Positions 1 through 64,000 of a stretch of DNA of 64,000 nucleotides are shown piece after piece. The stretch spans positions 124,001 through 188,000 of the IMG/VR virus record IMGVR_UViG_3300047476_002078. The stretch is one strand, 5' to 3'. Within the stretch, counting starts at the first letter, position 1, and each line of letters begins with the position of its first letter. The notes beneath the pieces were generated by a model. It did no database searches, was not told where the DNA came from, and saw nothing but the letters and a program-made list of their open reading frames with translations. A program made the translations under genes and the position numbers.

Positions 1-368
1 AAACATCGGTATAAAAACTGTTGAGTGGGGTAAATTTCCAATAGTTTCAAAAAACCCAAGAAATTCGGAAATAATAAACATAGTTAAAGGTAACACTGTT
101 TTTGTATGCGGAATAGCTACCATTGATAATTTGAAGAAAAATTCCTCAGATGATTTGGTTTTGTCTCGTAAGCTTGTTCAAAGAAATGTTAAGACAGGTT
201 TCTATGGATTTAACGAACTTAAATTTTTCACTAAAGAAAAATTTGAAAAAGTTATTAGTCAAAACCTTGTTCGGAAACATCTGAACAAGTAAAAACGTCT
301 CTTGAATACAGCATGTTCGGAAATAACCGAACAGCGAGTGTAATATGAACAACAGGGAGCATTAGGAA

Positions 369-533
369 ATGAAAACCTCAAACTTTCAGGTTATAGAAAA
401 TTGGATAGTGAATTGTCCTGAGTGTGATATGACAATGACTGCTCCGTTTAACGAAGATAACCCTATGCAGCCCATGAAAGTCTGTTGTGAATATTGTGCG
501 GAATATTTTATTGTTACCTACGAAAGGGAATAG
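369..533 (+). CDS. small zinc-ribbon protein (not in ORF track)
   Basis: MKTSNFQ...CPEC...CCEYC...ERE*, 54 aa; two CxxC pairs; ends 2 nt before the next ATG (536). Confidence 0.6.
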   Translation: MKTSNFQVIENWIVNCPECDMTMTAPFNEDNPMQPMKVCCEYCAEYFIVTYERE

Positions 534-535
534 TT

Positions 536-865
536 ATGAAAAATTTAATACAGTCTTTTGAAGAATACAGAAAATCAAAGCCTGAATACTATGTAGGTTT
601 AGACAAATATAGCATAGAACATGACTTACATGTGTGGTTAGACGCTATAAAGTGGCAAACTGGAGAAAATTACGATTCTCTCGAAGACAAGATAAGTCAC
701 TTAAACGATCTTACTTATGAGTTAGAGCAAAACTATTTAGTGGAAAAAGAAAAGAATTTAAAATTAATTTCGGCTGTAAAATACGCTCTAGGCGTTTTAA
801 ATTCAGGGCTTCCTATAAGTCCCAACAAAGACACTCACGATATATTAAAAAAGGCTATTGAATAA
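536..865 (+). CDS. hypothetical protein with C-terminal coiled coil
   Basis: ATG at 536 follows the stop of the upstream ORF, so it is preferred over TTG 494. Confidence 0.65.
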   Translation: MKNLIQSFEEYRKSKPEYYVGLDKYSIEHDLHVWLDAIKWQTGENYDSLEDKISHLNDLTYELEQNYLVEKEKNLKLISAVKYALGVLNSGLPISPNKDTHDILKKAIE

Positions 866-2992
866 ATGAAACAGGCTGAATGGAAGGATGCTATTGAATA
901 TGCCATAAAAAGAGTAGAAGATATGCGAGAACTAGGCTCTATAAATGAAACTCAAGCATTACAAATTATCCACGCCATAAAAAATCCTACTTTTATTCCC
1001 TACATAGAAAATAAACAAAATAATGTTAAAATTACAAGTTCTGGAATTTCTGTAGAATCTTACAACAAAGAACTTATAAAACAAGAGTTGCTAAAAATAT
1101 CTAAAGCATAGCGTTATTGGAAACTATACAAACCGTAAATCATGCGGTAGATATTTTGCATGATATTCAAAACATTAGAAATAGACAATATTTACCGTAC
1201 AATCAAACGTGCCTCTAAGTGGCAACATAACTCTTATCATTGGAATGAAGAGTGGGATTGGATTGAGAAAGAACTTCAAAAAGCAGAAGACTTAATACTC
1301 AAGCAACAAGAAAAAATTCAAGACCTTGAAATGCAAAACATAGAATATCAAGAACGGTTTGATGACCTATTCAATTCTTTACCGAGGATAGATTAATGAG
1401 TGAATTCATAAACTACGTTATAAAAGATTATACCGAACATGATTTTTCTTCGACTTGGAAAACCAATAAAATCGTTCATGAAGATAATTTAGAATATCAC
1501 GCACAAGACATTGCAGAAGAACATTTTCAAGATGACCCTTGTAATCCAGAAGACTTTGAATGTGTTGTAGGCGTTCAATGGAATGGATACACAAAATGGT
1601 TCCAAGTTACTGCACAAATAGATGTTGATTTCTTTAGTGATGAAATTGAGTGCCCTTTGATAGATAAGGAAAATATATGAAAAAGATGATTATTGAAGTT
1701 AAAATTAATGAAGCTGATTTTGAGCATATTATGAAAGAAGATAATTTAACTCTCGAAGAAGCGATTCATCAAGAAATAGAAGATGGTAACTTAGACTTTA
1801 ATGAGTTGTGTTTCTATGACATTAAAATCGAAGACTTTGTAGCTCAATGAAATATCGAATAACTTATTACGAACCTTTAAGATGGGTTGATGAATACTAC
1901 ACAATATATGCCGAAACTGAAGAGGAAGCCAGAGAACACCTTAAAGTTTTATTGGCTACATATCCTCCGAAATATCACTCAAGTTATGTGAAAATAGAAA
2001 AAGTTGAACTGATAGAAAAAATTGAATTAATTGAGAAAATGGATTTATAAAGGAAAAAATATGATTTATTCAAATCCTTACAAAGATGACAATAAAACAT
2101 TTCCGCAAATCATCAAAGAAAGAATTGAATATTACGATTTTTATAGCGGTGGTCAGCTAGAACAATTGGAACAGCAATTAAAAAGCACTCAAGCAGTTAT
2201 TATGCTTATCTCCGAAGTTCTCACAGATGAACAGAAAAAAGTGATAGCTGAAAACCTGAACTATTTTCCTAAGAGGTAGAAATGGAATGGGATAAGACCG
2301 TTGAACCTACAAAAAAGAAAACTGTAATCGTAAGAGTACAAGTTGAGGTTGAAGATTACAAAAATGCTAAAGAGCTTTGTAAACTCACTCATGCTGAAAT
2401 TGTAGAAATGATTGCCGAAGATGGAACATGCGGTTTAAGCAATTATGTCGCAAACACAGACAATTGGATAAGCTAATGAAGCCAAAAATGTTTTTATCTC
2501 CACAGACTTATAACTCTATATACTCCGAAAGCTCCGGAATACTTATAACTACAAAACTTCCTCCAGAACCTACTGAGCACGTTAAAGCTAAGAATAAAAA
2601 GCTTCGGGAAGAAAATTCCAAAATGAAAAGAACTCTCGAATTTCTTGCAGAACAATATAAAGATACCGCCATTGGAGCCTTGGCAAGAGAAGCCATAAAG
2701 GAACAAACATGAAAGTAAAAGAATTGATTAATTGGCTTGATGGCTGGGACAATCAAATGTCTATTTATGACAAAGACCTTCAAGAAGCTTTTTCAACAGA
2801 ACTGGGAATACAGATAAGTAAGCCAACAAAGAAGGAAGTTAAAGAAACTCTCGAAGAACTTCAATGGGCTTATCACACCATAGACGCTCGATTATCATTT
2901 GGATTAGAAGAATCCCAAGCAATCATAGCCAGAGAAAGAAGAATTAAAAGCGTGTTGTTAGATGCAATAGAGTCTTTAAAGGAAATTTAAAA

Positions 2993-3406
2993 ATGGAAAC
3001 ATTGTTAATTATATTTGGGGTAGTAGCCCTTTGTGTAGGACTATTTGTTTGGGGTTGGAAATATGAAAAGAAATGGTTAAAAATAAACCACGATAAAACT
3101 GTACAACAAGCACAGAAATGGTTGGAAAGAGAACATCAAAAGAAGATGTCCAAAGTCGTAATCAAGACAAAATCAGGATTTACATTCACCACAACCGAAA
3201 TTGCTCCCCACTATGAAATTCATTCTAACTGGTCATTAGAAGCTGACCACGAAAAAAGATATGAATTCTCAAGACACTCGTCAAAGCAAAATGCCAAAAA
3301 AGCCATAGAAGATTGGATAGATAATGACCGATTCTACGATGTAGAAACATGCACTTATATTCCAATGTGTGAAATAGAATCTTTTAAAGTAGTGGTTGAA
3401 GAATGA
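2993..3406 (+). CDS. hypothetical protein with N-terminal membrane anchor
   Basis: Hydrophobic LLIIFGVVALCVGLFVWGW segment. Confidence 0.7.
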   Translation: METLLIIFGVVALCVGLFVWGWKYEKKWLKINHDKTVQQAQKWLEREHQKKMSKVVIKTKSGFTFTTTEIAPHYEIHSNWSLEADHEKRYEFSRHSSKQNAKKAIEDWIDNDRFYDVETCTYIPMCEIESFKVVVEE

Positions 3407-4250
3407 AAACGCTAGAAGACTTCATTGGCTTGATGAACTTTTATAAAGGGCAAGCCGATGATGGAAGATACTACAATCCTCACGAAGTTGAAGAAGAGTT
3501 AAGTGCAATACTGAGAGACATAAAATTTAAAGACCGAGATGAATGGCAAAAATATAAAGACATGGCTCATGATACAGGCTTACTCTTTTGGGATATGTAA
3601 AATGGAAAATTTAAAATCAAAAACTCTTTTCAAGGTAAGTCTTCAAACTAGAAAGTTTGAATTTGAAGTTTATGGTGAAAATGAAGACGAAATCATCAAA
3701 ATATTAGAAAAAGGTGTCAGGAAACATTGTAAGCAATATGAAGTAAGCGTGGATGAGTTTTGGAAAGAATACAAACGAGATACTCAGATCACTCAAATAC
3801 AATTGAATAAAGCCTACAGAGACTTGGAAGAAATATGAATCCTTATAAAACTGCACAAACCGTAAGAGCTACATACAATCACTTAAACACATTTGCTTAT
3901 CAAGCCTTCGATAACATCAATCCGCAAATGCGAAAAGATTTAAGCACTATATTGAACCGATTGAATGAATTAGCTTCTAACATCGAACATGAAGCAGATA
4001 AAGAAATAGAAGGGGATAACAGTGATTCCTGAAAAGTATTATGTCATCTCTGCGGTAATCGTTATATTTTGGATATTTTTTTCAGGCAAAATTAAATGTT
4101 GGTTCATGGAAAAGCACCAATGGTCTTCTTCTGTTCTACAGAGAACCTGTAAATCATGCGGTAAAACTCAATATTTAAACATGAAAATGGGCAGGTACGT
4201 GGATTAATAACCTATAATTATATGTTTATAGTAAATGGAGTTCAATAAAC

Positions 4251-5171
4251 ATGAAAAAGTCAGATAAGAAATGTTGGGAAGGATACGAAAGAGTGCCCGG
4301 AACAAAGCCCGGTGAAAAAGGCTCTTGTAGAAAAAAATCACAAACCAAAGTAAGTAGTGATTTTAATTCCGATGAAATGGAAATGATAAAGAAAATGAAA
4401 GAGTACCAAGCTCAAGGAAAAACTCTTATCACAAATATGAAACCTTCAGTATTCAAACAAAAACTTCCTAATCTTTATAAAGTGATTGATAAAGGGCTAC
4501 TCAAGTTCACCGGAGCAGTAAAGCTCGTAAACAAAGTAGCAAACTCAAAACTTCAAGATTATCGCAAAGCTCTTGAACTACTCAGCCAACTTGAAAAACT
4601 AGATGGTATGCAGGATGAATACAGTGAGAAGATTCAAAACGCTTACGACAATCCTAACTCCGCTAAATCAGCACTAGAAAAACTTATCAAATCTCTTACC
4701 AAAGAAATTGAAAAGAAAAAGAAAAAAGCTAGTCAGCCATCTTACGAAGAATGGCTCAAACAAAAAAATGAACTGCAAGATGAAGTGGATAAAACTTCCG
4801 AAGCACTCAATAAGATCACGGGTAAAGGTGGAGGATTAACCCCAGATTCCATCAAAAACACTCCAGAGTATAAGAAAGCCAAGAAAGACTACAATGATGC
4901 CTTTGAGAAATTGAGAAACTTTAATGGAAAATCCCCTGCCGAGTACATGAAGAGAAAAAGAAGAGGGAGCACCCATATTGCAAAAAGCCCTACATTAACT
5001 ATCAGCATAAAAGACCCTAAAGCAAAAGAAATTATTGCTATCTCCGAAAAAGCAAATCTTGATTGGTCTATGTCAGGCAAAAATATGCAATTCAGTAGCG
5101 ATGGTAGCAAGTCACAAAATGACGCAATGGTTAAAATAATGGAAATCGCTACAGATTATTCTTTGCGTTAA
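4251..5171 (+). CDS. Lys-rich hypothetical protein, possible virion-associated protein
   Basis: 306 aa, own RBS (GGAG), N-terminal CWEGYERVPGTKPGEKGSC motif. Confidence 0.75.
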   Translation: MKKSDKKCWEGYERVPGTKPGEKGSCRKKSQTKVSSDFNSDEMEMIKKMKEYQAQGKTLITNMKPSVFKQKLPNLYKVIDKGLLKFTGAVKLVNKVANSKLQDYRKALELLSQLEKLDGMQDEYSEKIQNAYDNPNSAKSALEKLIKSLTKEIEKKKKKASQPSYEEWLKQKNELQDEVDKTSEALNKITGKGGGLTPDSIKNTPEYKKAKKDYNDAFEKLRNFNGKSPAEYMKRKRRGSTHIAKSPTLTISIKDPKAKEIIAISEKANLDWSMSGKNMQFSSDGSKSQNDAMVKIMEIATDYSLR

Positions 5172-5281
5172 ATATTTACAATTTGCAAACTGTGTAAGTA
5201 ACCGTAAATCTGTGCGGTAAAATTCATTTTTCAAACTACGGAAAAATAGGGTATAAATTCCTGCAAAGGAAACACCCTGTT

Positions 5282-5845
5282 ATGAAGACCCTAGAAGAAG
5301 CCCTTAAAATACTACTAAATGACGCATTTAGTCTTCAGCTTAACATAAACGACACCTTCTATTGGGCGTGTGCCGATGCCGAAGAAATAAGCGGTGATGA
5401 CGCTCTTGACCTAATCCCATACATTCAAAAATATGACTACCATGCAATTACAGCCTTCGTAGCTGCCAAACGAGAATTACTCCATAACGATAACGCTCAA
5501 CCAATGCTCATGGATAAAAGATATGAGAAATACTTCGGAGAAAACCCACAAGAAAAAAGAGACATGTATCAGAAAGCTAGATTAGAAATCATAAACGCTA
5601 TAAAAAATCCTTCTATGGAAGAGTTCACAGATGTTGCCTTTGAGTACCGTCAAATCCAAAACGAAGAAGAAGAATTTGGAGAGAAAATAAAATGGAGTAG
5701 CAAATCCCTCGAAGGTATGACTTATGTAACTCAGATTGCATACCTACCAAAGATGGGAATTTCCGGAACTGGCTCCAACATGGAACAGGCTCGAAAAAAT
5801 CTCAAGCTCCAGTACGACGAAATGGTAAGTCGAAGAGGTAAATGA
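5282..5845 (+). CDS. hypothetical protein
   Basis: 187-aa ORF with upstream AT-rich promoter-like spacer and RBS. Confidence 0.75.
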   Translation: MKTLEEALKILLNDAFSLQLNINDTFYWACADAEEISGDDALDLIPYIQKYDYHAITAFVAAKRELLHNDNAQPMLMDKRYEKYFGENPQEKRDMYQKARLEIINAIKNPSMEEFTDVAFEYRQIQNEEEEFGEKIKWSSKSLEGMTYVTQIAYLPKMGISGTGSNMEQARKNLKLQYDEMVSRRGK

Positions 5846-6233
5846 TGAAAACGAAACTTATCAATAAAGACAAACCTGAAAGATGCTCCACAAAACCTTT
5901 CTGTCCATTTTTAATGAAACATAAAGGAACTTACCATTGCACCATAACAGCGGAAGAAGTTGACCATGGTGATGAGGAAGATGGTAGCGATTACATTTTT
6001 ATCCGAACAAAATCTTGTCTTGAAGAAACTTTTAAGTCTATGGAGACACATGACCAACAAGAAGCCCTAAAATCCGCTCAAAAAGCAATCGAAGCGTACA
6101 ACAGTCACGAATTATGTGGTGATGTAGGAACCTTCGCAGGGATAAACAGTATGTCTCCAGAAGACGTTGCAAAATATTTCTATACCGAAGGGTACTGCCA
6201 AGCAGAAAAAGACTTGGGGCAAAGGAGTAAGAC

Positions 6234-6401
6234 GTGAACCTAAAAGATGAACTCGCATTTGAAAAGTGGTGGAACGAAAACAATGAAGATACAGACGAGG
6301 AAGAAAAACAAACTAAATCATACAATTTTTTAAAAGAGCAGTTTAAAAGAGCGTGGACAAAAGCTTGTAAATATAAAGAAGAATCAAAAGAGGTTGAATG
6401 A
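6234..6401 (+). CDS. small hypothetical protein of the FEKWW family (not in ORF track)
   Basis: GTG overlaps upstream TGA; MNLKDELAFEKWW...AWTKACKYKEE resembles 10784..11155. Confidence 0.65.
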   Translation: MNLKDELAFEKWWNENNEDTDEEEKQTKSYNFLKEQFKRAWTKACKYKEESKEVE

Positions 6402-6791
6402 AACAGGGATTCTATCTAAGCCCATGTGGAAAACACATCATCGAACTCATTAGAAGTGGAAAAACATGGGATAATAACATTGTCTTCAATAAGCATGGAC
6501 ACGGATGGTTTTATCTATCAAAACCAAAAGTAGAAATCATGCTGTCTGCATGGATACCACTAGAATGAGTCAAAATGAAATGTTCTGGTATCTCCAATTG
6601 CAATTCCTAGCTCGAAGCTCGATGTGCCTCGCTGATACCTTTAATGGCATAAGATATGGTGGAATGTATAAGGAAAATGCCCACAGTCGGAAAATGATCG
6701 CCTTACTAGGGAAAGACCCTTACTCATGGACAGAAGAAGAACATGACTGTCTCGCTACACATATTGCAATACAGTTATCAGGAATAGAAAC

Positions 6792-7097
6792 ATGAGTTGG
6801 GATGTTTGTATTGTCGATAGTCAAGGAAACGAAGTCGAACTCGTTCGTAATGTGACATACAACAATAGCCAAATCTTTCAAGCTATTGGATGCTATTACA
6901 AAGAAGCCTCCACAAACTGTTGTGTTTGGGTTGAACTTTGTAATCAGGGAATCAAAGAGCTTCAAGCTAACCGATTAAAGTACACTCATCTTGAGCCTGA
7001 TAATAAATGGGGCGGAATTAATGACACAATTGATTTTCTGACTCAACTTCGTGAAAAATGTCAGATGCACCATGATCTATATGTAGAGTGGAGATAA
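6792..7097 (+). CDS. conserved-type phage hypothetical protein
   Basis: MSWDV...NVTYNN...LEPDNKWGG pattern typical of a widespread phage family (recalled, not searched). Confidence 0.65.
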   Translation: MSWDVCIVDSQGNEVELVRNVTYNNSQIFQAIGCYYKEASTNCCVWVELCNQGIKELQANRLKYTHLEPDNKWGGINDTIDFLTQLREKCQMHHDLYVEWR

Positions 7098-7935
7098 TAT
7101 GAACAAAAAAGACTTGGACGCTTTTGAAAAGTATGAAGGGCACGGTGCGGTAGTTTACCCACTAGATTCAGATAACATTAGAGAGATTGAACAAGATGCT
7201 TTTGAAGCAGGAGCCATACATGGTCGATCTCAACTCAATGAACTTCGTGACGCTAACATGGCAGAGCTTTATCAGATGATAGAAAAGCTCCAGAAAGAAA
7301 TAGAACAAGAACACGAAAAAAGTAAAATTCTTTTAGAGGCTTTGAAGATAAACTTGCCTCCGATTTTTGATAACACCTGCGAAGGGTGTCGAGAGGCAGA
7401 AAGAATAAGCAAAAAATCAATAGCCCAGTATAACAAATTGGAGAACCTATGAGCTTAGGACAGTTTTACACTAGAAAAGAAGATAGCAAACAATTCAAAA
7501 TGTATAAGAAAATTCTTAATGGTATCATCCTGACTGAATTCGATAAAAAAACAGGTGTGCCTTATAGCAATGATTCTTATCAAATTTTTGTAACAAAAGA
7601 TGAACTTGAAAACAGTTTCACAAACTTTGATTTTAAATTAGATACCACAGAATCCATGAACCGAATTGTTTCAAAAGCTTTAAAAGAAATTTTATATCAG
7701 TTACAGAATCATGGAATAGAAGAAAACAAATCAAGAAGCTTTGACGAATTCATGGGACACTCTCCTGTATCATGTAGCGTTTTGAGCGATATGGTAAAAA
7801 ATCCTAAATGTGAATTCAAAGATTTTTTCAGCAATTCAGATGATGAATGGGAAATGGGAGAAGCCGAAGATATTTTCTATTTTCTAAAAGATGGAGTAAC
7901 ACCTATCCTGAAAAAAATGCTATTAGAGGCTCAAA

Positions 7936-8265
7936 ATGAAATTTAGGAAAAAGCCTGTCATTGTAGAAGCAGTACAGTGGAAAAGTAACAACCTAGAAGA
8001 GTTAAAAGCCTTCGTTCCAAAAGAATTTAGACGGAGGCTACATGCCCTACATAACAAAATACACAAACCTATGGGTATCATAACTCGCAAAGGAGTAATG
8101 ACTATTTCCGAAGGAGATTGGATAATAAAAGGCGTACACGGTGAATTCTATCCATGTAAACCTGACATCTTTGAAAAAACCTACGAAGCTGTAATAGAAA
8201 AACCAAAACCTCTATCACTCAAAGAAAGCTTCAAATTATTTCTCGCAGACTGGAAAGCAAAATGA
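7936..8265 (+). CDS. phage protein of the KFRKKPVxVEAxQW family
   Basis: KFRKKPVIVEAVQW...GDWIIKGVHGEFYPCKPDIFEKTYE signature. Confidence 0.8.
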   Translation: MKFRKKPVIVEAVQWKSNNLEELKAFVPKEFRRRLHALHNKIHKPMGIITRKGVMTISEGDWIIKGVHGEFYPCKPDIFEKTYEAVIEKPKPLSLKESFKLFLADWKAK

Positions 8266-9763
8266 AAAGACTTACCCCAGAGCAAAAAGAACAAGCTATC
8301 AAAGCCTACATTAAGCATAACACCAAACCCATTACATGCTCTAAATGTAAAACCGCAGAAAATCTCATCGAAGATATAAACTACGGTTCTTATACAGATA
8401 AAACAGAGCACCAAGATATATTCTGCGGAAAATGCCTCCACAAAAGCCTACTCAAAGATAGAGCAACTCTAGTGCAAACATTTATCGAACACTATCAAAA
8501 GGAGTAACCTCTAATGGAAGCAATCGAAATAATCAAAGCCATAGCACTCCTATGTCAAATAACAGTAGCAACTTCCGGAGTAGCTAGAGACGCAAGGTTA
8601 AGCTCAGAAGAAGCTCAAAAAGAATGTCACAAGTATTATGCCAAGTGCATCCATAGCCCTAGAGCAAGAATGTCATACGATATGGCAGATGACCTTAGAA
8701 AGTGCATGGAAAATAGAAAATGAAAATACCAAAGATTCCTGACATCATGGGAACCCACAGGCTAGACACTCCCACAAAATGTAAAACCTGTGCCTATCAT
8801 ACCCCAAGCACGGAAGACGAAGACGAAATGACAAAAATGTACCACGCAGAAAAACCTCTACCTCACCCCTGTCACGAAAGAAAAAACGGATGGGTGTGTA
8901 AAGGCTCATTAGAATCATTCCAACGATTAGGACTGGAAATACAACTATGAAAAAACAAATACAAGAATACTTAATGAGCGGTGGACTGTTTAACCCAGAA
9001 CTCATGGAACACCAAAAAGTACAAAAACTCATCCTAGACTGCCAAAAAGAACTCGAAGAAAAAGATAAGAAAATAAACTTCCTGATAAAACAAATCAAAA
9101 AAGCTAATGATCTCCTAGCGGTAAAAAGCGGATATGAATTCTACGATGAAGAGTTTGAAGAAGCCCTTTCAATGGAACAAACATGAAAAAACTCCTGTGC
9201 TATGTGGGAATCAATAACAAATTTGTCATGTGTGAACACTTCCCAGACGACGAAGAACACGCCGGACTACACGACATGCTACAAGATTTTTTAGACTACG
9301 ATGACGCACTAGCGGATGAACCTGTACCGCAAGGCTTTTATATGCTAGAATTTGAAATCGAGTACAGTGAACACGCATGGGATGGAGAACAAGAAGCCTA
9401 CCTTCAATTAAAGGCGTACACTCCTCACAAAGGAATATAAGAATGAAACGGAAAACTTACAGCTTAAACCAGTTCGACAAACAATTAGAAGACTTAGCAA
9501 AAGTCTATATGGACCACTACATACAACTCAATCAAAACACCTATGCGGTAATCTCCTTACCAAAAACCATAGACGGAACACGAGCCTATACATATTCCCT
9601 AGTAAACATCGAAACAGGAAAAGCTGAAAGCTCATTCTGCCAATTCGCTGACTATAGCGATATGCTACTCAATATGAGCCTGCACCATAAACTTGGATTT
9701 GAAGACGAAATGCTATGGAACGCCACAGTATGCCTTATAGAAGGAAGGAAAAAGAATACAATG

Positions 9764-9779
9764 GTGGAATCGGTATAGC
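9764..9779 (+). promoter_or_regulatory. conserved 16-bp promoter-like element
   Basis: GTGGAATCGGTATAGC; ATG at 9807 with GGAGG. Confidence 0.75.
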
Positions 9780-10046
9780 CTCCGAAAACTTATGGAGGAT
9801 ACCAAAATGGACTCAATCGAAAAAAACTGGACAGATAAAGCAAAAAACCTACTTTTAGGAAGAAAAATCGTTGCAGTAAGATATATGACGCAAAAGGAAG
9901 CCGATTCATTAGGATGGCATAGCCGTGGAGTAGTCATTCAACTAGACAATGGACTTTTGATATACCCTAGCCGAGACGACGAAGGAAACGACTCTGGAGC
10001 ATTATTTACCTCAGACGAAAATGAACCTACCCTACCAGTTCTCTAA

Positions 10047-10062
10047 GTGGATTCGGTAAAGC
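10047..10062 (+). promoter_or_regulatory. 16-bp promoter-like element (variant)
   Basis: GTGGATTCGGTAAAGC; real ATG probably 10089, not the GTG of the motif. Confidence 0.65.
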
Positions 10063-10372
10063 ACCTGAAAAAACAGGAGAACCTTCCCATGAAAGAAATA
10101 GACACCGCACTAAAAGCCTACATGAAAGAAAACAACGTGGATAAAAATGAACTTTTAGATGATATGGAAAATCAATCACACGGTTATAAATTAGCGATAG
10201 AAGCCTCTAACTATATCAAAATGTTCACAGGCACATCCTCTTTCTCCATGAAAGACTTGGAAACCCTACTAAAGAGATAAACACCAATACCCTAAAAGTA
10301 ACGCCGTGCGGTAGCAAAAATAAAACATATAGCGTATAACACCTATCTATCCTCAATAGAAAAGGAAACCAA

Positions 10373-10774
10373 ATGTTTTATTACAAAGATTCCGAAAAGC
10401 AGATGAAACTTGGGAAGTTAATCACTGAGCTTGAATCTATAAAAGATAAAACAAAAGAAGTTATATTCGACTTCGGTTACTTTATTCCAAACGACTTCAT
10501 AAGTTGGAGAGGTAGTTACGATTTACTTAGCCTAACCTATGTGCCTGTTTTTGAAGCATCCGAACGAACAACAGTTGAAATTCTTTTAAAGAAAGCTAAA
10601 GATTCTGTTGGTAAAGAGTTTTACGGTTATAAAGGGGGAGAATACGTCATGAGCGAATATTCACCTATATGGATTTCAAACTACGGACATTCAAATTCTA
10701 CAGGTCTGTTATCGGTAAGTGAGAAAAAATATAATGTTGTTTTGAATACTTTTTATTGCGAGTACGGCAGTTAA
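10373..10774 (+). CDS. conserved-type phage hypothetical protein
   Basis: SWRGSYDLL...GKEFYGYKGGEYVM pattern. Confidence 0.7.
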   Translation: MFYYKDSEKQMKLGKLITELESIKDKTKEVIFDFGYFIPNDFISWRGSYDLLSLTYVPVFEASERTTVEILLKKAKDSVGKEFYGYKGGEYVMSEYSPIWISNYGHSNSTGLLSVSEKKYNVVLNTFYCEYGS

Positions 10775-13429
10775 GGAAAGACAATGAGCTTGAATGAAGA
10801 CAACCTAGAATTTGAAAAATGGTTTGAACAGTACCGTAGCGGCGGTTCAATATACGACCACATGAAAACTGCATGGGATACCGCCTGCAAATACAAAAAT
10901 AAAGAACACTTCAATTTAATTGACGCAATGACTCAAACCAGTCAGAACAACGCTCAATTAAAAGAAATGCTTAAAGAAGAACAGGAAAAAATTAAGATCA
11001 TTATCGAAGCACTAGAATTTTATGCCGATGAAGCTCACCTCGAAATGAAATACTCTATCGGTAATGAAGGAAACTACCCCCTCGGAGAATACTGGAATGA
11101 TACCATGTGTTCCGAAAATGGAAGAAAAGCCAGAGAAGCTCTTGCCAAGGTATAAAGCATGAATAAACAAGATCAAGATAATTTTGACAAGTGGTGGCAC
11201 TCAACAGGATTCCCAAACGCTAAACCATCTGAAACATGGCAAGCAGCATTAGAGGATGAACGAAATAGACTAACCCCCATAATGAAAGGATTAGCCGATG
11301 TTAATGAAGCCTTATCCATGGAACTATACAAAAAACAAGAAAAAATTAAAGCCCTAATAAAGGCACTAGAATTTTATGCGGATGAAAACAATTGGCAAAG
11401 CATACAAGTTGGATACGGCTCAAGATCACAAATAAAACACTACGACCTCTTTGATACATCAACCGATGATACACAAAGATTAGTGGGAGGATTTAAAGCC
11501 AGAGAAATCCTCAAGGAATACAAAGAACATGGGAATGAAAACCCTCCAAGAATTTAAAGATGAAGTATTAAGCTACTTCGATGACAACATGAGAACTTAC
11601 TGCCCCCTATGTTACGGAGCATTAGCTATCCTAAACAGCCACAAATGCAATGAAGGATGGGAAATGTATTACAAAGCAGAAAACCTATCCTACGAACAAA
11701 AAGTAAAAGCCTGTGTGGGAGCATTAAGGGCAAAAAAGTTCTCAAAACGTAGAGGATTTCTGGAAAAAGCACACTTCTTCTATGGTCCAGAATGGGATAA
11801 GGATGAATAAATGGATATAAGAGAATTAATAGAAGGGAAATCTTTCGACCAATGGTATAAAAACGCCTGTTACGATACAAACGACGAACTCTTGAGACTT
11901 CGGATGTTAGAATGTTGGCAAGCCTCTGCTCAAGTGAAAGATAAAGAGTGGGAAACAAAAATGTGGAGATTACGGTACTTCACCTTCGCTCACGCATTAC
12001 ACTACTTTGAACAAAAAACAGGAGAAAAAAGAGAAGCTATCAAAAAAGTAAGATCAGTAAGTGACTTCGGATATGTTCTATGTGAAGTCATAACCGCATC
12101 AAACACCCATTATATCAGTGATGAGATGGAAGCAGGATTCCTGCTCGATTGGGCTGAAACACAAGGAAAAATATGTATTTAGTAACAACACCAACTCAAA
12201 TTGATACCTCTTTCGATGTGTATTATCACAAGATCAATCCCAAGGATAAAACATGGAAAAGCGTTTTAGAGGCTATTGAGAGAGAACTTGAGAGTCAGTA
12301 TTTTGCTAACGATGAAAAGCTAAATGGAATATCTTTCAATATCAGAATAACCAATAAGCTCCCCGATGATGTTTACATGGAAGAGGATTAGAGGAAATCG
12401 TTCTGTAACCGAAATGGAAACGTAGGCATTAAAACAAGTAAAAGAGAACCGTGGAATATAAGGTAGAAACCATGTGGAAAATAATCGCAACCATAATAAG
12501 AACAATCATACTAGGAATAAGCCTCATCATATTTACCCCATGGTGGATTGGACGCTTCATAGAATACCTAGTCAAAAACATCAACAATACATACGATAAA
12601 ACACTCCTAGTAAAAATAAGAACAGTCATACATAAATGGCTCAAAATCACTCAAAACCTTTACAAAAAAGAAGAATAAAATGGGAGCACCCGACAGAATC
12701 ACCATAAATACAAACAAATTTATCGGAATAGGTATAGGATTCGATACCTTCCCCTACACCATAACCATATACATAAACATACCATTCCTATGTATCCAAA
12801 TCGGATTAGGGAAACCATATACACAAAAGTAAAACCTTGCGGTAAAACATGAAAACAAATGACCAAAACTTCCTACTCGCCACTAAAGAAGATATGTTTA
12901 TCAAAATCTTATGGAGATTCTACCGCTTCAATCACGAAGAATTCTCAAACGAATGTCTCTACATATTAGATAAAACACCCCCAAACTTTATGGGAGTATA
13001 TTTTATATGAACAAAAAAGAACTAGCCAAAGAACTCTTCAAAGTAGAACTCAATATAGGGCAAAACAAAAACTCCCTACAACTATACATAGATAAGAAAG
13101 GTGAACTACATACCATCAAACGACTCAATACCTACTTGATAGAGGTAAGAACAAAAGATAAAGCAGGATGGGCTACAGGCAATATATCAAAGGTAAAGAA
13201 AGCACTCAATCTAACCTATATCACCACTATAAAGATATGAACAAAAATCACAAAAAGAAAATCAAAGAGTTTGATGAAAAATCTAAGAAAAGAAAAGACC
13301 TAAACCTATTAGCACGTATGTTCTATTTCTACCTTGTATATTCCTCTATAGGTATTTAAGGTCTTTTATATCCTTTATACCCTATTCTTCTTTTCTGTAT
13401 TCCCACAAGAGAAAGATAGAAATACCCAT

Positions 13430-13897
13430 ATAGGAACATATAAAGGGTAAAGACATGACATATATCAAGACTTCCATAAAAGAAAAGGAACCTGTGATAT
13501 AGCCATTCAGAACGAACACCCATAGGAACATATATGGGAAGTAATCAGACTGTGATCTGTGTGGGAGAAACCTAAAGAGATTTGAGGTAATCCTCACCCT
13601 CACCCGTAATAACATACTGCCTTGAAGCCTGTTTAATATCAGCCGTACCCTTATTAGCAAGCCCTAACTTCACAAGTACGTTAGCGTCTTTAATCTCAGC
13701 ACTATCCATTAAAAACCTTTCAAGCGGACCCTTCTCTAAAACTCGTAAAAGTTTTAACTGGGAAGGAGATAATTTAGTAGAAGATACCCTACGCTCTAAA
13801 TCCGCTATCTTTGACTTAATACTCATATAGAACCCCTTAATACAGTATAGAACATATAAAAGAAAAACAGGAGGGAAATACCCTATAGGAACATATA
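13430..13897. repeat. three dispersed 13-bp direct repeats ATAGGAACATATA
   Basis: Copies at 13430, 13522 and 13885, plus variant ATAGAACATATA near 13847. Confidence 0.8.
13572..13826 (-). CDS. small basic hypothetical protein, winged-helix-like
   Basis: 84 aa, RBS AGGGG; LSPSQLKLL...LVKLGL...YVITGEGEDYL pattern. Confidence 0.65.
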   Translation of the reverse strand: MSIKSKIADLERRVSSTKLSPSQLKLLRVLEKGPLERFLMDSAEIKDANVLVKLGLANKGTADIKQASRQYVITGEGEDYLKSL

Positions 13898-14355
13898 TGG
13901 AGCCATACAGTGAATCTGTGCGGTAGGATAGGATAAAGGATAAGGCGGTAAGATAGATAAGCAGTAAGGCGGTATAAGGAGCGGTAGGAAGTGAAACCGT
14001 GAATCCGTGGAGTACAAGAAGTCTTAATACAAAAAACAGTGTTTTGAACGTATAAAAGTATTATAACAAGTGGTGTTCATTATTGAAACCCTGTGTTAAA
14101 AGACCATTTTTGATACTAATGAATTGAAATCAGCGTATTTTTTGTTTTTTCAGCGTTATAGCCTCCTGAAATCTATTAAAAGTCTCAAAAACCCATAAAA
14201 ATACCCTTAAAATGCCGTTTTTAGGCAAAACTTCGTGAGCGAATTTTTTTTGGAAATTTTAAAAAGTCAAGGATTATTTTACGGTAAATTTTACGGTGAA
14301 CTTTACGGTGCATTTGTCAAGCGAAAAATTTTATTTTTTTTGTCAACTAAATTTT

Positions 14356-14531
14356 CTCCCGAACAGATTCACGGAATCCGAAACTCCCGAACGGTTTCAC
14401 GGAATCCGAAACTCCCGAACGGTTTCACGGAATCCGAAACTCCCGAACGGTTTCACGGAATCCGAAACTTCACGGAATCCGAAACTCCCGAACGGTTTCA
14501 CGGAATCCGAAACTCCCGAACGGTTTCACGG
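14356..14531. repeat. tandem array of 28-bp unit CACGGAATCCGAAACTCCCGAACGGTTT
   Basis: Full units at 14370, 14398, 14426, 14471 and 14499; truncated 17-bp unit at 14454; partial flanks. Confidence 0.95.
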
Positions 14532-14652
14532 TTTACTTCGCCTCGACTTCGGAATCCTTCGACAGGCGGATATATACGGAAAGCGGATATATGGTTCGGA
14601 ATCCAATATTCATACGCATGTTATCGTTTGTAGCCTGTATAGGGTTTTAAAC

Positions 14653-14710
14653 GTGAATCTGTGTGGGTGTTTTTAGATATTCATACGCAGAGGTGAATCT
14701 GTGTGGGTGT
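14653..14710 (+). repeat. 18-bp direct repeat GTGAATCTGTGTGGGTGT x2
   Basis: Copies at 14653-14670 and 14693-14710. Confidence 0.85.
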
Positions 14711-14778
14711 ATATTGTAATGTGCTTTAAGGGCGGTAAAGTAAATTATAATTGCAACTACCAAGGATGCAATATCAAT

Positions 14779-14805
14779 TAAAAAAGCCTCCCTAAGCGGA
14801 GGCTT
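14779..14805 (-). terminator. intrinsic terminator for the minus-strand gene 14833..15231
   Basis: AAGCCTCC-ctaagc-GGAGGCTT hairpin flanked by an A-run (U-tract on the minus strand). Confidence 0.7.
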
Positions 14806-14831
14806 GTTGGCAATCCTGCCTTTGGTTATCT

Positions 14832-14847
14832 TCTATACCGATTCCAC
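14832..14847 (-). promoter_or_regulatory. 16-bp promoter-like element (15/16)
   Basis: GTGGAATCGGTATAG forms the last codons and stop (VESV*) of the minus-strand ORF. Confidence 0.55.
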
Positions 14848-15231
14848 TATTTTTTCGTATCTGTATTTTTGGCTTTCTTCATTCCATCCAACTTTAAACT
14901 CTACTTGTATCATTAAGTTTCCATTTTCTTCCCACAAATAATAGGAGTAGTGTGTTTGTTGGGCTTCCTCAGAAAAATCTGGAATAATACGAACTTCTGT
15001 CCATTTTCCAGAGTTTTCTGGAGCAAAAGATTTCTCCATAAGTTTTCCGACTATATAAGACCCTAAACAATCTGCATCTAAAGTCGGGCTTCCTTCCTTA
15101 AAGTCTTTGACAAGTGCTCTGAGTTCTTGCCCTAGAGATTTAGGGTGTCCATCACTACGGCGGTACACTGTAGTTAAAATCTCTTCTGTTTTTTTGTCAC
15201 GGTAAATAACAATTTTAGCATCTGTTGACAT
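14833..15231 (-). CDS. conserved-type phage hypothetical protein
   Basis: Start re-assigned to MSTDAKIV (RBS GAGG, downstream of the motif at 15286); YRRSDGHP resembles the common YxHxDGYP phage family. Confidence 0.7.
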   Translation of the reverse strand: MSTDAKIVIYRDKKTEEILTTVYRRSDGHPKSLGQELRALVKDFKEGSPTLDADCLGSYIVGKLMEKSFAPENSGKWTEVRIIPDFSEEAQQTHYSYYLWEENGNLMIQVEFKVGWNEESQKYRYEKIVESV

Positions 15232-15285
15232 ATATCTTCCTCTGTGTGATGGAGTAGTCAGTTCTCCATCTTTGTTTCTCGGAGG

Positions 15286-15301
15286 GCTATACCGATTCCA
15301 C
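15286..15301 (-). promoter_or_regulatory. 16-bp promoter-like element
   Basis: Exact copy on the minus strand. Confidence 0.75.
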
Positions 15302-15600
15302 CATAGTATTATTCCACCCTTGTACTCCATAGTTTCACCTTGGACTCCGTTTCGGATTCCAGTCTCACCTTGGACTCCAGTATTCTTGATTTTAGTAACA
15401 ATTTTTGTTTAGCGGAAATTCCTGATTAAAATCGTTGACATGATGCGTCCGAGAATAGTTCTTTTAGGTAGGGTTATCTAAGCATAAATAAAATCCAGTT
15501 ATCTGGAATTTCCGTATAACTGCTTTTTGTTTAGCTTCCCAACAGGGACAGTTTTTGTCTTTCTGTTGCTGCGGATGGTTGGGTTACTCCGGGCAAAATG

Positions 15601-15616
15601 GTGGAATCGGTATAGC
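15601..15616 (+). promoter_or_regulatory. 16-bp promoter-like element
   Basis: Exact copy; ATG at 15643. Confidence 0.8.
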
Positions 15617-15949
15617 ACTCGAAACGATAACGGGAGGAACCCATGTTAAAGACAATCAGAAGAGACAAGTTAAAAAGGGATATAGCGAAGGGCTTGTATG
15701 TTTGTAAGTGTAACTACCACTTTTCAGACGACGCTAGGTACGACTACATTTCGGATGAGAATACCGCCTATAAACAGATTAACCTCATTTCTGAGGGCAA
15801 TAAAAGGGACTACGACAAGATCAACTTGAGGGATGATGATTTCTCTAGTCAGGTTGGTAGGGCGTGGGAAAATGCGGATGGGAGCGTGACTTTGGTTATC
15901 CACTCGAATCTTTCTTATGACTTTAAAAAGGTATAAATAAAAATTGATT

Positions 15950-15977
15950 GCCTCCCGTTTTGGGAGGCTTTTTATTT
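15950..15977 (+). terminator. intrinsic terminator
   Basis: GCCTCCC-gtttt-GGGAGGC followed by TTTTTATTT. Confidence 0.85.
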
Positions 15978-15980
15978 GGG

Positions 15981-15996
15981 GTGGAATCGGTATAGC
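15981..15996 (+). promoter_or_regulatory. 16-bp promoter-like element
   Basis: Exact copy; no ORF before the next copy at 16084. Confidence 0.75.
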
Positions 15997-16083
15997 GGTT
16001 GAGTGCGAAAAGGGAACGCTGACCTGACTCTACCATGGTAGGGGGAGGTACATACAGGGAGGGGGGAGGAGAAATGGAATTGG

Positions 16084-16099
16084 GTGGAATCGGTATAGC
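16084..16099 (+). promoter_or_regulatory. 16-bp promoter-like element
   Basis: Exact copy; ATG at 16129. Confidence 0.8.
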
Positions 16100-16666
16100 A
16101 TCTGAAACCAACAACGGAGGAGATTCCAATGAAACTTACCCCTGCCCAAAAGAAACTTGAAAACTTCCTTAAAGAGAAGGGAGGAACTGTTTATGGTCCA
16201 GAAGTGAACAGGATGTTTGATAAGCGTGTGGTTGACTCAATGGTGTCTAAAGGTGTGGTAGAAAGCGTAGGTCGCTCTTACCTCAGACAGGACGATATGG
16301 AGATGGTTTACTACCACGAATACCGCCTTGTGGAAAAGACAGCGGAATTGAAGGCACGTAAAGAGGCTTTGTTGGCGGAACTTAAAAAGGTCGAAGAGGA
16401 ATTGGCAGCTTAATATAACGGAGGGGAGGCATGAAAGACTATAGAGTGTGGCTACGTTCCGTACCGAGCTTTTACGCTCAATATGATGGGTATGTGGATG
16501 TTTGGGCGGAGGATGAGGAGGAAGCGGTGGAGAAGGCTTTAAGAAAGATTCAGCGTGAATCCTTTCCTGATCGTGGTAGAGGGATGTGGAAAGTGGAGAA
16601 AGTAGAGCGGATGTGATACACATGCGTAGCACATGTGGCACACATCTTGCAGAAAAAAGAGTTAGA

Positions 16667-16682
16667 GTGGAATCGGTATAGC
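16667..16682 (+). promoter_or_regulatory. 16-bp promoter-like element
   Basis: Exact copy; no ORF before the next copy at 16758. Confidence 0.75.
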
Positions 16683-16757
16683 CTTCGAGACGGCGAAAGG
16701 GCAACGCAGATACCCGACTCTACCATGGTAGGGGGAGGAGCTACCGCTCGGAGTACG

Positions 16758-16773
16758 GTGGAATCGGTATAGC
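16758..16773 (+). promoter_or_regulatory. 16-bp promoter-like element
   Basis: Exact copy; ATG at 16799. Confidence 0.8.
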
Positions 16774-16798
16774 CTCTGAGAGAAAAACGGAGGTTGTC

Positions 16799-17182
16799 AT
16801 GAAAAAGAAAAGCAAACAATTAAAGAACAAAGATATGAATAATGAGGTGTATGCCTTACGTCGTAGGGTAATGAACTTCATTTATGAGGCTAGGGAGTTG
16901 GCGGAGATGCCGAGGGTTGAGGTAAGGATTACCGATAACCACGAAAGGATTTTGGGGCAGGCTCGGATGAGTGGGAACATCATTTGGATTACTGAAAGGG
17001 CTGTGACTTATTCCGACTTTGACTTGAGAACGATTGTGTTCCATGAGTTACTTCATGCGGTGTTTGGGGTGGAGCATGATGAGGGCTGTAAACTAATGAA
17101 GGCGATACATGAGCCTTTAACCAAATCGGAAGTACATAAACTGTTTAAGGGTTGGGTTAAGAAATCTAGTTTAGCTGCTTAG
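16799..17182 (+). CDS. SprT-like zinc metallopeptidase domain protein
   Basis: ILGQA...IWI...TIVFHELLHAVFG (HExxH) followed by H...C..M. Confidence 0.7.
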   Translation: MKKKSKQLKNKDMNNEVYALRRRVMNFIYEARELAEMPRVEVRITDNHERILGQARMSGNIIWITERAVTYSDFDLRTIVFHELLHAVFGVEHDEGCKLMKAIHEPLTKSEVHKLFKGWVKKSSLAA

Positions 17183-17198
17183 GTGGAATCGGTATAGC
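17183..17198 (+). promoter_or_regulatory. 16-bp promoter-like element
   Basis: Exact copy immediately after the TAG of 16799..17182. Confidence 0.8.
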
Positions 17199-17938
17199 CA
17201 GTGAAAGAAACTGGAGGGTTTATGAAATCTCAAAAAGACAAAGACTTTGTGGAATACGTGATGAGCTTCTATGGAGCAGGAGGATTGTATCAGGAATTTT
17301 TTGGTACAGGTGTTTCTGAATCGGAAGTTAAGAAGGCTTTGAGAATCCGTAAGAAGAACAAGAAGTTTGCGTTTGACGGAGATTCCATGGATAGGGAGAT
17401 TGTTCGAGATATTATGTTGTATCAGCGTGGCGACAGAAATCTTGAATGTAACATGAAACCTTACTTTGGGGCTTAATATGAATGACTTTGATTTTCATTA
17501 TCTATATATCAGTTCAAAAACTATCAAGCCGTTGAAAGACTTCGGCGTGGAGCGTGAGCGTATCCACGGTAGGGTAGAGTATCGGCGTGGTCAGTATCCT
17601 AAGAAATTCTATGAGACTTCCATCCATGGCACGGTATCGGAGTTGGAAGAGAAAATGTCGGAAGCTAGGAAGCATGGGCTTTTGGCGGTAATGAAATACC
17701 ACTGTGCGGATTAGGAAGGTTGTATGAAATTGGATGTAAATTTTGTTGGAAGGCGTAGTGGTGCTTTGGGAGTTACCTACGAGATTAGGGAGACTTTGGA
17801 AGTACCAGATAACATCACTTTTGAAGAGTTTCGTATGAAACTTTACGAAGTTGGTTATGAGTGTATCAATCTTGACGTGCGAGATGTTTACGTATCAGGA
17901 ACGAACGACCGTCATTTTTATGATAGGGCAAGAGCATA

Positions 17939-17954
17939 GTGGAATCGGTATAGC
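17939..17954 (+). promoter_or_regulatory. 16-bp promoter-like element
   Basis: Exact copy sharing its G with the TAG of 17724..17939; next ATG at 17980. Confidence 0.8.
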
Positions 17955-18813
17955 CTTCGAGGAAACTTTGGAGGCTTTCATGAGTTACCGAAACAGTTAC
18001 AAAAATCTAAAACATATCCCGACTAAAAAACTTCAGGAAATCCTTGATTCCAACCATTGTACTGGAATCGACGGTGCGGATTACGAGCCTGTGAAAGAAG
18101 AGTTGGAACATATTTTGTGGGAACGTCAGAACCGTCAAGCCGAGGCAGAGATGAAGCGGATGGAAAAAGAGTGGGAAGCCTACGAACAATATTTAGAAGT
18201 AGCATAGGAGAATATATGGAAAAGTTACGAAACTTACATGCCAAGTACGTTGTTGAGATGACTGAAAGAAACACAATGGCTCAGAAGAAACTTGAGGCTT
18301 TGCACAAAGAGGATTGGGAAACGGCTCAACATTTTGTGGGGTTACAATGTTATCACCAAGGGCGTGCGGAAGTTTTTGCGGAACTGCTCAAAGAGATGGG
18401 AGTTGTTGTAAACGTGGGTTCCCAAATCACAGAACTTTTTAACGAAGGTATGAGACAATAGACCGTAGGTTGTACTACAATTTACGGTATGTTTGGAGCC
18501 ATTGAGATAAAAGACAACTTTGCAAAATTTTCTACCACTTCATTGGAGGGGTTAGACTTTTTAAAGGGCAGGAATGATGTTCCTGTTTATAAAACCGTAA
18601 AAGTTCCCCGACCGACACACCCAACTTCAGAGATTTATGAGATACGTAATGGAGAGTTCTGGGTTCAGACTTCGGAAGTTTTGTATTACAAGGTTGAGAT
18701 TGACTTAGAGAGCTTTGAGGATTCCTTTTTCAAACAGGTTTTCATGGGTTTTTGTAAATTTGTTATTCCTGTATTTTTTAATTGGGTAGTACAACGTCGG
18801 ATTAGAAGACTTT

Positions 18814-19371
18814 ATGTTTGGTTCAACTCGCATTTGCACAACAAACAAACCCATTTGTAAGGATTTATACCCTCAAATAGAAAAAGGTGTGTTGGAATTG
18901 GTTCTCACTTTCATTAGAGCCGGTTTTTTCACTATTTCTTCTTGTGAAGGTCATCGAAAGCTTGAAAATCAGTGGAGATATGTGACTTTGGCGTTCCCGA
19001 AGCGGTGGATGGCAGAGAGATTTTTGCGTTTGGAGCCGCCTTCTGGAGTGTTTTTCGAGGAAACTTTGTGGTCAGACTCTTATTACATGAGTTCGGAGCT
19101 TCCAGATGGTGTGTATAAGATGCGTGGGGAGCATTTTAGTAGCAAGACAGAGGGTTTTCAGGTGAGTGAGAGGTGTAAAAAGCTCTTTAAGGTCGATTCT
19201 AATGATTGGGTTTTGGTACAGGTGTCGGTATATCCGATTACGGAGCGTCCAACTAACCTTTATGAGGTGTGGATGTCAGCACTTTGCCGTCATTTTCCTT
19301 CTTTTTTCTATAAATTCTTTGAATATCAAAGCACGAAACGTCTTATTAAGTGGTTAAAAGCCTTGGAATAA
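18814..19371 (+). CDS. hypothetical protein
   Basis: 185 aa with TISSCEGH motif. Confidence 0.65.
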   Translation: MFGSTRICTTNKPICKDLYPQIEKGVLELVLTFIRAGFFTISSCEGHRKLENQWRYVTLAFPKRWMAERFLRLEPPSGVFFEETLWSDSYYMSSELPDGVYKMRGEHFSSKTEGFQVSERCKKLFKVDSNDWVLVQVSVYPITERPTNLYEVWMSALCRHFPSFFYKFFEYQSTKRLIKWLKALE

Positions 19372-19374
19372 AAA

Positions 19375-19424
19375 CTACAGCCGTCATTGAAGGTTTCTGG
19401 GAGGAAATTTAGTGACGGCTGTAG
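19375..19424. terminator. 14-bp inverted repeat, possible terminator hairpin
   Basis: CTACAGCCGTCATT ... AGTGACGGCTGTAG directly after a stop codon. Confidence 0.55.
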
Positions 19425-19640
19425 CTTTATGATACGGAGGAATGGTTCCGATCAATTATGGCTAGGCTACATTCTAGTGAAAATGCGTAAAGTCATTCAA
19501 TAAAATTAAGCCTTTTCCTTTTTAACCGCAAATTTCCTTTAAAATTCAACATATTAGCGTCAACAGGAAGCTTCCCGGCTTTGTTCCCGGTTTGTATCCC
19601 AAAGTTAGTCCGAAAAAATTCCCCAAAATCGGAATAACGG

Positions 19641-19656
19641 GTGGAATCGGTATAGC
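19641..19656 (+). promoter_or_regulatory. 16-bp promoter-like element
   Basis: Exact copy; ATG at 19682. Confidence 0.8.
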
Positions 19657-19978
19657 AGGTGAAAGGAAAACGGAGGTTTTTATGGAAACAATGTTCAGAA
19701 TGTCGGTGTTTGTTGTGGGAGTCAAAAAGAGATGTCGCAAAGTTGATCGACATCATTTGAATGGAGGCTACATGCCCTACAACGATGGAGTTTTTGACAG
19801 ATGCGAAGTCGAGCAGAAGGCAAGAGATATGGTTGATACCAACATGAAGTCAGCAAACAAGATTCATGTAAAACTTACGAAAGTCGAGTTCAAAGAAGAC
19901 AACGGAATCACAATCGAGAGCTTTCTAATGTTCGACGATGCTCACGTAGCGTTCGATATAGCTGCCTAAACATCCGAA

Positions 19979-19994
19979 GTGGAATCGGTATAGC
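19979..19994 (+). promoter_or_regulatory. 16-bp promoter-like element
   Basis: Exact copy; ATG at 20014. Confidence 0.8.
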
Positions 19995-20013
19995 AGGCGA
20001 GAGGGAGAAACTT

Positions 20014-20622
20014 ATGAAAACAATGATGATTATGAAGACGACAATTGTAATAGTGCTCATGCTTAATCTTGTAAGCTGTGCAAGTAAAAAGACATTCGGA
20101 GATGGAGCCTATGAGACTGCGGATTATTCCGAACAACCTACCCACTGGGAAGACAGGTTCAATGAGTGGGATAGCCGAGAGCTTATCAAAGGTTCACTGG
20201 AATCTTTCGGAGTGTGTGGTTTACGGAAAAATCACATCTATATGATTGCAAACTTTGAGAACCAGACTTCAGAAGAACTTGATATGGCTCAACTGAAGCG
20301 AGAAATGATCGACCAGATTCAGCTTCGAGGTTTATCGGTTGTGGATAAAGATTCCCGACCTGATATTCATCAAGAGCATGAATACAATGCGACAGGATAC
20401 GTGAACCCTACCAAAGCCGCCGTAAAAGGTAAGCAGGAAGGAGTGGAGATTCTTTTGAGAGTGGCAGTATCTTCTAAAACTCAGGTATCCCCAGATCGAA
20501 ATGAAAAGACTGTCAGATACAAACTATCAGTACAAGGAGTTGATATGGAATCAGCACTTGTGAAATGTACAGGGTTAGCGGAAGTTAAAAAACGCTACCA
20601 ACGTGTACGTGAGGCTTTTTAG
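20014..20622 (+). CDS. lipoprotein, LpoB (PBP activator)/CsgG-like fold
   Basis: Signal peptide with lipobox LVSC; NFENQTSEELD and YKLSVQGVDMES segments resemble the LpoB family. Confidence 0.6.
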   Translation: MKTMMIMKTTIVIVLMLNLVSCASKKTFGDGAYETADYSEQPTHWEDRFNEWDSRELIKGSLESFGVCGLRKNHIYMIANFENQTSEELDMAQLKREMIDQIQLRGLSVVDKDSRPDIHQEHEYNATGYVNPTKAAVKGKQEGVEILLRVAVSSKTQVSPDRNEKTVRYKLSVQGVDMESALVKCTGLAEVKKRYQRVREAF

Positions 20623-20812
20623 CATGGAAGGTAAATATGAACTACGAACAACTAAGTGAGTTAGCAAGATTATACGCAAAAGACGATTGTTTCAGAAGCG
20701 AGATTTTAAAAAGGGTAGCGAAACTACCGAAAGAGCAAAGAGAGACTTTTGAAACTATGAAGAACCTCTACTGCATTTTACAAAATTCAGGAGAGTTAAA
20801 GGAAAGAAAGAA

Positions 20813-21487
20813 ATGCGAACAGTAATAGCCCTTATCTTTATGTTAGTCAGCACTCAAACCCATGCTGAAAGAAAAGTTGAATGGGTTAGAGTTTTCAACG
20901 AAGCTGAAAGTGTTACCGATCTTGAAAGGTCTGCGGTTTTAATGGAGCAAGACGATTACATCCGCCACAGAGAAGACTTGAAAGGTCACTTGGATAAAGA
21001 CCACGGTACGAATCCTCCTAGCGACTTGGAGCGAGAATACGTGTACTGGAAAATCGCTCACTCTTATCTGTTCTTTTACGAGAGATACCATGAAAAAGAA
21101 AATCTGATTAAGATGAATATCTACATGCGTAAACTTCTTGAGATTCCAAACCGTCATTTGTTTAGCGAGTATCTGATTGCAAGGATACAGGAGCACAATG
21201 GGGAGAGTTACTCTTCAAAAGTGAAAGTACCGAGAGGGACAACTTTTTGGGAGTTTGACAGATTTCAGGATACGCATGGATTTTTTCTCGATGACGTAAG
21301 TAAAGAGTACAAAGAGATTGCGGATAAGAAGCGTATGGGATTTTTCAAGACGGTATGTTGGGTTTTAATGATTTGTGTTGGGGGAGCAAAGTTTGACAAT
21401 GAAGTTATCTTGAAAGATTTGCACAAACCTTTTTATGTCACGATTCATACAAAAGACGGTTACTACAAACCAGAGGAGGTAAAATGA
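20813..21487 (+). CDS. putative secreted hypothetical protein
   Basis: Signal-peptide-like MRTVIALIFMLVSTQTHA. Confidence 0.65.
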   Translation: MRTVIALIFMLVSTQTHAERKVEWVRVFNEAESVTDLERSAVLMEQDDYIRHREDLKGHLDKDHGTNPPSDLEREYVYWKIAHSYLFFYERYHEKENLIKMNIYMRKLLEIPNRHLFSEYLIARIQEHNGESYSSKVKVPRGTTFWEFDRFQDTHGFFLDDVSKEYKEIADKKRMGFFKTVCWVLMICVGGAKFDNEVILKDLHKPFYVTIHTKDGYYKPEEVK

Positions 21488-22680
21488 GGCATGAACTTTT
21501 ACACTATGCGATATACCATGGTTTTAAAATGCCACGATTTGATATGAGCGTACTAGAATATAAGGAGAAATTGAAACAACAGTACGAGTTCACGGATGAA
21601 GAAGCTGATATGTATATGGAAGAACTTTTGGAAGATGAAGTTAAAAACTTTTATTGGGAAAAGTTTGGTAAAGGTAAGGTCGGCAATGGATGATTTTTTT
21701 AAAAAAGAAAAATGTGACAGGTGCGGCAAAAAATTAGATACTCGTATTCAGAGTTGGTTTACGGAAGAAGTTATTTGTATGGATTGTAGTGATGTTGAAA
21801 AAGATATTAAACATCGGGCAATCAATAGTGGGCACGGAGACATGGAGGGTTGCGGTTATGTTCCTGAGTTTAAAAAAGTTGATTAGAAAGATTCTATCTG
21901 TTCGTATTCGATATATGCCTCCTGATAAATCTGAGAATTGGTATTTTTGGTTAGCCTTTAATCCTACCTCCCGTGGAAGACAAAAAGGTTTCTTTTTGGA
22001 AATCTTCAAGCGTCGCTTTGAGCTTATGTGGTTGAGCAAGTTTCGAGACTAATAATATGAAGAAAGTAGTTGAACTTAAAAAAGACGAAGATGGGAATAG
22101 TTACTTCGATCTTCAAAATCTTTCGGACTTGTTTGATATTGAAAAAATTGACAGTTATGAAATAATCGAAAAAGACGGTGGAATCATCGTTTCTTTTTTC
22201 GATAAAGACGGGAACCCTGTTCTACCTAATGTCAGTCCGTGACAAAATGTCACGACTTGGAGAAACACATTGCCTACACATTATTGGGGTGACAAAGATT
22301 TTGATTGGGAAGCACTTGATGAAGCCATGTATGAGGGAGCCTCTATCATGCGGAAGTATGGTAAGGTGTGGGTTTCTACCAAAGAGAAATACGGAACGGC
22401 TCGCTGGGATATTTATCTTTATTATTCGTCAAAGTACCCTTTTATAAATGGAATTGTTCAAGCGTGGCAAAAAATAGTTATCCACTATGCGTTTACACAT
22501 ATCTGTAAAAAGTATCCGCATATAAGAGATGAGTTGTTGAGTGATGCACCTTCCGAACTTCTTCCGCCTGATTTGGCTTTGATTACTGCGAAAATGTGGA
22601 GTAATACTTGTGACCATTGCGGTGAGTGGTCAACCACAGATCACTATAAATGCCATTCGTGTGGTGAAATTAAAAAGAAG

Positions 22681-24096
22681 TCATAGTTCGACTATTTCAA
22701 ACTTTCTCATAATTTCTAATTGAGTTTCCATCTGTTCTAAAGTCATCAACGGAGCGACACGTTTCCCTTGACGTTTTTGGTCGATATAATTTTCCATCTT
22801 TTGAACTAGCATATCAATGTAAGATTGAGCGTAGTCTTTGCTGTAGTGATATTCCTGAATAAGGTACTTAATACCTTCAGGTTGTTTAATTTTAACTTTA
22901 GGTTCGTGCAAGCCCATATAGTTACTCCTCGATTTTTGTAATGTCTTCTTTGGAAAAATAAAGCACTCTATCTAATTCCAGTATCCGCACGGCGTACATA
23001 TAATAGCTGTTATCTTGTAAAGTTATAGCATCGACTCTCTCATATTTATGTAAGTCTCCAAGCCATCCTTCGCCCATTGGTGTCATAACTCTATCGCCTA
23101 AGCTCATGAGTTTTTCGCCACAGTGGATACAGTGTCCAATGTTTCCGCCTCTTCCTCTCCATGGTACGCAGTAGTGATTATTCATTTTTATTCTCCTCAT
23201 ATTCTTCAATCCAAAACTGATCGGATAAATCTTTTCCGCTATCCATACTTGCACATTCAGCATAATACTCTTTAATCTGATTCAGCATATTTTCTGCGGT
23301 TTTAATATTCTTTGCTTTCCAAAAGTTTGATTGGGAGTAATTTACAGATTCAATGATAGTCCGAAATTTTTTAAATCCTGTGAACCAATGTGGAGCAGTA
23401 AAGTTTTTTCCATATCTGATTCTATACAATTTCTGTATATATCCATTTTCCGTATAGGTACGATTTTTTAAATATTCTTTGATGTTATCGTGGTATTTTT
23501 TAAAGAATTGTTCGTGACTGTTCATTGGGTGAATAAAGTCTTTAAGTCTATTTTCCAAATCTTGTAAGTAAGCTGTTTCTTCTTTATCTCCTATGCGGAA
23601 GTAAGAGCCTTTTCTATCTCGAACCATTCCAACGATTTTTTCCAAATCGTATAAGGAGAGTTTTAAATTTCTGAATAATCTTTGTTTATCTTCTTCGTTC
23701 ATTAGTTACCTTTCAATTTTTTCTCGTATTCTTTAATCCATTCTTCAAGAGTAAGCTCATTCAAGCGAAACACATACACACTTTGACAAGAAAAGTTCCA
23801 AGCCTCTTTTCCAACGAAGTAAAAGTATCCTTCGCCTTTCACCAACGTAGTATCGTATCCTTGTTTTTTCAATTCTTTGTTTACTTTATCAAGAGTCAGT
23901 TTCATCCTGCCTCCTTCTCGTTATCTTCCATCATCATTGCAACTTCCATGTCGAAATGGTCGCTCATTGCCTCCATTCTACCTTCCATCTGATTTTCAAG
24001 AGCTTGCATCTCCCATTCGTCGTGCTCGAACTGGCACATTGGGCATAAGTCCTCGATTTTCTTAACGTGGTTTGGGCAACTGCATTTCCATTCCAT
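22681..24096 (-). other. minus-strand block of about 5 short hypothetical ORFs
   Basis: 22681..22917, 22922..about 23185, 23178..23702, 23702..23905, 23902..24096; abutting, led by a minus-strand copy of the 16-bp element. Confidence 0.75.
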
Positions 24097-24122
24097 AACT
24101 TCCTCCGTTTTGTCTCTCGGTT

Positions 24123-24138
24123 GCTATACCGAATCCAC
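24123..24138 (-). promoter_or_regulatory. 16-bp promoter-like element (variant)
   Basis: GTGGATTCGGTATAGC on the minus strand; ATG at 24096. Confidence 0.75.
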
Positions 24139-24156
24139 TACTTGAAATCCGAGAGG

Positions 24157-24172
24157 GTGGAATCGGTATAGC
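24157..24172 (+). promoter_or_regulatory. 16-bp promoter-like element
   Basis: Exact copy, back-to-back with 24123; ATG at 24195. Confidence 0.8.
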
Positions 24173-24194
24173 CATTGAAAGCAAGGAGAACGAA

Positions 24195-24512
24195 ATGCAA
24201 AAGTTTGGAAAATTTAAAGTCGATAATACAAGTGTGAACCTTCAGTTAGTTACTAAGGAAGGCATGAAGCAGGTCGAGGTTCATGTAGGTGACAGGATTT
24301 GGTTTAATTGGGGTGGGTATCATTCTGGGGACGCAGGGACGGTTCAAGAGTTTCAATGGAATGAATTTTATGAGCGATACGAAGCCATTGTGAAAATAGA
24401 CGAGGATGGAGCCAACGGTCTGACAAACCATGTGACTGATAGGATTGTTGAATACGGTATCGGAGGATACTTGGAGCGTCTAGGAGGGGAGGGAATTTAT
24501 GCGAAAAAATAA
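24195..24512 (+). CDS. hypothetical protein
   Basis: Motif plus AGGAG RBS upstream. Confidence 0.7.
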   Translation: MQKFGKFKVDNTSVNLQLVTKEGMKQVEVHVGDRIWFNWGGYHSGDAGTVQEFQWNEFYERYEAIVKIDEDGANGLTNHVTDRIVEYGIGGYLERLGGEGIYAKK

Positions 24513-24637
24513 GAAAACAAAAACCGTAAAAGTTTCCGCTATTGATGTAACGAGAGCTATGGGAATTGATGTTCTGTTCTAGTTTTTACAAATGGAAGCC
24601 TGACTCCAAAAAAACTTAAAGGCAAAAAGAAGAAATA

Positions 24638-24653
24638 GTGGAATCGGTATAAC
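24638..24653 (+). promoter_or_regulatory. 16-bp promoter-like element (variant)
   Basis: GTGGAATCGGTATAAC; ATG at 24680. Confidence 0.7.
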
Positions 24654-24679
24654 CAACGTAACCAAACAACGGAGAATAT

Positions 24680-25825
24680 ATGATTGATAGAATTTTTGTT
24701 CACATGGAATCAAAAGGTATGTACAAAGTGGTCGAGGTATCAGAAGACCCATATACAGGTAAACAAACCGTAAAATACGAAAGACTTGGTGACGGTTATT
24801 CAGCACAGTTACCAATGTCAAGTTTCCACCAAAAACTTCGCCCTGCCGAACAGGATGAACTTGAAGCCCTTAATGCTGTACTGCCTAGACTTCAAGCAAT
24901 GGGCAAGGGAGCTTTCGTTGATAAGGTAATGCAAATCTCTACGAACCCAGAACAAATGGAAGAACAACAGGGACAATCGCAAGTCGGTATCCTTGTAACG
25001 CCTACAGAAGAACATGACTTTTCAAGAATCATTGTTCACGACGATGTGAAAAAATCTATCGAAATGGGATTGACCAAAATCACGAAGGGAGAGTTACTGA
25101 CAAATCTCTTCGGAATGAAATCAAATCAAGGTCGCTGTATCATGAACTTTTACGGTGCACCGGGCACAGGTAAAACAATGTCGGCACTTGCACTCGCAAA
25201 ACAACTTAACAAAAAATTGTATCAAGTGGACTACTCACAGATTATTTCAAAATGGGTAGGTGATACAGGTAAGCACATTAAAGCCACCTTCATGGAAGCA
25301 CAAAGATTAGATGCGATTCTGTTCTTCGATGAAGCTGATTCACTACTTTCAAAACGTATCTCAATGAGTGACGATGCCGTATCGAACTCAGTAAACCAAA
25401 ACCGAAACATTCTTATGCAAGAGCTTGATCGGTTCAACGGTATCGTGCTCATGGCAACAAACTTTTTCCAAAACTACGACGAAGCTATCCTTCGCCGTAT
25501 CGCTCAACACGTAAAATTTGAACTTCCAAATCAGGAAATGAGAGTGAAAATTCTTGAGGCTCACTTCCCTGTAATGGATAGAGTGACTGCTGACTTCACA
25601 GTAGTTTCAAAAAACATCCAAGGTTTTTCAGGTGGAGATATTAAAACACTTGTCGAAAACTCAGCACTAAACGCAGTAGTGACCATGGGTGAAGACGCAA
25701 AAATTACAACCGAGACAATGCTTCAAGAAGCACAGAAAATCATGCTCGGAAAACAAACCCACAAAGCAGGAGGCACTTTGAAAAAACCTCTAGGACTGGC
25801 GAGTGGGAACAACATGAGAGAGTAA
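24680..25825 (+). CDS. AAA+ family ATPase
   Basis: Walker A GAPGTGKT, SKWVGDT pore loop, Walker B ILFFDEAD, ATN sensor, AILRRI arginine finger, FSGGDI lid. Confidence 0.92.
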   Translation: MIDRIFVHMESKGMYKVVEVSEDPYTGKQTVKYERLGDGYSAQLPMSSFHQKLRPAEQDELEALNAVLPRLQAMGKGAFVDKVMQISTNPEQMEEQQGQSQVGILVTPTEEHDFSRIIVHDDVKKSIEMGLTKITKGELLTNLFGMKSNQGRCIMNFYGAPGTGKTMSALALAKQLNKKLYQVDYSQIISKWVGDTGKHIKATFMEAQRLDAILFFDEADSLLSKRISMSDDAVSNSVNQNRNILMQELDRFNGIVLMATNFFQNYDEAILRRIAQHVKFELPNQEMRVKILEAHFPVMDRVTADFTVVSKNIQGFSGGDIKTLVENSALNAVVTMGEDAKITTETMLQEAQKIMLGKQTHKAGGTLKKPLGLASGNNMRE

Positions 25826-25827
25826 TT

Positions 25828-26118
25828 ATGAACAGTGGCAAAATACGGTTCTTAATTCAAGTAGGTAAAGATAAACACGAAGAAGAAAATGGAGTGTGTA
25901 CTCTCAGAATCACGGAAGACTACATAGATGTGATTTTAGAAGTTGAATACGATTGGGAGCGGAACTATAAGGTTCGATGTGAGAAACAAACCAAGGGATT
26001 TTACGGAGATGATAAACAAGGCGTTCAAGCTTCCATCAATTTTATCAATCCAAAAACTCTCATGGGATATTGGAGAGAAGACGGTTTACTCATGCCGATC
26101 ATTATAACCTTGGATTAG
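25828..26118 (+). CDS. hypothetical protein
   Basis: 96-aa ORF abutting the ATPase gene. Confidence 0.65.
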   Translation: MNSGKIRFLIQVGKDKHEEENGVCTLRITEDYIDVILEVEYDWERNYKVRCEKQTKGFYGDDKQGVQASINFINPKTLMGYWREDGLLMPIIITLD

Positions 26119-26119
26119 A

Positions 26120-26135
26120 GTGGAAGCGGTATCAA
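26120..26135 (+). promoter_or_regulatory. degenerate 16-bp promoter-like element
   Basis: GTGGAAGCGGTATCAA; ATG at 26158. Confidence 0.5.
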
Positions 26136-26157
26136 GAAGTAAAAGGGAGAAAATTAT

Positions 26158-26889
26158 ATGTGTGGTTTAATTGGATACGTAGGACTAGGTAAAAAAGAAA
26201 ATCTCGCTCGTCGTCTTCTTATCGCAGGACAAAGACGAGGCACTCATGCCACAGGATACATCGAAGTCGCAAATGATGGAGGATTCCTGTTATCTAAAAA
26301 AGCAGTATCAGCGAAAGATTTTACGGAAAAATTTTCCCTGACAAGCAAAGCCGTGACCTTCCTTGGGCATACCCGATACGCTACATGTGGGGACCCAACG
26401 AACCCAAAACAGGCTCATCCATTTAATGCTCAGAGGTACGCTCTTATGCACAACGGTTGGTTATCTCAAACAGATTGGAGAATGTTTGAAAAGAAATTCG
26501 GTATCCGCTCACCAAATGGAGTGGATTCAGAAATGTTTCTTTCCTTCCTCGAAAAATACGGTGAAATTGACATTTTGCGAGATGAAATGTTACCATTAGT
26601 GAGTGAGTCGTCTCGATATATGTTAATCATTTACGATAAACAATTGAAAAGATTGCATTTTATGAAGGACAATCAACAAGACTTCTGTTTCACCAAGCTC
26701 GACCAAGGCGGATTCATTTACGCCTCCACCGAAGCTATCTTATTAAACGCTAGTGAAAAATACTTAGACATAAATCCACAGATTTTACGGTTTAATCCGT
26801 TCACTCATTGGGAAATCAATCCGTACAATGGAGAAATTCTTTCACGTAATTCAATCGTCAATCAAAAAAAGTTGATATTAGCTGTCTGA
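26158..26889 (+). CDS. class II glutamine amidotransferase (Ntn hydrolase) domain protein
   Basis: N-terminal MCGL, RGTHATG, GHTRYAT, QAHPF, HNG and DSE motifs. Confidence 0.9.
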   Translation: MCGLIGYVGLGKKENLARRLLIAGQRRGTHATGYIEVANDGGFLLSKKAVSAKDFTEKFSLTSKAVTFLGHTRYATCGDPTNPKQAHPFNAQRYALMHNGWLSQTDWRMFEKKFGIRSPNGVDSEMFLSFLEKYGEIDILRDEMLPLVSESSRYMLIIYDKQLKRLHFMKDNQQDFCFTKLDQGGFIYASTEAILLNASEKYLDINPQILRFNPFTHWEINPYNGEILSRNSIVNQKKLILAV

Positions 26890-26958
26890 TAAAGTATATC
26901 GTGTTTAGTTTCTTACCAGAACGGTAGAGAAAGACTAGAAAAAACAGGAGTAGATTTT

Positions 26959-27417
26959 ATGAGCAAGAAATTAGAACAAGCTCAATTATTAAAAAAAGTG
27001 GACGAAGCATTAGAGACTTTAAGACAAGCATTAGCTTCTACGGTAGCCGTTGAAGCTGTTAAAAAATCAAAGACTCGTACTATCTCGGCAATTAAAACAC
27101 GAAAAAATAAAGCTGAAAGATATGCTAAAGGTCAGCATAAACACGCAAAACGTGGACTACATGTAAGACTTACGCACAATTCGATAGCCGCCAATTGGAT
27201 TATTAAAGCACTCTTAAAACACGGTGCGTTATCTCGCTCAGAACTCCTCACAAAAATGAAGCGTTCAAAACTTGCGAGAACAAAAATGGGAAGCATCAAT
27301 TGGTGTCTTGACCAAATGCAGAACGATATGTTAATCACTAAAGAGCAACGTCACGGTGGAAGATATTCCGTGATCGAACAAAATCTAAAAGCTTTAAAAG
27401 CAGATAGAGCATCTTAA
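26959..27417 (+). CDS. basic hypothetical protein, possible winged-helix DNA-binding C-terminus
   Basis: ALLKHGALSRSELL...LDQMQNDMLI...YS pattern. Confidence 0.6.
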   Translation: MSKKLEQAQLLKKVDEALETLRQALASTVAVEAVKKSKTRTISAIKTRKNKAERYAKGQHKHAKRGLHVRLTHNSIAANWIIKALLKHGALSRSELLTKMKRSKLARTKMGSINWCLDQMQNDMLITKEQRHGGRYSVIEQNLKALKADRAS

Positions 27418-27512
27418 TACATTTTGTCTTGGTCGGCGGTGTATTAAGAGCCACTTTCAAACGAAGTTCACTTAATACGTTCTACTGGTAACGCACGTAT
27501 TTTTTGAAGTCA

Positions 27513-27546
27513 GAAAAGGCACTCAAAGTAGTGCCTTTTCTTTTTT
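27513..27546. terminator. bidirectional intrinsic terminator
   Basis: GAAAAGGCACT-caaagt-AGTGCCTTTTC plus T-run, between convergent genes. Confidence 0.8.
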
Positions 27547-27754
27547 AAAACTCATCCTTATTTTTCATCATTTTTTCATAGTCCTCTTTTTTCATACCGC
27601 ACTTTCGGCAGTCAAAAACAGTCGAGAACACTAACAGAATCGGTTTCCACGAGTGGTCGCAATAAATACGATCATATTCCGATTCTAGCTTCGGAAGGGG
27701 AGGCGGAACTTCGCCTTCAAACTCAAAATCATATTCATCGTCAAAATCAAACAT
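27545..27754 (-). CDS. small zinc-ribbon hypothetical protein
   Basis: CDHSW...CRKCG; GGTATG start context. Confidence 0.6.
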   Translation of the reverse strand: MFDFDDEYDFEFEGEVPPPLPKLESEYDRIYCDHSWKPILLVFSTVFDCRKCGMKKEDYEKMMKNKDEF

Positions 27755-27819
27755 ACCTTCATTATAGGAGTCGGAGAGTAAAATCTGTTACTCGGAGTTA
27801 CAGGTATTTAGTGCCCGGA

Positions 27820-27835
27820 GTGGAATCGGTATAGC
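27820..27835 (+). promoter_or_regulatory. 16-bp promoter-like element
   Basis: Exact copy; ATG at 27857. Confidence 0.8.
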
Positions 27836-27856
27836 ACCCGAAACAAGGAGAACGAT

Positions 27857-28387
27857 ATGAGTTACCGATTCCCAAAAATGACCGTGGAACTTATCGAAGA
27901 ACTTCCACAAGAGCACAGAAAAGAACTTCTAAAAGTTCTCATCAAAACATTCAATCTAGCTAACGAGAAACTAGGCTTTAAAGTGACTCCAGAAGCCTTC
28001 TATGTAAACGAGCCTGAAGTCATGCCACAGGTACGAGAAATACGCTCTATTGAAGAAGCAGACGCTATCCTGAACGCCCTAGCGAACAACGAACCACAGC
28101 CTGCTCAACAACCAAACCCTGAACCTCAAGTGCAAGTCAGACAAAGACTACAGGTACAGGAATCAAATTATAAACCTTCATGTGACGACTTAGTTCTTCA
28201 AAAATTAAACCGAGGGGCATGTCAATTCACAGAGTTATGGGCACACATCCAAGTGGTAAACCCAAAACTAAAAGAAAAAACTTTAAGAGACACACTATGG
28301 AGACTTCGCATGGACGGTAAGTTGTCGAAAGGACAAGGCAAAAGACCGTACTACCGCCTAACAACACAATACGACCAAACCGCCTAA
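27857..28387 (+). CDS. hypothetical protein with C-terminal winged-helix-like domain
   Basis: LVLQKLNRG...FTELW...TLRDTLWRLRMDGKL...YYRL. Confidence 0.6.
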   Translation: MSYRFPKMTVELIEELPQEHRKELLKVLIKTFNLANEKLGFKVTPEAFYVNEPEVMPQVREIRSIEEADAILNALANNEPQPAQQPNPEPQVQVRQRLQVQESNYKPSCDDLVLQKLNRGACQFTELWAHIQVVNPKLKEKTLRDTLWRLRMDGKLSKGQGKRPYYRLTTQYDQTA

Positions 28388-28389
28388 GA

Positions 28390-28405
28390 GTGGAATCGGT
28401 ATAGC
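28390..28405 (+). promoter_or_regulatory. 16-bp promoter-like element
   Basis: Exact copy; ATG at 28431. Confidence 0.8.
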
Positions 28406-28430
28406 AATTGAACCTAACAACGGAGGAAAA

Positions 28431-28715
28431 ATGAAAAGCTTCTCACTAAATGTAAAAGGTCAGGAATACGAAGTAAAAGCAGATAACTCAAAATATGGTG
28501 AAGAACTCAGATTGTACGTGGCAAAGCCCGGACAGATGAAACCATACACTGTTACTTATAACCCAAATGCCTATCACGATTCATCACTTCCGCATTGGTC
28601 ATGCTCATGCACAGGATGGATTATGAAAAAAGGTGCAGTCAGAAAATGTAAACACCTTGAGGCAATCGCAGACAAAGCAAGACAAATGGAAAAAGACTAC
28701 GCACAAGCCGCCTAA
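28431..28715 (+). CDS. SWIM zinc-finger protein
   Basis: WSCSC-x(11)-CKHL (CxC...CxH). Confidence 0.8.
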   Translation: MKSFSLNVKGQEYEVKADNSKYGEELRLYVAKPGQMKPYTVTYNPNAYHDSSLPHWSCSCTGWIMKKGAVRKCKHLEAIADKARQMEKDYAQAA

Positions 28716-28721
28716 TAAGGA

Positions 28722-28737
28722 GTGGAATCGGTATAGC
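28722..28737 (+). promoter_or_regulatory. 16-bp promoter-like element
   Basis: Exact copy; ATG at 28761. Confidence 0.8.
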
Positions 28738-28760
28738 AACCGAAACCAAGGGGAAGAGAT

Positions 28761-29081
28761 ATGGACTTATCATCATTAGCAAGAAACGCAATTATGAGAG
28801 AGCTAGAAAATGCTCAACCACAACAACAAATGCAGAGCACTCCAAAACGTCGAGGAAGACCGAAAAAAGTGACTCCTGAAAGACGCTTGGAAGTGGTGGA
28901 CGGAATTGAATCTTCTGAAGTCGCTATGTTTGAAGACTGTTTCAAACTCAATGACCTGAAGAAACAAAAAAAGCTAATGGAAAATGCCCTACGGTTAGCG
29001 GAACAAAAAATAAAAGAACTCGAAAAGAAAATTAAAGCTCAAAGAGAGTCAGAGTCTATTCCATTTGACTCCCACTTCTAA
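28761..29081 (+). CDS. hypothetical protein with AT-hook-like motif and coiled coil
   Basis: KRRGRPKK. Confidence 0.65.
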   Translation: MDLSSLARNAIMRELENAQPQQQMQSTPKRRGRPKKVTPERRLEVVDGIESSEVAMFEDCFKLNDLKKQKKLMENALRLAEQKIKELEKKIKAQRESESIPFDSHF

Positions 29082-29084
29082 ACA

Positions 29085-29100
29085 GTGGAATCGGTATAGC
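29085..29100 (+). promoter_or_regulatory. 16-bp promoter-like element
   Basis: Exact copy; likely ATG at 29121 (GGAGG RBS). Confidence 0.8.
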
Positions 29101-29120
29101 GAGTGAAACAGGAGGACGGT

Positions 29121-29450
29121 ATGGGAAAATTAAAAGAATTTTACTTGGAACTTGAAGAACAAATGTTTCACAACGGTGAAACCATGGAAGACGAAGAAAT
29201 GGTGGAATACGCCACAGTCATCATGACCGACTATGCACTCGCTATGCAAAAACCTCTCTCACGGCACTTAACAGAAGCCGAACTTCTTAAAGCCGTGCGA
29301 GTAGCGAAAGATGAAACCGAAATGGACGATAACCTATACGAAAAACTTTTTAACTACTATGTGGGAACAGGTGAACTCCCATGCACAGCCGCAGGGGAAG
29401 ACCTATACGCTTGGATAACCGAACAACTAACAAACGAACTCATTGGATAA
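29121..29450 (+). CDS. acidic hypothetical protein
   Basis: Start re-assigned from GTG 29103 using RBS position. Confidence 0.65.
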   Translation: MGKLKEFYLELEEQMFHNGETMEDEEMVEYATVIMTDYALAMQKPLSRHLTEAELLKAVRVAKDETEMDDNLYEKLFNYYVGTGELPCTAAGEDLYAWITEQLTNELIG

Positions 29451-29465
29451 AACAGGAGACAAAAC

Positions 29466-29825
29466 ATGAAAACACTAATCTTGATCTTTACACTCGGAAC
29501 CCTAGTATCATGCTCTAGCACAACGAAAGTAAAAACTTTCAAGGAAGCTATCGCAGAAAATGATACACTCGAAAGTGGAATCTATAACCGCCCGAACGGA
29601 GAAAATGTACAAGTACACGTACAATCTCTCAAGGCACGTATCGAAGAACTTGAGAAAGAAAAACTAGACGCTATCAAGGAAGCGAACTACTACAAGCGAA
29701 CAAACGAAGAACTCAAGTATGAGAACATGACTCTAAGAGTACGCTCAAACATGGAACTCGAAAAACAACCGAAAGTGACAGGATTCGACAAGGAAGCAAA
29801 CCCTATCACAGAAAAAGCGGAGTAA
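29466..29825 (+). CDS. putative lipoprotein with coiled coil
   Basis: MKTLILIFTLGTLVSC lipobox. Confidence 0.7.
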   Translation: MKTLILIFTLGTLVSCSSTTKVKTFKEAIAENDTLESGIYNRPNGENVQVHVQSLKARIEELEKEKLDAIKEANYYKRTNEELKYENMTLRVRSNMELEKQPKVTGFDKEANPITEKAE

Positions 29826-29832
29826 AACTACT

Positions 29833-30267
29833 ATGAGAACGAAAGTAGAAACAACCGTAACAATAGATGATATAAGTCTATTCGATATAGAGGAACTCAA
29901 AAAAGTTCTTGCAAAACACGGAATAGATTTTGAAAGAGCAGTAAACATCCAAGAAGACGGAGAAATGGAACTCACTAAGGAACTTGATGGGAAGGAAATC
30001 ATAGTAGAGGGACAAGCGACCGAAGGATTTTCTGGAAGCTATTGGGACCCTCCAGAAGACCCAGAAATGGATATATCGAAAGTTTCAAAGATAACATTCG
30101 CAGATAAGGAAATTGCAATCGACGAAGCCTTCACAGAAAAAACTTGGGAATGGATAACCGAACAGTTATGGGAAAATAAAAGTGACCAATACGAAGCCTA
30201 CTTGGAAGAAAAAGCCGAACACGATAGAGAAATGGCATGGGAGCGAAGACTAGAAAATGATGAGTAA
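29833..30267 (+). CDS. acidic hypothetical protein
   Basis: 144 aa, GSYWDPPEDPE motif. Confidence 0.7.
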   Translation: MRTKVETTVTIDDISLFDIEELKKVLAKHGIDFERAVNIQEDGEMELTKELDGKEIIVEGQATEGFSGSYWDPPEDPEMDISKVSKITFADKEIAIDEAFTEKTWEWITEQLWENKSDQYEAYLEEKAEHDREMAWERRLENDE

Positions 30268-30317
30268 CCGCTCAAAAACAATAACGTAAACGAGCGGATT
30301 TTTTATAGGAGAACTTT

Positions 30318-30386
30318 ATGGCTAAGAAAGCAACAAAGAAAGTAGCAAAGAAAAAAGTAGCAAAGAAAGCGAAAGCAAAGAAGTAA
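30318..30386 (+). CDS. 22-aa Lys/Ala-rich histone-H1-like micropeptide (not in ORF track)
   Basis: MAKKATKKVAKKKVAKKAKAKK*; AGGAGA RBS; followed by a terminator. Confidence 0.7.
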   Translation: MAKKATKKVAKKKVAKKAKAKK

Positions 30387-30400
30387 CATGCTACCGCACT

Positions 30401-30428
30401 AAAGCAGGGGTGAAAAACTCCTGCTTTT
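30401..30428 (+). terminator. intrinsic terminator
   Basis: AAAGCAGGGG-tgaaaaa-CTCCTGCTTT then T. Confidence 0.75.
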
Positions 30429-30456
30429 GTACATTCAGACACTTACACCCTCCAGA

Positions 30457-30472
30457 GTGGAATCGGTATAGC
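30457..30472 (+). promoter_or_regulatory. 16-bp promoter-like element
   Basis: Exact copy; ATG at 30501. Confidence 0.8.
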
Positions 30473-30500
30473 ATCCGAGAGACAAAACGGAGGATTTTTT

Positions 30501-30875
30501 ATGGCGTACATATCAACAGAAGAAATCAAAGAAATGAGAGATGCCCTTAAAAATGAATTTAATGGCAAAAATAACCGTAAACTGAAACTATCTGTAACTA
30601 GACGACACTACTCAACCGTAGTCGTTTCCATCATGGAAGGGGACTTGGAATTCAAAGAAGGTTACATCCAATTAAACCCATACTACCTCAAAGAACATTG
30701 GAAAGATCATCCCGAAGAACTTGCGGTACTTCAAAAAATCTCTGAAATCGTCAACGGAATCAAAAAAGAAGAAAATCGAAACGCAGGCGACCCATACGCA
30801 GACTATAGCGACTATAACTACTACTTCGACCTACACGTAGGAAAATGGGATAAACCTTACAAAAAAGTAGCCTAG
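30501..30875 (+). CDS. conserved-type phage early protein (LPD29-like, tentative)
   Basis: MAYIS...IKEMRDALK...KLSV...HYSTVVVSIMEG...DYFDxHVGKWDKPY pattern recalled from polyvalent-protein-associated domains. Confidence 0.5.
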   Translation: MAYISTEEIKEMRDALKNEFNGKNNRKLKLSVTRRHYSTVVVSIMEGDLEFKEGYIQLNPYYLKEHWKDHPEELAVLQKISEIVNGIKKEENRNAGDPYADYSDYNYYFDLHVGKWDKPYKKVA

Positions 30876-30890
30876 TGGAAGCGGTATAGC
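30875..30890 (+). promoter_or_regulatory. 16-bp promoter-like element (variant)
   Basis: GTGGAAGCGGTATAGC overlapping the upstream TAG. Confidence 0.7.
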
Positions 30891-30906
30891 CGACGAGGAG
30901 AAACCA

Positions 30907-31272
30907 ATGAAAGAACTATTCCAATTCAAAGAGTTTGATTTATCAGGTAAAGGAAATACACTCGAAATCGGCTTAAAACGAGTCCTGTTTCTAATCGCAC
31001 TCTTTGTCATACCAATGCTCTTAGGAATCCTATCAGTCGTGTTTTTAAACCTTCCTATCGTGGGATATGTCGTGGGAGCTTTAATCCTTTGCTACCTACC
31101 GCTTTACTTCAAAAAAGGTAAGCCTACCGTAAAAATAAACGATAACTTCCAAGTAGCCTACACCGCACCGAAAGGCGTAAACAGAGAACTTCTGACTAAA
31201 TCAATTTCAAGTATTATCGTCTTCTGTATCTTGTTCACTTTTGGCTTTTATGCCCTGTACGACCGATTCTAA
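30907..31272 (+). CDS. membrane protein, about 3 TM segments
   Basis: Three long hydrophobic stretches. Confidence 0.75.
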   Translation: MKELFQFKEFDLSGKGNTLEIGLKRVLFLIALFVIPMLLGILSVVFLNLPIVGYVVGALILCYLPLYFKKGKPTVKINDNFQVAYTAPKGVNRELLTKSISSIIVFCILFTFGFYALYDRF

Positions 31273-31274
31273 AA

Positions 31275-31290
31275 GTGGAATCGGTATAGC
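31275..31290 (+). promoter_or_regulatory. 16-bp promoter-like element
   Basis: Exact copy; ATG at 31309. Confidence 0.8.
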
Positions 31291-31308
31291 AAGTGAAAAG
31301 GGGAAAAT

Positions 31309-31707
31309 ATGGAACAGCCAGTATATCAAAGACTTTTAGACCACGTAACCGAACTCGCTTCCACAGGTCTGTTCGGAGTCGTGGCAGTATTTATTAGTTT
31401 TGCAGTTATCGCTCTGATCTTTTATACCGCTATCGGTATGCCTCTATCGTTCTTATATCACCAAATAAAAAATCTCGTAGCCCTTTATTCACACTCCAAA
31501 GAATATGAATTGGAAGTGCATCCGTACACTCACTCAATACTGAATAACACTTGTCCAGAATTAAAAGAACTTGCACGTCTCAAAAAACTTGGTAAAACTT
31601 CTGAAATGAAAGATATTTTAAGAGATATGATAAGCACCGTAAAATCGAAAGAAACTAACAAAGAAGTGAGAACAGAAATTGTAAAATCACTACAATCATT
31701 AGTATGA
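31309..31707 (+). CDS. membrane protein
   Basis: Hydrophobic segment at residues about 18-50. Confidence 0.7.
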   Translation: MEQPVYQRLLDHVTELASTGLFGVVAVFISFAVIALIFYTAIGMPLSFLYHQIKNLVALYSHSKEYELEVHPYTHSILNNTCPELKELARLKKLGKTSEMKDILRDMISTVKSKETNKEVRTEIVKSLQSLV

Positions 31708-31783
31708 GAATGTCACACTTCTTTTTCTTAATCACTGTATTCTTAACCGCACTCTATCTCCTGAAAATGGCAAAAATACCAGT

Positions 31784-32053
31784 CTAAGCGTCTTTTGTTT
31801 CTTCCAAAATTTTGAGCACATCATTCATTATTTTTCGTATTCCCAAATTGCTTCGTTGTAGCCCTTGAGCGTACACTTCCAAACTCATGAGCAATAGACC
31901 TTCCCGAAGACTATCAATTATTTTTTTGCTTGTGTTATATCCGCTATCGTAACCGATTTTGAACATCTCTTTTTCGTTAGCAGTTAATTCAGGATGTTTA
32001 CTAATGTACTCGGTAATTGCTTTTTGCATGGTATTTCTCCTGTTACGTTCCAA
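31784..32053 (-). CDS. hypothetical protein
   Basis: Compact ORF; start may be ATG 32029. Confidence 0.55.
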   Translation of the reverse strand: MERNRRNTMQKAITEYISKHPELTANEKEMFKIGYDSGYNTSKKIIDSLREGLLLMSLEVYAQGLQRSNLGIRKIMNDVLKILEETKDA

Positions 32054-32075
32054 TAGAGGCTAACTCCTGAAACAT

Positions 32076-32210
32076 GATACGGGAACCGATACGGGAACCG
32101 ATACGGGAACCGATACGGGAACCGATACGGGAACCGATACGGGAACTCAGATACGGGAACTCAGATACGGGAACTCAGATACGGGAACTCAGATACGGGA
32201 ACTCAGATAC
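32076..32210. repeat. composite tandem array: 5 x GATACGGGAACC then 5 x GATACGGGAACTCA
   Basis: 12-bp units at 32076-32135, 14-bp units at 32136-32205. Confidence 0.95.
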
Positions 32211-33553
32211 ACAGAACAACTTTCCGGACTAACTCCTATAATAACTAATGATGCTTAATGTTTATTTTTTGCTACTACACAGACGCATTGACTTCGACAA
32301 CACGGTGAGTCGAGATCATGCTATAAGTGCATTGGCAATGAGAGAGGAGTTTGCTTCTGAAAGAGGAGCAATGAGTTTCCAGTACGGCAACGGTCGTACA
32401 TACATTGACTTTGCCTTGGAGGATAGTGCCGAGCTTGCATACTCAACACTTCTTGAACTCAATAAACAGTACGCTCAAGTGATGAACCCTCTATATGTGA
32501 GAGCTAGGAGAGTGAACAGACTTCAATCTCCTATGGAAGTGCCTCTTGATAAGCAAGTGGTAGCACTTCAACTCAATTCAATGAGCTTAAAAGACCTTGA
32601 AGAGTTGACGGCTATAGAGGGGAGATTCAATGATGAGCAACCATTTTTTAAAGTGTTAGAGTTATAGTTTTTACCGTAACACTTTCCGTAAGAAATCGGT
32701 TGTCATTTTTTACTCGATTAAGGTTTTCAAACCTACACATACCCTATAAAAGGCATGGTAAGGGTCTTCGTTGTTTCTGATAAAAAATGATTTTGAGAAA
32801 TTCGGTGCGTTGAAATTGAAAATACGTGTAATAAATTTTTTGAAAAATGAATTTAGGGGTCGTTTTTTCTCGATTTGGCTATGAAAAATTTTTAGCAAAA
32901 TGAATTTCGGGTGAAGTCTTGACGTTTAGTAAGTAACAAGGTTTCATTTTACGGTAGAAGGATAAACATGAATGATGGAATCGTAGAAGCTTTGGTTAGA
33001 ACTTATGAACGTCAAATAAAAGAAAACCTGCGTCCTAAGATTCAGGAACTATTATTAAAAGTTCAAAACAATGAAATGGCGATTGATAGGAATTATGTTT
33101 TATCAATCAACATCAATATCAACTCTGAATCATTATTATTAATGCAGGAAATGTTAAATGCAGAAAACAACAAATACTAAAACTGTAGTTGATGTGATTT
33201 TTATACTTGATAAAGCCTATTTGATATATGCAGACTATTCAACAGAACGGGTTTCAATAGATGAGGCTTGGAAGTATATCGACAAAATATCAGATCAGTT
33301 AGAAAAGACTGGTCATTCTGGAGTGAAGAGGTAAATGTCATGAAAAAGATTGCAGTCGTAAAACTTATCGGTGGAGAAGAAAGACTTTATAGGGGCTTTT
33401 TTAAAGAAAGACCTGTGCAAGGTAAATGCTTTCATTTATTAGCGGAAAAAGTTGATGATGATGCTAACTATCTTTCAACTGAAGTTATTCAAGCGGTAGA
33501 GCAAATCGAAAACGGCTTTATCATTAGAGACTCACAAAAAACTTACGAAGTTC

Positions 33554-34123
33554 ATGTCGAGTGAATGGTGGAATCAAGAAAAAGATAAAATTTGGGGAAC
33601 TTGGTTAAAAGCTCCTTGTTCAAAATCATTTTGCAGTATTTTTGTCGGAAGTAATCCTGCGGAAGGTATGACAAAAAACACAGCATCAAGATTTGACGTG
33701 TTCTTAAATGTCTCTGATACTGCTTGTATAACTTTTGAACCTTATCCTTATAAACGGACATATCATTATTGGTATCCTGTTGCGGAGTGGGAGGATTGGA
33801 CATACGGGCTTTTTTATAAGGTCTTTAAAACGCTCGATCATCACACAGATCAAGGTCATGTGATCTATCATCACTGTCATGCAGGGTATCATAGAAGTGC
33901 TTTAACGATGCTCTACTACTTGATGTACAAAGGTGAATCAAAAGAAGCTGCGTGGGAGATGTTAGGCAAAGAAGCACGACCTGATTTAATGACATTAGAA
34001 AAAAATGATTATAAGGCAAAGAGTTTACCTGACAATTTAGAACAGTTTATTGAACTCATGCGGAAGATGCCTGATATGAGCTTAGGAGATATTTTGTGGG
34101 AATTAAAGAATACATCGAAATAG
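33554..34123 (+). CDS. Cys-based (dual-specificity/tyrosine) protein phosphatase family protein
   Basis: Catalytic loop HCHAGYHRS (CX5R). Confidence 0.85.
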   Translation: MSSEWWNQEKDKIWGTWLKAPCSKSFCSIFVGSNPAEGMTKNTASRFDVFLNVSDTACITFEPYPYKRTYHYWYPVAEWEDWTYGLFYKVFKTLDHHTDQGHVIYHHCHAGYHRSALTMLYYLMYKGESKEAAWEMLGKEARPDLMTLEKNDYKAKSLPDNLEQFIELMRKMPDMSLGDILWELKNTSK

Positions 34124-35345
34124 ATGGTTTGATATGTAAAGAAGGCGGATGGTCTGAAGAAGAGTATGCAAACTTCATGGACAAGATCATCGAAGTTGTT
34201 GAAAGTTACGGTGCTCAAATGGCTGGTAGCTTCAAATTAAAATCAGAAGAAGATTTAGAAGAAAACGAACTCGAATACTAGCATTTGACTTTTACGGTAA
34301 AAATAGCAAAAATAATAACAAGCATGGAGGCTTGTTATGAAAACTATTGCGTCAATCAAAGGCGAAACCTTTGTAAAAATTAAATTACCTGCGATAAGTA
34401 AATTCAAAGGCACAAAGAAATTGAGTCCTTATGAAAAATTTCATCTGTGGGTCGGACAGCAATTTGGCGAAATCAAAGATCGAAGAATCAATGTCTCTGC
34501 AAGTTGGATAATGAAAGAAGACGATACTAAATTAAGAGAACTAATGAAAGAGTGGCTACAACGAGTGCATGGAATCGGTAGAAAAAAAGTGGCAGAGCAC
34601 TTGTCTTGGATTGCTTTGGACATTGGACCTGCAATCTTCTTTGAAGAAAAATTAGATGAAGGATTTGTGTATGTTAAAAAAGAAGAACTCTTCAAAGTTG
34701 AAAACTAAACTCGTCACGATCAGCATACAAGGTAACGGTATCCTTTGTATTGATGTGAACTGGAAGAGATTTTATAAGTTGGAAAGAAAAACTTGGGACA
34801 TGTTAAGGCATGAAATCATTCCATGGTTATATTTCAAGTACATGGAGAAAAAGTATGAAAAACGAAATGGTAAAAAAGAAGAACAGATACATCGACCCTC
34901 CTAGCGGTTGGCAGTTTGGGTTTCCTAAGATCGTGCCTGAAGATGTGGTGACTCCTGAAGATTTTAAAAAATGGTTTATAGAATCAGGATACCCTGAAAA
35001 AGATATAGAGTCATGGGAAGAAGATGGGAACTGAAGAGGACAAAAAGAAATACGAGGAATGGCTGGAAAAGCGTGATTACTATTTCGATCACGATAATGA
35101 CTGTTGGTTAGATAAAAAAATTGTGAGCATCTATTCAGAAACGGAAGATGCGTGGCTGGCAGCATGTGAATACAAAAATGAAATGGAAAGAGCTTATCTG
35201 AATCATTTAAAAGATTGGGATGATGAGATAGGAAGGCTGAAAAAAGAAAATGAAAAACTAAAAGAAGCCTTGAATAAAATCGCTCATGATTATGAACGTC
35301 CTGCGGATATGATGAAACTAGCAAGGCAAGCATTGAGAGAGTCAA

Positions 35346-35666
35346 ATGGATAAAATCGGATGTAGTCACACGGAGTATTGCATGAAATGTGACACTTACA
35401 CCTGTAACTTCTGCGGTTGTAAATGCAAAGATGAAGACCCTTATCGGCATCTGTATCCTAAGTGGAACTGTAACAAATGCGGTGATTGGTTTCACATGCC
35501 TTACAAGTTCTGCAAATGTGAAACTGAGCGGTTGAATAAAACGATAAAAGCTTCAAAGCCTGAAAAAGAGGTAGCTCCTATCAAAGAGGTGGAAAAACCT
35601 GCGAGCAAGTGCCCTTACTGCGTGGAACCTTGCGGTAATGAGTGGTGTGCATGGAGAAAAGAATGA
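35346..35666 (+). CDS. Cys-rich zinc-binding hypothetical protein
   Basis: About 14 Cys in CxxC/CxC clusters. Confidence 0.65.
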   Translation: MDKIGCSHTEYCMKCDTYTCNFCGCKCKDEDPYRHLYPKWNCNKCGDWFHMPYKFCKCETERLNKTIKASKPEKEVAPIKEVEKPASKCPYCVEPCGNEWCAWRKE

Positions 35667-36132
35667 AAAGAACTGAAGCAGTAGCCCTGATATTTAGAAG
35701 TATCGAGCCTTACATAAATCCAGAGTATGAAGCGAAAGTGATAATGCAAGTCGCTGACACTGTTTTGGACAATTTAGAAAAATCAGGAATGTTCTACTGT
35801 CCTGTGGAAGACCTTGGCGAGATCACACTCAGAACGCCTAAAGGTTTTGAGATGGAAGAAACACTGAGTCCGGCGGAAGCGGAAAAAATCAGTAAATACA
35901 TCGAAGAAGAGATCGTGCTGCTTACAAAACTTCAGGAAGAAGGTGACTAATGAAAGTCTATATCTGTAAGGCATTGGAAATTGGTGGATATGGTGAAAGT
36001 GACTATGTAGTAGGCGTGTATAAAACGAAACAAGGTGCGGAACAAGGTTTTGAGAACTGGCTGGCGGATATATGGGAAGGCGAAGAATCAAGTTGGGCGA
36101 TGCTTTTAGATGAAAGGGACTTGGAGGAATAA

Positions 36133-36423
36133 ATGACCTTAGAAGAACTCAAGTTCAAACACATACACTACACGTTAATCAAAAATGGCTACATACGAGC
36201 GTCAACGGCAAAAGAACTTGGAGTGAGTGACAGGAGCCTTAGAAGCTATCTAAAGCAAATGAAAGCCTTGGGCTATGTGGTAGATAAAGACGAAAAAGAA
36301 GAAGTGAATGAATATACGGTAAGTAACTACATCATGCCTACAAACGAACAACGGGTGAACTACATCGACTGGCTCATCAACGCCGACTTTTTAAACAGCT
36401 ACTCAACAAGGCATCAAAGATGA
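36133..36423 (+). CDS. Fis-type helix-turn-helix protein
   Basis: TLIKNGYIRASTAKELGVSDRSLRSYLK. Confidence 0.7.
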   Translation: MTLEELKFKHIHYTLIKNGYIRASTAKELGVSDRSLRSYLKQMKALGYVVDKDEKEEVNEYTVSNYIMPTNEQRVNYIDWLINADFLNSYSTRHQR

Positions 36424-37388
36424 ACGAAAGAAACGAAAGACTTAAACTGCTACTCGATACACTCGTACAACTGGCAAAGATGTGGAAAGAAGTAGCTCCG
36501 GGGCAAAATGCTCACAGTATCTATGACCAGATACACTTTGTACGAAAACTTATCCGAGAGGAAATGAAATGTGCCGAATCTGCGAAGACCTGATAAAGAA
36601 AACACTCACAGCGGAAGAGGCGATCAAAAATCTCATGGAACTCCGTGTGGTAGGAGTCATAGACGATGAACACTACTATGAGACGGTAAAAGCTCTGGCA
36701 AACTTTTACGGTAATAGAGATAGAGAAAAAGTAAGGAGACTTTATGGCGAAAAAGAATAAACAGATTTGGGACTACTATCGAACGGGAACAGACTCGGTA
36801 TCGGTAACACTTACAAGAGACGGATTGATTGAACTGGCAAAAAAATCAAACAAAGTGAGTGAGATACTTCGAGATGCGGAAGAAAGGGCGATATTTGGGT
36901 ATGTTCCGACAAAAGAACTAGAGCAAATGCTTGGATATATCTTGGATGAACTGACGGAGCGAAGAGTATGAAGAAAGAGAAAAAAGCCACACCTGAGCAG
37001 TTTATGGCATGGGTGGAAAAGAAGAAAAGCGGTGAACTCCCCAAAAACTTAGGATGTGCTTCACTGGAAACGGCTAAAACCATCACACCGAAACAACTTA
37101 TGGAGTGGGTGAAAACAAACGAGCATCGCACTTGGAGCCTACGCAAAGGTTGGGTTCCGGGCGGAACACACGAAATAAAATACCTGCGGTTCCATCTGGA
37201 TACACGAGACATGAAAATCTACCGCATCGACGTGGATGGTATGGGAATGGATGAGGCGGCGGATTTTCGAGAAGAGTTTGACGGAACACTACTAGAGCTA
37301 TTGGAACATAAACTAAAAATCTATCGGGAGCGTGGCATGACACCCAAGGAAGATTTCCCGAAAGCATGGAACATGGAGAGTAAATGAT

Positions 37389-37718
37389 ATGGAAATGAAC
37401 GGCATTGACTACACTAAGAAAGAGATCGACTACCACATAGACCGAGTGAAATACTACAACGATCTGCCAAACCGAGACACACTACTACAGCTACTCGAAG
37501 AATGGAGCCGTGAACTGAGTGGGGATACACAAAAGTTGGAAAACCGTGTGGAAGAACTCGAAGAGGAAAACGAGAAACTGCAAGAGAAGCTAGATGAGTT
37601 GGAAGACGAGGCGGAAGACCTACGGCAGGAAAACCGAGAACTCCTGCAAGAGAACGAAAGGCTAGAGGCGGTAATTTCGGAATTGGAAGAACGTATTGAT
37701 GATATGGAGCAAGCGTGA
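37389..37718 (+). CDS. acidic coiled-coil protein
   Basis: Long heptad E/L-rich run. Confidence 0.7.
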   Translation: MEMNGIDYTKKEIDYHIDRVKYYNDLPNRDTLLQLLEEWSRELSGDTQKLENRVEELEEENEKLQEKLDELEDEAEDLRQENRELLQENERLEAVISELEERIDDMEQA

Positions 37719-38399
37719 GCATCGGACCATTGTACCAGTATCAAGTGTATTACGATATTCAAAAGGAAGGCGTGTGGAAGTATAACCAAATCTACCGCAC
37801 GGATTTACGGTATAAGGGCAAGCATGAACAAGCCACTGGTGAAGCGGAGGAGTGGATACGTGCCAATATTGCCTGTGATGATTATCGGGTAACGAAAGTG
37901 GTATGTGATTAAGGAGAAGGGCATGAATGATGGAGTGGTAGATAACCAATTACTGTTAATGGCGTTAGCGGCGTTGGTGAACCATAAGCACGGTGGATTA
38001 GTGGAGATACCCAAGGCAGAGCTAGAGGTATTGGATGTGTGTGACGTGGCATGGGGATACGATAGTGAGCGTGAGGTATTGGTATTGAAGGTGAGTAACC
38101 GCACGGAGCACGGTACAGATACAGGCGAATAGTCGAATAGCTTACTCGTGGGAGCTAACGGTGAATGGGTACACCGCACGGTTCACGGTATAATGACTAT
38201 ATGCTTTCTTCGCAGAATACATATAGTAGGAAACACGGTGAAACATATTTGTGCGGTGAGAACGTGAACACGGTAACAAGCACTTAGACGTATTAGGGCG
38301 AAAGCCTTTAATAAGTCATTGTGCGTTAATAAGTGAACCGTGCGGATATACGTTGTGAATCACTTGAGTTTGCTAATGACTTTCGCTAGTGTTAGAACA

Positions 38400-38468
38400 G
38401 TGAATCCGTGCGGTAGTAATTTACGGTGAATCCGTGCGGTAGTAATTTACGGTGAATCCGTGCGGTAG
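38400..38468. repeat. 26-bp tandem repeat GTGAATCCGTGCGGTAGTAATTTACG (2 full, 1 partial)
   Basis: Units at 38400, 38426 and 38452 in a 360-bp intergenic region. Confidence 0.95.
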
Positions 38469-39564
38469 ATAATAATTTAAGGAGTATTGACATGGAAATG
38501 GAATCGGCAAAACAACCAGTATTGAATATTTACCCTCCGATGCGTTGGGTACGTTATGAGAATGGCGTGATGATACTACAGGTATTAACGTCGATAGGCG
38601 AAGGTAAGTCTGCGTGGTTAAATGTGCCTACGGTGGACGCTTCCAGCGTGTACCTTGAGAAGAGTGAACCTGTATCTGTGAATCTGGGCGGTAATTCGGA
38701 AGTTAAGGCGGAGAGAGGAACTTTTTCTTTGGATGAGGCGAAGGCGGATAAAAAGAGCAAGTTTTGGGGTCGCAAGAAGTGAAAGATGTATTCTATTCGG
38801 TAATATTGTTTTTGATTCTTGTGGCATTTTTAGGGAAGAGTGGAGTCACTTTTACGATTAATGATAAGGCTTATTCTGTGAAGATTGGCTTTAATAATTG
38901 AGTAATTTTGGCTTTATTAGGTTTATGAACTGTAATATTTGTGGAAATATTGGTGAAGTTTGGGAGAGACGAGAAGGTTATTTCGAGAATCCCGAACTGA
39001 AGTGGAAATTAATTGAGTGCCCTGCCTGTTTAGGCTCCTGTACTAAGGCTATTATTGAATCCCCCAAAATAATCATCAAACCTAGTTTTTTAATGCGTTT
39101 AAAAATGTATTTTATTTCTATTTACCGTAAATTTCGGCAATTATGTCGTAGATAAATATTTAGAGGAAAAAATGAATCACTTGATTGAATATTTGAATTT
39201 CAAATTAGAGCAAGCTCGTTACAGTAAGTTAAACCTGACAGAAATACTTTCATTCGTGAAAGAAGAGATTGTTAATTGTCTTTCTGAAGCACAGCGTATT
39301 GAGCAAGAAAGAGATGAGTTATTCAATAAGGTACAAGAACTGCAAAAGCAGAACGATGAATTAGCGAAGCACACTTTGAAGCATCCTAATTCATACAAAT
39401 CTCAGTTAGAACGACTCGAAGCTGAGAACACGAGACTTCGTAGTGACAATGAAATGTTGCGATCTGCGAAAGCTGTTCCTACGTCTGCGATCATGCCGAC
39501 TAGAAACAGTAGCTCTCGTTGGAATTAGTAACAGAATTAACTGTTACTGCAACAAGGAGTTTGA

Positions 39565-40062
39565 ATGAAGTCATTTAGAATTGGAGCAATTGTAGTATTA
39601 GCTTTTTTGCTCAGTGTAAGCAGTTTTGCTATGAGCAAATTTGATATTATAGACGCTATACGCAAAGTTGCAAAAATAAATGATGTAAATGAGACGTTAG
39701 CCCTTTCTATTGCTGAAGTTGAATCTGGATTTAATCCGCAAGCTTTACGATACGAGCCGAAGTTTAAGACTTACAGTGTAGGACTCTTTCAGATTTTTGT
39801 TCCAACTTCGAGAGCACTAGGATTCAAAGGCTCCCACTTAGAACTTCAACAACCAAACATTAACATTGAACTAGGCATTAAACATTTGCGAATATGTACC
39901 GACCGTTTCAAAGACAATGTAGCTAAAATAGCTTGTTGCCATAATGCAGGTTACGCCGTTAAAGAATCTGTGTGCCGAAACAATGTTCATGTTAAAGAAT
40001 ACGTTCGCAAAGTTCTCTATGCTTATCAAAAACGACAAAATAACGCACTTGCTCTAAATTAG
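39565..40062 (+). CDS. lytic transglycosylase (SLT domain), signal peptide
   Basis: IAEVESGFNPQA catalytic Glu, SVGLFQI, NIELGIKHL, HNAG; N-terminal signal sequence. Confidence 0.9.
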   Translation: MKSFRIGAIVVLAFLLSVSSFAMSKFDIIDAIRKVAKINDVNETLALSIAEVESGFNPQALRYEPKFKTYSVGLFQIFVPTSRALGFKGSHLELQQPNINIELGIKHLRICTDRFKDNVAKIACCHNAGYAVKESVCRNNVHVKEYVRKVLYAYQKRQNNALALN

Positions 40063-40091
40063 CGAAATCTCGAAAATGCCCCAAAAAATTT

Positions 40092-40112
40092 TTTTCCTCT
40101 CAAAGAGGAAAA
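40092..40112. terminator. hairpin after the SLT gene
   Basis: TTTTCCTCT-caa-AGAGGAAAA. Confidence 0.5.
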
Positions 40113-40125
40113 GATAGAATAGTTG

Positions 40126-40198
40126 ACACATTGCATAAATTAAAAATTTGAATCTACCCTAAAAAAACGGATTTACTATAAAGATTTATGCAATGTGT
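40126..40198. repeat. 15-bp perfect inverted repeat ACACATTGCATAAAT / ATTTATGCAATGTGT
   Basis: Arms at 40126-40140 and 40184-40198. Confidence 0.9.
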
Positions 40199-40376
40199 AA
40201 AATAAAAATTCGCTATTTCCCTAAAAGAACGGATTCACTCATTTACATCACGACGAACTTGCAATGGAAAACACGACGAACTCGATATACCAACACGACG
40301 CACACGAAAGAAAAAAATAAAAACAAATTACGGTAAAAAATTGACAGTAACTTGAAATCAACTCAAACTTATAAAC

Positions 40377-41069
40377 ATGAGTTACAAAATTAAGTACGGC
40401 GAAAACGGCGAAATAGAATGTGTGTCAGTCCCTCTAAAAAATTCTGAAATTGCGTTTTGTAAAGAGTTCGCACAGAAATGCACAGCGACCAACCAAGACC
40501 AATACAGATTGAGAAATCAGCACGACCCTGAAATGATTCAGCTTCAAATTTACTTTGGAAAAATAGCCGAGGTTGCGGTTTGCCGTTTTTTACGGAGTCA
40601 AGGCTTGCAAGTTTCCGCACCTGACTTTGGAATATACTCTAAAGAAGCTAAAAGCTGGGCTAGGGACATGGTTTGCATCAAGGACGGCGTTACATACCCA
40701 ATCCATTCAAAATGCACTACGCTCGAAACTAAGAGGCTCTACACGCTGTCTTGGATTGTACAATTCGGAGGCATAGGGCGAGGACACTTAGATAAGGAAA
40801 TCTTTGAGGCAAAAAGTGGCTTGATGGCTTGTTGTTGCCCGAATGAAGAAGACGAGAATGTAATTGATATATACGGCTTTATTCCTGTGTCTGATCTGCA
40901 CGAACACCATTTACTCAAGATGCCCGGAAAAAATGCTCTTAAAGGCACGAAGAGGGCTTTATACTATTGCGATGTGAGAGTAGTAGAGCATAATGAAGAA
41001 TTAAATTTACGGTGGAATTTTGTAACACCAAAAATTCCTATGACCAATCCTCCTGAAATCAGCATTTAA
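40377..41069 (+). CDS. hypothetical protein, possible PD-(D/E)XK-like fold
   Basis: GKIAEVAV...PDF...D...IHSK pattern. Confidence 0.5.
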   Translation: MSYKIKYGENGEIECVSVPLKNSEIAFCKEFAQKCTATNQDQYRLRNQHDPEMIQLQIYFGKIAEVAVCRFLRSQGLQVSAPDFGIYSKEAKSWARDMVCIKDGVTYPIHSKCTTLETKRLYTLSWIVQFGGIGRGHLDKEIFEAKSGLMACCCPNEEDENVIDIYGFIPVSDLHEHHLLKMPGKNALKGTKRALYYCDVRVVEHNEELNLRWNFVTPKIPMTNPPEISI

Positions 41070-41221
41070 AATAAATGTTGACTGGTAGCGTTAGATTAAG
41101 CTAATATAGAGGCATAGTTTTTCACCCGATGGAATCAAGTATTCAAGTAGGGGGAATGGAAAATTGTGTCAAAACCACTTCTTTTTTATTCCCAAATACA
41201 TTCAAATACTTAGCCCTTCGA

Positions 41222-41237
41222 GTGGATTCGGTATAGC
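41222..41237 (+). promoter_or_regulatory. 16-bp promoter-like element (variant)
   Basis: GTGGATTCGGTATAGC; ATG at 41309. Confidence 0.65.
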
Positions 41238-41308
41238 CCTTATGAGGTTTAACTGACCTGAAGGTATCAAATAGGTGATACAAGTAAGGTTTTTCCGTAG
41301 GAGGAAAT

Positions 41309-42187
41309 ATGAAAGATAAAGACAAGAAAATCGTTTTGTCGTTAGGGACAAAGAAAGTTGAGGAGCCACAACAGCCAAAGCCTGTTGGGGTTGGTGTGAA
41401 ATCAGCACTTGATCTTTTCAACAACGCCCCCACAGTAGAAAAAGTTGAAAAGAAAAAAGCAGGGAAGAAAGAACGAGAAGAAGTAGAGATTGATGATTTA
41501 GATAAACTAGCTTCGTTCAAAGTGTTAGAAAAAGTTTTAGAGCAAGAAGCTAAAGGTCTTCAAGCGAGAATCAGAGAAGAGGTTGTTAATTTCTTTGCCG
41601 AAAGAATGGCAGAAACAGGACAGACTCTTAGTTCGTTTGTAGGAATTGACGATTGCTCTACTGCATCATGTGAGATTCGCAGAAAAGGTTCTAATATGCC
41701 ATTAGACCCAGAGACAGTTGAAAGACTAATCGGTGCAGGTCTTGAGTCATGTATTAACCGAAATGTAAAAGTTCCTGAGCGTTTGATTCTTAACCCGAAC
41801 CTTTCGCAGGATTCTCTGGTACGACTAGCCGAGCTTGTTAAGAACGATGCGGTTTTGAAAAATGAAGTTGTAGTTATGAGACAAGAAGAAGAGTTTACTT
41901 GCGTTGTTTCGGAGTCAGGTCTTGACTTGATTGCAAAATCTCGCAATGCAGAATTGATCTTGAGTGTTATTGAAAAGATGGCTACATTTGCCATCGGAAA
42001 GTTCAAGATTGATGGCGAATCAATCGAGCAAGGTAAAGATGATGACAAGTGCGTTACACCTAATGCGAAGAAACGAGCAATCGAATCACTTATCTCTTTC
42101 GGAGTATTGCCTCAACCTGAAGTTGTTGCAGTAAAAAAGAAAGCTACTAAGAAAAAAGACAATGGTGAAGGTGAAGGTTTACAGTAG
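41309..42187 (+). CDS. hypothetical protein
   Basis: 292 aa, GGAGG RBS, followed by a terminator. Confidence 0.8.
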   Translation: MKDKDKKIVLSLGTKKVEEPQQPKPVGVGVKSALDLFNNAPTVEKVEKKKAGKKEREEVEIDDLDKLASFKVLEKVLEQEAKGLQARIREEVVNFFAERMAETGQTLSSFVGIDDCSTASCEIRRKGSNMPLDPETVERLIGAGLESCINRNVKVPERLILNPNLSQDSLVRLAELVKNDAVLKNEVVVMRQEEEFTCVVSESGLDLIAKSRNAELILSVIEKMATFAIGKFKIDGESIEQGKDDDKCVTPNAKKRAIESLISFGVLPQPEVVAVKKKATKKKDNGEGEGLQ

Positions 42188-42197
42188 TAAAATAATG

Positions 42198-42225
42198 TAC
42201 AGGGGAGGAAACTCCCCTGTATTTT
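42198..42225 (+). terminator. intrinsic terminator
   Basis: TACAGGGGAG-gaaa-CTCCCCTGTA-TTTT. Confidence 0.85.
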
Positions 42226-42238
42226 AATTGAGGTTTTT

Positions 42239-42871
42239 ATGTGGGAATACAATCAATTCAAATATCTTTATCCTCCACGTCCAGAGTTTGTTTTAACTTC
42301 CGACAGGATTCCTTTTTATGAGAAGGATGGATGGGTAGGTCAATATAAAATGAACGGAACCAATACCATTCTTGCAATGTCTCCCGAAGGCATTTTTACT
42401 GCCATGAATAGACACAACGAAGAACACCGAGCATGGCAATTGACTGAAGAAATAAAAACTTCCTTGCGACAGCTTTTACCGAAAGGTTCATGGACTGTTC
42501 TTGTTGGCGAGATTATGCACTCAAAAACTCCTACTATTAAAAATACAATTTATTTCCATGATGTTTTGGTTCATCAATCAAAGCATTTGGTTGGAATGAC
42601 TTTTAAAGATAGGCAAATCCTATTAGAGAAACTTTTACCTTATAATGGCAAAGAAGAGAAATCTCACTATTTTGTTACAGACAGAATATGGAGAGCCAAA
42701 CTTATTACAAAAAATATTCACAAGCACTTTGTTGAAATTGAAGACCCTAAAATACTGGAGGGTTTTGTATTAAAATTGCCGACAGGTAAGTTGAAGCCAT
42801 GCTACACTGAGAATAATAATACGTCATGGCAGTACAAGATTCGCTACCCGACGAAAAACTACCAATTTTAG
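42239..42871 (+). CDS. ATP-dependent ligase-like nucleotidyltransferase (adenylation domain only)
   Basis: Motif I QYKMNG, NRH, LVGEI (III), YFHDVL (IIIa), EGFVLK (IV), WQYKIR (V). Confidence 0.8.
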   Translation: MWEYNQFKYLYPPRPEFVLTSDRIPFYEKDGWVGQYKMNGTNTILAMSPEGIFTAMNRHNEEHRAWQLTEEIKTSLRQLLPKGSWTVLVGEIMHSKTPTIKNTIYFHDVLVHQSKHLVGMTFKDRQILLEKLLPYNGKEEKSHYFVTDRIWRAKLITKNIHKHFVEIEDPKILEGFVLKLPTGKLKPCYTENNNTSWQYKIRYPTKNYQF

Positions 42872-43224
42872 AGGAAAATATGATTATTAATAAAACTGAA
42901 GTTGTAGAAAACATAAAAGTTAAATGCACTTTTGATAAAGCTTACGGAGCCACTTCATCTTACTTTTATATTGAGTCTATTTTGACTGGAGAGATATTAT
43001 TAGTAGGTTCAGGAAATTGTAATGATGAGATGTCTGAAGAAGCTATGACTAGATACGCTATTACAAAAGCTATCGACTTTATAAAGTCATCTCGATACCA
43101 AGATCATATAAATATGAATATGGGAAAACTGGAAAAAGCAATTAAGATAATAGGTGATATAGGCAGTTCAGATTCTAATTTCAAACAAGCCTGCCTGTTC
43201 TTAGAAGAGATTAAAAATGAGTAA
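42826..43224 (+). CDS. hypothetical protein
   Basis: True start probably ATG near 42880 after GAGG. Confidence 0.6.
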   Translation: MAVQDSLPDEKLPILEENMIINKTEVVENIKVKCTFDKAYGATSSYFYIESILTGEILLVGSGNCNDEMSEEAMTRYAITKAIDFIKSSRYQDHINMNMGKLEKAIKIIGDIGSSDSNFKQACLFLEEIKNE

Positions 43225-43357
43225 GAAAAAGTTTACAATAGTTTTAAAAGGAGAGGATGTTAGATTTAAGCCAAGGCATAAACTGAAAGCCTCCAAAAAG
43301 CATAAGTCTTTAAAAGACTACAGCCGTAAATCAAAACACAAAAAGCCTGAGTTTTAA
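43217..43357 (+). CDS. 46-aa basic peptide, ArfA-like motif (not in ORF track)
   Basis: MSKKK...KKHKSLKDYSRKSKHKKPEF*; ATGA-type coupling to the upstream gene. Confidence 0.55.
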   Translation: MSKKKFTIVLKGEDVRFKPRHKLKASKKHKSLKDYSRKSKHKKPEF

Positions 43358-43932
43358 GCGAAATCTTTCCAATCGCTATCGCCATGTTTGTTAAATTCAC
43401 AGTAATCTTCGAGATCATCCAAATCTATTCTTCCATGATTGCTAGAAGAATAATAGCCTTGATGCTCATAACCTTGTTTCCACTTTTTGAAAGCTTCTTT
43501 TGCTGCCTTTAAAGAGGGATAACTTGATTTACTGAAATCAATGCGAAAACCATCTGGGGAAATGACTTGATACTTAGAAGCTGTTTTTATTTTATTTTCT
43601 AAATCTTTAATTGTAGCTTTGATGCTTTTGGTACTTAGTTTTAAGAGTTCTTGATAATCTTCTTTCGATATTTTTTTGATGGTTAAACTGTTAGTATATG
43701 CCATCCAGTCACCGCTAAAATCTAGCGACTTTCCGGACAAAGACATAATTTTACCTTTAACTCCCCATTCGGATTTTTTATCCATTTCTTCATCCATTTT
43801 TTCCAAAATCTTAGATGAGTTAAATTTTAAAATTATCTGTTTGTTAGCATTTTTAGATATTTCGACAGTATCTAAAAGGACAGTATTGCTCAAAACTTTA
43901 GGGTCTAATGATACTAATAGTTCTATTTTCAT
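43354..43932 (-). CDS. Lys-rich hypothetical protein
   Basis: 192 aa, abuts the upstream gene. Confidence 0.75.
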   Translation of the reverse strand: MKIELLVSLDPKVLSNTVLLDTVEISKNANKQIILKFNSSKILEKMDEEMDKKSEWGVKGKIMSLSGKSLDFSGDWMAYTNSLTIKKISKEDYQELLKLSTKSIKATIKDLENKIKTASKYQVISPDGFRIDFSKSSYPSLKAAKEAFKKWKQGYEHQGYYSSSNHGRIDLDDLEDYCEFNKHGDSDWKDFA

Positions 43933-43941
43933 TTATATCTC

Positions 43942-44325
43942 TTATTTTAAATGCTTTAACGCCGCGTCTGCCATATCAGAAAACTCTTCATGAAATCCAT
44001 GTGGACTAAAAAATCCATCTGCACCTCTGTCATAATCATACGAAAATGATTTTCCATTAGAGTGATGAACTGTTCCTGAGCCTTTCCCGTCGTGAGTGAT
44101 TAAAAGATCATTGTGTTTGCTACCTAAACTTTTCATAGCACCATCATGAACTTTATGATTTTTAGAAACATTTTTTATGGATTTTCCTGAAGGAGTTTGA
44201 AAAATAGGATCGCTTTGAGTCTTTTTTGTGTTAGGGTGTTCTTTTTTATATTCTTCGTAAGAAACAGCTAATTTAGACAAACGATGTTCAATATCATTAA
44301 GTTTTGAAATTATTTTATTTTTCAT
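43942..44325 (-). CDS. basic hypothetical protein
   Basis: 127 aa; SYEEYKKEHPNTKK motif. Confidence 0.7.
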   Translation of the reverse strand: MKNKIISKLNDIEHRLSKLAVSYEEYKKEHPNTKKTQSDPIFQTPSGKSIKNVSKNHKVHDGAMKSLGSKHNDLLITHDGKGSGTVHHSNGKSFSYDYDRGADGFFSPHGFHEEFSDMADAALKHLK

Positions 44326-44824
44326 TTTGTCCTTTCAAAGCGTGTTTTAAATTCGGGTCTATTTTTTTATATGTATTATCTTTAACATCTTTATATTTAA
44401 CTTTATCAAATTTCATCGTCTTCTTTAAAAGTTCTTTAGCTGTCATATCTACACGGATAACTTTGAGCTTTTTATTTTCATCTAGGTTTAAGTTTGCTAA
44501 CCACTTGTGATGCCCATCAATAATGTAATTGTCTTTGGATACAAGTAAAGGCTTGTCTAGCTTGTCTTTACTATCCATGAACTGTTTTACTTTTTTAATG
44601 TTGAAATCTTTTTGGGTTGGCTTTAATTCTTTAGCGAGAATTTTAGTCTCAATAATTTTAACATTGTTGTCTTTAAGCCATTCCATATAATCTTCAAGAT
44701 GTTTTTTCTTGATCTGAGGCATATTTCGTCTAGGTATTCCGAGACTGTCTTCAGTAGGGATTTCTATATCCTGAACTATCTTTGCCAAAATTTCTTCCGC
44801 TTGTTTCAATAATCTAATGTTCAT
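44315..44824 (-). CDS. ParB/Sulfiredoxin-like N-terminal domain protein
   Basis: IPRRNMPQI...LKPTQ...PLLVSKDNYIIDGHHKW. Confidence 0.8.
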   Translation of the reverse strand: MNIRLLKQAEEILAKIVQDIEIPTEDSLGIPRRNMPQIKKKHLEDYMEWLKDNNVKIIETKILAKELKPTQKDFNIKKVKQFMDSKDKLDKPLLVSKDNYIIDGHHKWLANLNLDENKKLKVIRVDMTAKELLKKTMKFDKVKYKDVKDNTYKKIDPNLKHALKGQNEK

Positions 44825-45141
44825 TAAAAATACTTTTGAAGTAGTTTATAATCATCTTGCATATCATTTTTGATATACTTACCTCTTAAAAAGTTTTCAT
44901 ACTCTGACTTAACAAATTTTTCAGCTTTATCTTTTTCTACATCTGAAACATCAAGTATTTCTTTTACAGCTTCTTCTTTGCTAAGGTGCTCAAGAGAGTT
45001 GTGCATAATATCTGCGATAACATCCATAGCATTGTATGAAGTTCTTGATATTTTTTCTAATTCGCTACTTACTTTTAAAAGAGTATTAACTATTTTCATA
45101 TCTTTAAGGTTTGAAAGCTTTAAAAGCTTGTTCGGCTCCAT
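44824..45141 (-). CDS. hypothetical protein
   Basis: 105 aa in the abutting minus-strand operon. Confidence 0.65.
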   Translation of the reverse strand: MEPNKLLKLSNLKDMKIVNTLLKVSSELEKISRTSYNAMDVIADIMHNSLEHLSKEEAVKEILDVSDVEKDKAEKFVKSEYENFLRGKYIKNDMQDDYKLLQKYF

Positions 45142-45805
45142 CTACATTTGAACCGTATCTGCTAATAATTGATTTTAATTTCTTTTCATAATCTTTTTGT
45201 GACATTTCTACCCTGTACATCTCTTTTCTTTTTCCAGATTGTCCATTTGGATAATGGTATCCTACAACGAAACCTTCCGAGCCTTTTCTTTCATAGCTTA
45301 CTGAGTGATGTTCTGTATCAAAAGGAGAAGATTTAGGTTTATCTTTTTTAATAGCGTCGTATTGACCCATGTCAACATTCGCAGCTTTTGAACTGTTCAT
45401 CAAATTATCTACAGCATTTTTAATATTTTGAAGTTTAGTGTAGGTATTAGTTCCGCCTGTATAGTCTTTTTCATTTTTTGCGGTTCTGATTAAAATGTGA
45501 TTGAACCACTCATTTGGAAAATGGCGAACATCTGAAACAGAGAAGTAAACAAACTTGTCGTCTTTCTTTAAAAATCCACTGACATAGAAGTGACCTACAT
45601 TCTTATTTACAATTTCATAACCTTCGCAGAGTTTTTTAATATCACTTAAAAAGTCTCTAGCGAATTGTTTGAACTCTGGAGTTTTTGAACTAGAGCTTTC
45701 AAATTCGTGGTTCACCCACTTTTCACTTTTTAAAGCTCCTGCAATTTTTGAAACTATGCCTGATAGGTATGATTCTAATTTTTTTAAAGTGTTTAAAGAA
45801 GCCAT
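45104..45805 (-). CDS. hypothetical protein
   Basis: 233 aa; GHFYVSGF...YFSVSDVR...ILIRTAKNEKDYTGGTN. Confidence 0.75.
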   Translation of the reverse strand: MASLNTLKKLESYLSGIVSKIAGALKSEKWVNHEFESSSSKTPEFKQFARDFLSDIKKLCEGYEIVNKNVGHFYVSGFLKKDDKFVYFSVSDVRHFPNEWFNHILIRTAKNEKDYTGGTNTYTKLQNIKNAVDNLMNSSKAANVDMGQYDAIKKDKPKSSPFDTEHHSVSYERKGSEGFVVGYHYPNGQSGKRKEMYRVEMSQKDYEKKLKSIISRYGSNVDGAEQAFKAFKP

Positions 45806-45815
45806 GGCTTTTCCT

Positions 45816-46109
45816 TTATATTATTCTTTTCTTGTTAGTTTTAGGATTTCTATATTCACCTGAAGCTAACATATCTTCCAATTTTTTTCTTCCTTCAGAA
45901 GTGATCGAATATTTGTTATCTTCTGTATGCTTGATGTAACCCAACTCTTGTAATTTTTGGACGGATTTTTGTTTTGATGATTTATCTTCTTCTGAAATAT
46001 GAATCTCACCCGTAGAATAAGAATCTTTCAAATGTTTAAAATCATAAAGACCTAAACTCGAAAACTTTTGAAGAATATTTGCTAATTTTTTGAGATGTTT
46101 TAATTTCAT
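45816..46109 (-). CDS. small basic protein, winged-helix-like
   Basis: VQKLQELGYI...YSITSEGRKKL. Confidence 0.65.
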   Translation of the reverse strand: MKLKHLKKLANILQKFSSLGLYDFKHLKDSYSTGEIHISEEDKSSKQKSVQKLQELGYIKHTEDNKYSITSEGRKKLEDMLASGEYRNPKTNKKRII

Positions 46110-46510
46110 AAAAAGTTTTGTTCAAACGTATCAAAGTTACATTTTAAAGTAGCGTATCCGCTAACTCTGTCTCCAGAAATAGCTACTTCATTGTCATTTA
46201 AAGTGTGCTCTTTGGTTTGATTCCCTTCTAAGCCCTTTTGTATATCAGTGATTTGACCATTCTTGATGTTCACTATTACTTGGTAGCTGTAATCAAAGTT
46301 ATCGTATTGAGGAGCGTGTTGGTTTGCGTAAGCTTGGATAGAATTTGATATTTCTAGTTTGATTTCTCTTTTACTGAATCTATTATTTTTTAAAATTCTC
46401 TTTACCTCATTAGGTAAATTTTTAGATTTTATACGCTCATCATTAAACGAAAACTTTAAAAAATTAATTTCCGCTATAGCAATTTTTTTCGCAATTTTAT
46501 TCCAGTTCAT
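46106..46510 (-). CDS. hypothetical protein
   Basis: 134 aa, GAGGT RBS. Confidence 0.7.
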   Translation of the reverse strand: MNWNKIAKKIAIAEINFLKFSFNDERIKSKNLPNEVKRILKNNRFSKREIKLEISNSIQAYANQHAPQYDNFDYSYQVIVNIKNGQITDIQKGLEGNQTKEHTLNDNEVAISGDRVSGYATLKCNFDTFEQNFL

Positions 46511-46563
46511 ACCTCAAACCTTGATATAAAGGACTATATTTCTGTGCAAAATTAATCAATTAG

Positions 46564-47223
46564 TCACTTAATGAACAAGGTTCTGTGGAGAGGGCAGGAA
46601 CCATATTTTTTTATGGCTTGCCTGTGATCTTCAGTACCGTAGCCTTTGTTTTTATCCCATCCGTACTGAGGATAAATACTCGATTGTTCAACAATTAAAC
46701 TATCTCTATAAACTTTTGCAACAGTTGAGGCACATCCTAAAAGATAGGATTTTGCATCACCTTTTATTATAGTTTCGTGCTCATAGATAGTATTTTGAAC
46801 TTTCCTGCTACCATCTAAAACAATCTTATATAAGTCTTGGTTTATTGAATCGTTGGATAATATTTTTGATAAGGCTGATTCAAATGCGAATTTATAAGAA
46901 CTTATCATTCCTTTTGAATTAATAAGTTCTGGCTCTGCTTCCCCAATAGATACTAAAAATCTATCGTTTTCTAATTCTTTGATACTATCAGAGACATTTT
47001 TTCTATTTTTCTCTGAAACTTTTTTACTATCATCTACTTTCTGTAAATTATTGTTTTTACTTATTATATCTGGGAGTTCCTCGTAAAAACTTCGATGGAT
47101 AGCTACACATCCTAGAACGATACTGCCTGCGAAAGAACCCCATCCTACTTCATCTATTCCTACTAACCAGTCTCCTAAAGAAAACAAAGTCTGATCGAAC
47201 TCTAGTTTTTCTTTCCACTTCAT
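46564..47223 (-). CDS. rnhB: ribonuclease HII
   Basis: GIDEVGWGSFAG, DSKK, IKGD, AS..AKVYRD, YGWDKNKGYGT..H, HR motifs. Confidence 0.93.
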   Translation of the reverse strand: MKWKEKLEFDQTLFSLGDWLVGIDEVGWGSFAGSIVLGCVAIHRSFYEELPDIISKNNNLQKVDDSKKVSEKNRKNVSDSIKELENDRFLVSIGEAEPELINSKGMISSYKFAFESALSKILSNDSINQDLYKIVLDGSRKVQNTIYEHETIIKGDAKSYLLGCASTVAKVYRDSLIVEQSSIYPQYGWDKNKGYGTEDHRQAIKKYGSCPLHRTLFIK

Positions 47224-47474
47224 AGAGAGTTTTCTTGATCTTTTTTATCGTGGAAATAACCTTCAAACTCTGAGTCGTAAGTTTCAATTTTTGGTTTAGA
47301 TATTTCTTTGTAGATAGAATAAACGTGTAAGGCTTCAGATAAAATTCGGTCTTTTTTCTTTTGAAGTTCTAATTCTTTCTTACGTTTTATTTTGTAGTTT
47401 ATGTAAAAGGAAACCAAAATTAAAAAACTTAACCCGAAACCTGCTATAAAGCCTTCTAAAAACATAAATATCAC
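47220..47474 (-). CDS. small membrane-anchored protein
   Basis: Hydrophobic N-terminus followed by a basic stretch. Confidence 0.65.
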   Translation of the reverse strand: MIFMFLEGFIAGFGLSFLILVSFYINYKIKRKKELELQKKKDRILSEALHVYSIYKEISKPKIETYDSEFEGYFHDKKDQENSL

Positions 47475-47821
47475 CTTAGTTGGTTTATTATAGCATCATC
47501 TGAAGTTTGCATCTCTTTTGAGTAGCTAATAGCTTTGTCATTTGTATCAATTATTTTTAAAACTTGCGATTTATTGTACTTAGGGTATTTCTTTAGTTCA
47601 GGTAGTGGATGTCCATATCCTCCAGCTTTGACAAAATCTTCAATGGAGTATGGGATGTATCCCTTTTCAATTATTTTTTTCTCTAATTTTTTAAACTTCT
47701 TTTCAAGAGAATCAAATCCTACAATCTCACCCATAAAAGAATAGCTGATAGCATCGCCAAAGTCTTCACCGACACTTATGTATTTCTTAATTAAAAAACT
47801 TTCAAAAAAATAGTGTAACAT
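47471..47821 (-). CDS. hypothetical protein
   Basis: 116 aa, abutting neighbours. Confidence 0.65.
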   Translation of the reverse strand: MLHYFFESFLIKKYISVGEDFGDAISYSFMGEIVGFDSLEKKFKKLEKKIIEKGYIPYSIEDFVKAGGYGHPLPELKKYPKYNKSQVLKIIDTNDKAISYSKEMQTSDDAIINQLR

Positions 47822-48570
47822 TATTTATCCAATGGTTTTTTTAAACTTGGGTCGTGTGGAAAAAAGTATCTTTTTAATTTTATCGGTTTAAGAGTTTTTG
47901 CATCAAAAGTTATGCCCCAACCATATTGGTAAGGTTCGGTTTTCCAAGCATCATTATCGTCGTTTTCTGGGAACGGTAGAATGTTGGATAAAGCGTATTT
48001 TTCTACCGTGTCAGTTCTTGTTGTGACGAAATAAAAGTCTCTAAAGTTTTCATGCTTTTGACTTCCAAAATGCACACCAATACCTTGATTCGTTTGAATA
48101 GCTACACCTTCAGGCATTTTAGGTAGTTGATATATTCCAAAACACTCATCATAAACTTTTAAAACTTTAGTTTTAGATTCTAGCTGATATTTAATCATGT
48201 AGAAGTCAGAGAATTTTGAATTTTCGTTATGTGTCTCCGTAAATTCTTTTATTATGTTTAACGACGGAACACCTTTATAAACTAACGCAACAGTGTCTTC
48301 AAAATAAGTAATATTATCTGCTTTGGTCAATCCAATCATTTCCCAATTGTTAATGTCTGAATTAGGGAAATTAGTAAGAATTAAATTAACAAGTTCAACC
48401 ACTTCAGGAAGGTGTGCATGAATTCTGCCGTAAGTTTTCTCAACAACGCCTTTACTATCAAGAGTTACTTCTAAAGGGTTATTATTGATTCCGGGCATAA
48501 TGTCTTGAGTTGTTTCCATACTTACCTCCGTTGTTGCTATTACGGTATTACATTTGTGAAAGCAATCCAA
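47821..48570 (-). CDS. hypothetical protein
   Basis: Likely start METTQ near 48519 after GGAGG. Confidence 0.7.
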   Translation of the reverse strand: MDCFHKCNTVIATTEVSMETTQDIMPGINNNPLEVTLDSKGVVEKTYGRIHAHLPEVVELVNLILTNFPNSDINNWEMIGLTKADNITYFEDTVALVYKGVPSLNIIKEFTETHNENSKFSDFYMIKYQLESKTKVLKVYDECFGIYQLPKMPEGVAIQTNQGIGVHFGSQKHENFRDFYFVTTRTDTVEKYALSNILPFPENDDNDAWKTEPYQYGWGITFDAKTLKPIKLKRYFFPHDPSLKKPLDK

Positions 48571-48617
48571 GGACTTAGTATGTCATATTTTACGGAAAGT
48601 AAACTCGCAACGTAATA

Positions 48618-48896
48618 TCAAGAACCTTTGAAAACTATCTCGTGGTCTTTAAGTTCTGGAGGGAGGAATGTGGCTATTGATTTACGCTGTTTGTCATAAA
48701 CTGCTATGATTTTATTTCCATTGTGTTTAATCTCGTGAACGCTAACTCTATGAGTCTGTTTTTTTATGAGTCTGCTTTTTCCATCTCGAATCCAAGCACA
48801 GAATTGGTCATATAGAGAGTCATTAATGACGAAATCATATCTTTCTTTAGCTCGTCGTAAAGCATGTTTCTTTTGTGTATGCTGTTTTTCCGCCAT
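48618..48896 (-). CDS. small phage hypothetical protein
   Basis: HALRRAKERY...IAVYDK..KSIATFLP pattern; GGGGG RBS. Confidence 0.7.
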   Translation of the reverse strand: MAEKQHTQKKHALRRAKERYDFVINDSLYDQFCAWIRDGKSRLIKKQTHRVSVHEIKHNGNKIIAVYDKQRKSIATFLPPELKDHEIVFKGS

Positions 48897-48970
48897 AACT
48901 TCCCCCCTTTTAAATTATTTTAGAAGGTATTATACGGTTTATTCAAACAATGTTTTGCAAGTATTAGAAT

Positions 48971-48999
48971 TTGACAGATTATTCTAAATTTAATTTAAT
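48971..48999 (+). promoter_or_regulatory. sigma70-like promoter
   Basis: TTGACA-17 nt-TTTAAT upstream of the isolated plus-strand gene. Confidence 0.55.
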
Positions 49000-49036
49000 T
49001 GAAACAATAAGAACTTGATTGGTCTTATTAACTTGA

Positions 49037-49528
49037 ATGAACCAAAGGCTTGATTGCATCTGTGTACAAAAACTTACAAATTACAATTTTATGGAGAAAG
49101 AATTTATGATTGCTCATGAAACAAACGTGCTATTGAATAGCGTTATAAACACTGTACGTAATTTAGATAATAAAAAATCTCAGTTAGGAGATCAAAGCTC
49201 TCTTTTTATTAAAAACATTACGCAAAAATTAAAATCAAATGAGATTCCTCCTGTGGAATTAGTTTTTACTCACTATGTAGAAGAACTTGGATGCGACATT
49301 GATTTTTGGGTCAAATGGGATGGAAAAATATTCTTAACATCTTCTGATGGTAACGATGACTATTCTCCTATACTTGGACAAAAAATTCAAAGCCGATTTA
49401 ATTTTGTTAAGATGATTCCAGTAATATTAAAAGATATGGAAAATCATTTTTCAAACGAGTTGAAAGAAATGGATTTTTTTATAGAAGGTGCTGAAAGCGA
49501 AGATGAAGAAGATATAAACAGTCTTTAA
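49037..49528 (+). CDS. hypothetical protein (lone plus-strand gene)
   Basis: Start may be the downstream ATG near 49105 (GGAG); TAA overlaps the convergent TAA. Confidence 0.7.
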   Translation: MNQRLDCICVQKLTNYNFMEKEFMIAHETNVLLNSVINTVRNLDNKKSQLGDQSSLFIKNITQKLKSNEIPPVELVFTHYVEELGCDIDFWVKWDGKIFLTSSDGNDDYSPILGQKIQSRFNFVKMIPVILKDMENHFSNELKEMDFFIEGAESEDEEDINSL

Positions 49529-50229
49529 TTTAGAGAGGGGATAGAATCCCCTCTCCTTATTTCTTTAAGCCTATTTTTCGTCAAAGTGTGTTCCACATAT
49601 CCCAAATGGCAAAGTAAACTATACCTTTCTTTTTTAACTTTTAGTTCTTCGACTCTATGAAGTTTAGTAAAATCAAGATTATTTACAGTAACCATTACGC
49701 CGTGATTTGGTAAAATTTTATCAATCTCTTCCACTGTTTTTTCATCTATTCCACCGTATTTATTTAACTTAGCTTTCCCTATTCCTAAATACCCTCCGTC
49801 TGTTTCATAAAAAACGTCTTTAGTTAAATATAAAATATTTGTCATAAAAGTTGAATCGTAACTGTCGGAGTGCCATACCATACCTGAATTTTTTGCATAA
49901 TTATTTATCATTGGACTACCTTGAGAAAAGGGTCCGAAACAATCAGTAAACCATTTAAAATATTTTGAATTAGATAAGCCTTCCCAAAAATCTTTAAAAA
50001 TTTTTGGAGCTTCTTCATTATAGGATGTCAATGTGTGTGAAGCCTCCCACTTTGAAATTAAAGGAGCATCATATCCAGCGGAAGAATAGTAACCATCTCC
50101 TGTAACGTAAATTTGACTTCGTACTTGTTCTAAAAAATAATCAGCTACTTCGAGATCAATTCTTGTTACGGTGTAACCGTCTTTAAAGAATTTATGAATA
50201 TCAAAATTATCTTTTATTTGTAGTTTCAG
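49525..50229 (-). CDS. 2OG-Fe(II) oxygenase, paralog 2 (extended to a CTG start)
   Basis: WHSD (HxD), LHRV distal His, ERYSL; frame open upstream of TTG 50031 to 50244 and N-terminal extension aligns with paralog 1. Confidence 0.8.
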   Translation of the reverse strand: MKLQIKDNFDIHKFFKDGYTVTRIDLEVADYFLEQVRSQIYVTGDGYYSSAGYDAPLISKWEASHTLTSYNEEAPKIFKDFWEGLSNSKYFKWFTDCFGPFSQGSPMINNYAKNSGMVWHSDSYDSTFMTNILYLTKDVFYETDGGYLGIGKAKLNKYGGIDEKTVEEIDKILPNHGVMVTVNNLDFTKLHRVEELKVKKERYSLLCHLGYVEHTLTKNRLKEIRRGDSIPSLN

Positions 50230-50963
50230 ATCATGCTCCAGTTTTTAGCTTTCAATGAATAAAGAACATTTGCTGAATAACCAAACTGGCATATCAAAGA
50301 AAATCTTTTTTTATTTGTTTTTAACGGTGGTACACGATGAACAAAATTAGGGTTTAAATTATTAGCTGTGACCATTACACCATGATTAGGCAAAATTTTT
50401 CCAGTAGGTATAACTTTCTCTTTTTCAATTTCTCCCGTGTATTCACAAACCCCAAACTCAACGTAACCTCCATCGCTTTCTGTGAATGTTTCTTCTGTGA
50501 GATATATCATGTTGATTAAAAATGAAGCATCTCTAAAATCATAATGCCAGCTTAGACCATCATTTTTACTATATTTCATCATTTGTTTTGATAGCTGTGA
50601 AAAATCTCCGAAGTGTTGAGTTAGAGGTTTGAAATAATTCTCTTTAGATAAATTACTCCAGAAATCATTAAAATAAGGTTTATCATCTTCTACGAAACCC
50701 ATGCCCATTTGAGGTGAACTCAAATTTTCCCCTTCTGGAACAGTAAAAGGTGTTACACACTCACAATAAAAAAGTCCTGTGTCTGTGTGATAAACAGGAT
50801 GCTCGTCAGAACTTATAACTGAAGGATAATTGAATTTTTGATTACGTATTTTTTTAAGTAAATTGTCAGCTATATCTACATTAATTTTGGATACAGCGTA
50901 ACCTTTATTAAAGAAATCATTAAGATCAATAGAGTCATTGAGTATTATCTGATTCTTTGTCAT
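50226..50963 (-). CDS. 2OG-Fe(II) oxygenase, paralog 1
   Basis: WHYD (HxD), DGGYVEFG, FVHRV distal His, KRFSL 2OG-binding Arg. Confidence 0.85.
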   Translation of the reverse strand: MTKNQIILNDSIDLNDFFNKGYAVSKINVDIADNLLKKIRNQKFNYPSVISSDEHPVYHTDTGLFYCECVTPFTVPEGENLSSPQMGMGFVEDDKPYFNDFWSNLSKENYFKPLTQHFGDFSQLSKQMMKYSKNDGLSWHYDFRDASFLINMIYLTEETFTESDGGYVEFGVCEYTGEIEKEKVIPTGKILPNHGVMVTANNLNPNFVHRVPPLKTNKKRFSLICQFGYSANVLYSLKAKNWSMI

Positions 50964-51324
50964 GTATGCCTAAATGTATAATTAATTTTAAAATCATTTT
51001 GTTTTGTGATTCCATTCGATTGAGTAAAACTTTAATCTCGTCATTGGACATTTTGCTTACTTCATAATTGTACTTAGCCAATATCCTATCTTGTTCTCCT
51101 AGCTTCTTTTGAGACATTAGAATAAATGGGGCTGTATAAGCAGCTTGAAATGATAAAAATAAAGTTAAAAATAAAAATGGGTAAGGGTCTAATCTTAATA
51201 TTCCAAAATAGTTAAAAAACACCCAAGCAATAATGAATAGCGTTTGAAATATTACAAACTTCCAAGAGCCTACAAAATTGGTCACAAAATCAGCTAATTT
51301 AGACCATCTTTTTTTCCTATCCAT
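50935..51324 (-). CDS. DUF1003-family membrane protein
   Basis: FVGSWKF...W...DPYPFLFLTLFLSFQAAYTAPFILMSQ signature. Confidence 0.85.
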   Translation of the reverse strand: MDRKKRWSKLADFVTNFVGSWKFVIFQTLFIIAWVFFNYFGILRLDPYPFLFLTLFLSFQAAYTAPFILMSQKKLGEQDRILAKYNYEVSKMSNDEIKVLLNRMESQNKMILKLIIHLGIHDKESDNTQ

Positions 51325-51333
51325 TTTTTCCTT

Positions 51334-51810
51334 TTACAATATTGATAAAACTTCATTTAGTTCCTTACCTATAAACATTTCTTTTTTAAAGTAATCAACT
51401 GTTGACTTTACTTGCGATGGTAAAAAGTAAGAGTCATTAATTACGTTTACAAGTACAGGAAACACTCTTATTAAAACTTCATCATATAGAGATTTGCTAT
51501 CTTCAGAGTAAGGAACAAAATAAGGGTCATTTCCAAATAGCAATTCCGAGTCTGATAAGTTTTCATAATAATCAAGACCAAAGTATTTTGATATAAGGGA
51601 TGCGTAAACAATAGCTACCATAAAAGATTTTGCAGGATATTGAAGAAAAGTGACTTCTTCTTTGAAGTGCTTTTCAATATCTTCTACTATTTCTTGGAAT
51701 GTGTAGAAATCTTTGACTAGGTAAATTTCCTCTTTTGATATGTCATAAATTGAGTCTGTTATGGGCTGGGTTTGATGATAAACTTTCTGTCGTAATTTGT
51801 GTTCTTTCAT
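51334..51810 (-). CDS. hypothetical protein within the radical SAM cluster
   Basis: 158 aa, overlaps the end of rSAM-4. Confidence 0.7.
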   Translation of the reverse strand: MKEHKLRQKVYHQTQPITDSIYDISKEEIYLVKDFYTFQEIVEDIEKHFKEEVTFLQYPAKSFMVAIVYASLISKYFGLDYYENLSDSELLFGNDPYFVPYSEDSKSLYDEVLIRVFPVLVNVINDSYFLPSQVKSTVDYFKKEMFIGKELNEVLSIL

Positions 51811-52705
51811 ACCACTCCAATAAAAATTTAAACCCGTTGCAAGAATTTTCTAAACTTTTAACATCTCTATAATGTTCTGTTAGGCATGTTCCAAAATAAT
51901 CACATTTACTGCATATTTTGTTCTGTTTAACTTTTATTTTTTCATTTTCTCTCCATGTAAAATATTCTTCTATATTTTCCATTTCAACAAAATGTTCTCT
52001 ATCATCACTATCAAAATCTAAAATGCCAAATTTTCCTGAAGGTGTGATGTAAACGTGATTGTCAGAAAAAGCGTTTCGTTCTTTTTTTATACTCTCAACT
52101 ATGTTGAACTCATTAACGAATACAGACTTTAATTGTACTTTGTTATTCAAAAACTTTTTAATAAATTCTTCAAAGTCTTTAAAAGTAACATTTAAGCTAT
52201 TGTATTGATTTGTGCTATACGGCTTAATTTCTACAGACTTTACATTTGAGATACTGTTTAATGTTTGAATCATATAATCAACATCAATATTTATGAGGCA
52301 TGGAGAAGCCAACATCAATACAGCAATATGCTTGTTAAGAGAAAGCATATTGCTTAAAGTATTTTTAAACCCTGATCTACATTCAAAATCAAAGGATACT
52401 GAAACATCAACGTCTTCTCTCATTAACACATCTGTAATTTTGGTAAGATTAGTTATGATGTTTATTTTTCCGCCATAATACTTTTTAATTATTAAGAAAA
52501 GTTCATCCAAGTATTCTTTAGAAAGTAACTGTATTTCTCCTCCGTACAAGTCTATATGTTCTATTTTTTCATATTGTGAAATTTGTTTTAAACGCAAATC
52601 AATATCTTTTAGATCAGTTGTTTTTGGGTCACTTAATTTATCACCTAGATAACAAAAGGGGCATCTAAGATTGCAAAGATATGTCGGATTAAGAGACACA
52701 TTCAT
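51743..52705 (-). CDS. radical SAM enzyme 4 (partial SPASM/twitch-like C-terminus)
   Basis: CNLRCPFC, YGGE, C-terminal CSKCDYFGTC...SC. Confidence 0.9.
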   Translation of the reverse strand: MNVSLNPTYLCNLRCPFCYLGDKLSDPKTTDLKDIDLRLKQISQYEKIEHIDLYGGEIQLLSKEYLDELFLIIKKYYGGKINIITNLTKITDVLMREDVDVSVSFDFECRSGFKNTLSNMLSLNKHIAVLMLASPCLINIDVDYMIQTLNSISNVKSVEIKPYSTNQYNSLNVTFKDFEEFIKKFLNNKVQLKSVFVNEFNIVESIKKERNAFSDNHVYITPSGKFGILDFDSDDREHFVEMENIEEYFTWRENEKIKVKQNKICSKCDYFGTCLTEHYRDVKSLENSCNGFKFLLEWYERTQITTESLSSNPAHNRLNL

Positions 52706-53805
52706 GACTGTCCAATATCTTTAAAATATTCTTTAAAGTGCTCTTTAACATCGTCTTTAGCCGATGATAACTGTGATTCTAAGTCTTGTTTTACAGCCAC
52801 AAGTTTAAGAATATCATCTGCGTTACCTTTCATTATTTTACAATGTTCCTCTACCAAACCAAGCTTTTTGTAATCTTTAATAGTTTTGTGACAGCCATTG
52901 CAAATATCAAACATTGGACAAGTAAGACATTCATCTTTCATCCTTTGTAATTCATAATGTTGCTTCAAAGGGGTAAAGAAATTACCTTGTTTTACTTCTT
53001 GATCGAAATCAATTCTATACTTTCCTTCATCTTCAAAATCATCATCTCCAAAAGCTCCGCAAGAGTGATAAGCCCCATTAGGCTGAAGACATCGAATATG
53101 ACTGTCACACTCTCTTGCGAGAGGGCAAGTCGTTCCCATTTTTTTAATTCTGACAGTCATTTGTTTTGTGTTGTATTCCCAAGGAGCCAAACCTTCCTTA
53201 TATACATCAAGATATATTTTGTATATTTTTCCTAAAAGAAAAGGTTTTGATTGGTCGCCTGAAGCCATGGCATAGTTAAGCTTACACTCAACTCCCATTT
53301 TCTTAGCTAATCTCACATTATCTATTGCAGTATCTTCGTTTTCTTCTGTGATTACAGATATAAATCCGGGGCGGTATCCAACTTTTTCAAGAAATAAATC
53401 AGACACTTTCCAAAAAATATCCTCTGTGAAAACTTTGTTTTTTGTTATACGTCTAGTGTTTCCATAGTTAAAAGATGTGGCTACGCTTACCCTGTCTTGC
53501 CTTTTAAAAAGTTTTGTCCATTTATCAGGGTACTTATAAAAATCCCATAAATTTGTAGTGAAAGAAACTATAGCTGGATATTTGTTATCATCTAAATGTT
53601 TCACTAGCTCCCAATAATAATCAGGGTGGATTACAAGAGGGTCGCCTCCGTTCACAATAATTGTTCTGGTATCTGGAAATCTTTTTAAGAAATCCACAAT
53701 ATATTGCATTGGCAGTATTTGTTTTTTATCTTCTGAAATGTTGGTAGAGCTACAGAAAGTACAGGCAAAATTACAAACTTCTGTAGGTTTAATAATTAAG
53801 TCCAC
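52702..53805 (-). CDS. radical SAM/SPASM enzyme 3
   Basis: IKPTEVCNFACTFC, NGGDP, C..C..C-x-G-C region, CLTCPMFDICNGC. Confidence 0.93.
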   Translation of the reverse strand: MDLIIKPTEVCNFACTFCSSTNISEDKKQILPMQYIVDFLKRFPDTRTIIVNGGDPLVIHPDYYWELVKHLDDNKYPAIVSFTTNLWDFYKYPDKWTKLFKRQDRVSVATSFNYGNTRRITKNKVFTEDIFWKVSDLFLEKVGYRPGFISVITEENEDTAIDNVRLAKKMGVECKLNYAMASGDQSKPFLLGKIYKIYLDVYKEGLAPWEYNTKQMTVRIKKMGTTCPLARECDSHIRCLQPNGAYHSCGAFGDDDFEDEGKYRIDFDQEVKQGNFFTPLKQHYELQRMKDECLTCPMFDICNGCHKTIKDYKKLGLVEEHCKIMKGNADDILKLVAVKQDLESQLSSAKDDVKEHFKEYFKDIGQS

Positions 53806-54911
53806 TTTTTATCTATCTCCCTAAACATTATTTTATAAAGACATTCTGACAGTTGTTTTCTTTCTGCAAAATAAACATGATCTTCCATCACAAAACAAGA
53901 AAATCCACATCTTCCAAAAAACTCACAACTTAAACACTCTTTTTTTGTAACAAAAGATTCGATAATATTGGCATTACTTTCATAATTGATTTTATGTTCA
54001 AATTCGCTAGGGTTGTATTGGAGTTGTCTGCAAGTTAAAATTCTACCGTTAGGAAGAATCGTAATTTTGTTCAAACTCATACAGGTCATCTGGTTTACAT
54101 CATTTTCAATCCACTGTTTTATTGGCTGAATTTCTGGAAATTCATTAATAACTTTAAGCAAGAAATCCAAAATGTCTTTGTCTGAAGGTACTAGCAATTG
54201 AGCGTTAGTTTCAGGGGTGTAATAATCGAAACTTATAGGAAAACCTTCATCATACAAGTATTTAAAGTAACTTGTATCAGAATTTAAAAACTTTTCGATA
54301 GTAGGTTTGGTCAAAACTAAATTAATAGTTCCTATATGCTTTTTAAATTTTATTATGTTTTTATGCCATAAGGTATTAACGTGATGAGCTACTGCTCGAC
54401 CATGAAAATCAAGAGAGGTTGTAATGCAAAATTCTATATTATTATTTTCTAATTTATTTAAAAACTCTTCAACTTTTTCTACTTCAGTAAAAAGACAATT
54501 TGTAACTAAAACAATATTGGCTTGTTTATTTAGTGTTTTAGCATGTGAATCAACTTTTTTTATCAATTCAAAATAGTCATCAAATTTGTTTCTTCCATCT
54601 TGAAAAATTTCTCCGCCCATTAGACAGATATTAAAACGAGTGCAAGAATTATCACTGATAAATTGATTGATAGGTTCAGCTTTTTCAATAATTTCTTCAA
54701 GACCTGTGGTATCATCGTGATCTTGCCAGCAAAAAGCACAACGTAAATTGCAAGCTTGAAAAAGACTTACTTCTACTTCTGCTTCAGAAGGAACTTTAGT
54801 TCGTAATAAAGACTTTATGTAATTTTCATCAACAGGACTTTGAAGTTTTGATTCCTTAAACTCTTGATAAGTTTTAGGTCCTTCTGTCACTATTGGAATT
54901 TTTTTCTTCAT
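53796..54911 (-). CDS. radical SAM/SPASM enzyme 2
   Basis: CNLRCAFC, MGGE, CMS...PNGRILTC, CLSCEFFGRCGFSC...C. Confidence 0.92.
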   Translation of the reverse strand: MKKKIPIVTEGPKTYQEFKESKLQSPVDENYIKSLLRTKVPSEAEVEVSLFQACNLRCAFCWQDHDDTTGLEEIIEKAEPINQFISDNSCTRFNICLMGGEIFQDGRNKFDDYFELIKKVDSHAKTLNKQANIVLVTNCLFTEVEKVEEFLNKLENNNIEFCITTSLDFHGRAVAHHVNTLWHKNIIKFKKHIGTINLVLTKPTIEKFLNSDTSYFKYLYDEGFPISFDYYTPETNAQLLVPSDKDILDFLLKVINEFPEIQPIKQWIENDVNQMTCMSLNKITILPNGRILTCRQLQYNPSEFEHKINYESNANIIESFVTKKECLSCEFFGRCGFSCFVMEDHVYFAERKQLSECLYKIMFREIDKKWT

Positions 54912-55086
54912 CTAAATATTTTCCCCACTTACCAATGGGACATTCGCTATTTTTAAGTCTGGCTTTTACAACCATGAAACAGCCACACTTTCCGCAAACA
55001 TCCATCTTTAACGGTTGCTTTAATTCTGGACAAGCTCTACAAATACCTATTCGATATTCGTAATTTTCTTCATCAACAAAAATCAA
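54874..55086 (-). CDS. small Cys-rich protein (DUF6171-like, tentative)
   Basis: RIGICRACP...CGKCGCFMVVKARLKNSECPIGKW. Confidence 0.75.
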   Translation of the reverse strand: MIFVDEENYEYRIGICRACPELKQPLKMDVCGKCGCFMVVKARLKNSECPIGKWGKYLDEEKNSNSDRRT

Positions 55087-55868
55087 ACAATACCTTCGGA
55101 TACCACAGCTTCATCAATTTTTTGTTCAATTAACGAAAGCTCTTGGCTCACTTTAGCAATCATATCAGGAGTAATATCCCCATTTGCTAAAGCGTCTATA
55201 CCTAAACATAAAGGGTTTTTTGAATTTAAAATATAATGAGTGAGCATTAATCCTTTAAAAGCCCCTTCCTCAAACTGCATCTTGAACCATTTCAAAGGGT
55301 GTTTACTAGGCTTACTTACAAACGCCTCAATGAATCCTTCAATTTGGATTACATTCAGTACATTAACTGTGATATACATAGCATCATTTACTTCTTCAAA
55401 TTCATCCAATGATATTTGAGGGTCGAAGGCTCGGACATACAAAAGCAAAATAGAATCTAAAAAAGTTGCCCACTTCTCCACCACTTCAGGATATTTGGCA
55501 ATAAATTCAGGTATTTCTTCATTGGATAAAACACTCTTTTCGATGACACTAATATGATCTACCTCTTTATAAAAAAGCATTATGTGTGCAATTGTTTGTG
55601 AAAGAGGTATAGATGCGTTGAAAGCTCTTAGTTTCATAAAAGCTGCTATAAAATCGTGTTTTTCAACTGTCGATGTTTCTGATAAATCAAAATCTGGATT
55701 TAACTCTAGGTTTGCTAGATATGTTAAAAGCTGATCTCCTTTTATTGAACTATTTGCATAATCCACAGTGTATTTAATTTTTTCTCTATTCATGAAAACT
55801 TCTTTCATGAGATCAACACTTAAAGGAATTGTTACACGTCTTTCAATAAATTCTACATTTGTTTCCAT
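55083..55868 (-). CDS. hypothetical protein within the radical SAM cluster
   Basis: Start re-assigned to METNVEF (ATG 55868); its AGGAG RBS lies in the last codons of the precursor gene. Confidence 0.8.
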   Translation of the reverse strand: METNVEFIERRVTIPLSVDLMKEVFMNREKIKYTVDYANSSIKGDQLLTYLANLELNPDFDLSETSTVEKHDFIAAFMKLRAFNASIPLSQTIAHIMLFYKEVDHISVIEKSVLSNEEIPEFIAKYPEVVEKWATFLDSILLLYVRAFDPQISLDEFEEVNDAMYITVNVLNVIQIEGFIEAFVSKPSKHPLKWFKMQFEEGAFKGLMLTHYILNSKNPLCLGIDALANGDITPDMIAKVSQELSLIEQKIDEAVVSEGIV

Positions 55869-55869
55869 T

Positions 55870-56427
55870 TTATCTCCTAGCTCTACTGCTATGGCATGAA
55901 CTGTGGCATGAACTGTGGCATGAGCTATGACATGAACAGTGACACCCATCTTGTGTTATACAAGCGACTCTGTAAGCCGCACCTTCTGAAAGGTCAGCGA
56001 TATTCTTTAAAGTAGTAACAAAGTTATTCAAAGCTGTAGCTGATACTACCCCTTGAGGTCCGGGCGTTGTATCTATTTGAGAAGTTAAAGCGGAAACATA
56101 GTAAGCACTTGTTAAAGCAGCAACACGGATACCATTATATACTGAGTAGTTTCCACACGAAGGATTGTATCTTCCCGACTCTAGCTGTCTGATTCTAGTT
56201 GATTCTTTGGCAAAATTTCTAATTTGCGTAATTACTTCATTAGCCGTTAAAACCGAACTCAGATTACTTTCGCCCATGGGAGTTAATTGTGTGTCCAAAG
56301 TACCACAATTAGGTTCGATGGAAGAATCTGTCCACCAAACAACTCTACTATTTTTGGGTGTAACTATATCATTATTAACATCGTTGATTATACCTGCTTT
56401 GGTAATAATCGTTCCTTGAATAGCCAT
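55870..56427 (-). CDS. candidate RiPP-like precursor/substrate with C-terminal CHxS repeats
   Basis: 185 aa ending GCHCSCHSSCHSSCHSSCHSSRARR; directly downstream of rSAM-1. Confidence 0.75.
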   Translation of the reverse strand: MAIQGTIITKAGIINDVNNDIVTPKNSRVVWWTDSSIEPNCGTLDTQLTPMGESNLSSVLTANEVITQIRNFAKESTRIRQLESGRYNPSCGNYSVYNGIRVAALTSAYYVSALTSQIDTTPGPQGVVSATALNNFVTTLKNIADLSEGAAYRVACITQDGCHCSCHSSCHSSCHSSCHSSRARR

Positions 56428-56436
56428 TAAAAACTC

Positions 56437-57522
56437 CTACTCTTGCCCGATGAAACCGTTTAAAACAGTTCTCATAAGGGTTGCATCTCCATAAGGAAAT
56501 TCTTTATTATATTTAAGCTTTTGCATTAAAGTTTTAGGAGCAGGGCAAACATCTCCATCCCAAGCTAGTTGGTGACAATCCCCATTACAAATATCGAAAA
56601 CATCGCATCCATAACAGCCCGGATTTCTAACTGCTTCACAAGCAATTTCCTTCATTCTTCCTTTTGAATACATGATTTCCAGAATTGGATAGTCTATGTA
56701 TCCATAAGGTTTTTCGACCGCAGAATTTGGACACCCTCCAACAGTTCCGTCAGCATTGAGTGTGAATATTTTTTGCTCACATGTTCTGCACCGACATCCG
56801 CTGTGGGTACTGTGAACTAAAGGTGAGAGGATAGAATTGAAAAATAAATTTTGAATTTTTTCATGATATTTATTCTCTATCGTCTGTTCCCACATCTTTA
56901 GAAAATAGTCTTGTAAATTTTTGTTTCCTGCGGCTAGATCATTATTACTTCTAGCGTTACCATTTGGAGTCATTCTTTCAAAATTAAGATAAGTGACTCC
57001 TAAATCAATCATTTTTTCTATGATTTGTTTTGGCTCTAATTCAAGAGTTTTAGAAGTAAGTGAAACCATAACTGTAACAGGGTATCCAAGCTTAACAAGA
57101 GTTCGGACATTATTCTCCCACAGTTCTTCAGCCTTTCTATTCGGAAATCTGATTTTATAATCCCATGAAGTTCCAAAGCTGTTTCTTTTTAACACCTCAT
57201 CGAAAAAAGCAATTTTAGCATCATCCAGTCTGTAGGTTAGGTTGGTTTGAATACCCCACCAAACCTCATCCCAAAGAGGGCTTACCTCTCTGTAAACTTT
57301 TAGCATATCTTCAATAGGAGCAAGCATAGGCTCTCCTCCGTGAAAGGATATGTGTCCACCTTTTTTAAAATTAGGAACGACTTCTTTTAATCTCTTGAAA
57401 AAACTAATAGTTTTATCTGGATTAAAAAATACTTTTTTGCCTTGAGAGCCGCTGGTGAAGCAATGCTCACAGTTTAACTGACATGTTTCTGTTGTTTTTA
57501 AATATACCATCAACTCATTCAT
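56437..57522 (-). CDS. radical SAM/SPASM enzyme 1
   Basis: LKTTETCQLNCEHC, FHGGEP, QTNL, CRCRTC...DGTVGGCPN, CYGCDVFDICNGDC...C. Confidence 0.95.
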   Translation of the reverse strand: MNELMVYLKTTETCQLNCEHCFTSGSQGKKVFFNPDKTISFFKRLKEVVPNFKKGGHISFHGGEPMLAPIEDMLKVYREVSPLWDEVWWGIQTNLTYRLDDAKIAFFDEVLKRNSFGTSWDYKIRFPNRKAEELWENNVRTLVKLGYPVTVMVSLTSKTLELEPKQIIEKMIDLGVTYLNFERMTPNGNARSNNDLAAGNKNLQDYFLKMWEQTIENKYHEKIQNLFFNSILSPLVHSTHSGCRCRTCEQKIFTLNADGTVGGCPNSAVEKPYGYIDYPILEIMYSKGRMKEIACEAVRNPGCYGCDVFDICNGDCHQLAWDGDVCPAPKTLMQKLKYNKEFPYGDATLMRTVLNGFIGQE

Positions 57523-57557
57523 AAAAACCTCTCGTTACCGTAACATTTTGTAAAAAA

Positions 57558-58109
57558 TTACAAGTCAACTGCGTTTTCTGGTTTTTCCGATTTTTTACAA
57601 CTGTCACTACAAAATTTTGCGTACTTACCTTTTATAGTAAAATAACTTCCACAGGATTGGCAATTTTTTAACAAGTCTGTACCGTAATATTTGCAGAACA
57701 AGCTAAAGTTGTACAAGATAATTCCAGTTATCCAGTCTCCGTTAGCATCTCCAATTTTTACGAAACGCTGTATATTACCTTTTTTATCTTCTTCTTTAAT
57801 CTCTCTTAAAGAAGATAAATAGAAATTAGCCCATTGCCCAAAATCCTTATCGAATTTTTTAAAGTTCATGATGTGATCTATATGATCTTTGAACTTTTTT
57901 TGAACAAGTCTAAAAGCTTCTAAATGATGTTCTTTGAAACTTTCTTTTCGTTCATTAACGGACACTTTGTCAGACTCATCGTTAAAAACAGAACCTAACT
58001 TCTCTAAGAGATTTGTAACATACTCTTCTGATATTTTAGAATTTAAAAATTTAACGAACAAAGGTTCTTCTTTTGGAAGAATACTTTTAGATTTCTTTTT
58101 TTCAGCCAA
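57558..58109 (-). CDS. protein with C-terminal treble-clef (CGNR-like) zinc finger
   Basis: CQSCGSYF...AKFCSDSCK; track start is TTG, so the true start is uncertain. Confidence 0.6.
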   Translation of the reverse strand: MAEKKKSKSILPKEEPLFVKFLNSKISEEYVTNLLEKLGSVFNDESDKVSVNERKESFKEHHLEAFRLVQKKFKDHIDHIMNFKKFDKDFGQWANFYLSSLREIKEEDKKGNIQRFVKIGDANGDWITGIILYNFSLFCKYYGTDLLKNCQSCGSYFTIKGKYAKFCSDSCKKSEKPENAVDL

Positions 58110-58113
58110 TTTT

Positions 58114-58962
58114 TCATCCCTTGTTTTGCAATACCGAGACTATTTTTTCGCAAATATCGTCAGGGAGTCTTGGTATTTCTATTTTTATCTTTATTATATG
58201 ATCTCCGTAACTATTTTTTCTGTTATCAAATAACCCCTTGCCTTTTAACCGTAACATCTGTTCAGGTTGTACGCATCTAGGTATTTGAACTTCTATTTTG
58301 CCGTGCAAAGTATCAGCCGTAATAGTGCTATTGTCAAAGACTTTAATGAAAGGCAAATTTACTGTTGAATATACGGTTGTTCCATTTATTTCAAAAATGC
58401 TATGAGGAGCGACTTGAATATTAACGATTACATCTTTTTCTTCTGCGATTAATGTTGTTCCTGAAGTAACGCTACGTGGTATAGAAACACTTGTTTGTTT
58501 GTGTGTGCTCGTTGAACCTACTCCGAAACATCTATCACAACTAGAGATAGCTCGACCTGTTTTATCGAAAGTTGTAGCTCCTGTTCCTCCACAATAATGA
58601 CAAGTTTCATTGATTTTATATTGAATAGTTTTGGTAACACCTTGAAATGCTTCTTCTAAAGTAAGAACAATACTAATATGTACTGTTTTCTTTCTGACGC
58701 TTCCCTGCATATTTGTAAAGAAGTCTTTAAAGTAAGTTTCAAGGTCGGAATCCCAAACAAAACTACCATGTGATCTGTTTTTATAAGACTTAACTTTTTG
58801 TTCAGTGTTTATGAGTTCGTAAGCTGATTGTATCTCACGAAATTTATCCTCATCTCCACCGCTTTTGTCTGGGTGATATTTTAGAGCTAAGGTTCGATAA
58901 GCTTTTTTAATTTCTTGCTGTGTAGCATTTTCAGAAACGCCGAGGATTTCAAACGGGTTCAT
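58114..58962 (-). CDS. dnaJ: DnaJ-class co-chaperone
   Basis: J domain with HPD, CxxCxGxG repeats (CHYCGGTG, CDRCFGVG), C-terminal LRLKGKGL. Confidence 0.93.
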   Translation of the reverse strand: MNPFEILGVSENATQQEIKKAYRTLALKYHPDKSGGDEDKFREIQSAYELINTEQKVKSYKNRSHGSFVWDSDLETYFKDFFTNMQGSVRKKTVHISIVLTLEEAFQGVTKTIQYKINETCHYCGGTGATTFDKTGRAISSCDRCFGVGSTSTHKQTSVSIPRSVTSGTTLIAEEKDVIVNIQVAPHSIFEINGTTVYSTVNLPFIKVFDNSTITADTLHGKIEVQIPRCVQPEQMLRLKGKGLFDNRKNSYGDHIIKIKIEIPRLPDDICEKIVSVLQNKG

Positions 58963-59342
58963 TTGCCTTCCTCAAACTTTCCCATTAAATCCGATATTAA
59001 ATTATCGAGTTCATCCAAATCTTTATACAACTGTTTTTTATTTGTTTCTAAATTAAGATTTACGGTAATTATTTTGGAATTTTTAGAACAGTGTGGGCAG
59101 ATACCTGCTAAGGTTTCTTTGAACATATAGTTACCGTTAATTAAATCCAAATCTATTGATTTGTTTTCAGAAAAATATTGAAAATGGTTTAAATTAGAAT
59201 TTAATGAATAGGTTACTCCGTTTATAATAACGTCTAAGAGAAACCCTTCAAAAAGGAATCGAGAACATTCTTTATTTTCGCACGTAAATACTTGGTTTGT
59301 TTTCATACACTTATTATATGAATCAGTTAGAATTTGAATCAC
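58959..59342 (-). CDS. zinc-ribbon hypothetical protein
   Basis: CENKEC and CPHC; true start probably MKTNQ near 59306. Confidence 0.6.
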   Translation of the reverse strand: MIQILTDSYNKCMKTNQVFTCENKECSRFLFEGFLLDVIINGVTYSLNSNLNHFQYFSENKSIDLDLINGNYMFKETLAGICPHCSKNSKIITVNLNLETNKKQLYKDLDELDNLISDLMGKFEEGK

Positions 59343-59620
59343 ATTTTAAAAAATTGTGGGAAAATCTGAAACTTTATAACCACATCGTAAAAAATTTGAA
59401 GAAACGAAATAATGCAAAGCAGGCTTCGGAAATAGCTGACAATTTTGAACGGGAAATAAAAAAAGATATTATACAGGATTTATTGAATTGGTATGTTTTA
59501 AAAAAACATTTTGGCGAAGAAATAGATGAAAACATTATCCGTAACGATGTTGTGCATAGAATTAATGGGGAACTGGCAAAGCTTGGAGTTCCTATGTTAG
59601 ATACTTCTATTTTACGGTAG
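59297..59620 (+). CDS. hypothetical protein
   Basis: True start probably ATG near 59317. Confidence 0.65.
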   Translation: MFSYTYYMNQLEFESHFKKLWENLKLYNHIVKNLKKRNNAKQASEIADNFEREIKKDIIQDLLNWYVLKKHFGEEIDENIIRNDVVHRINGELAKLGVPMLDTSILR

Positions 59621-59641
59621 AAACAATTTACCGTAGATTTT

Positions 59642-60334
59642 TTGAAAATATATTTGTATTCTTTTTTAATGATAGGATTCTTCAAAAAACACGCTGAAAA
59701 TATAAATGACTCTGAATTTATAGATTACATCAATACTCAAAGAAATTTACAAATAGATGATATTATTCCTTATGAAGTAGGTTACTACAGATGGAACCCT
59801 GCCGATAAAAAGAACTATAAAATCCAACCGTTTTTTGACAAGTCTGTATTTTTACCTATTTTTGATGATTTACTTACTCCTGTAGGTTTTGAATTAAGAA
59901 GCATTAAAGAAAAGAACCATTTCAAATATTTTGTTCCAAATGCAAGGTATCATTTTTACGGTTTAAATAAACGATCTCTGCAATCAATTTGGGAAACAGA
60001 AACAGTTTTTTTAACTGAAGGAACTTTTGATGCTATGACATTAGGTATTTGGAAACCTAATGTTTTAAGTCTCATGACAAACAAAGTTTCACAAAGCCAA
60101 AAATTATTTTTGAAAAGATATGTTACGGATATTTTCCTTTGTCTTGATTGGGACAAGGGAGGAATACGGGAAGAAAAGTTTATTATTGAAGATTTACAAA
60201 ATTACGGTTTTAATGTTAAAAAATTTCCTTACATTAGAGGAATAGATAACGCTAAAGATGCAAATCAATTTTTAAAACAGAGTGGAAGAGAAAAATTTTT
60301 AAGACAGATAAATGTAAGATTTAAAGAAATGTGA
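59642..60334 (+). CDS. dnaG: DnaG-like primase, catalytic core/Toprim
   Basis: FLPIFD...VGF..R, KYF, FYGL, VFLTEGTFDA, LCLDWDKGG, KDAN motifs. Confidence 0.75.
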   Translation: MKIYLYSFLMIGFFKKHAENINDSEFIDYINTQRNLQIDDIIPYEVGYYRWNPADKKNYKIQPFFDKSVFLPIFDDLLTPVGFELRSIKEKNHFKYFVPNARYHFYGLNKRSLQSIWETETVFLTEGTFDAMTLGIWKPNVLSLMTNKVSQSQKLFLKRYVTDIFLCLDWDKGGIREEKFIIEDLQNYGFNVKKFPYIRGIDNAKDANQFLKQSGREKFLRQINVRFKEM

Positions 60335-60340
60335 GGTTAT

Positions 60341-61372
60341 ATGGGTTTATTAAAAAAAGCAGCTACTTTTTCCGTAATTCAGGTTCAGGGAAATATTCCT
60401 GATCTTAATACGTTAAAGTCTTCAATCGAAGGTTCAACTACTCCAAATATTGAAGGGAGTACCGCTCCCGAATGTTTTAGTTTTTGTAAAATTAATGATG
60501 TGTTTGATAAAGAAGTTATTCAAGGAGATCAAACTATTGCGTTTGGGTTGAGACACGATAAAAAGGTCGTATCTAAATCCTTATTCAAAAAGAAATATTC
60601 TGAAGGTTTGAAAAAATTAAAAGTTGAAGCAAAGCAAGCAAAAAGAAAAGTTGAAAAAGATGAAAAGGTGATTCTCAAAGACAACATTTTAGCAAATCTT
60701 TATGCTGGGGCAAAACCTTTAGAAAAACTAATAGAAATTTTATGGGACACTGAAACTAAAACTATCTACGTAGGTACTGCTAACAAAGCTTTAATTGATG
60801 CCTTTGTTTCTCAATGCACTAAACTATTTCCAGAGATGGAACTTATTAGATGGCAACCTTTAAGCCCAGAAACTCAAAACTCAGATGTAAAAGGCAGTAA
60901 AGATAATTTTCAAAATGCTTTCTTTACTTGGGTTTACTATGAAACAAAAATCAATAAAGATAAATTTTGGATTCCTTTAAACATTACATTTGTGAATGAT
61001 TCAGCACAAGTTTCAATTAAAGGTGATACCGATATATCACTAGAATCTTATCTTTCAATTTACCACGGAAGATTGGTTGATAGCTTAGATATTGGTTATA
61101 GTGATGATGACCAGCAATATGAAATGACTCTGACTAGAGGAACATGGGCATTTAAAAAGTTTTTAACAAAACCTGAAATAGTCCACGAGAATTTAGATTC
61201 CGCTGCATTTGAAAGATCAAAATTATTTAAAGAAGTTACCGACAAATTCACAAAATTAGTTAAAGAGTTTGAAGAAATTAGAAATAATGATGATAAGAAT
61301 AGAAAATTTTGGAAATCTTTATCTGATATGGCATCGCAAAAAATAAAAGAAAGCTTAGGAGAATCTTTATGA
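60341..61372 (+). CDS. RdgC-like recombination-associated protein (tentative)
   Basis: FGLRHDKKVV...coiled coil...ILWD...IYVGTA..A pattern resembles RdgC. Confidence 0.5.
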   Translation: MGLLKKAATFSVIQVQGNIPDLNTLKSSIEGSTTPNIEGSTAPECFSFCKINDVFDKEVIQGDQTIAFGLRHDKKVVSKSLFKKKYSEGLKKLKVEAKQAKRKVEKDEKVILKDNILANLYAGAKPLEKLIEILWDTETKTIYVGTANKALIDAFVSQCTKLFPEMELIRWQPLSPETQNSDVKGSKDNFQNAFFTWVYYETKINKDKFWIPLNITFVNDSAQVSIKGDTDISLESYLSIYHGRLVDSLDIGYSDDDQQYEMTLTRGTWAFKKFLTKPEIVHENLDSAAFERSKLFKEVTDKFTKLVKEFEEIRNNDDKNRKFWKSLSDMASQKIKESLGESL

Positions 61373-62466
61373 TTATTTCTGTAGGTCAAAAACAATTAAA
61401 AAATGGATTAAAAGCAGTAAGAAAAGTTCTAGGTATGAATAAAGAATCAAAGTCTTTGTTCAGTAACGCTATCAAACTAGAAGCTAAAGAAGACAGTTTG
61501 AGCCTTCTTGGCACAAATGGAGAAACCATTTATTTTTGGAAAACTAAAGATACTGTTGTTGTAAATGCCGATGGGGTGGTTGGAATTGTAGCAGATAAAT
61601 TTATTACGGCAGTCGAGGCTCTTTCAGGTGAAGCTCCGATTGAATTAAATTATAATGCAGGCATCGTTTATATGAAATGCGGAAACAGGGAAGCAGAGCT
61701 TAAAACTGTTGAAGCTGATGAATTTCCAGAGTTTACTCCTGTGGAAAATTTAGTAAAATTTCCTTTTGATACAACAAAAATGTTTTCAAAAATTTCACAT
61801 ACTGTTGGTCGAGATATTAGTAAACCTAGACTTTTAGGATTACTTTCAGAATTCATTTCTGAAGGAGATCAAAAAAAGGTAGTTTTTTCGGCAGTAAATC
61901 CAAACAAAGCAAGCAGACTGATTGAAAAATTTGAAAGTTCTGATTCTCTCAGCATGAAAATAATTTTACCTGTTTTCATCGTCGATGAATCACTAGAATT
62001 CCCATTAAAAGGTTTAGCTACAACCAAGTCGAGATTGATTGCTGATTTTGGCGATTTAAAAATTATGACTCCTATGCCAGAAGATAGATTCGTTAATCCT
62101 GAAAACGCTTTTGCTACTCCAAAAGATAGTAAAATTGTAGGATTTAACAGGAAGCAATTAATTGATGCTTTGAAATACACTCGTGCAATGGCGGATAAGC
62201 ATGATTTGAAATCTAAATTTATTGTGAATGGTGATGTAACAGAGATTACTTCTTATACTGAAAATTCAAAATCAAAAGATTCTTTAAAAAGCAGAAGTAA
62301 TGAAAAAATGACTTTTTCTTTAAATTGTGAGTATCTTATTGAGTTACTTTCATGCTTAAATAAAGAAGACGTAGAATTTCATGTTGTAGGTAAGGGAACT
62401 TCGGGTCAAATTACTTATAGGACTGACAATTACCAATACGTTACTTCAATGTATAGCCAAGGATAG
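61369..62466 (+). CDS. dnaN: DNA polymerase III beta sliding clamp
   Basis: 365 aa three-domain length; LLGTNGE, DEFPEF, FNRKQLIDAL, FSLNCEYLIELL. Confidence 0.8.
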   Translation: MIISVGQKQLKNGLKAVRKVLGMNKESKSLFSNAIKLEAKEDSLSLLGTNGETIYFWKTKDTVVVNADGVVGIVADKFITAVEALSGEAPIELNYNAGIVYMKCGNREAELKTVEADEFPEFTPVENLVKFPFDTTKMFSKISHTVGRDISKPRLLGLLSEFISEGDQKKVVFSAVNPNKASRLIEKFESSDSLSMKIILPVFIVDESLEFPLKGLATTKSRLIADFGDLKIMTPMPEDRFVNPENAFATPKDSKIVGFNRKQLIDALKYTRAMADKHDLKSKFIVNGDVTEITSYTENSKSKDSLKSRSNEKMTFSLNCEYLIELLSCLNKEDVEFHVVGKGTSGQITYRTDNYQYVTSMYSQG

Positions 62467-62474
62467 AGGTTAGC

Positions 62475-63893
62475 TTGTTATCTAAGAAATATAGACCTTC
62501 TACATTTGCAGATTTAATCGGACAAGAGGATAATGTAATCATTCTAAAAGAGTACATCAAGAATGGTTTAATTACTCCTCTTCTCTTTACAGGTCCTTTC
62601 GGTAGTGGAAAAACTTCAGCTTCTCGTGTAACAGCTAAAGCTATACTATGCCACAATTTAACTGAAGAACTAGAGCCTTGTTGCAAATGTCAAAGCTGTA
62701 TTGATTTCTCAGAAGATAGAAATATTAATTATACAGAGATAGACGCAGCTTCAAACGGCGATGTTGAATCAATAAGAAATCTTAGAGAGCAAGTAGGGTA
62801 CTCTTCAGTAGGTTCAAAGTTTAAAATTACAAATATTGATGAAGCACATAACATAACTAAAGCAGGTTATAACGCCTTATTAAAACAATTAGAAGAAGGT
62901 TACGAGCATCATATTTTTATGTTTTGTACAAATGAGCCTGAGAAAATGTTATCCACGGTTCGATCTCGCTGTTGGAGAATTCATAGTCAAGCAGTCTCCT
63001 CTGAAAATTTATTTGAATACGTAAAAAACATTGCAGCGAAAGAAAAAATAAATGCTGAAGAAGAGGCGTTGAAACTAATCTGTGATGTTACCGCTCCGCA
63101 TATAAGAGATACTCTAAACGCAATAGATTTTCTAAACTATAAAGGTAGTGTTAATAAATCTGACGTTGAAGTTTATTTCCAAATATCTGACAAAAATAAA
63201 TTTTTAGAAATGTTGATATATTTAAAAACAGATTTGCCTAAAGCTATATACGCTTTGGATGAATTATCGAGTAGATATGATATTGATACTATTTTTTCAA
63301 AATTGGTTGAACAGTGTTTAATCCTAGAATCAAAAATAAAAGGGGTTAATTTAAAACATGACTATGTTGATTCTGAATTATTGGAACAAGCCCTTTCTCT
63401 TAAAATTGATTTTTTAGGAGTATCTTCATATCTGTTAAAAGTAGATAGACATGTTGATATGATCTACCTAAAGCACTTACTTCTTGAACTTAATAGAATT
63501 TTAAATGACGAAACCACGGCACAGTATGGAACCCCTGTTCATATTATTCGTGATATTCAAGTAATAAATTCGACACAAATAGGCGATATACCTAAAAATA
63601 TTGAAAAACCTATTGAAACGACAACTATAATATCTCCTGAAGAGGCATCGTTTAGCGGTTTTGATATAAGCAACATAATGAAGTTGTCTGACGCAAAACC
63701 TAAAAAATTGAACGATACCCAAAAACTGAAAAGTGTAAATGTTAAAACCGCATTTGGAAGTACAAAAGGGGCTGTCGAAAACGAACAATATCTTACAAAC
63801 AAGATCGGAAATAAACCTGTTCCTGTTTCAGATGTTAAAGCGTATTTAGACAAAGTGTTGGCGAAAAATGATAGCAAGAAAAAACAAATTTAA
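62475..63893 (+). CDS. dnaX: DNA polymerase III clamp loader gamma/tau subunit
   Basis: KYRPSTFADLIGQ, GPFGSGKT, C..PCCKCQSC zinc site, EIDAAS, IDEAH, TVRSRC. Confidence 0.95.
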   Translation: MLSKKYRPSTFADLIGQEDNVIILKEYIKNGLITPLLFTGPFGSGKTSASRVTAKAILCHNLTEELEPCCKCQSCIDFSEDRNINYTEIDAASNGDVESIRNLREQVGYSSVGSKFKITNIDEAHNITKAGYNALLKQLEEGYEHHIFMFCTNEPEKMLSTVRSRCWRIHSQAVSSENLFEYVKNIAAKEKINAEEEALKLICDVTAPHIRDTLNAIDFLNYKGSVNKSDVEVYFQISDKNKFLEMLIYLKTDLPKAIYALDELSSRYDIDTIFSKLVEQCLILESKIKGVNLKHDYVDSELLEQALSLKIDFLGVSSYLLKVDRHVDMIYLKHLLLELNRILNDETTAQYGTPVHIIRDIQVINSTQIGDIPKNIEKPIETTTIISPEEASFSGFDISNIMKLSDAKPKKLNDTQKLKSVNVKTAFGSTKGAVENEQYLTNKIGNKPVPVSDVKAYLDKVLAKNDSKKKQI

Positions 63894-64000
63894 ACCTACC
63901 GTAAAAAAGAAAGCATCTTCCGTAAAATCTAAGTCTAAATCCCCTCCTAAGAAACAAGTTAAAAAACAAATTAAAATTTTTGAAAAAACATCTAACTGGG

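What the first reader, a model, noticed from the sequence alone, without database searches (positions are those of the whole stretch)
9764..41237. 25 copies of a 16-bp element GTGGAATCGGTATAGC: candidate phage-specific promoter class
Seen: 18 exact and 7 variant copies (9764, 10047, 14832-, 15286-, 15601, 15981, 16084, 16667, 16758, 17183, 17939, 19641, 19979, 24123-, 24157, 24638, 26120, 27820, 28390, 28722, 29085, 30457, 30875, 31275, 41222). They are oriented with the downstream gene, mostly 18-30 nt before the start. Most are followed by NNN(Y)GA(A/G) and then an RBS. No conserved -35 box is apparent. Inference: TATAGC acts as a -10-like box with an invariant upstream extension and a start near the conserved GA. 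It would be read by a phage sigma factor/RNAP or by host RNAP plus a phage activator, defining an early regulon.
Basis: partly seen in the sequence, partly recalled or inferred. Interest (0 to 1): 0.7.

Follow-up and report, generated by a model that had tools for sequence, protein, structure and literature searches.

The report
Phage-specific promoter-like motif, reader unknown
A 356-kb uncultivated jumbo phage carries 36 near-identical copies of a ~24-bp signal just upstream of genes; it is most likely a phage-specific promoter, but no phage RNA polymerase or complete sigma factor that could read it was found.

Summary
GTGGAATCGGTATAGC occurs 18 times exactly and 6 times with 1-2 mismatches in the window (0.19 expected by chance). 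The 25th claimed copy (26120) has 4 mismatches. The window is part of a 355,874-bp jumbo phage with terminal repeats. That genome holds 36 copies with at most 2 mismatches. Every copy points the same way as the gene downstream, and 30 lie 15-29 nt before an ATG that has its own GGAGG ribosome-binding site.

The conserved block is about 24-25 bp: R-GTGGAATCGGTATAGC-MNNYGARA. There is no -35 box. Copies head the main strand blocks, form two back-to-back divergent pairs 14 and 18 bp apart, and one sits 12 nt after a strong terminator. This anatomy fits a promoter better than an RNA-level signal.

A 484-kb relative (ligase 57% identical) has six copies of the core GGATTCGGTATA in the same position. 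Its flanks differ, so TATAGC as such is not conserved. More distant relatives lack the motif.

No T7-like or multisubunit RNA polymerase and no sigma region 2 were found. The only candidates are a tandem sigma-region-4 protein and an adjacent NusG-like gene. No usable RNA data exist, so start sites and timing are untested.

Verdict: a new member of the phage-specific single-block promoter kind, with an unidentified reader.

The parts
9764..9779 (+). motif copy, exact; ATG 27 nt downstream
10047..10062 (+). motif copy, 2 mismatches (GTGGATTCGGTAAAGC); ATG 26 nt downstream
14832..14847 (-). motif copy, 1 mismatch (ends TATAGA). It overlaps the end of gene 14833-15231(-) and is followed by terminator 14805-14784(-). 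Either an orphan or a tiny RNA unit.
15286..15301 (-). motif copy, exact; heads the minus-strand gene 15231-14833 (54 nt to the start)
15601..15616 (+). motif copy, exact; heads the plus-strand block 15643-22686; ATG 26 nt downstream
15950..15968 (+). intrinsic terminator (8-bp stem with 6 GC pairs, then a T run), 12 nt before motif 15981
15981..15996 (+). motif copy, exact; followed by a conserved non-coding unit of about 60 nt, not by an ORF
15997..16083 (+). non-coding unit 1 (ends ...GACTCTACCATGGTAGGGGGAGG), duplicated at 16683-16757
   Evidence: no Rfam match
16084..16099 (+). motif copy, exact; ATG 29 nt downstream
16667..16682 (+). motif copy, exact; followed by non-coding unit 2
16758..16773 (+). 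motif copy, exact; ATG 25 nt downstream
17183..17198 (+). motif copy, exact; ATG 23 nt downstream
17939..17954 (+). motif copy, exact; ATG 25 nt downstream
19641..19656 (+). motif copy, exact; ATG at 19682, 25 nt downstream
19979..19994 (+). motif copy, exact; ATG 19 nt downstream (LpoB-like protein)
24123..24138 (-). motif copy, 1 mismatch; heads the minus-strand block 24096-22681; back-to-back with 24157(+), 18 bp apart
24157..24172 (+). motif copy, exact; heads the plus-strand block 24195-27417; ATG 22 nt downstream
24638..24653 (+). motif copy, 1 mismatch (TATAAC); ATG 26 nt downstream (AAA ATPase)
26120..26135 (+). degenerate copy, 4 mismatches (GTGGAAGCGGTATCAA); ATG 22 nt downstream (GATase_6)
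27512..27541 (+). intrinsic terminator (12-bp stem) that closes the block begun at 24157
27820..27835 (+). motif copy, exact; heads the block 27857-30267; ATG 21 nt downstream
28390..28405 (+). motif copy, exact; ATG 25 nt downstream; lost through a 6-bp deletion in one strain variant (L093)
28722..28737 (+). motif copy, exact; ATG 23 nt downstream
29085..29100 (+). motif copy, exact; ATG 20 nt downstream
30457..30472 (+). motif copy, exact; heads the block 30501-31707; ATG 28 nt downstream
30875..30890 (+). motif copy, 1 mismatch (GTGGAAGC...); ATG at 30907, 16 nt downstream
31275..31290 (+). motif copy, exact; ATG 18 nt downstream
41222..41237 (+). motif copy, 1 mismatch (GTGGATTC...), with ATACTT 11 nt upstream; ATG 71 nt downstream

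Best explanation
The element is a phage-specific, single-block promoter with no -35 box. Its core is GGAWTCGGTATA. In this phage the core is extended to R-GTGGAATCGGTATAGC-MNNYGARA. I infer that transcription starts about 7 nt after TATA, at the conserved G or A that follows a pyrimidine. That would give leaders of roughly 10-25 nt carrying a GGAGG ribosome-binding site.

Each copy would fire one short unit. Most units read through into the next, so a row of small accessory genes plus a ligase, a helicase, an AAA ATPase and an amidoligase gets nested transcripts. No phage RNA polymerase is recognisable. I therefore infer that the host core RNA polymerase does the work, directed by a phage-encoded specificity factor not yet identified. 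The factor could be a minimal or sigma-like HTH protein, or an activator that takes over the host sigma.

Shown: the motif, its statistics, its orientation, its position and its conservation. Inferred: that it acts on DNA, where transcription starts, and who reads it.
For: - Statistics: 18 exact copies against 0 expected; 36 copies genome-wide with at most 2 mismatches, and a sharp fall-off beyond that.
- Orientation and position: all 36 copies are co-oriented with the next gene; 30 of 36 lie 15-29 nt before a start codon that has its own separate ribosome-binding site.
- Limited conservation: it is confined to about 24-25 contiguous bp and the flanks are unrelated, so the copies are not duplications of whole regions.
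- Unit starts: the first gene of the main strand blocks in window 15-32 kb has a copy (15286-, 15601, 24123-, 24157, 27820, 30457). So does the lone antisense ligase gene at genome 48362.
- Divergent pairs: two back-to-back pairs, 18 and 14 bp apart, fill their intergenic regions and leave no room for any other promoter.
- Terminator: a strong terminator ends 12 nt before copy 15981. Sigma-70-like sites are fewer than in shuffles across 9-29 kb (30 against 46).
- Strain variants: at 88-99% identity there are 0 substitutions in 295 motif positions against 3.2% elsewhere, plus one 6-bp deletion.
- Relative: a 484-kb relative (ligase 57%, sigma-4 protein 74% identical) has 6 copies of GGATTCGGTATA/GGATTCGGTACA in about 31 kb, all 6-21 nt before co-oriented ATGs apart from one copy (L268:8689) with no adjacent start codon. 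One heads a block after an opposite-strand gene. In another, the A of the ATG lies exactly 7 nt after TACA.
- No own polymerase: PF00940 found nothing, no DxDGD motif, and Pfam or PHROG screens of nearly all ORFs of 300 aa or more found none.
Against: - No transcript 5' ends are available. The one 'RNA' run that holds the phage looks like DNA, and its contigs do not begin at the motif.
- No reader has been identified. There is no sigma region 2. The tandem sigma-4 protein is conserved, with similar recognition helices, in distant relatives that lack the motif.
- TATAGC and GGTATA are both poor matches to the sigma-70 -10 hexamer.
- One copy before nearly every small gene, with no terminators between them, is equally what an RNA-processing or translation signal would look like.
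- Sixteen invariant positions (about 33 bits) far exceed what is needed to mark sites in a genome of this size. This could reflect a second, overlapping function.
Confidence: 0.7

Rival explanations
1. The element works at the RNA level, as a 5'-leader signal. It would be transcribed as part of long polycistronic RNAs and bound or cut there by a sequence-specific phage protein (processing site, translational operator or enhancer). This is similar in spirit to mycobacteriophage start-associated sequences or T4 RegA/RegB targets.
For: There is one copy before almost every small gene, at a tight distance to the start codon, strictly on the sense strand, with no terminators between most units. Cluster K mycobacteriophages carry a comparable asymmetric 13-bp repeat before many non-structural genes, thought to act in translation (PMC3203893).
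Against: At the two back-to-back pairs and after terminator 15950-15968, no upstream promoter could supply the RNA. The motif is separated from a normal GGAGG site rather than containing it. It shows no hairpin and no evident complementarity to rRNA. Two copies precede non-coding units, not ORFs. The distance to the ATG varies from 15 to 132 nt in this phage, and from 6 to 21 nt in the relative.
Confidence: 0.12
2. The element is the promoter of an unrecognised phage-encoded RNA polymerase, either virion-borne or early-made. This would explain its T7-like length and near-invariance.
For: The block is contiguous, about 24 bp, has a sharp family boundary and conserved bases around the putative start, as in T7-type promoters. 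Several large proteins (1246, 1168, 872, 716 and 682 aa) have no family assignment.
Against: PF00940 found nothing. No T7-type motif A/B/C pattern occurs in any protein of 300 aa or more. No DxDGD motif occurs in any ORF of 100 aa or more. One of the large unknown proteins resembles the virion-type DUF4815 (a lead only).
Confidence: 0.1
3. The element is an ops-like recruitment or pause site for the phage's NusG paralogue. It would lie in the leader of each unit and load an antitermination factor onto RNA polymerase that started elsewhere.
For: The phage encodes a NusG-like protein (NGN+KOW) at genome 187868-188539. The motif contains CGGTA, as I recall the RfaH ops element does (from memory, not tested). 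The copies lie in leaders on the sense strand.
Against: This needs a promoter upstream of every copy, and there is no room for one at the back-to-back pairs or after the terminator. The NusG-like gene is conserved in relatives (G001, G002) in which no motif copy was found. Thirty-six copies, one per small gene, is unlike the one-per-operon pattern of ops.
Confidence: 0.04
4. The element is a sigma-54-type promoter. The GG at motif positions 3-4 and the GC at positions 15-16 have exactly the -24/-12 spacing.
For: GG-N10-GC spacing is present in all 34 copies that keep GC. An AAA+ ATPase is encoded in the region.
Against: In the relative the GC is not conserved (GT, CT, GA, TA, AC) while the core is. 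A start 12 nt after the C would fall inside or beyond the ribosome-binding site of the short-leader copies. The AAA protein matched the general AAA family, not Sigma54_activat.
Confidence: 0.02

Closest known systems
Single-block promoters read by phage-encoded sigma factors (phiEco32 TAATGTATA; phage 7-11 TGTGATGTTATA; PMC4331800)
   Same: One short contiguous element in the -10 region that ends in TATA. No -35 box. It is specific to the phage and its close kin, sits upstream of phage genes, and differs between related phages in its flanks.
   Different: Those phages encode a recognisable sigma-70-family (ECF-like) sigma factor. Here no region 2 was found. The element here is longer (12-bp core, 16-24 bp conserved) and far less degenerate.
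T7-type single-subunit RNAP promoters (from general knowledge: about 23 bp, -17 to +6, TATA next to the start)
   Same: A contiguous, nearly invariant block of about 24 bp containing TATA. Conserved bases around the likely start. Many copies, each before a gene with a short leader, and read-through between units.
   Different: No T7-like polymerase gene was detected. TATA lies about 7 nt, not 1 nt, before the most likely start. In the relative the base after TATA is G, C, T or A.
T4 late and middle promoters, and the 'minimal sigma' and gp33 of jumbo phages without their own RNAP (PMC7824862)
   Same: A large phage without its own polymerase that must redirect host RNAP using small HTH proteins. 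Here a sliding clamp, a clamp loader and a sigma-4-type HTH protein are encoded side by side. ADP-ribosyltransferase-type (PARP-domain) genes are also present.
   Different: The motif bears no resemblance to TATAAATA or to the MotA box (both from memory). The genes it drives are not structural or late genes. No homology to gp55, gp33, MotA or AsiA was tested or found.
Start-associated sequences of Cluster K mycobacteriophages (PMC3203893)
   Same: An asymmetric, highly conserved repeat on one strand only, before many non-structural genes of unrelated families, and confined to a phage cluster.
   Different: SAS lies 3-7 bp from the start codon and contains the Shine-Dalgarno sequence. Here the motif lies 15-29 nt away, upstream of a separate ribosome-binding site. 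It also heads strand blocks and divergent pairs.

Membership tests
T7-type ssRNAP promoter | Contiguous, highly conserved block of about 20-25 bp spanning the start site | tested here: met
   The logo shows conservation from -1 to +24 of the motif frame and nothing beyond it
T7-type ssRNAP promoter | Cognate single-subunit RNAP encoded by the phage | tested here: not met
   PF00940 gave no match in the six-frame genome search (the control genomes hold no such gene, so sensitivity is unproven). No motif A/B/C pattern in proteins of 300 aa or more
T7-type ssRNAP promoter | Transcription starts at a fixed base inside the block | not testable with these tools
   No true RNA data: run X1 is probably DNA
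Sigma-70-type bipartite promoter | -35 hexamer 16-18 bp upstream of a TAnnnT -10 hexamer | tested here: not met
   No information content upstream of position -1. TATAGC lacks the final T. Sigma-70-like sites are depleted in the region
Sigma-54 promoter | Invariant GG (-24) and GC (-12), 10 bp apart | tested here: not met
   Met within this phage, but the GC is not kept in the relative that shares the core. The start geometry also clashes with the ribosome-binding sites
Phage-sigma single-block promoter (phiEco32 / 7-11 type) | Single -10-region element, no -35, over-represented upstream of phage genes | tested here: met
   comparison with PMC4331800
Phage-sigma single-block promoter (phiEco32 / 7-11 type) | Phage-encoded sigma-70-family factor with region 2 | tested here: not met
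   PF04542 gave no candidate. TIGR02937 at E<=1 hit only region-4 segments. The 210-aa protein is two sigma-4-like HTH domains
RfaH/NusG-paralogue ops site | Lies in a transcribed leader downstream of a separate promoter | tested here: not met
   There is no room for another promoter at pairs 24123-/24157+ and genome 206233-/206263+, nor between terminator 15950-15968 and copy 15981
Mycobacteriophage SAS-like translation signal | Occupies the ribosome-binding-site position, 3-7 bp from the start codon | tested here: not met
   The motif ends 15-29 nt before the ATG and a separate GGAGG lies between them; definition from PMC3203893

The most novel reading that the evidence does not exclude
The motif is read by a transcription-specificity system of a kind not yet described. 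One option is a sigma-region-2-less factor, for example the clade's tandem sigma-4 protein acting as a two-HTH 'minimal sigma' on the direct half-sites GGAAT/GGTAT. The other is a polymerase with no detectable similarity to known RNAPs. Either way, host or phage enzyme would start at a 12-bp core with no -35 and no canonical -10, in a lineage of huge phages that is widespread in metagenomes.
Probability: 0.12. Interest if true: 0.8.

Novelty: new member of a known kind. Interest (0 to 1): 0.5.

Why it matters
Huge phages known only from metagenomes have essentially no mapped regulatory signals. This element gives a clean, testable handle. It marks about 36 transcription units, defines a regulon of accessory and replication-associated genes (ligase, helicase, AAA ATPase, amidoligase and many small ORFs), and is shared with at least one 484-kb relative.

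The genome has no recognisable RNA polymerase and no complete sigma factor. Finding the protein that reads a 12-24-bp near-invariant block would show how this lineage takes over host transcription. A promoter this short and specific, together with its reader, could also serve as an orthogonal expression part. If it turns out to be an ordinary phage-factor-dependent promoter, the result is still useful annotation, but not surprising.

Tried and rejected
- **RNA evidence.** The only 'RNA' run holding the sequence (X1, wastewater) is flagged as probably DNA. Its contigs neither start nor stop at the motif, so it gives no start-site information.
- **Known phages.** Megablast of 23 kb against GenBank phages found nothing. 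The DNA polymerase is at most 29% identical to any phage record.
- **Collection scans with the exact 16-mer.** IMG/VR gave only single chance hits. Metagenomes gave chance hits plus short contigs of strain variants. A scan with the 14-mer TAGGATTCGGTATA was swamped by chance hits.
- **Relatives found through the DNA polymerase or the AAA ATPase.** None were found.
- **Other relatives.** Those at about 40% identity for the sigma-4 protein (G003-G005), and G001/G002, have no copies. G005 has no analogous high-copy motif. Two ligase-bearing contigs (L269, L380) also lack it.
- **The whole 484-kb record** could not be searched.
- **Polymerase and sigma hunt.** PF00940, PF04542, TIGR02937, a DxDGD scan, T7 motif scans, Pfam/PHROG screens of nearly all ORFs of 300 aa or more and of 44 window ORFs, PDB sequence searches of 5 proteins, and Atlas searches of 2 proteins were run. 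The 980-aa ORF at genome 287549-290491 was not scanned. Only the tandem sigma-4 protein and the NusG-like protein emerged.
- **Fold of the sigma-4 protein.** It matches ECF sigma region 4 domain by domain and nothing more.
- **Complex prediction of that protein with motif DNA** was not folded. This is no evidence either way.
- **A shared late-promoter motif** between this phage and G001 was not found by k-mer enrichment.
- **Sigma-54 reading.** Rejected (see rival explanations).
- **Literature.** A search for the sequence found nothing relevant.

Full report
**Observation**

None is expected by chance. Allowing up to 3 mismatches gives 24 sites against 0.19 expected. The 25th listed copy (26120) reads GTGGAAGCGGTATCAA, which is 4 mismatches, but it still lies 22 nt before an ATG with a ribosome-binding site.

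The window is bases 124001-188000 of a 355,874-bp virus record with direct terminal repeats. Across that whole genome there are 36 copies with at most 2 mismatches: 31 on the plus strand and 5 on the minus strand. Twenty-eight of them lie between 116.5 and 165.2 kb. The family has a sharp edge: one further site has 3 mismatches and 20 have 4, and only 26120 among these lies near a gene start.

**Anatomy**

I made a rough gene call of 551 genes covering 91% of the genome. Against it, every copy points the same way as the next gene. Thirty of 36 copies end 15-29 nt before a start codon that has its own GGAGG-type ribosome-binding site. Three of the apparent exceptions come from my gene caller picking the wrong start (19641 and 30875 both have an ATG 16-25 nt downstream) or from a longer leader (15286-, 54 nt).

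Two copies (15981, 16667) are followed not by an ORF but by a duplicated non-coding unit of about 60 nt. It has no Rfam match. One copy (14832-) overlaps a stop codon and is followed by a terminator.

The logo shows conservation from one base before the 16-mer (R) to eight bases after it (M-N-N-Y-G-A-R-A), about 24-25 bp in all. There is no information upstream, so no -35 box, and the flanks are unrelated. The copies are therefore not remnants of duplicated regions.

**Why a promoter**

- **Unit starts.** The first gene of the main strand blocks between 15 and 32 kb of the window carries a copy: 15286-, 15601, 24123-, 24157, 27820 and 30457. Two short minus-strand ORFs of doubtful status (27545-27754, 30272-30442) have none. 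The DNA ligase gene, which sits alone on the minus strand among plus-strand genes, has an exact copy 25 nt before its ATG.
- **Back-to-back pairs.** Two divergent pairs (24123-/24157+, and genome 206233-/206263+) have their upstream edges 18 and 14 bp apart. The motifs and leaders fill the whole intergenic space. A signal that acted only on RNA would have no promoter to feed it.
- **Terminator.** A strong intrinsic terminator (15950-15968) ends 12 nt before copy 15981. Another (27512-27541) closes the block that begins at 24157.
- **Sigma-70-like sites.** They are fewer than in shuffled sequence across 9-29 kb (30 against 46 ± 7). Elsewhere the genome does hold sigma-70-like sites, for example TTGCTA-N17-TATAAT directly before a tRNA. 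This suggests a host with ordinary housekeeping promoters and makes the motif a separate class.

**Likely start site (inferred)**

Position 20 of the motif frame is always a pyrimidine, and position 21 is G in 29 of 36 copies. Position 21 lies 7 nt after the last A of TATA. In the relative described below, one copy has the A of its ATG exactly 7 nt after TACA, which would give a leaderless message. This is inference only.

**Conservation**

Short metagenome contigs of strain variants (88-99% identical) show no substitution in 295 aligned motif positions, against 3.2% elsewhere. One copy is destroyed by a 6-bp deletion.

A more distant relative is a 483,791-bp ENA contig. Its ligase is 57% identical to this phage's and its sigma-4 protein 74%. 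It carries six copies of GGATTCGGTATA (one reads GGATTCGGTACA) in about 31 kb. All are on the plus strand. Five lie 6-21 nt before co-oriented start codons, and the sixth (L268:8689) has no start codon within about 200 nt. One copy heads a block that follows an opposite-strand gene.

The flanks that are invariant in this phage (GT before the core, GC after it) are not conserved in the relative. The shared core is GGAWTCGGTATA. TATAGC as such is therefore not the conserved hexamer, and the sigma-54-like GG-N10-GC spacing I had noticed is an accident of this phage.

Relatives at about 40% identity for the sigma-4 protein (three records of 286-363 kb) have no copies. Nor do the 155-kb fragment G001, which covers only the replication and structural half, and the smaller fragment G002. 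One of the three larger records (350 kb, 60% GC) was read in full and has no comparable high-copy motif.

**Who reads it**

I found no T7-like polymerase. PF00940 gave no match in six frames, although its control genomes cannot prove sensitivity. No T7 motif A/B/C pattern occurs in any protein of 300 aa or more. No DxDGD motif occurs in any ORF of 100 aa or more.

Pfam or PHROG screens covered nearly all ORFs of 300 aa or more; the 980-aa ORF at genome 287549-290491 was not scanned. They returned helicases, DNA polymerase, ribonucleotide reductase, ligases, terminase, portal, tail proteins, two PARP-domain proteins, radical-SAM enzymes and the like, but no RNA polymerase. The grouped screen lists only the best 25 of 61 families, so it is not exhaustive. 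Sigma region 2 is absent.

The only transcription-type genes lie just beyond the right end of the window:
- a NusG-like protein (NGN+KOW) at genome 187868-188539;
- next to it, a 210-aa protein made of two sigma-region-4-like HTH domains. Its predicted fold (pLDDT 76) matches ECF sigma region 4 domain by domain.

The sigma-4 family is present in at least 198 IMG/VR loci from phages of up to 536 kb. Its recognition helices are nearly unchanged in relatives that lack the motif. I therefore rate it only as a candidate; it may instead serve late genes.

Published comparative work notes that jumbo phages without their own polymerase rely on minimal HTH sigma-like factors and gp33-type proteins to recruit host enzyme (PMC7824862). 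In architecture, the nearest experimentally known promoters are the single-block elements ending in TATA that the sigma factors of phiEco32 and phage 7-11 read (PMC4331800).

**Rivals**

- **RNA-level leader signal.** This is the serious rival, because almost every small gene has a copy. The closest precedent is the start-associated sequences of Cluster K mycobacteriophages (PMC3203893). It fails at the back-to-back pairs and at the terminator-adjacent copy, and the motif is separate from the ribosome-binding site.
- **Cryptic phage polymerase.** This would explain the T7-like length and invariance, but nothing supports it.
- **ops-like site for the NusG paralogue.** This needs upstream promoters that are not there.
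- **Sigma-54.** Contradicted by the relative.

**Verdict**

The promoter reading is well supported by position and comparison, but unproven without 5'-end data. The specific claims about TATAGC, an early regulon and a phage sigma or RNAP are not established. I file it as a new member of the known kind 'phage-specific single-block promoter'. Its reader is unidentified, and that is the interesting part.

Noticed in passing
genome-wide, e.g. window 14279, 32671, 32949, 34292, 39122, 40328; genome 22808, 77638, 118139, 273151: A second over-represented element, the palindrome tTTTAC(C/G)GTAAAa. There are 69 copies of the 8-bp core, and 42 of the 7-bp core lie 8-70 nt before a start codon. The logo is symmetric, and copies often sit between or over sigma-70-like hexamers. 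It looks like the operator of a dimeric regulator. Two copies sit just upstream of the motif copy at genome 77690.
   Followed up: partly
window 15997-16083 and 16683-16757: Two copies of a non-coding unit of about 60 nt (ends ...GACTCTACCATGGTAGGGGGAGG; contains the 12-nt palindrome CTACCATGGTAG). Each is driven by its own motif copy and followed by the next copy. No Rfam match. Possibly a small phage RNA.
   Followed up: partly
window 14784-14847 (-): A motif variant (…TATAGA) overlaps the stop codon of the upstream gene and is followed 27 nt later by a good terminator. It would make an RNA of about 45 nt, or it is an orphan copy.
   Followed up: no
genome 19005, 48362, 98569 and window 41222: Four outlying copies (before the helicase, the ligase and two other genes) share a WTTACTT-like box (ATACTT at window 41222) 10-11 nt upstream of the motif. 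If transcription starts at position 21, that places the box at about -36 to -31. This may be a sub-class with an extra upstream element.
   Followed up: no
window 8000-42000 versus its flanks: The motif-rich stretch is 36-44% GC. The flanks, and most of the genome as far as I saw, are 31-33% GC. This suggests a compositionally distinct accessory module.
   Followed up: no
genome 187868-189178 (just right of the window; locus L164:787-2097): A NusG-like gene and a 210-aa tandem sigma-region-4 protein lie next to the clamp and clamp-loader genes. The sigma-4 family occurs in at least 198 IMG/VR loci from phages of up to 536 kb.
   Followed up: yes
genome 39196-41187 and 86873-89050 (outside the window): Two large proteins carry a C-terminal PARP-type ADP-ribosyltransferase domain (Pfam E about 1e-23). 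They may modify host proteins.
   Followed up: partly
genome about 347.6-355.8 kb (outside the window): Long collagen-like GXY repeat genes dominate the k-mer spectrum. They are shared at about 70% DNA identity with relative G001.
   Followed up: no
window 28390 in locus L093: One strain variant has a 6-bp deletion inside the motif (GTGGA------ATAGC), while the gene and its ribosome-binding site are kept. This is a natural promoter knock-out that could be exploited in metatranscriptomes.
   Followed up: no
window 20014-20622, 24680-25825, 26158-26889; genome 206306-207244: Genes driven by the motif include an LpoB-like lipoprotein (which hints at a Gram-negative host), an AAA ATPase, a GATase_6 protein and an Amidoligase_2 protein. 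Elsewhere the genome holds 4 radical-SAM genes, 2 C5 methylases, IMPDH/GMP reductase and a RelA_SpoT-domain protein.
   Followed up: partly

Follow-up and report, generated by a model that had tools for sequence, protein, structure and literature searches.

The locus raises the question of whether a giant phage uses a set of radical SAM enzymes to modify one of its own proteins. It lies in a window of 64,000 nucleotides, the whole stretch of DNA analysed here, from the IMG/VR record IMGVR_UViG_3300047476_002078. An earlier note, based on the sequence alone, had described a RiPP-like modification cluster with four radical SAM enzymes (rSAM-1 to rSAM-4), two 2OG-Fe(II) oxygenases and a substrate with five CHxS repeats. 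Our analysis confirms the observation and supports the interpretation in its main lines, with the refinements detailed below.

All eleven ORFs of the run exist on the minus strand. They overlap or abut by 4-68 nt, the only larger gap being 194 nt before oxygenase-2, and a hairpin with a 10-bp stem closes the run. One mechanically called ORF of 288 aa begins with the repeat read in another frame, while the 261-aa start chosen in the earlier note matches the homologues. The features are listed in the table.

Table. Features of the radical SAM locus and its surroundings, in positions of the window
Coordinates	Strand	Feature	Length	Profile match, motif or conserved residues
49525-57522	-	Run of eleven co-oriented genes
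57558..58962	-	Upstream neighbours: Cys-rich protein and J-domain (DnaJ-like) protein	183 aa (Cys-rich protein)	DnaJ and DnaJ_C domains (J-domain protein)
56437..57522	-	rSAM-1, radical SAM/SPASM enzyme	361 aa	PF04055; C14/18/21 plus 8 C-terminal Cys, arranged CX10GX4C...CX2CX5CX3C...C, invariant in 23 orthologues
55870..56427	-	Tail protein, proposed substrate	185 aa	No Pfam or PHROG family
55873..55944	-	Conserved C-terminal motif of the tail protein		(C-H-x-S)5-R-A-R-R, reading CHCS-CHSS-CHSS-CHSS-CHSS-RARR-stop
55892-55941		Tandem array found by TRF	12-bp period	4.2 copies
55083..55868	-	p261, conserved partner of unknown fold	261 aa	phrog_20767, E 1.3e-37
55083-55949		Mechanical ORF	288 aa
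54874..55086	-	DUF6171 Cys-rich protein	70 aa	PF19668, E 1.7e-7
53796..54911	-	rSAM-2, radical SAM with the canonical 7-Cys SPASM set	371 aa	PF04055; C54/58/61 plus C277, 294, 326, 329, 335, 339 and 357 invariant in 37 orthologues
52702..53805	-	rSAM-3, radical SAM/SPASM-like enzyme	367 aa	PF04055, 40.1 bits; C11/15/18 plus 8 Cys invariant
51743..52705	-	rSAM-4, radical SAM with partial SPASM (twitch-like) set	320 aa	PF04055, 41 bits; C11/15/18 plus only 4 Cys; C265, 268, 274 and 289 invariant in 28 orthologues
51334..51810	-	p158, conserved helical partner of unknown function	158 aa	phrog_20737, E 3.2e-26; 14 invariant residues
50935..51324	-	DUF1003 membrane protein		PF06210, E 7.5e-28
50226..50963	-	Oxygenase-1, P4H-like 2OG-Fe(II) oxygenase	245 aa	PF13640/PF13661, 24 bits, just below the cut-off; HYD...H and RxS-type motif
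49525..50031	-	Oxygenase-2, P4H-like 2OG-Fe(II) oxygenase, last gene of the run	168 aa	PF13661/PF13640, 27.2 bits, at the cut-off; HxD...H and RxS-type motif
49533-49555		Hairpin following oxygenase-2	10-bp stem

The four enzymes all carry invariant CX3CX2C motifs. In Pfam searches rSAM-3 and rSAM-4 score above the gathering cut-off, while rSAM-1 and rSAM-2 fall 1-3 bits below it, and in NCBIfam rSAM-1, -2 and -3 give weak SPASM hits (TIGR04085). The cysteines conserved across orthologues amount to full SPASM sets in rSAM-1, -2 and -3 and to a four-Cys set in rSAM-4. In rSAM-1 the CX3CX2C motif starts at residue 14, so that there is no room for an N-terminal RRE. The best NCBIfam matches are peptide- and protein-modifying SPASM enzymes, not nucleotide or cofactor enzymes, and include CbpB, anSME, DarE/DynA, PapB and TIGR04083. 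In the PDB the best matches are anSME 4k37 (E 6.6e-10 for the rSAM-1 profile) and CteB 5wgg. All scores are far below the family cut-offs, so these are new subfamilies.

The tail protein is composed of a predicted alpha/beta N-terminal domain (residues ~10-156) and a disordered C-terminal tail carrying the repeats. The AF2 model has a pLDDT of 76 and a pTM of 0.71, with low confidence in the tail, and its only fold matches are uncharacterised phage homologues, including gp170 of Agrobacterium phage Atu_ph07. The family has at least 850 clusters at 50% identity. Of the best 145 representatives, 130 end exactly in (CHxx)3-RxRR, 129 of them with three repeats, and in most phages the motif is (C-H-x-S)3-R-[GS]-R-R. 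The canonical substrate has three repeats and not the five described in the earlier note, which are a local expansion; close relatives have 3, 5 or 6 repeats. In the 130 representatives, which share at most 50% identity, Cys, His, the fourth-position Ser and the three Arg are invariant or nearly so, while the rest of the protein averages about 20% column identity. Synonymous codons are scrambled across 60 distinct tails, with Ser using both AGY and TCN and Arg using both AGR and CGN.

The association of this tail with the enzymes is far beyond chance. The core, composed of rSAM-1 to rSAM-4, the tail protein, p261 and p158, recurs in Atu_ph07, Sinorhizobium phage Phosso, Ralstonia RSL2/RSF1-like phages, Pseudomonas phage pPa_SNUABM_DT01 and many IMG/VR contigs. 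The tail gene lies directly beside the rSAM-1 orthologue in all five cultured-phage loci opened (Atu_ph07, Phosso, RSF1, RSL2 and DT01), which cover three lineages. Of 50 IMG/VR loci found through the motif, 45 carry rSAM orthologues and the other five are truncated. Among loci retrieved through rSAM-3 alone, 30 of the 33 with full flanks carry a tail gene (27 canonical, 3 variant), and the other three appear to have a second, split layout which puts the tail genes more than 10 kb away; for two of these the tail genes were found on the same contig.

Within the core, rSAM-1 has one-to-one orthologues at 33-50% identity in Atu_ph07, Phosso, RSF1 and DT01. The most conserved gene is rSAM-3, with 50-73% identity across lineages and more than 1500 clusters at 90% identity. 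Orthologues of rSAM-2 and rSAM-4 occur in both layouts, and p158 is the only non-rSAM partner shared by both. The gene for p261 is adjacent to the tail gene in every group-1 locus that extends far enough; the protein has no Pfam or PDB match, even with a profile. The AF2 model of p158 (pLDDT 86) has no PDB fold or sequence match, and hence no RRE-like fold.

The other members of the run are less constant. The DUF6171 and DUF1003 proteins were found in no other locus, the former being absent also from L006, the closest relative, and both are lineage-specific and not part of the conserved system. The two oxygenases belong to the same family, and homologues of oxygenase-1 lie inside the cluster in 10-11 loci, including RSF1 ORF083/084. 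Oxygenases are always present in this layout, but their family varies, the P4H-like pair being one of three interchangeable types. The cupin placed upstream of rSAM-1 in most loci matches PF08007, probably the ribosomal-oxygenase type that hydroxylates His or Arg in proteins. The two upstream neighbours appear to be conserved next to the cluster only in L006, which has the only homologue of the 183-aa protein and the same gene order, with a 286-aa ORF in the DnaJ position, so that any link to the system is uncertain.

This is not a RiPP system in the strict sense, as no RRE and no protease were detected in the Pfam, NCBIfam, PHROG and PDB comparisons and the product appears to stay a protein. 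Atu_ph07 gp170, with a computed mass of 31,894 Da matching the listed 31.89 kDa, gave 8 peptides and 35% coverage in the virion proteome and peaked in gel band 1, the top band, whereas other ~30-kDa proteins peak in bands 7-8. The enzymes were not found there, and gp165, 168, 169, 171 and 172 are not listed (PMC6102473 Suppl. Table S5). This virion association rests on one phage and on a PEG-purified preparation which also held non-structural proteins such as RNR, a RecA-like protein and terminase, and since the loading buffer as described contains no reductant, the high-mass behaviour of gp170 could be disulfide or metal-mediated. In the second layout two short tail-protein paralogues sit directly after a virion structural protein and two collagen-like tail-fibre genes. 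On the other hand, in the window the cluster lies among replication genes and not structural ones, and in RSF1 the homologue is annotated only as hypothetical.

Among known systems, the comparison made in the earlier note with HxsA/B/C is apt, that system having since been characterised as the HXS anti-phage defence (HxsA-D) of Pseudomonadota (PMC13128918). There, several radical SAM enzymes plus a small helper mature a full-length protein with tandem His-x-Ser triplets rich in basic residues, and the mapped modification (+8 Da) sits on the last repeat, SHRSS, and needs its His and Ser; the phage tail likewise ends in S-C-H-x-S-R-x-R-R. The phage enzymes are however not HxsB or HxsC (30 and 27 bits against cut-offs of 370 and 268), there is no HxsD hit, and the tail protein has no peptidoglycan-binding domain or signal sequence. 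Each triplet is preceded by an invariant Cys, there are four to eight rSAMs instead of two, oxygenases are present, and the system is encoded by the virus, with the Atu_ph07 homologue found in virion preparations and not in the periplasm. The anaerobic sulfatase-maturing enzyme (anSME, PDB 4k36-4k39) shares with rSAM-1 a CX3CX2C motif near the N-terminus, the absence of an RRE and a fully ligated SPASM domain with 8 Cys. It acts on a Cys or Ser of a folded protein in a C-x-x-x-R context, and the last phage repeat reads C-H-x-S-R. The score is 52.6 bits against a family cut-off of 349, the substrate is not a sulfatase and lacks the Pro/Ala of the C/S-x-P/A-x-R motif, and formylglycine formation here is only a conjecture.

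The SPASM thioether maturases of ranthipeptides and sactipeptides (CteB, PapB) and the CrpC/CrpA pair of methanogens (PMC13692751) are also encoded beside a Cys-rich repeat substrate, and CrpC shows, through ranthionine crosslinks on CrpA, that such enzymes can crosslink a large protein. CrpC and CteB have an RRE domain, which is missing here; scores are 35-38 bits against a cut-off of 340, the substrate motif is new, several paralogous enzymes act together and the host is a virus. Three-residue cyclophane synthases (HaaB and HtkB, PMC11499958; FxsB, GrrM/OscB, YhhB) act on tandem aromatic-x-x triplets, including His-first motifs, which H-x-S fits formally, and weak hits to YhhB, GrrM, FxsB and AmcB models were found. 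These scores are 15-33 bits against cut-offs of 310-445, the products of those systems are short released peptides, and no evidence here bears on the bond type. The pathways for PQQ (PqqA/PqqE/PqqD with later oxygenase steps) and mycofactocin (MftA/B/C) share an invariant C-terminal core, a SPASM enzyme as the first step and later oxygen-dependent tailoring, but no PqqD/MftB-type RRE protein and no peptidase were found in the phage system, where the core is repeated and attached to a conserved folded domain.

An alternative is that the tail is the precursor of a released product, be it a secreted RiPP, a metal chelator or a peptide-derived redox cofactor, with the N-terminal domain as a long leader or carrier and each CHxS unit yielding one copy. 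An invariant core beside a variable remainder is what PqqA and MftA show, a SPASM enzyme combined with oxygenases is the PQQ logic, the repeat number varies (3, 5, 6 and up to about 12) as in multi-core precursors, and many enzymes act on few residues. We consider this unlikely, since no protease, RRE/PqqD-like protein or exporter is conserved in the cluster, the N-terminal domain is a conserved fold, peptides of the Atu_ph07 protein were recovered from virion preparations, and the tail genes sit in a tail-fibre module in the second layout. It is similarly doubtful that the tail is only a metal or Fe-S binding element, such as a cluster carrier, an electron donor or a Zn clasp for enzymes whose true substrate would be something else, for example tail fibres, nucleic acid or a cofactor. 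Cys-His pairs are classical metal ligands, rSAM enzymes with three clusters have a high Fe-S demand, a J-domain protein lies upstream in this lineage and rSAM-3 has weak MoaA-type similarity. However, metal binding does not require the Ser at position 4 and the three Arg, which are as invariant as Cys and His, and variants lose a Cys but keep H-x-S. SPASM enzymes next to a Cys-rich repeat are in every characterised case its modifiers (PMC13692751; PMC13128918), and no alternative conserved substrate gene is present in group-1 loci. An accidental juxtaposition, with the tail as a product of DNA slippage, could be invoked from the 12-bp array and its variable copy number in close relatives, but is effectively refuted by the scrambled codons, the exact C-terminal position of the motif and its synteny with the enzymes in all lineages.

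The explanation we favour, with moderate confidence (no biochemical evidence exists for any modification), is a phage-encoded protein-maturation system whose inferred substrate is the disordered tail of the 185-aa protein. The four paralogous enzymes, three with two auxiliary Fe-S clusters of the SPASM type and one with a four-Cys auxiliary site, would act on this tail, and as each keeps a one-to-one orthologue in other phages each may carry out its own step. The most likely steps are hydrogen abstraction followed by intramolecular crosslinking, by Cys thioethers and/or His-to-Ser carbon-carbon links on the H-x-S triplets, although oxidation of Cys or Ser to an aldehyde is also possible. The 261-aa and 158-aa proteins probably present the tail to the enzymes or help them, and the Fe(II)/2OG oxygenases would add hydroxylations. 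Some aspects fit less easily, as four to eight enzymes for a 16-residue tail is more than simple crosslinking needs, and how oxygen-sensitive rSAM enzymes and oxygen-requiring 2OG oxygenases both work in aerobic hosts is unexplained. No paper we found interprets the cluster. With its last 16 residues almost unchanged in hundreds of unrelated phages, the tail appears to mark a widespread and unstudied viral system that modifies one of the phage's own proteins. The modified tail is inferred to stay attached to its folded N-terminal domain, and the protein is probably built into or onto the virion, where the crosslinked, basic, metal-binding tail would act as a stable clasp or contact element.

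The contig to which the window belongs, IMG/VR UViG_3300047476_002078, is 355,874 bp long, of jumbo-phage size, and has no close relative among cultured phages. Eleven genes which overlap or abut are found in the order rSAM-1, the 185-aa tail protein, a 261-aa protein (p261, phrog_20767), a 70-aa DUF6171 protein, rSAM-2, rSAM-3, rSAM-4, a 158-aa protein (p158, phrog_20737), a DUF1003 membrane protein and two P4H-like 2OG-Fe(II) oxygenases. The run ends at a 10-bp-stem hairpin opposite a convergent gene; apart from this terminal hairpin, the promoter and terminator scan was no better than shuffles. One of the mechanically listed ORFs, of 288 aa, begins with a 27-residue stretch (VHVIAHATVHATVHA...) which is simply the CHxS repeat read in another frame. 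Directly upstream of the cluster are found a full J-domain protein (DnaJ plus DnaJ_C) and a 183-aa Cys-rich protein, and the nearest relative of the window (locus L006) has the same order, with a confirmed homologue of the 183-aa protein and a 286-aa ORF in the DnaJ position; the two might act as a chaperone for the enzymes or the substrate. Elsewhere in the window, a 219-aa protein with a GIDEVGWG...DSKK pattern looks like RNase HII, although it was matched only by an unannotated PHROG (phrog_19422). The first 43 kb hold almost only small plus-strand ORFs of less than 150 aa. No code variant lengthened these ORFs coherently, giving no sign of stop-codon reassignment, and no tRNAs were found; GC is 0.36-0.445 between 14 and 42 kb, against about 0.31 from 44 kb onward.

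Coordinates of the features discussed in the text, in the window and in comparison loci.
Sequence	Position	Strand	Feature
Window	49525-57522	-	Eleven-gene run
Window	55083-55949	-	Mechanically listed 288-aa ORF
Window	55869-55949	-	27-residue stretch, CHxS repeat in another frame
Window	55868	-	Real start of the 261-aa protein
Window	57558-58962	-	J-domain protein and 183-aa Cys-rich protein
Window	46564-47223	-	219-aa protein
Window	1-43000		Region of small plus-strand ORFs
L002 (Ralstonia phage RSF1)	8560-10338		Interrupted part of the cluster, accessory genes
L034, and the same region of L032 and L017 (second layout)	10346-17783		Five extra CX3CX2C proteins
L057 (archaeon MAG contig CAZGDN010000013.1)	3300-17000		Cellular multi-rSAM cluster
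L057 (archaeon MAG contig CAZGDN010000013.1)	7265-8728		487-aa repeat protein
L064/L065	~5.9 kb into the locus		Variant tail
L134	~8.1 kb into the locus		Variant tail

All four rSAM proteins fall in one PHROG family (phrog_1802), but they are old paralogues, each having its own one-to-one orthologue in other phages at 30-58% identity and only about 20-25% identity to its neighbours. The CX3CX2C motif that binds the SAM-cleaving [4Fe-4S] cluster is present in all four and is conserved in 22-37 orthologues each, with the exception of one rSAM-4 orthologue which lacks it. Scores against the radical SAM family PF04055 are 40.1 and 41 bits for rSAM-3 and rSAM-4, above the 29.5 cut-off, and 26.5 and 28.8 bits for rSAM-1 and rSAM-2, just below it. 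With respect to the SPASM motif (TIGR04085; CX9-15GX4C - gap - CX2CX5CX3C - gap - C), rSAM-1 has CX10GX4C...CX2CX5CX3C...C plus an eighth Cys, rSAM-2 has the exact seven cysteines and rSAM-3 is a variant with CX2CX5CX2C and eight Cys, all of them invariant, even if the HMM scores are only 20-21 bits against a cut-off of 27. rSAM-4 does not carry this motif and keeps four Cys only. In both oxygenases the iron triad (H-Y-D and H-S-D, with a distal H in ...HRV) and the basic residue that binds 2OG (R in KRFSL/ERYSL) are visible in the sequence, while Pfam scores for PF13640/PF13661 are 24.3 bits (below) and 27.2 bits (at) against a cut-off of 27.

The rSAM proteins match peptide- and protein-modifying SPASM families best, but always far below the family cut-offs. 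The profile of rSAM-1 hits the anaerobic sulfatase-maturing enzyme anSME first and the thioether synthase CteB second in the PDB, where a single-sequence search had given nothing. The score against the anSME family (TIGR03942) is nevertheless 52.6 bits against a cut-off of 349.45, there is no sulfatase gene in the cluster, and the last repeat of the tail reads C-H-x-S-R, without the conserved Pro or Ala of the C/S-x-P/A-x-R motif. For the ranthipeptide/sactipeptide maturases (PapB NF047865, CteB-like) scores are 37.7 and 34.7 bits against a cut-off of 340, and the proposed substrate is a protein of 130-320 aa in place of a short SCIFF-type or sactipeptide precursor. For the three-residue cyclophane synthases (TIGR04261, TIGR04269, NF041707, NF041718) scores are 14-33 bits against cut-offs of 310-445. 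PADLOC gave only generic viperin-type rSAM similarity. Nucleotide or cofactor chemistry (MoaA-, QueE- or viperin-like) was considered for the enzymes and rejected, because those matches are weaker, cover only the N-terminal cluster-binding part and ignore the SPASM domain.

The cluster does not satisfy the strict definition of a RiPP biosynthetic cluster as far as leader recognition is concerned. In rSAM-1, rSAM-3 and rSAM-4 the CX3CX2C motif begins at residue 11-14, which is the anSME-like build and leaves no room for an RRE domain, and rSAM-2 has only 53 residues before the motif. There are no PqqD-like hits. The p158 model is a confident helical one with no RRE-like fold and no match in the PDB by Foldseek, and profile searches of p158 and p261 against PDB and Pfam gave nothing. 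No protease family was detected in the cluster.

The 185-aa protein ends in CHCS-CHSS-CHSS-CHSS-CHSS-RARR. Its N-terminal part gives a confident alpha/beta model (pLDDT 76, pTM 0.71), followed by a disordered tail; this model matches nothing in the PDB and only uncharacterised phage proteins in BFVD. A tblastn search with this protein against cultured phages found nothing, the likely causes being the low-complexity filter and divergence, since homologues were then found by synteny. Homologues placed next to the rSAM-1 orthologue end in the same way: Atu_ph07 gp170 ends ...CHSSCHASCHNSRSRR, Phosso ends ...CHTSCHASCHSSRSRR, RSF1 ORF071 ends ...CHSSCHSSCHGSRGRR and DT01 PA10_00065 ends ...CHTSCHTSCHSARGRR. 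A profile search of 1.84 billion representative proteins finds 850 clusters (50% identity) at E <= 1e-3. Among the best 145, 130 end exactly in (CHxx)3-RxRR and 129 of those have three repeats, most exceptions being one-residue variants or looking like truncated sequences. Outside the tail the family averages about 20% column identity. Across 60 distinct tails the codons are fully mixed (TGC/TGT 85:96, CAC/CAT 84:96, Ser from both codon boxes and Arg from both boxes), and selection therefore acts on the peptide and not on a DNA repeat.

The five repeats of the window are a clade-specific expansion through a 12-bp array. Its relatives carry 3, 5 or 6 repeats and a few phages have long multi-module tails. 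Rare variant tails exist (loci L064/L065 and L134; proteins P0268, P0285 and P0309), including CHSS-CHSS-HSS-RNRR, which has lost the third Cys but kept H-x-S, and one with four CHxS repeats ending in GDGPGNGGGV instead of RxRR. Outside phage contigs, the 487-aa protein of the archaeon MAG contig L057 has an N-terminal membrane anchor and carries a run of HSS triplets followed by about twelve CHxS repeats; it is surrounded by at least seven CX3CX2C radical SAM genes and a class-V aminotransferase/cysteine-desulfurase-like gene, a cellular multi-rSAM cluster built on the same repeat theme. A 4.3-kb contig of the cultured gut Firmicute Dysosmobacter segnis BX15 (L062) contains a fragment of the system composed of a multi-module tail, p261 and rSAM-2, which suggests a phage or prophage carrying it in an anaerobe. 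Three actinomycete hits (L056, L059, L060) are internal CHTS runs in GC-rich ORFs with no cluster homologue besides the repeat match itself and were set aside as unrelated.

The fifty IMG/VR loci retrieved through the motif fall into two layouts. The first has a tail protein of 170-320 aa with rSAM-1 to rSAM-4, p261 and p158; the window, all the cultured phages and 26 loci in total belong here. The second, found only on uncultured contigs, has two tandem tail proteins of 126-140 aa directly after a virion structural protein and two collagen-like tail-fibre genes, followed by five more CX3CX2C proteins (phrog_31457-like, with no SPASM motif detected) and, on the other strand, rSAM-2, p158, rSAM-4 and rSAM-3, which gives eight rSAM-like genes for two 16-residue tails. 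For an unbiased test we fetched 80 loci through rSAM-3 alone. Of the 33 with at least 9 kb on both sides, 27 have a canonical tail ORF upstream on the same strand, 3 have variant tails and 3 appear to be loci of the second layout, whose tail genes lie beyond the fetched flank, as is known for two of them from the same contigs.

Every locus of the first layout also has at least one Fe(II)/2OG-type oxygenase in the run, but the family varies: a PF08007 JmjC-type cupin just upstream of rSAM-1 in about 22 loci, PF13759-type enzymes in 15 loci and the P4H-like pair in 10-11 loci. The window and its nearest relative L006 have only the P4H-like pair. DUF6171 and DUF1003 occur nowhere else. The accessory content of the cluster varies between lineages, since in RSF1 it is interrupted by an HNH endonuclease gene and two dihydrofolate-reductase genes and holds a fifth rSAM (ORF074), while DT01 has seven CX3CX2C proteins.

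In the virion proteome of Atu_ph07 (PMC6102473, Suppl. Table S5), gp170 is listed at 31.89 kDa, which equals the 31,894 Da computed for this tail protein, with 8 unique peptides and 35% coverage. It was present in gel bands 1-9 and was most abundant in band 1, which also holds a 127-kDa protein, whereas the many ~30-kDa virion proteins peak in bands 7-8. The three annotated rSAM enzymes (gp165, gp168, gp171), gp169 and the cupin gp172 are not listed. In this one proteome, obtained from a PEG-purified preparation which also contained replication proteins and with a loading buffer that as described has no reductant, these data suggest a virion-associated protein in an SDS-resistant high-mass form. 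Beyond the gp170 row, nothing about the cluster is found in the main text or Table S5 of that paper, nor in the AP-J-162 paper, and the radical SAM gene of cyanophage S-SCSM2R is unrelated.

The nearest characterised system is the bacterial HXS defence (PMC13128918), in which two rSAMs and a small partner mature the full-length HxsA protein, the mapped change being +8 Da on its last His-x-Ser repeat, SHRSS. Mature HxsA then binds DNA in the periplasm and blocks phage genome entry. The phage proteins are not members of those families: rSAM-1 scores 30.2 bits against HxsB (TIGR03978, cut-off 370), rSAM-3 scores 27 bits against HxsC (TIGR03977, cut-off 267.9) and no protein hits HxsD (TIGR03976). 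The tail protein has H-x-S triplets, each preceded by Cys, but no Pfam domain of any kind, no TIGR03979 hit and, by eye, no evident N-terminal signal-like hydrophobic stretch, while the HXS effector has a peptidoglycan-binding domain and N-terminal processing for export. The HXS paper does not mention phage homologues. A second precedent for SPASM enzymes acting on a large Cys-rich protein is CrpC/CrpA (PMC13692751).

The link between the enzymes and the tail is as strong as comparative genomics can make it. That the tail is the substrate is inferred, and the chemistry, which is open, may include thioethers from the three Cys, His-to-Ser links on the H-x-S triplets, oxidation to aldehydes that could then crosslink to other proteins, and hydroxylation of His or Arg, and the number of dedicated enzymes, from four to eight, suggests that most residues of the tail are touched. 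On the evidence of the predicted fold, the proteome and the tail-fibre neighbourhood we favour a product that stays on the protein and serves in the particle. In this window, however, the cluster lies among primase, exonuclease and clamp genes, so the structural role is the weakest link. A cofactor released from the tail and a metal-carrier role of the tail remain possible, but at low probability. It is also possible, although unlikely on present evidence, that the system is the viral counterpart of the bacterial HXS defence; it could escort or shield the incoming genome, neutralise or mimic the periplasmic HxsA of the host, or exclude superinfecting phages. If so, the phage and the host would use the same rare protein chemistry on opposite sides of genome delivery, and the modification, involving Cys, His and Ser and made by four to eight rSAMs, would also be a new polycyclic crosslink type.

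Radical SAM maturation of peptides and of a few proteins is known in cells, but no viral pathway of this kind was found characterised in the literature searched, where papers on the cultured phages that carry it only list "radical SAM genes". All database names are generic, i.e. "hypothetical protein" or "radical SAM protein with 4Fe4S-binding SPASM domain". What differs from known rSAM-dependent protein maturation are the enzyme subfamilies, a new and extremely conserved motif in the proposed substrate, and the viral setting. The system is common, with at least 850 clusters at 50% identity for the tail-protein family and more than 1500 clusters at 90% identity for rSAM-3, and occurs in soil, plant-pathogen, Pseudomonas, marine-type and gut phage sequences. 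The motif is one of the most rigidly conserved short sequences one could find in proteins that are otherwise about 20% identical, which implies an exact chemical product. If the product is a crosslinked virion component, it would be an enzyme-installed way of hardening or arming a virus particle, different from self-catalysed capsid chainmail, and if it works at DNA entry, it would link directly to the newly described HXS defence. In either case it offers four or more new SPASM enzyme subfamilies with a defined, easily expressed proposed substrate.

What the first reader, a model, noticed from the sequence alone, without database searches (positions are those of the whole stretch)
55870..56427. 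Unusual precursor: about 155-aa folded-looking body plus a CHCS-(CHSS)4-RARR tail
Seen: the tail at 55885-55944 is five 4-residue units with varied codons (tgt/tgc, cat/cac, agc/agt), which suggests selection on the peptide rather than DNA slippage. The Thr/Ser/Asn/Val-rich body carries two xCG motifs and is far longer than a typical leader peptide. Inference: the substrate may be a structural (tail/baseplate-like) protein whose C-terminus is crosslinked into a rigid or metal-binding tip. Alternatively the body is a large leader and RARR is a processing or recognition signal. The unit is a Cys-extended variant of the His-Xaa-Ser repeat.
Basis: partly seen in the sequence, partly recalled or inferred. 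Interest (0 to 1): 0.8.

Follow-up and report, generated by a model that had tools for sequence, protein, structure and literature searches.

The report
Radical-SAM-matured Cys-His-tailed phage virion protein
This gene encodes a member of a large, unnamed family of phage proteins with a strictly conserved C-terminal Cys-His-x-Ser repeat that always sits beside four radical-SAM enzymes; a cultured-phage homolog is in the virion, and the same module also sits in chromosomes of predatory Bdellovibrio-like bacteria.

Summary
Window 55870-56427 (-) is a 185-aa ORF ending in CHCS-(CHSS)4-RARR.

It is not a one-off. Every relative examined keeps the tail: 111 protein-search homologs and cultured-phage members, 141 ORFs in 118 IMG/VR loci, and 38 loci in genome assemblies. 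Bodies are only about 28% identical. Most tails have three C-H-x-S units followed by R-x-R-R at the very end.

The gene belongs to a conserved cassette: rSAM1, CHxS protein, a 260-aa protein, DUF6171, rSAM2, rSAM3, rSAM4, a 158-aa protein and 2OG oxygenases. The four radical-SAM/SPASM enzymes have one-to-one orthologs in freshwater and marine T4-like phages and in jumbo phages Atu_ph07, Phosso, RSL2/RSF1 and pPa_SNUABM_DT01.

Published proteomics found the Atu_ph07 homolog gp170 in virions, enriched in the top gel slice.

The body models confidently but matches no solved structure.

27 of the 38 genome loci are Bdellovibrionota, some flanked by housekeeping genes.

Best reading: a structural protein whose tail is crosslinked by radical-SAM enzymes. 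The modification and its chemistry are inferred, not shown. It resembles HXS and CXXX-repeat systems but fails their membership tests.

The parts
55870..56427 (-). CHxS-tail protein, 185 aa. N-terminal alpha/beta domain of about 160 aa, then a disordered C-terminal tail.
   Evidence: ORF. 85 and 38 homologs in two protein searches. AF2 pLDDT 86.3, pTM 0.79; the tail blocks score 51-56. No PDB fold match. Only family members match in BFVD.
55885..55944 (-). Five C-H-x-S units (CHCS, then CHSS x4): the presumed modification site.
   Evidence: Cys and His columns are invariant in 53 aligned homologs. 7 synonymous and 0 non-synonymous differences against L011.
55873..55884 (-). C-terminal R-A-R-R (family consensus R-x-R-R). 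Its codons also carry the AGGAG ribosome-binding site of the next gene.
   Evidence: R-x-R-R ends about 88 of 111 members. The end is kept where gene order differs, as in L001. It is absent in the 'CHGSI' subfamily, which also lacks rSAM2, rSAM4 and p158.
56437..57522 (-). rSAM1: radical SAM/SPASM enzyme, no RRE domain, always next to the CHxS gene.
   Evidence: CxxxCxxC at residues 14-21 and a C-terminal CX2CX5CX3C (translation). Pfam Radical_SAM; weak NCBIfam hits to CbpB, anSME, DarE and DynA at 48-54 bits. phrog_1802 at 5e-62. Orthologs score 518-609 bits in all loci.
55083..55865 (-). p260: conserved accessory protein of unknown fold (phrog_20767).
   Evidence: phrog_20767 at 1e-37. Orthologs present in every module. 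AF2 pLDDT 83, no PDB match.
54874..55086 (-). Small Cys-rich DUF6171 protein.
   Evidence: PF19668 at 1.7e-7. phrog_13558. Present in L001/L002 and L011.
53796..54911 (-). rSAM2: radical SAM/SPASM enzyme.
   Evidence: Orthogroup scores 446-548 bits against 37 or less across groups. Absent from loci of the I-ending subfamily.
52702..53805 (-). rSAM3: radical SAM/SPASM enzyme, the most conserved (50-72% identity across lineages) and universal.
51743..52705 (-). rSAM4: radical SAM enzyme with a partial SPASM/twitch-like C-terminus.
   Evidence: Absent from loci of the I-ending subfamily.
51334..51810 (-). p158: conserved accessory protein (phrog_20737).
   Evidence: Orthologs in L001, L003, L009, L010, L011 and several Bdellovibrionota loci.
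49525..50963 (-). Two 2OG-Fe(II) oxygenase-like genes (49525-50031 and 50226-50963) at the end of the cassette.
   Evidence: PF13640 and PF13661 just below cut-off. Paralogs follow the cassette in L001, L009, L011 and L037.
57558..58109 (-). p183: small protein with a C-terminal zinc ribbon, upstream of rSAM1. Other lineages have a cupin-like protein at this position.
   Evidence: Ortholog in L001 and L011. Cupin at the same position in L003, pPa_SNUABM_DT01 and the Chiangmaivirus group. Belonging to the module is inferred from position only.

Best explanation
The ORF encodes a folded phage structural protein. Its unstructured C-terminal tail, (Cys-His-x-Ser)n followed by Arg-x-Arg-Arg, is the dedicated substrate of a conserved cassette of four different radical SAM/SPASM enzymes plus accessory proteins and 2OG oxygenases.

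Proposed course; only the gene content, conservation and virion presence of a homolog are shown:
1. The protein is made in the cytoplasm and its alpha/beta body folds.
2. The enzymes have no RRE leader-binding domain. They would act on the exposed tail, possibly presented by p260, DUF6171 or p158.
3. The universal pair rSAM1 and rSAM3 would work on the C-H-x-S units. They would make intramolecular crosslinks of the kinds SPASM enzymes are known to make: Cys thioethers, and/or three-residue His-to-Ser rings as in triceptides and dynobactin.
4. rSAM2, rSAM4 and p158 co-occur with the R-x-R-R end and would act on or through it.
5. The result would be a thiol-free, rigid, protease-resistant and possibly metal-binding knot. 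It would staple the protein into the baseplate or fibre region of the virion, or engage the host envelope.

The same device is used chromosomally by predatory Bdellovibrionota, which also have to attach to and breach Gram-negative envelopes.
For: Tail conservation:
- The tail is invariant across bodies about 28% identical: 111 of 111 protein-search homologs and cultured-phage members, 141 of 141 tail ORFs in IMG/VR loci, and 38 genome loci.
- It is under purifying selection.

Linkage to the enzymes:
- The order rSAM1, CHxS, p260, rSAM2, rSAM3, rSAM4, p158 recurs with one-to-one orthologs in six or more phage lineages.
- Within-group HMM scores are 446-639 bits; between groups they are 46 bits or less.
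- There is one CHxS gene per module in the ten reference loci L001-L010.
- 93 of 118 IMG/VR loci have rSAM orthologs within the fetched flank.

Enzyme type:
- All four carry CxxxCxxC. Three carry a full SPASM Cys motif (translations).
- The best, weak, similarities are to peptide or protein-modifying rSAMs: CbpB, anSME, DarE, DynA and PapB.

Co-variation of tail end and enzymes:
- The three loci whose tail ends in CHGSI keep rSAM1, p260 and rSAM3. They lack rSAM2, rSAM4 and p158 and carry a B12-rSAM instead.

Structural role:
- Atu_ph07 gp170 is a family member (296 aa, ends CHSSCHASCHNSRSRR).
- Its computed mass of 31,894 Da equals the 31.89 kDa given in the paper's Table S5.
- It was found in purified virions with 8 unique peptides and 35% coverage, and was most abundant in gel band 1. 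Proteins of about 30 kDa peak in bands 7-8.
- gp165-169 and gp171 (the module's enzymes and accessory proteins) are absent from the list (PMC6102473).
- gp170 opens the 170-215 structural cluster.
- The module abuts gp8/DUF4815, a baseplate-assembly gene, a central spike or giant structural genes in other lineages.

Body and tail in the model:
- The body models with high confidence and the tail is disordered.
Against: - No modification has been observed anywhere. The link between enzymes and tail is guilt by association.
- The Atu_ph07 sample buffer as described contains no reducing agent. The top-of-gel enrichment could therefore be plain disulfide aggregation of a Cys-rich tail. That virion preparation was only PEG-purified and also contained some non-structural proteins.
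- RSL2 ORF068 is annotated only as hypothetical while its neighbour ORF065 is called a virion structural protein. I could not read the RSL2 proteomics paper.
- In this window and its closest relatives the cassette sits next to DnaJ and replication genes, not structural genes.
- No RRE, protease or exporter was found. The RiPP analogy is therefore incomplete.
- The co-variation of R-x-R-R with rSAM2 and rSAM4 rests on one clade, so it counts as one evolutionary contrast.
Confidence: 0.55

Rival explanations
1. Classical RiPP or cofactor precursor. The 160-aa body would be an outsized leader or carrier, as in proteusins, mycofactocin or PQQ. The modified CHxS tail would be cut off and act as a small peptide or cofactor during infection.
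For: The core lies at the extreme C-terminus next to rSAM/SPASM enzymes and 2OG oxygenases. Repeat-type cores are typical of rSAM RiPPs (PMC9062424). The tail is disordered in the model.
Against: No protease, transporter or RRE was found in any version of the module. The body is a conserved, confidently folded domain. The body of the Atu_ph07 homolog is a virion component. The module lies among structural genes in several lineages.
Confidence: 0.15
2. Unmodified metal-binding tail. The Cys/His tail would simply bind Zn, Fe or Cu, or an Fe-S cluster. It might act as a structural metal site, or as an Fe-S donor for the twelve or so clusters the four SPASM enzymes need. The rSAMs would then act on another substrate.
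For: Three to six Cys-His pairs at i, i+4 spacing are good metal ligands. Phage fibres and spikes are known to use His/Cys metal sites (general knowledge). Non-reducing gel behaviour is compatible with free thiols.
Against: No other candidate substrate is conserved in the module: a single Cys/His-repeat ORF per module in the ten reference loci. The near-invariant Ser at position 4 (310 of 366 units) and the C-terminal R-x-R-R are not explained by metal binding. The tail end type co-varies with enzyme content. The rSAM1-CHxS adjacency holds in the phage reference loci except L001/L002, where p260 and DUF6171 intervene.
Confidence: 0.15
3. DNA-entry or counter-defence factor mirroring the bacterial HXS system. 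A virion-carried, rSAM-matured, basic HxS-repeat protein would be ejected into the periplasm. There it would escort DNA or neutralise HxsA-like barriers.
For: Each unit contains H-x-S and the end is basic. HxsA is an rSAM-matured HxS-repeat effector that binds DNA in the periplasm (PMC13128918). The homolog is virion-borne.
Against: None of the proteins meets the Hxs models. The body shows no significant similarity to peptidoglycan-binding domains: the Foldseek OmpA-like hits have E of 0.3 or more and TM of 0.2 or less. There are no functional data.
Confidence: 0.1
4. Artefact. A slippage-generated low-complexity end of a spurious or decaying ORF.
For: There is a 12-nt tandem period, and two of the five units are identical in DNA.
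Against: Hundreds of homologs have the same tail. Tail differences between strains are synonymous only. Identical sequence occurs in independent metagenomes. The body is confidently folded.
Confidence: 0.01

Closest known systems
HXS antiphage system (HxsA substrate with His-Xaa-Ser repeats; rSAM enzymes HxsB and HxsC; HxsD). PMC13128918.
   Same: A full-size protein, not a short peptide, carries tandem H-x-S-containing, basic repeats. It is matured by more than one radical SAM enzyme plus a small accessory protein. The system acts in the phage-host conflict at the cell envelope.
   Different: - Here the unit is C-H-x-S with an invariant Cys, at the extreme C-terminus.
- There are four rSAMs, none orthologous to HxsB or HxsC (30 and 27 bits against cut-offs of 370 and 268).
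- There is no HxsA or HxsD match, no signal peptide and no peptidoglycan-binding domain.
- It is encoded by phages and Bdellovibrionota rather than as a defence island.
CXXX-repeat radical-SAM target systems (NCBIfam TIGR04117 target, TIGR04115 maturase). Also Pfam 38.1 PF27846, which an atlas lookup attaches to some viral clusters near this protein.
   Same: Cys at every fourth residue in a C-terminal repeat, next to a SPASM-type rSAM. Atlas neighbours of the body alone are viral proteins of about 200 aa, of which 19-84% per cluster carry PF27846.
   Different: The target model scores 13.7 bits against a cut-off of 50, and the maturase model 19.4 against 350. The invariant His, the Ser and the R-x-R-R end are specific to this family, as are the large folded body, the four-enzyme cassette and the virion association. 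PF27846 is not in the local Pfam copy, so membership could not be tested.
Short SPASM rSAMs that lack an RRE domain: anaerobic sulfatase-maturing enzyme (anSME) and DynA (dynobactin).
   Same: Enzymes of about 360 aa with the rSAM motif at the N-terminus, no RRE and a full SPASM domain. These are the best, though weak, full-length NCBIfam matches of rSAM1 and rSAM3. From my own knowledge, not checked here:
- anSME acts on a whole protein at C/S-x-P/A-x-R, and the last unit here is C-H-[S/G]-S-R.
- DynA makes a His(i) to residue(i+2) link, the spacing of H-x-S.
   Different: Scores are far below family cut-offs (48-54 bits against 349-450). The substrate motifs differ. No chemistry is known for these phage enzymes.
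Metal-binding His/Cys motifs of phage fibres and spikes (HxH iron sites of T4 gp37, PAAR tips). From my own knowledge, not checked here.
   Same: Cys/His-rich element in a phage protein encoded with baseplate or fibre genes.
   Different: Those sites lie inside folded trimeric beta-structures and need no modifying enzymes. Here the element is a disordered C-terminal tail tied to four rSAMs.

Membership tests
HXS system (HxsABCD) | Substrate matches the HxsA model (TIGR03979, His-Xaa-Ser repeat protein) | tested here: not met
   No hit at E<=1 for the window protein or any of 53 family members.
HXS system (HxsABCD) | Maturases are HxsB (TIGR03978) and HxsC (TIGR03977) equivalogs | tested here: not met
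   rSAM1 against HxsB: 30.2 bits, cut-off 370. rSAM3 against HxsC: 27 bits, cut-off 267.9.
HXS system (HxsABCD) | HxsD accessory protein present | tested here: not met
   The non-rSAM module proteins p260, p158 and p183 have no NCBIfam hit, and DUF6171 only a chance-level hit to ribosomal protein L31, so none matches HxsD.
HXS system (HxsABCD) | Tandem H-x-S repeats in the substrate | tested here: met
   Every unit C-H-x-S contains H-x-S. Ser occupies position 4 in 310 of 366 units.
CXXX-repeat rSAM target system (TIGR04117 / TIGR04115) | Cys every fourth residue in a C-terminal repeat | tested here: met
CXXX-repeat rSAM target system (TIGR04117 / TIGR04115) | Target and maturase reach the curated model cut-offs | tested here: not met
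   TIGR04117: 13.7 bits against 50. TIGR04115: 19.4 bits against 350.
Pfam 38.1 PF27846 (Cxxx-repeat rSAM target domain) | Match to the Pfam model | not testable with these tools
   The local Pfam copy lacks the model, with 0 Pfam hits for 53 members. Atlas neighbour clusters carry it in 19-84% of members. This is a lead only.
RiPP biosynthetic cluster (general definition) | Precursor gene clustered with dedicated modifying enzymes | tested here: met
   Conserved synteny with four rSAM orthogroups.
RiPP biosynthetic cluster (general definition) | Leader recognition element (RRE/PqqD) and a leader protease or exporter | tested here: not met
   No such domain appears in any module protein by Pfam, NCBIfam or PHROGs. 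The rSAM motif starts at residues 10-20 in rSAM1, rSAM3 and rSAM4.
RiPP biosynthetic cluster (general definition) | Post-translational modification of the core | not testable with these tools
   Needs mass spectrometry.
Radical SAM / SPASM peptide-protein maturases | CxxxCxxC cluster motif and C-terminal CX2CX5CX3C auxiliary-cluster motif | tested here: met
   All four have CxxxCxxC. rSAM1 and rSAM2 have CX2CX5CX3C, rSAM3 has the near-variant CX2CX5CX2C, and rSAM4 has a partial motif (translations). Pfam Radical_SAM scores 26-41 bits. The SPASM model TIGR04085 scores about 20 bits against a cut-off of 27, so it is sub-threshold.
Anaerobic sulfatase-maturing enzyme and its substrate motif | anSME equivalog, and C/S-x-P/A-x-R in the substrate | tested here: not met
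   TIGR03942: 52.6 bits against 349. The last unit C-H-[S/G]-S-R keeps the Cys-to-Arg spacing but not P/A.
Phage virion structural protein | Detected in purified virions | tested here: inconclusive
   Met for the homolog Atu_ph07 gp170 in published ESI-MS/MS, with the mass match verified. Not tested for this uncultured phage or for other lineages.

The most novel reading that the evidence does not exclude
A radical-SAM-crosslinked Cys/His knot on a virion protein would be the first case of RiPP-type radical chemistry used to build a virus particle. The same device would be shared by large myoviruses (freshwater, marine T4-like, and jumbo phages of Ralstonia, Burkholderia, Agrobacterium, Sinorhizobium and Pseudomonas) and by predatory Bdellovibrionota. 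It could be a common tool for gripping or breaching Gram-negative envelopes, and possibly the phage-side counterpart of the rSAM-matured HxS effector of the bacterial HXS defence.
Probability: 0.3. Interest if true: 0.9.

Novelty: new variant of a known kind. Interest (0 to 1): 0.8.

Why it matters
Radical SAM/SPASM maturases are known for small secreted peptides, cofactors, sulfatases and, recently, the HxsA defence effector. A dedicated four-enzyme cassette that matures a virion protein would open a new area: covalent radical chemistry in virus assembly or host entry.

The family is large:
- Tara Oceans and lake metagenomes.
- Thirteen cultured jumbo phages (15 database records), which are tractable in the laboratory.

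Every member looked up in public records is labelled 'hypothetical protein'.

Its presence among housekeeping genes in Bdellovibrionota links phage and predator biology. It also gives a second experimental entry point.

The enzymes are four new SPASM subfamilies with an easily assayed repeat substrate, so they are attractive for enzymology.

Tried and rejected
- **Direct searches against cultured phages.** tblastn of the window protein and of P0027 found nothing, and megablast of 10 kb found nothing. These were false negatives caused by divergence and the low-complexity filter. The cultured members were recovered through the neighbouring rSAM1 and p260 genes and then confirmed.
- **Fold of the body.** Foldseek against PDB gave no match at E<=0.001. 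The top hits are OmpA-like peptidoglycan-binding domains at E 0.3-2, probability 0.06 or less and TM 0.2 or less. I rejected them as noise, tempting as they are given HxsA. A profile search against PDB sequences found nothing.
- **Fold of p260.** The model is good (pLDDT 83) but has no PDB match. The atlas search gave only noise.
- **The search for related loci with alignment A1.** I replaced it with a degenerate DNA pattern for the tail. 9 of the 47 genome hits were chance matches not at an ORF end.
- **Wider context of the Mb-scale Bdellovibrionota loci.** Those proteins are not on record for the look-up of encoding contigs. Only 8 kb per locus could be examined.
- **Literature.** No paper was found on this module, on CXXX or CHxS repeats in phages, or on Bdellovibrio radical SAM systems of this type. 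The Haft and Basu 2011 paper and the RSL2/RSF1 proteomics paper are not held.
- **Slippage artefact.** Rejected.
- **Repeat-number polymorphism within the population.** Not seen, but contigs drop rare variants.
- **Transcription.** One identical 211-nt contig in a lake metatranscriptome library lies inside the gene. DNA carry-over cannot be excluded, so I make no claim.
Full report
**1. The observation**

Window 55870-56427 on the minus strand is an ATG-initiated ORF of 185 codons. Its last 25 residues read G-CHCS-CHSS-CHSS-CHSS-CHSS-RARR.

A run of three or more CH.. units occurs once in the six-frame translation of the 64-kb window. It never occurred in 200 shuffles.

Cys, His and Ser codons vary between units. 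Units 3 and 4 are identical in DNA, however, and Tandem Repeats Finder reports a 12-nt period with 84% matches. Five units, against a family norm of three, therefore look like a lineage-specific DNA duplication that selection has kept.

The real proof of peptide-level selection lies elsewhere:
- Against a related strain (L011) the 26 tail codons differ at 7 synonymous and 0 non-synonymous sites. The body differs at 43 and 17.
- The three terminal Cys-His pairs are the only invariant columns, apart from the start Met, in an alignment whose mean identity is 28%.

Identical sequence over the repeat is present in independent 2018 lake-water metagenomes. The source is a freshwater phage.

**2. A large family, all with the same tail**

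Two protein searches returned 85 and 38 homologs of 170-260 aa, all from metagenomes and all unnamed. With four cultured-phage members added, all 111 sequences carry a run of CHxx units:

| Feature | Count |
|---|---|
| 3 units | 93 |
| 4 units | 4 |
| 5 units | 5 |
| 6 units | 7 |
| 2 units | 2 |
| Position 4 is Ser | 310 of 366 units |
| Position 3 | mostly Ser or Gly |
| Ends RGRR / RARR / RSRR / RNRR | 56 / 13 / 12 / 4 |
| Ends CHGSI (one subfamily) | 10 |

A degenerate DNA pattern for (CHxx)3-RxRR-stop was expected to match by chance about 0.1 times in the genome collection. This is my own estimate from its roughly 43 bits of information. It hit as follows:
118 of these 120 loci have an ORF ending in the tail. 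All 141 such ORFs match the family HMM. 23 loci carry tandem pairs, many of a shorter subfamily of 125-140 aa.
- 47 stretches in the species-representative genome set.

**3. The cassette**

The gene is flanked on the same strand by four radical SAM genes. Each carries CxxxCxxC. Three carry a full SPASM-type Cys motif and the fourth a partial one (translations). Accessory genes are a 260-aa protein (phrog_20767), a DUF6171 mini-protein, a 158-aa protein (phrog_20737) and two 2OG-Fe(II) oxygenase-like genes.

BLAST and HMM comparison of eleven reference loci shows four separate orthogroups. Within-group scores are 446-639 bits, and between-group scores are 46 or less. They lie in a conserved order: rSAM1, CHxS, p260, (DUF6171), rSAM2, then rSAM3, rSAM4 and p158.

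The loci represent these lineages:
- freshwater relatives of the window;
- marine T4-like contigs, also present in Tara data;
- Agrobacterium phage Atu_ph07 and Sinorhizobium phage Phosso;
- the Chiangmaivirus group (RSL2, RSF1, FLC phages, SURPRISE13);
- Pseudomonas phage pPa_SNUABM_DT01.

Each of the ten reference loci L001-L010 has one CHxS gene. 93 of 118 IMG/VR loci have an rSAM ortholog inside the fetched flank.

None of the enzymes has room for an N-terminal RRE domain. No protease or exporter is present.

Their best NCBIfam similarities are to CbpB, anSME, DarE, DynA, PapB and TIGR04083. All are weak (35-54 bits) and far below the cut-offs. These are new SPASM subfamilies.

**4. Co-variation of tail end and enzymes**

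Three loci have a tail ending in CHGSI instead of R-x-R-R (L005/L006, L015, L016). They keep rSAM1, p260 and rSAM3. They lack rSAM2, rSAM4 and p158, and carry a B12-binding rSAM instead.

This suggests a division of labour. rSAM1 and rSAM3 would serve the C-H-x-S units. rSAM2, rSAM4 and p158 would serve the basic end. The three loci form one clade, so this is a single contrast and only a lead.

**5. What the protein is**

The AlphaFold2 model built on 53 homologs is confident (mean pLDDT 86.3, pTM 0.79). The alpha/beta body ends in a strand at residues 154-159. From about residue 160 the tail is unstructured, with block pLDDT of 51-56.

Foldseek finds no solved structure. Among predicted viral structures it finds only uncharacterised family members, including Atu_ph07 gp170. 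The body is therefore a family-specific fold.

The key external evidence comes from the Atu_ph07 paper (PMC6102473):
- Supplementary Table S5 lists gp170 among proteins identified by ESI-MS/MS in purified virions. It is recorded as a hypothetical protein of 31.89 kDa, with 8 unique peptides and 35% coverage, in bands 1-9 and most abundant in band 1.
- I confirmed that RefSeq gp170 is the family member. It ends in CHSSCHASCHNSRSRR, and its computed mass of 31,894 Da equals the tabulated value. The neighbours gp176 and gp177 also match.
- In that gel, proteins of about 30 kDa peak in bands 7-8, and 120-kDa proteins in bands 1-2. gp170 therefore runs anomalously high.
- gp165-169 and gp171, the module's enzymes and accessory proteins, are absent from the list.
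- gp170 is the first gene of the 170-215 structural cluster.

Two caveats apply. The sample buffer as described has no reducing agent, and the virions were only PEG-purified. Disulfide aggregation is therefore an alternative to enzymatic crosslinks.

Synteny points the same way. The module lies next to these genes:
- gp8 and DUF4815 giant-protein genes in marine contigs;
- a 13-kb structural gene, itself followed by baseplate-wedge genes, in Atu_ph07 and Phosso;
- a baseplate-assembly gene and a virion structural gene in RSL2;
- the central spike in pPa_SNUABM_DT01.

In the window and its nearest relatives it instead lies beside DnaJ and the replication genes.

**6. Beyond phages**

Of the 47 genome hits, 9 are chance matches not at an ORF end. 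The other 38 are true members with module genes nearby. 27 of the 38 are assemblies of Bdellovibrionota: Bacteriovoracaceae, Halobacteriovoraceae, Bdellovibrionaceae and Pseudobdellovibrionaceae. Three are on contigs of 1.3-2.8 Mb.

The flanks are cellular:
- NrdR, NusB and YceI lie directly upstream of rSAM1 in L038.
- Signal peptidase II lies beside the module in both L039 and L060. L060 also has a response regulator and LolA.
- Among 56 flanking ORFs from 12 such loci, no capsid, terminase, portal or sheath family was hit.
- Three of those ORFs carry the Peptidase_S74 intramolecular-chaperone domain typical of phage fibres. One of them also has a pilin-type N-terminal methylation motif. Two are B12-rSAMs.

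The bacterial proteins share the phage N-terminal motif and show no obvious signal peptide.

Bdellovibrio is known to use phage-fibre-like chimeric proteins to recognise prey (PMC10769870, listed). The module thus appears to be a cellular trait of predatory bacteria as well as a phage trait. The remaining genome hits are mostly 30-250-kb contigs in MAGs of other phyla. I take these to be mis-binned phage genomes, which is an inference.

**7. Mechanism**

*Shown:*
- a folded protein with an invariant Cys/His/Ser/Arg tail;
- near-obligate linkage to four distinct SPASM-type rSAMs;
- virion presence of one homolog.

*Inferred:*
- The tail is the substrate.
- The universal rSAM1 and rSAM3 crosslink the units.
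- The product is a rigid, thiol-free knot that staples the protein into, or projects from, the baseplate or fibre apparatus.

*Chemistry, a guess.* Precedent from my own knowledge suggests two options. One is Cys thioethers, as in sacti- and ranthipeptides and QhpD. The other is His(i) to residue(i+2) links, as in triceptides and dynobactin, which fit H-x-S. The Cys-to-Arg spacing of the last unit recalls the anSME motif. I put 0.55 on the general model and much less on any specific bond.

**8. Comparison with known systems**

The closest described system is the HXS antiphage system, in which HxsB and HxsC mature the HxS-repeat effector HxsA. The logic is similar: a protein-sized substrate, repeats containing H-x-S, and several rSAMs. 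Every membership test fails, however.

The CXXX-repeat target systems share the Cys periodicity but also fail on model scores.

An atlas lookup shows that neighbouring viral clusters carry a Pfam 38.1 domain, PF27846, labelled as a Cxxx-repeat rSAM target. Curators may therefore already have flagged the tail. I could not test this.

I found no paper on the module. All public records of members looked up say 'hypothetical protein'.

**9. Verdict**

The structural-protein reading is supported by independent published proteomics and by synteny. The modification itself is untested.

I rate it a new variant of a known kind: rSAM-matured repeat substrates, here applied to a virion protein and shared with predatory bacteria. 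Interest is 0.8.

Noticed in passing
window 55870-55884: The R-A-R-R codons (AGA GCT AGG AGA) contain the AGGAG ribosome-binding site of the next gene, p260, whose ATG at 55865 lies 4 nt after the stop. The R-x-R-R end is kept where the downstream gene differs, so it is not merely an RBS constraint.
   Followed up: partly
window 58114-58962 and 59642-63893: A phage DnaJ-like chaperone with a zinc-finger region lies directly upstream of the cassette, also in L001 and L011. A divergent replication block follows: Toprim primase, an RdgC-like 343-aa protein, a sliding-clamp beta-like 365-aa protein and a clamp-loader 472-aa protein. Domain names come from the near-identical locus L011.
   Followed up: partly
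window 1-44000 versus 44000-64000: There is a compositional and strand switch near 44 kb. The left part has GC 0.33-0.43 (mostly 0.36-0.43) and is packed with small plus-strand ORFs, mostly without PHROG matches. The right part has GC 0.31-0.33 and is mostly minus strand up to about 59.3 kb, then plus strand. No tRNA genes were found.
   Followed up: no
window 24680-25825 and 26158-26889: An AAA-type ATPase (phrog_3757, 8e-53) and a glutamine amidotransferase resembling the GlmS N-terminus (phrog_4736, 6e-25) lie among otherwise unknown small genes.
   Followed up: no
window 50935-51324: A 129-aa predicted membrane protein lies inside the cassette between p158 and the oxygenases. It is DUF1003 in the L011 ortholog. 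Its link to the system is unknown.
   Followed up: no
IMG/VR loci such as L117, L122, L126, L129, L131, L136; genome loci L034, L044, L061: A short subfamily of 125-140 aa with the same tail occurs as tandem gene pairs. Often no rSAM lies within the fetched flank: only 9 of 30 short-only loci have one. The rSAMs may be farther away, or these proteins may be modified in trans.
   Followed up: partly
L021:5955-7139 (-) and L027:6610-7611 (-): In Bdellovibrionota loci the module sits next to proteins with a C-terminal Peptidase_S74 fibre-chaperone domain. The L021 protein also starts with a pilin-type N-terminal methylation motif, an unusual pilin-fibre chimera.
   Followed up: partly
L005:6360-8300, L015:14109-15446, L016:5428-7320, L024:4283-6121, L053:2152-3876: B12-binding radical SAM enzymes occur in the CHGSI-ending phage subfamily, where rSAM2 and rSAM4 are missing, and in some Bdellovibrionota loci. 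This hints at methylation chemistry in those variants.
   Followed up: partly
window 55886-55939 in run X4: Contig word depth rises to about 30 over the repeat, against 3-12 on the flanks. This is probably because relatives' repeat DNA collapses onto it, which is a caution for assemblies of this region.
   Followed up: no
L045 (Dysosmobacter segnis strain BX15, 4.3-kb contig) and L063 (Methanobacteriota MAG, 45-kb contig): Family members with p260 and rSAM2 orthologs turn up in a gut Firmicute isolate assembly and in an archaeal MAG. They are probably phage contigs or mis-binning, but I did not check.
   Followed up: no
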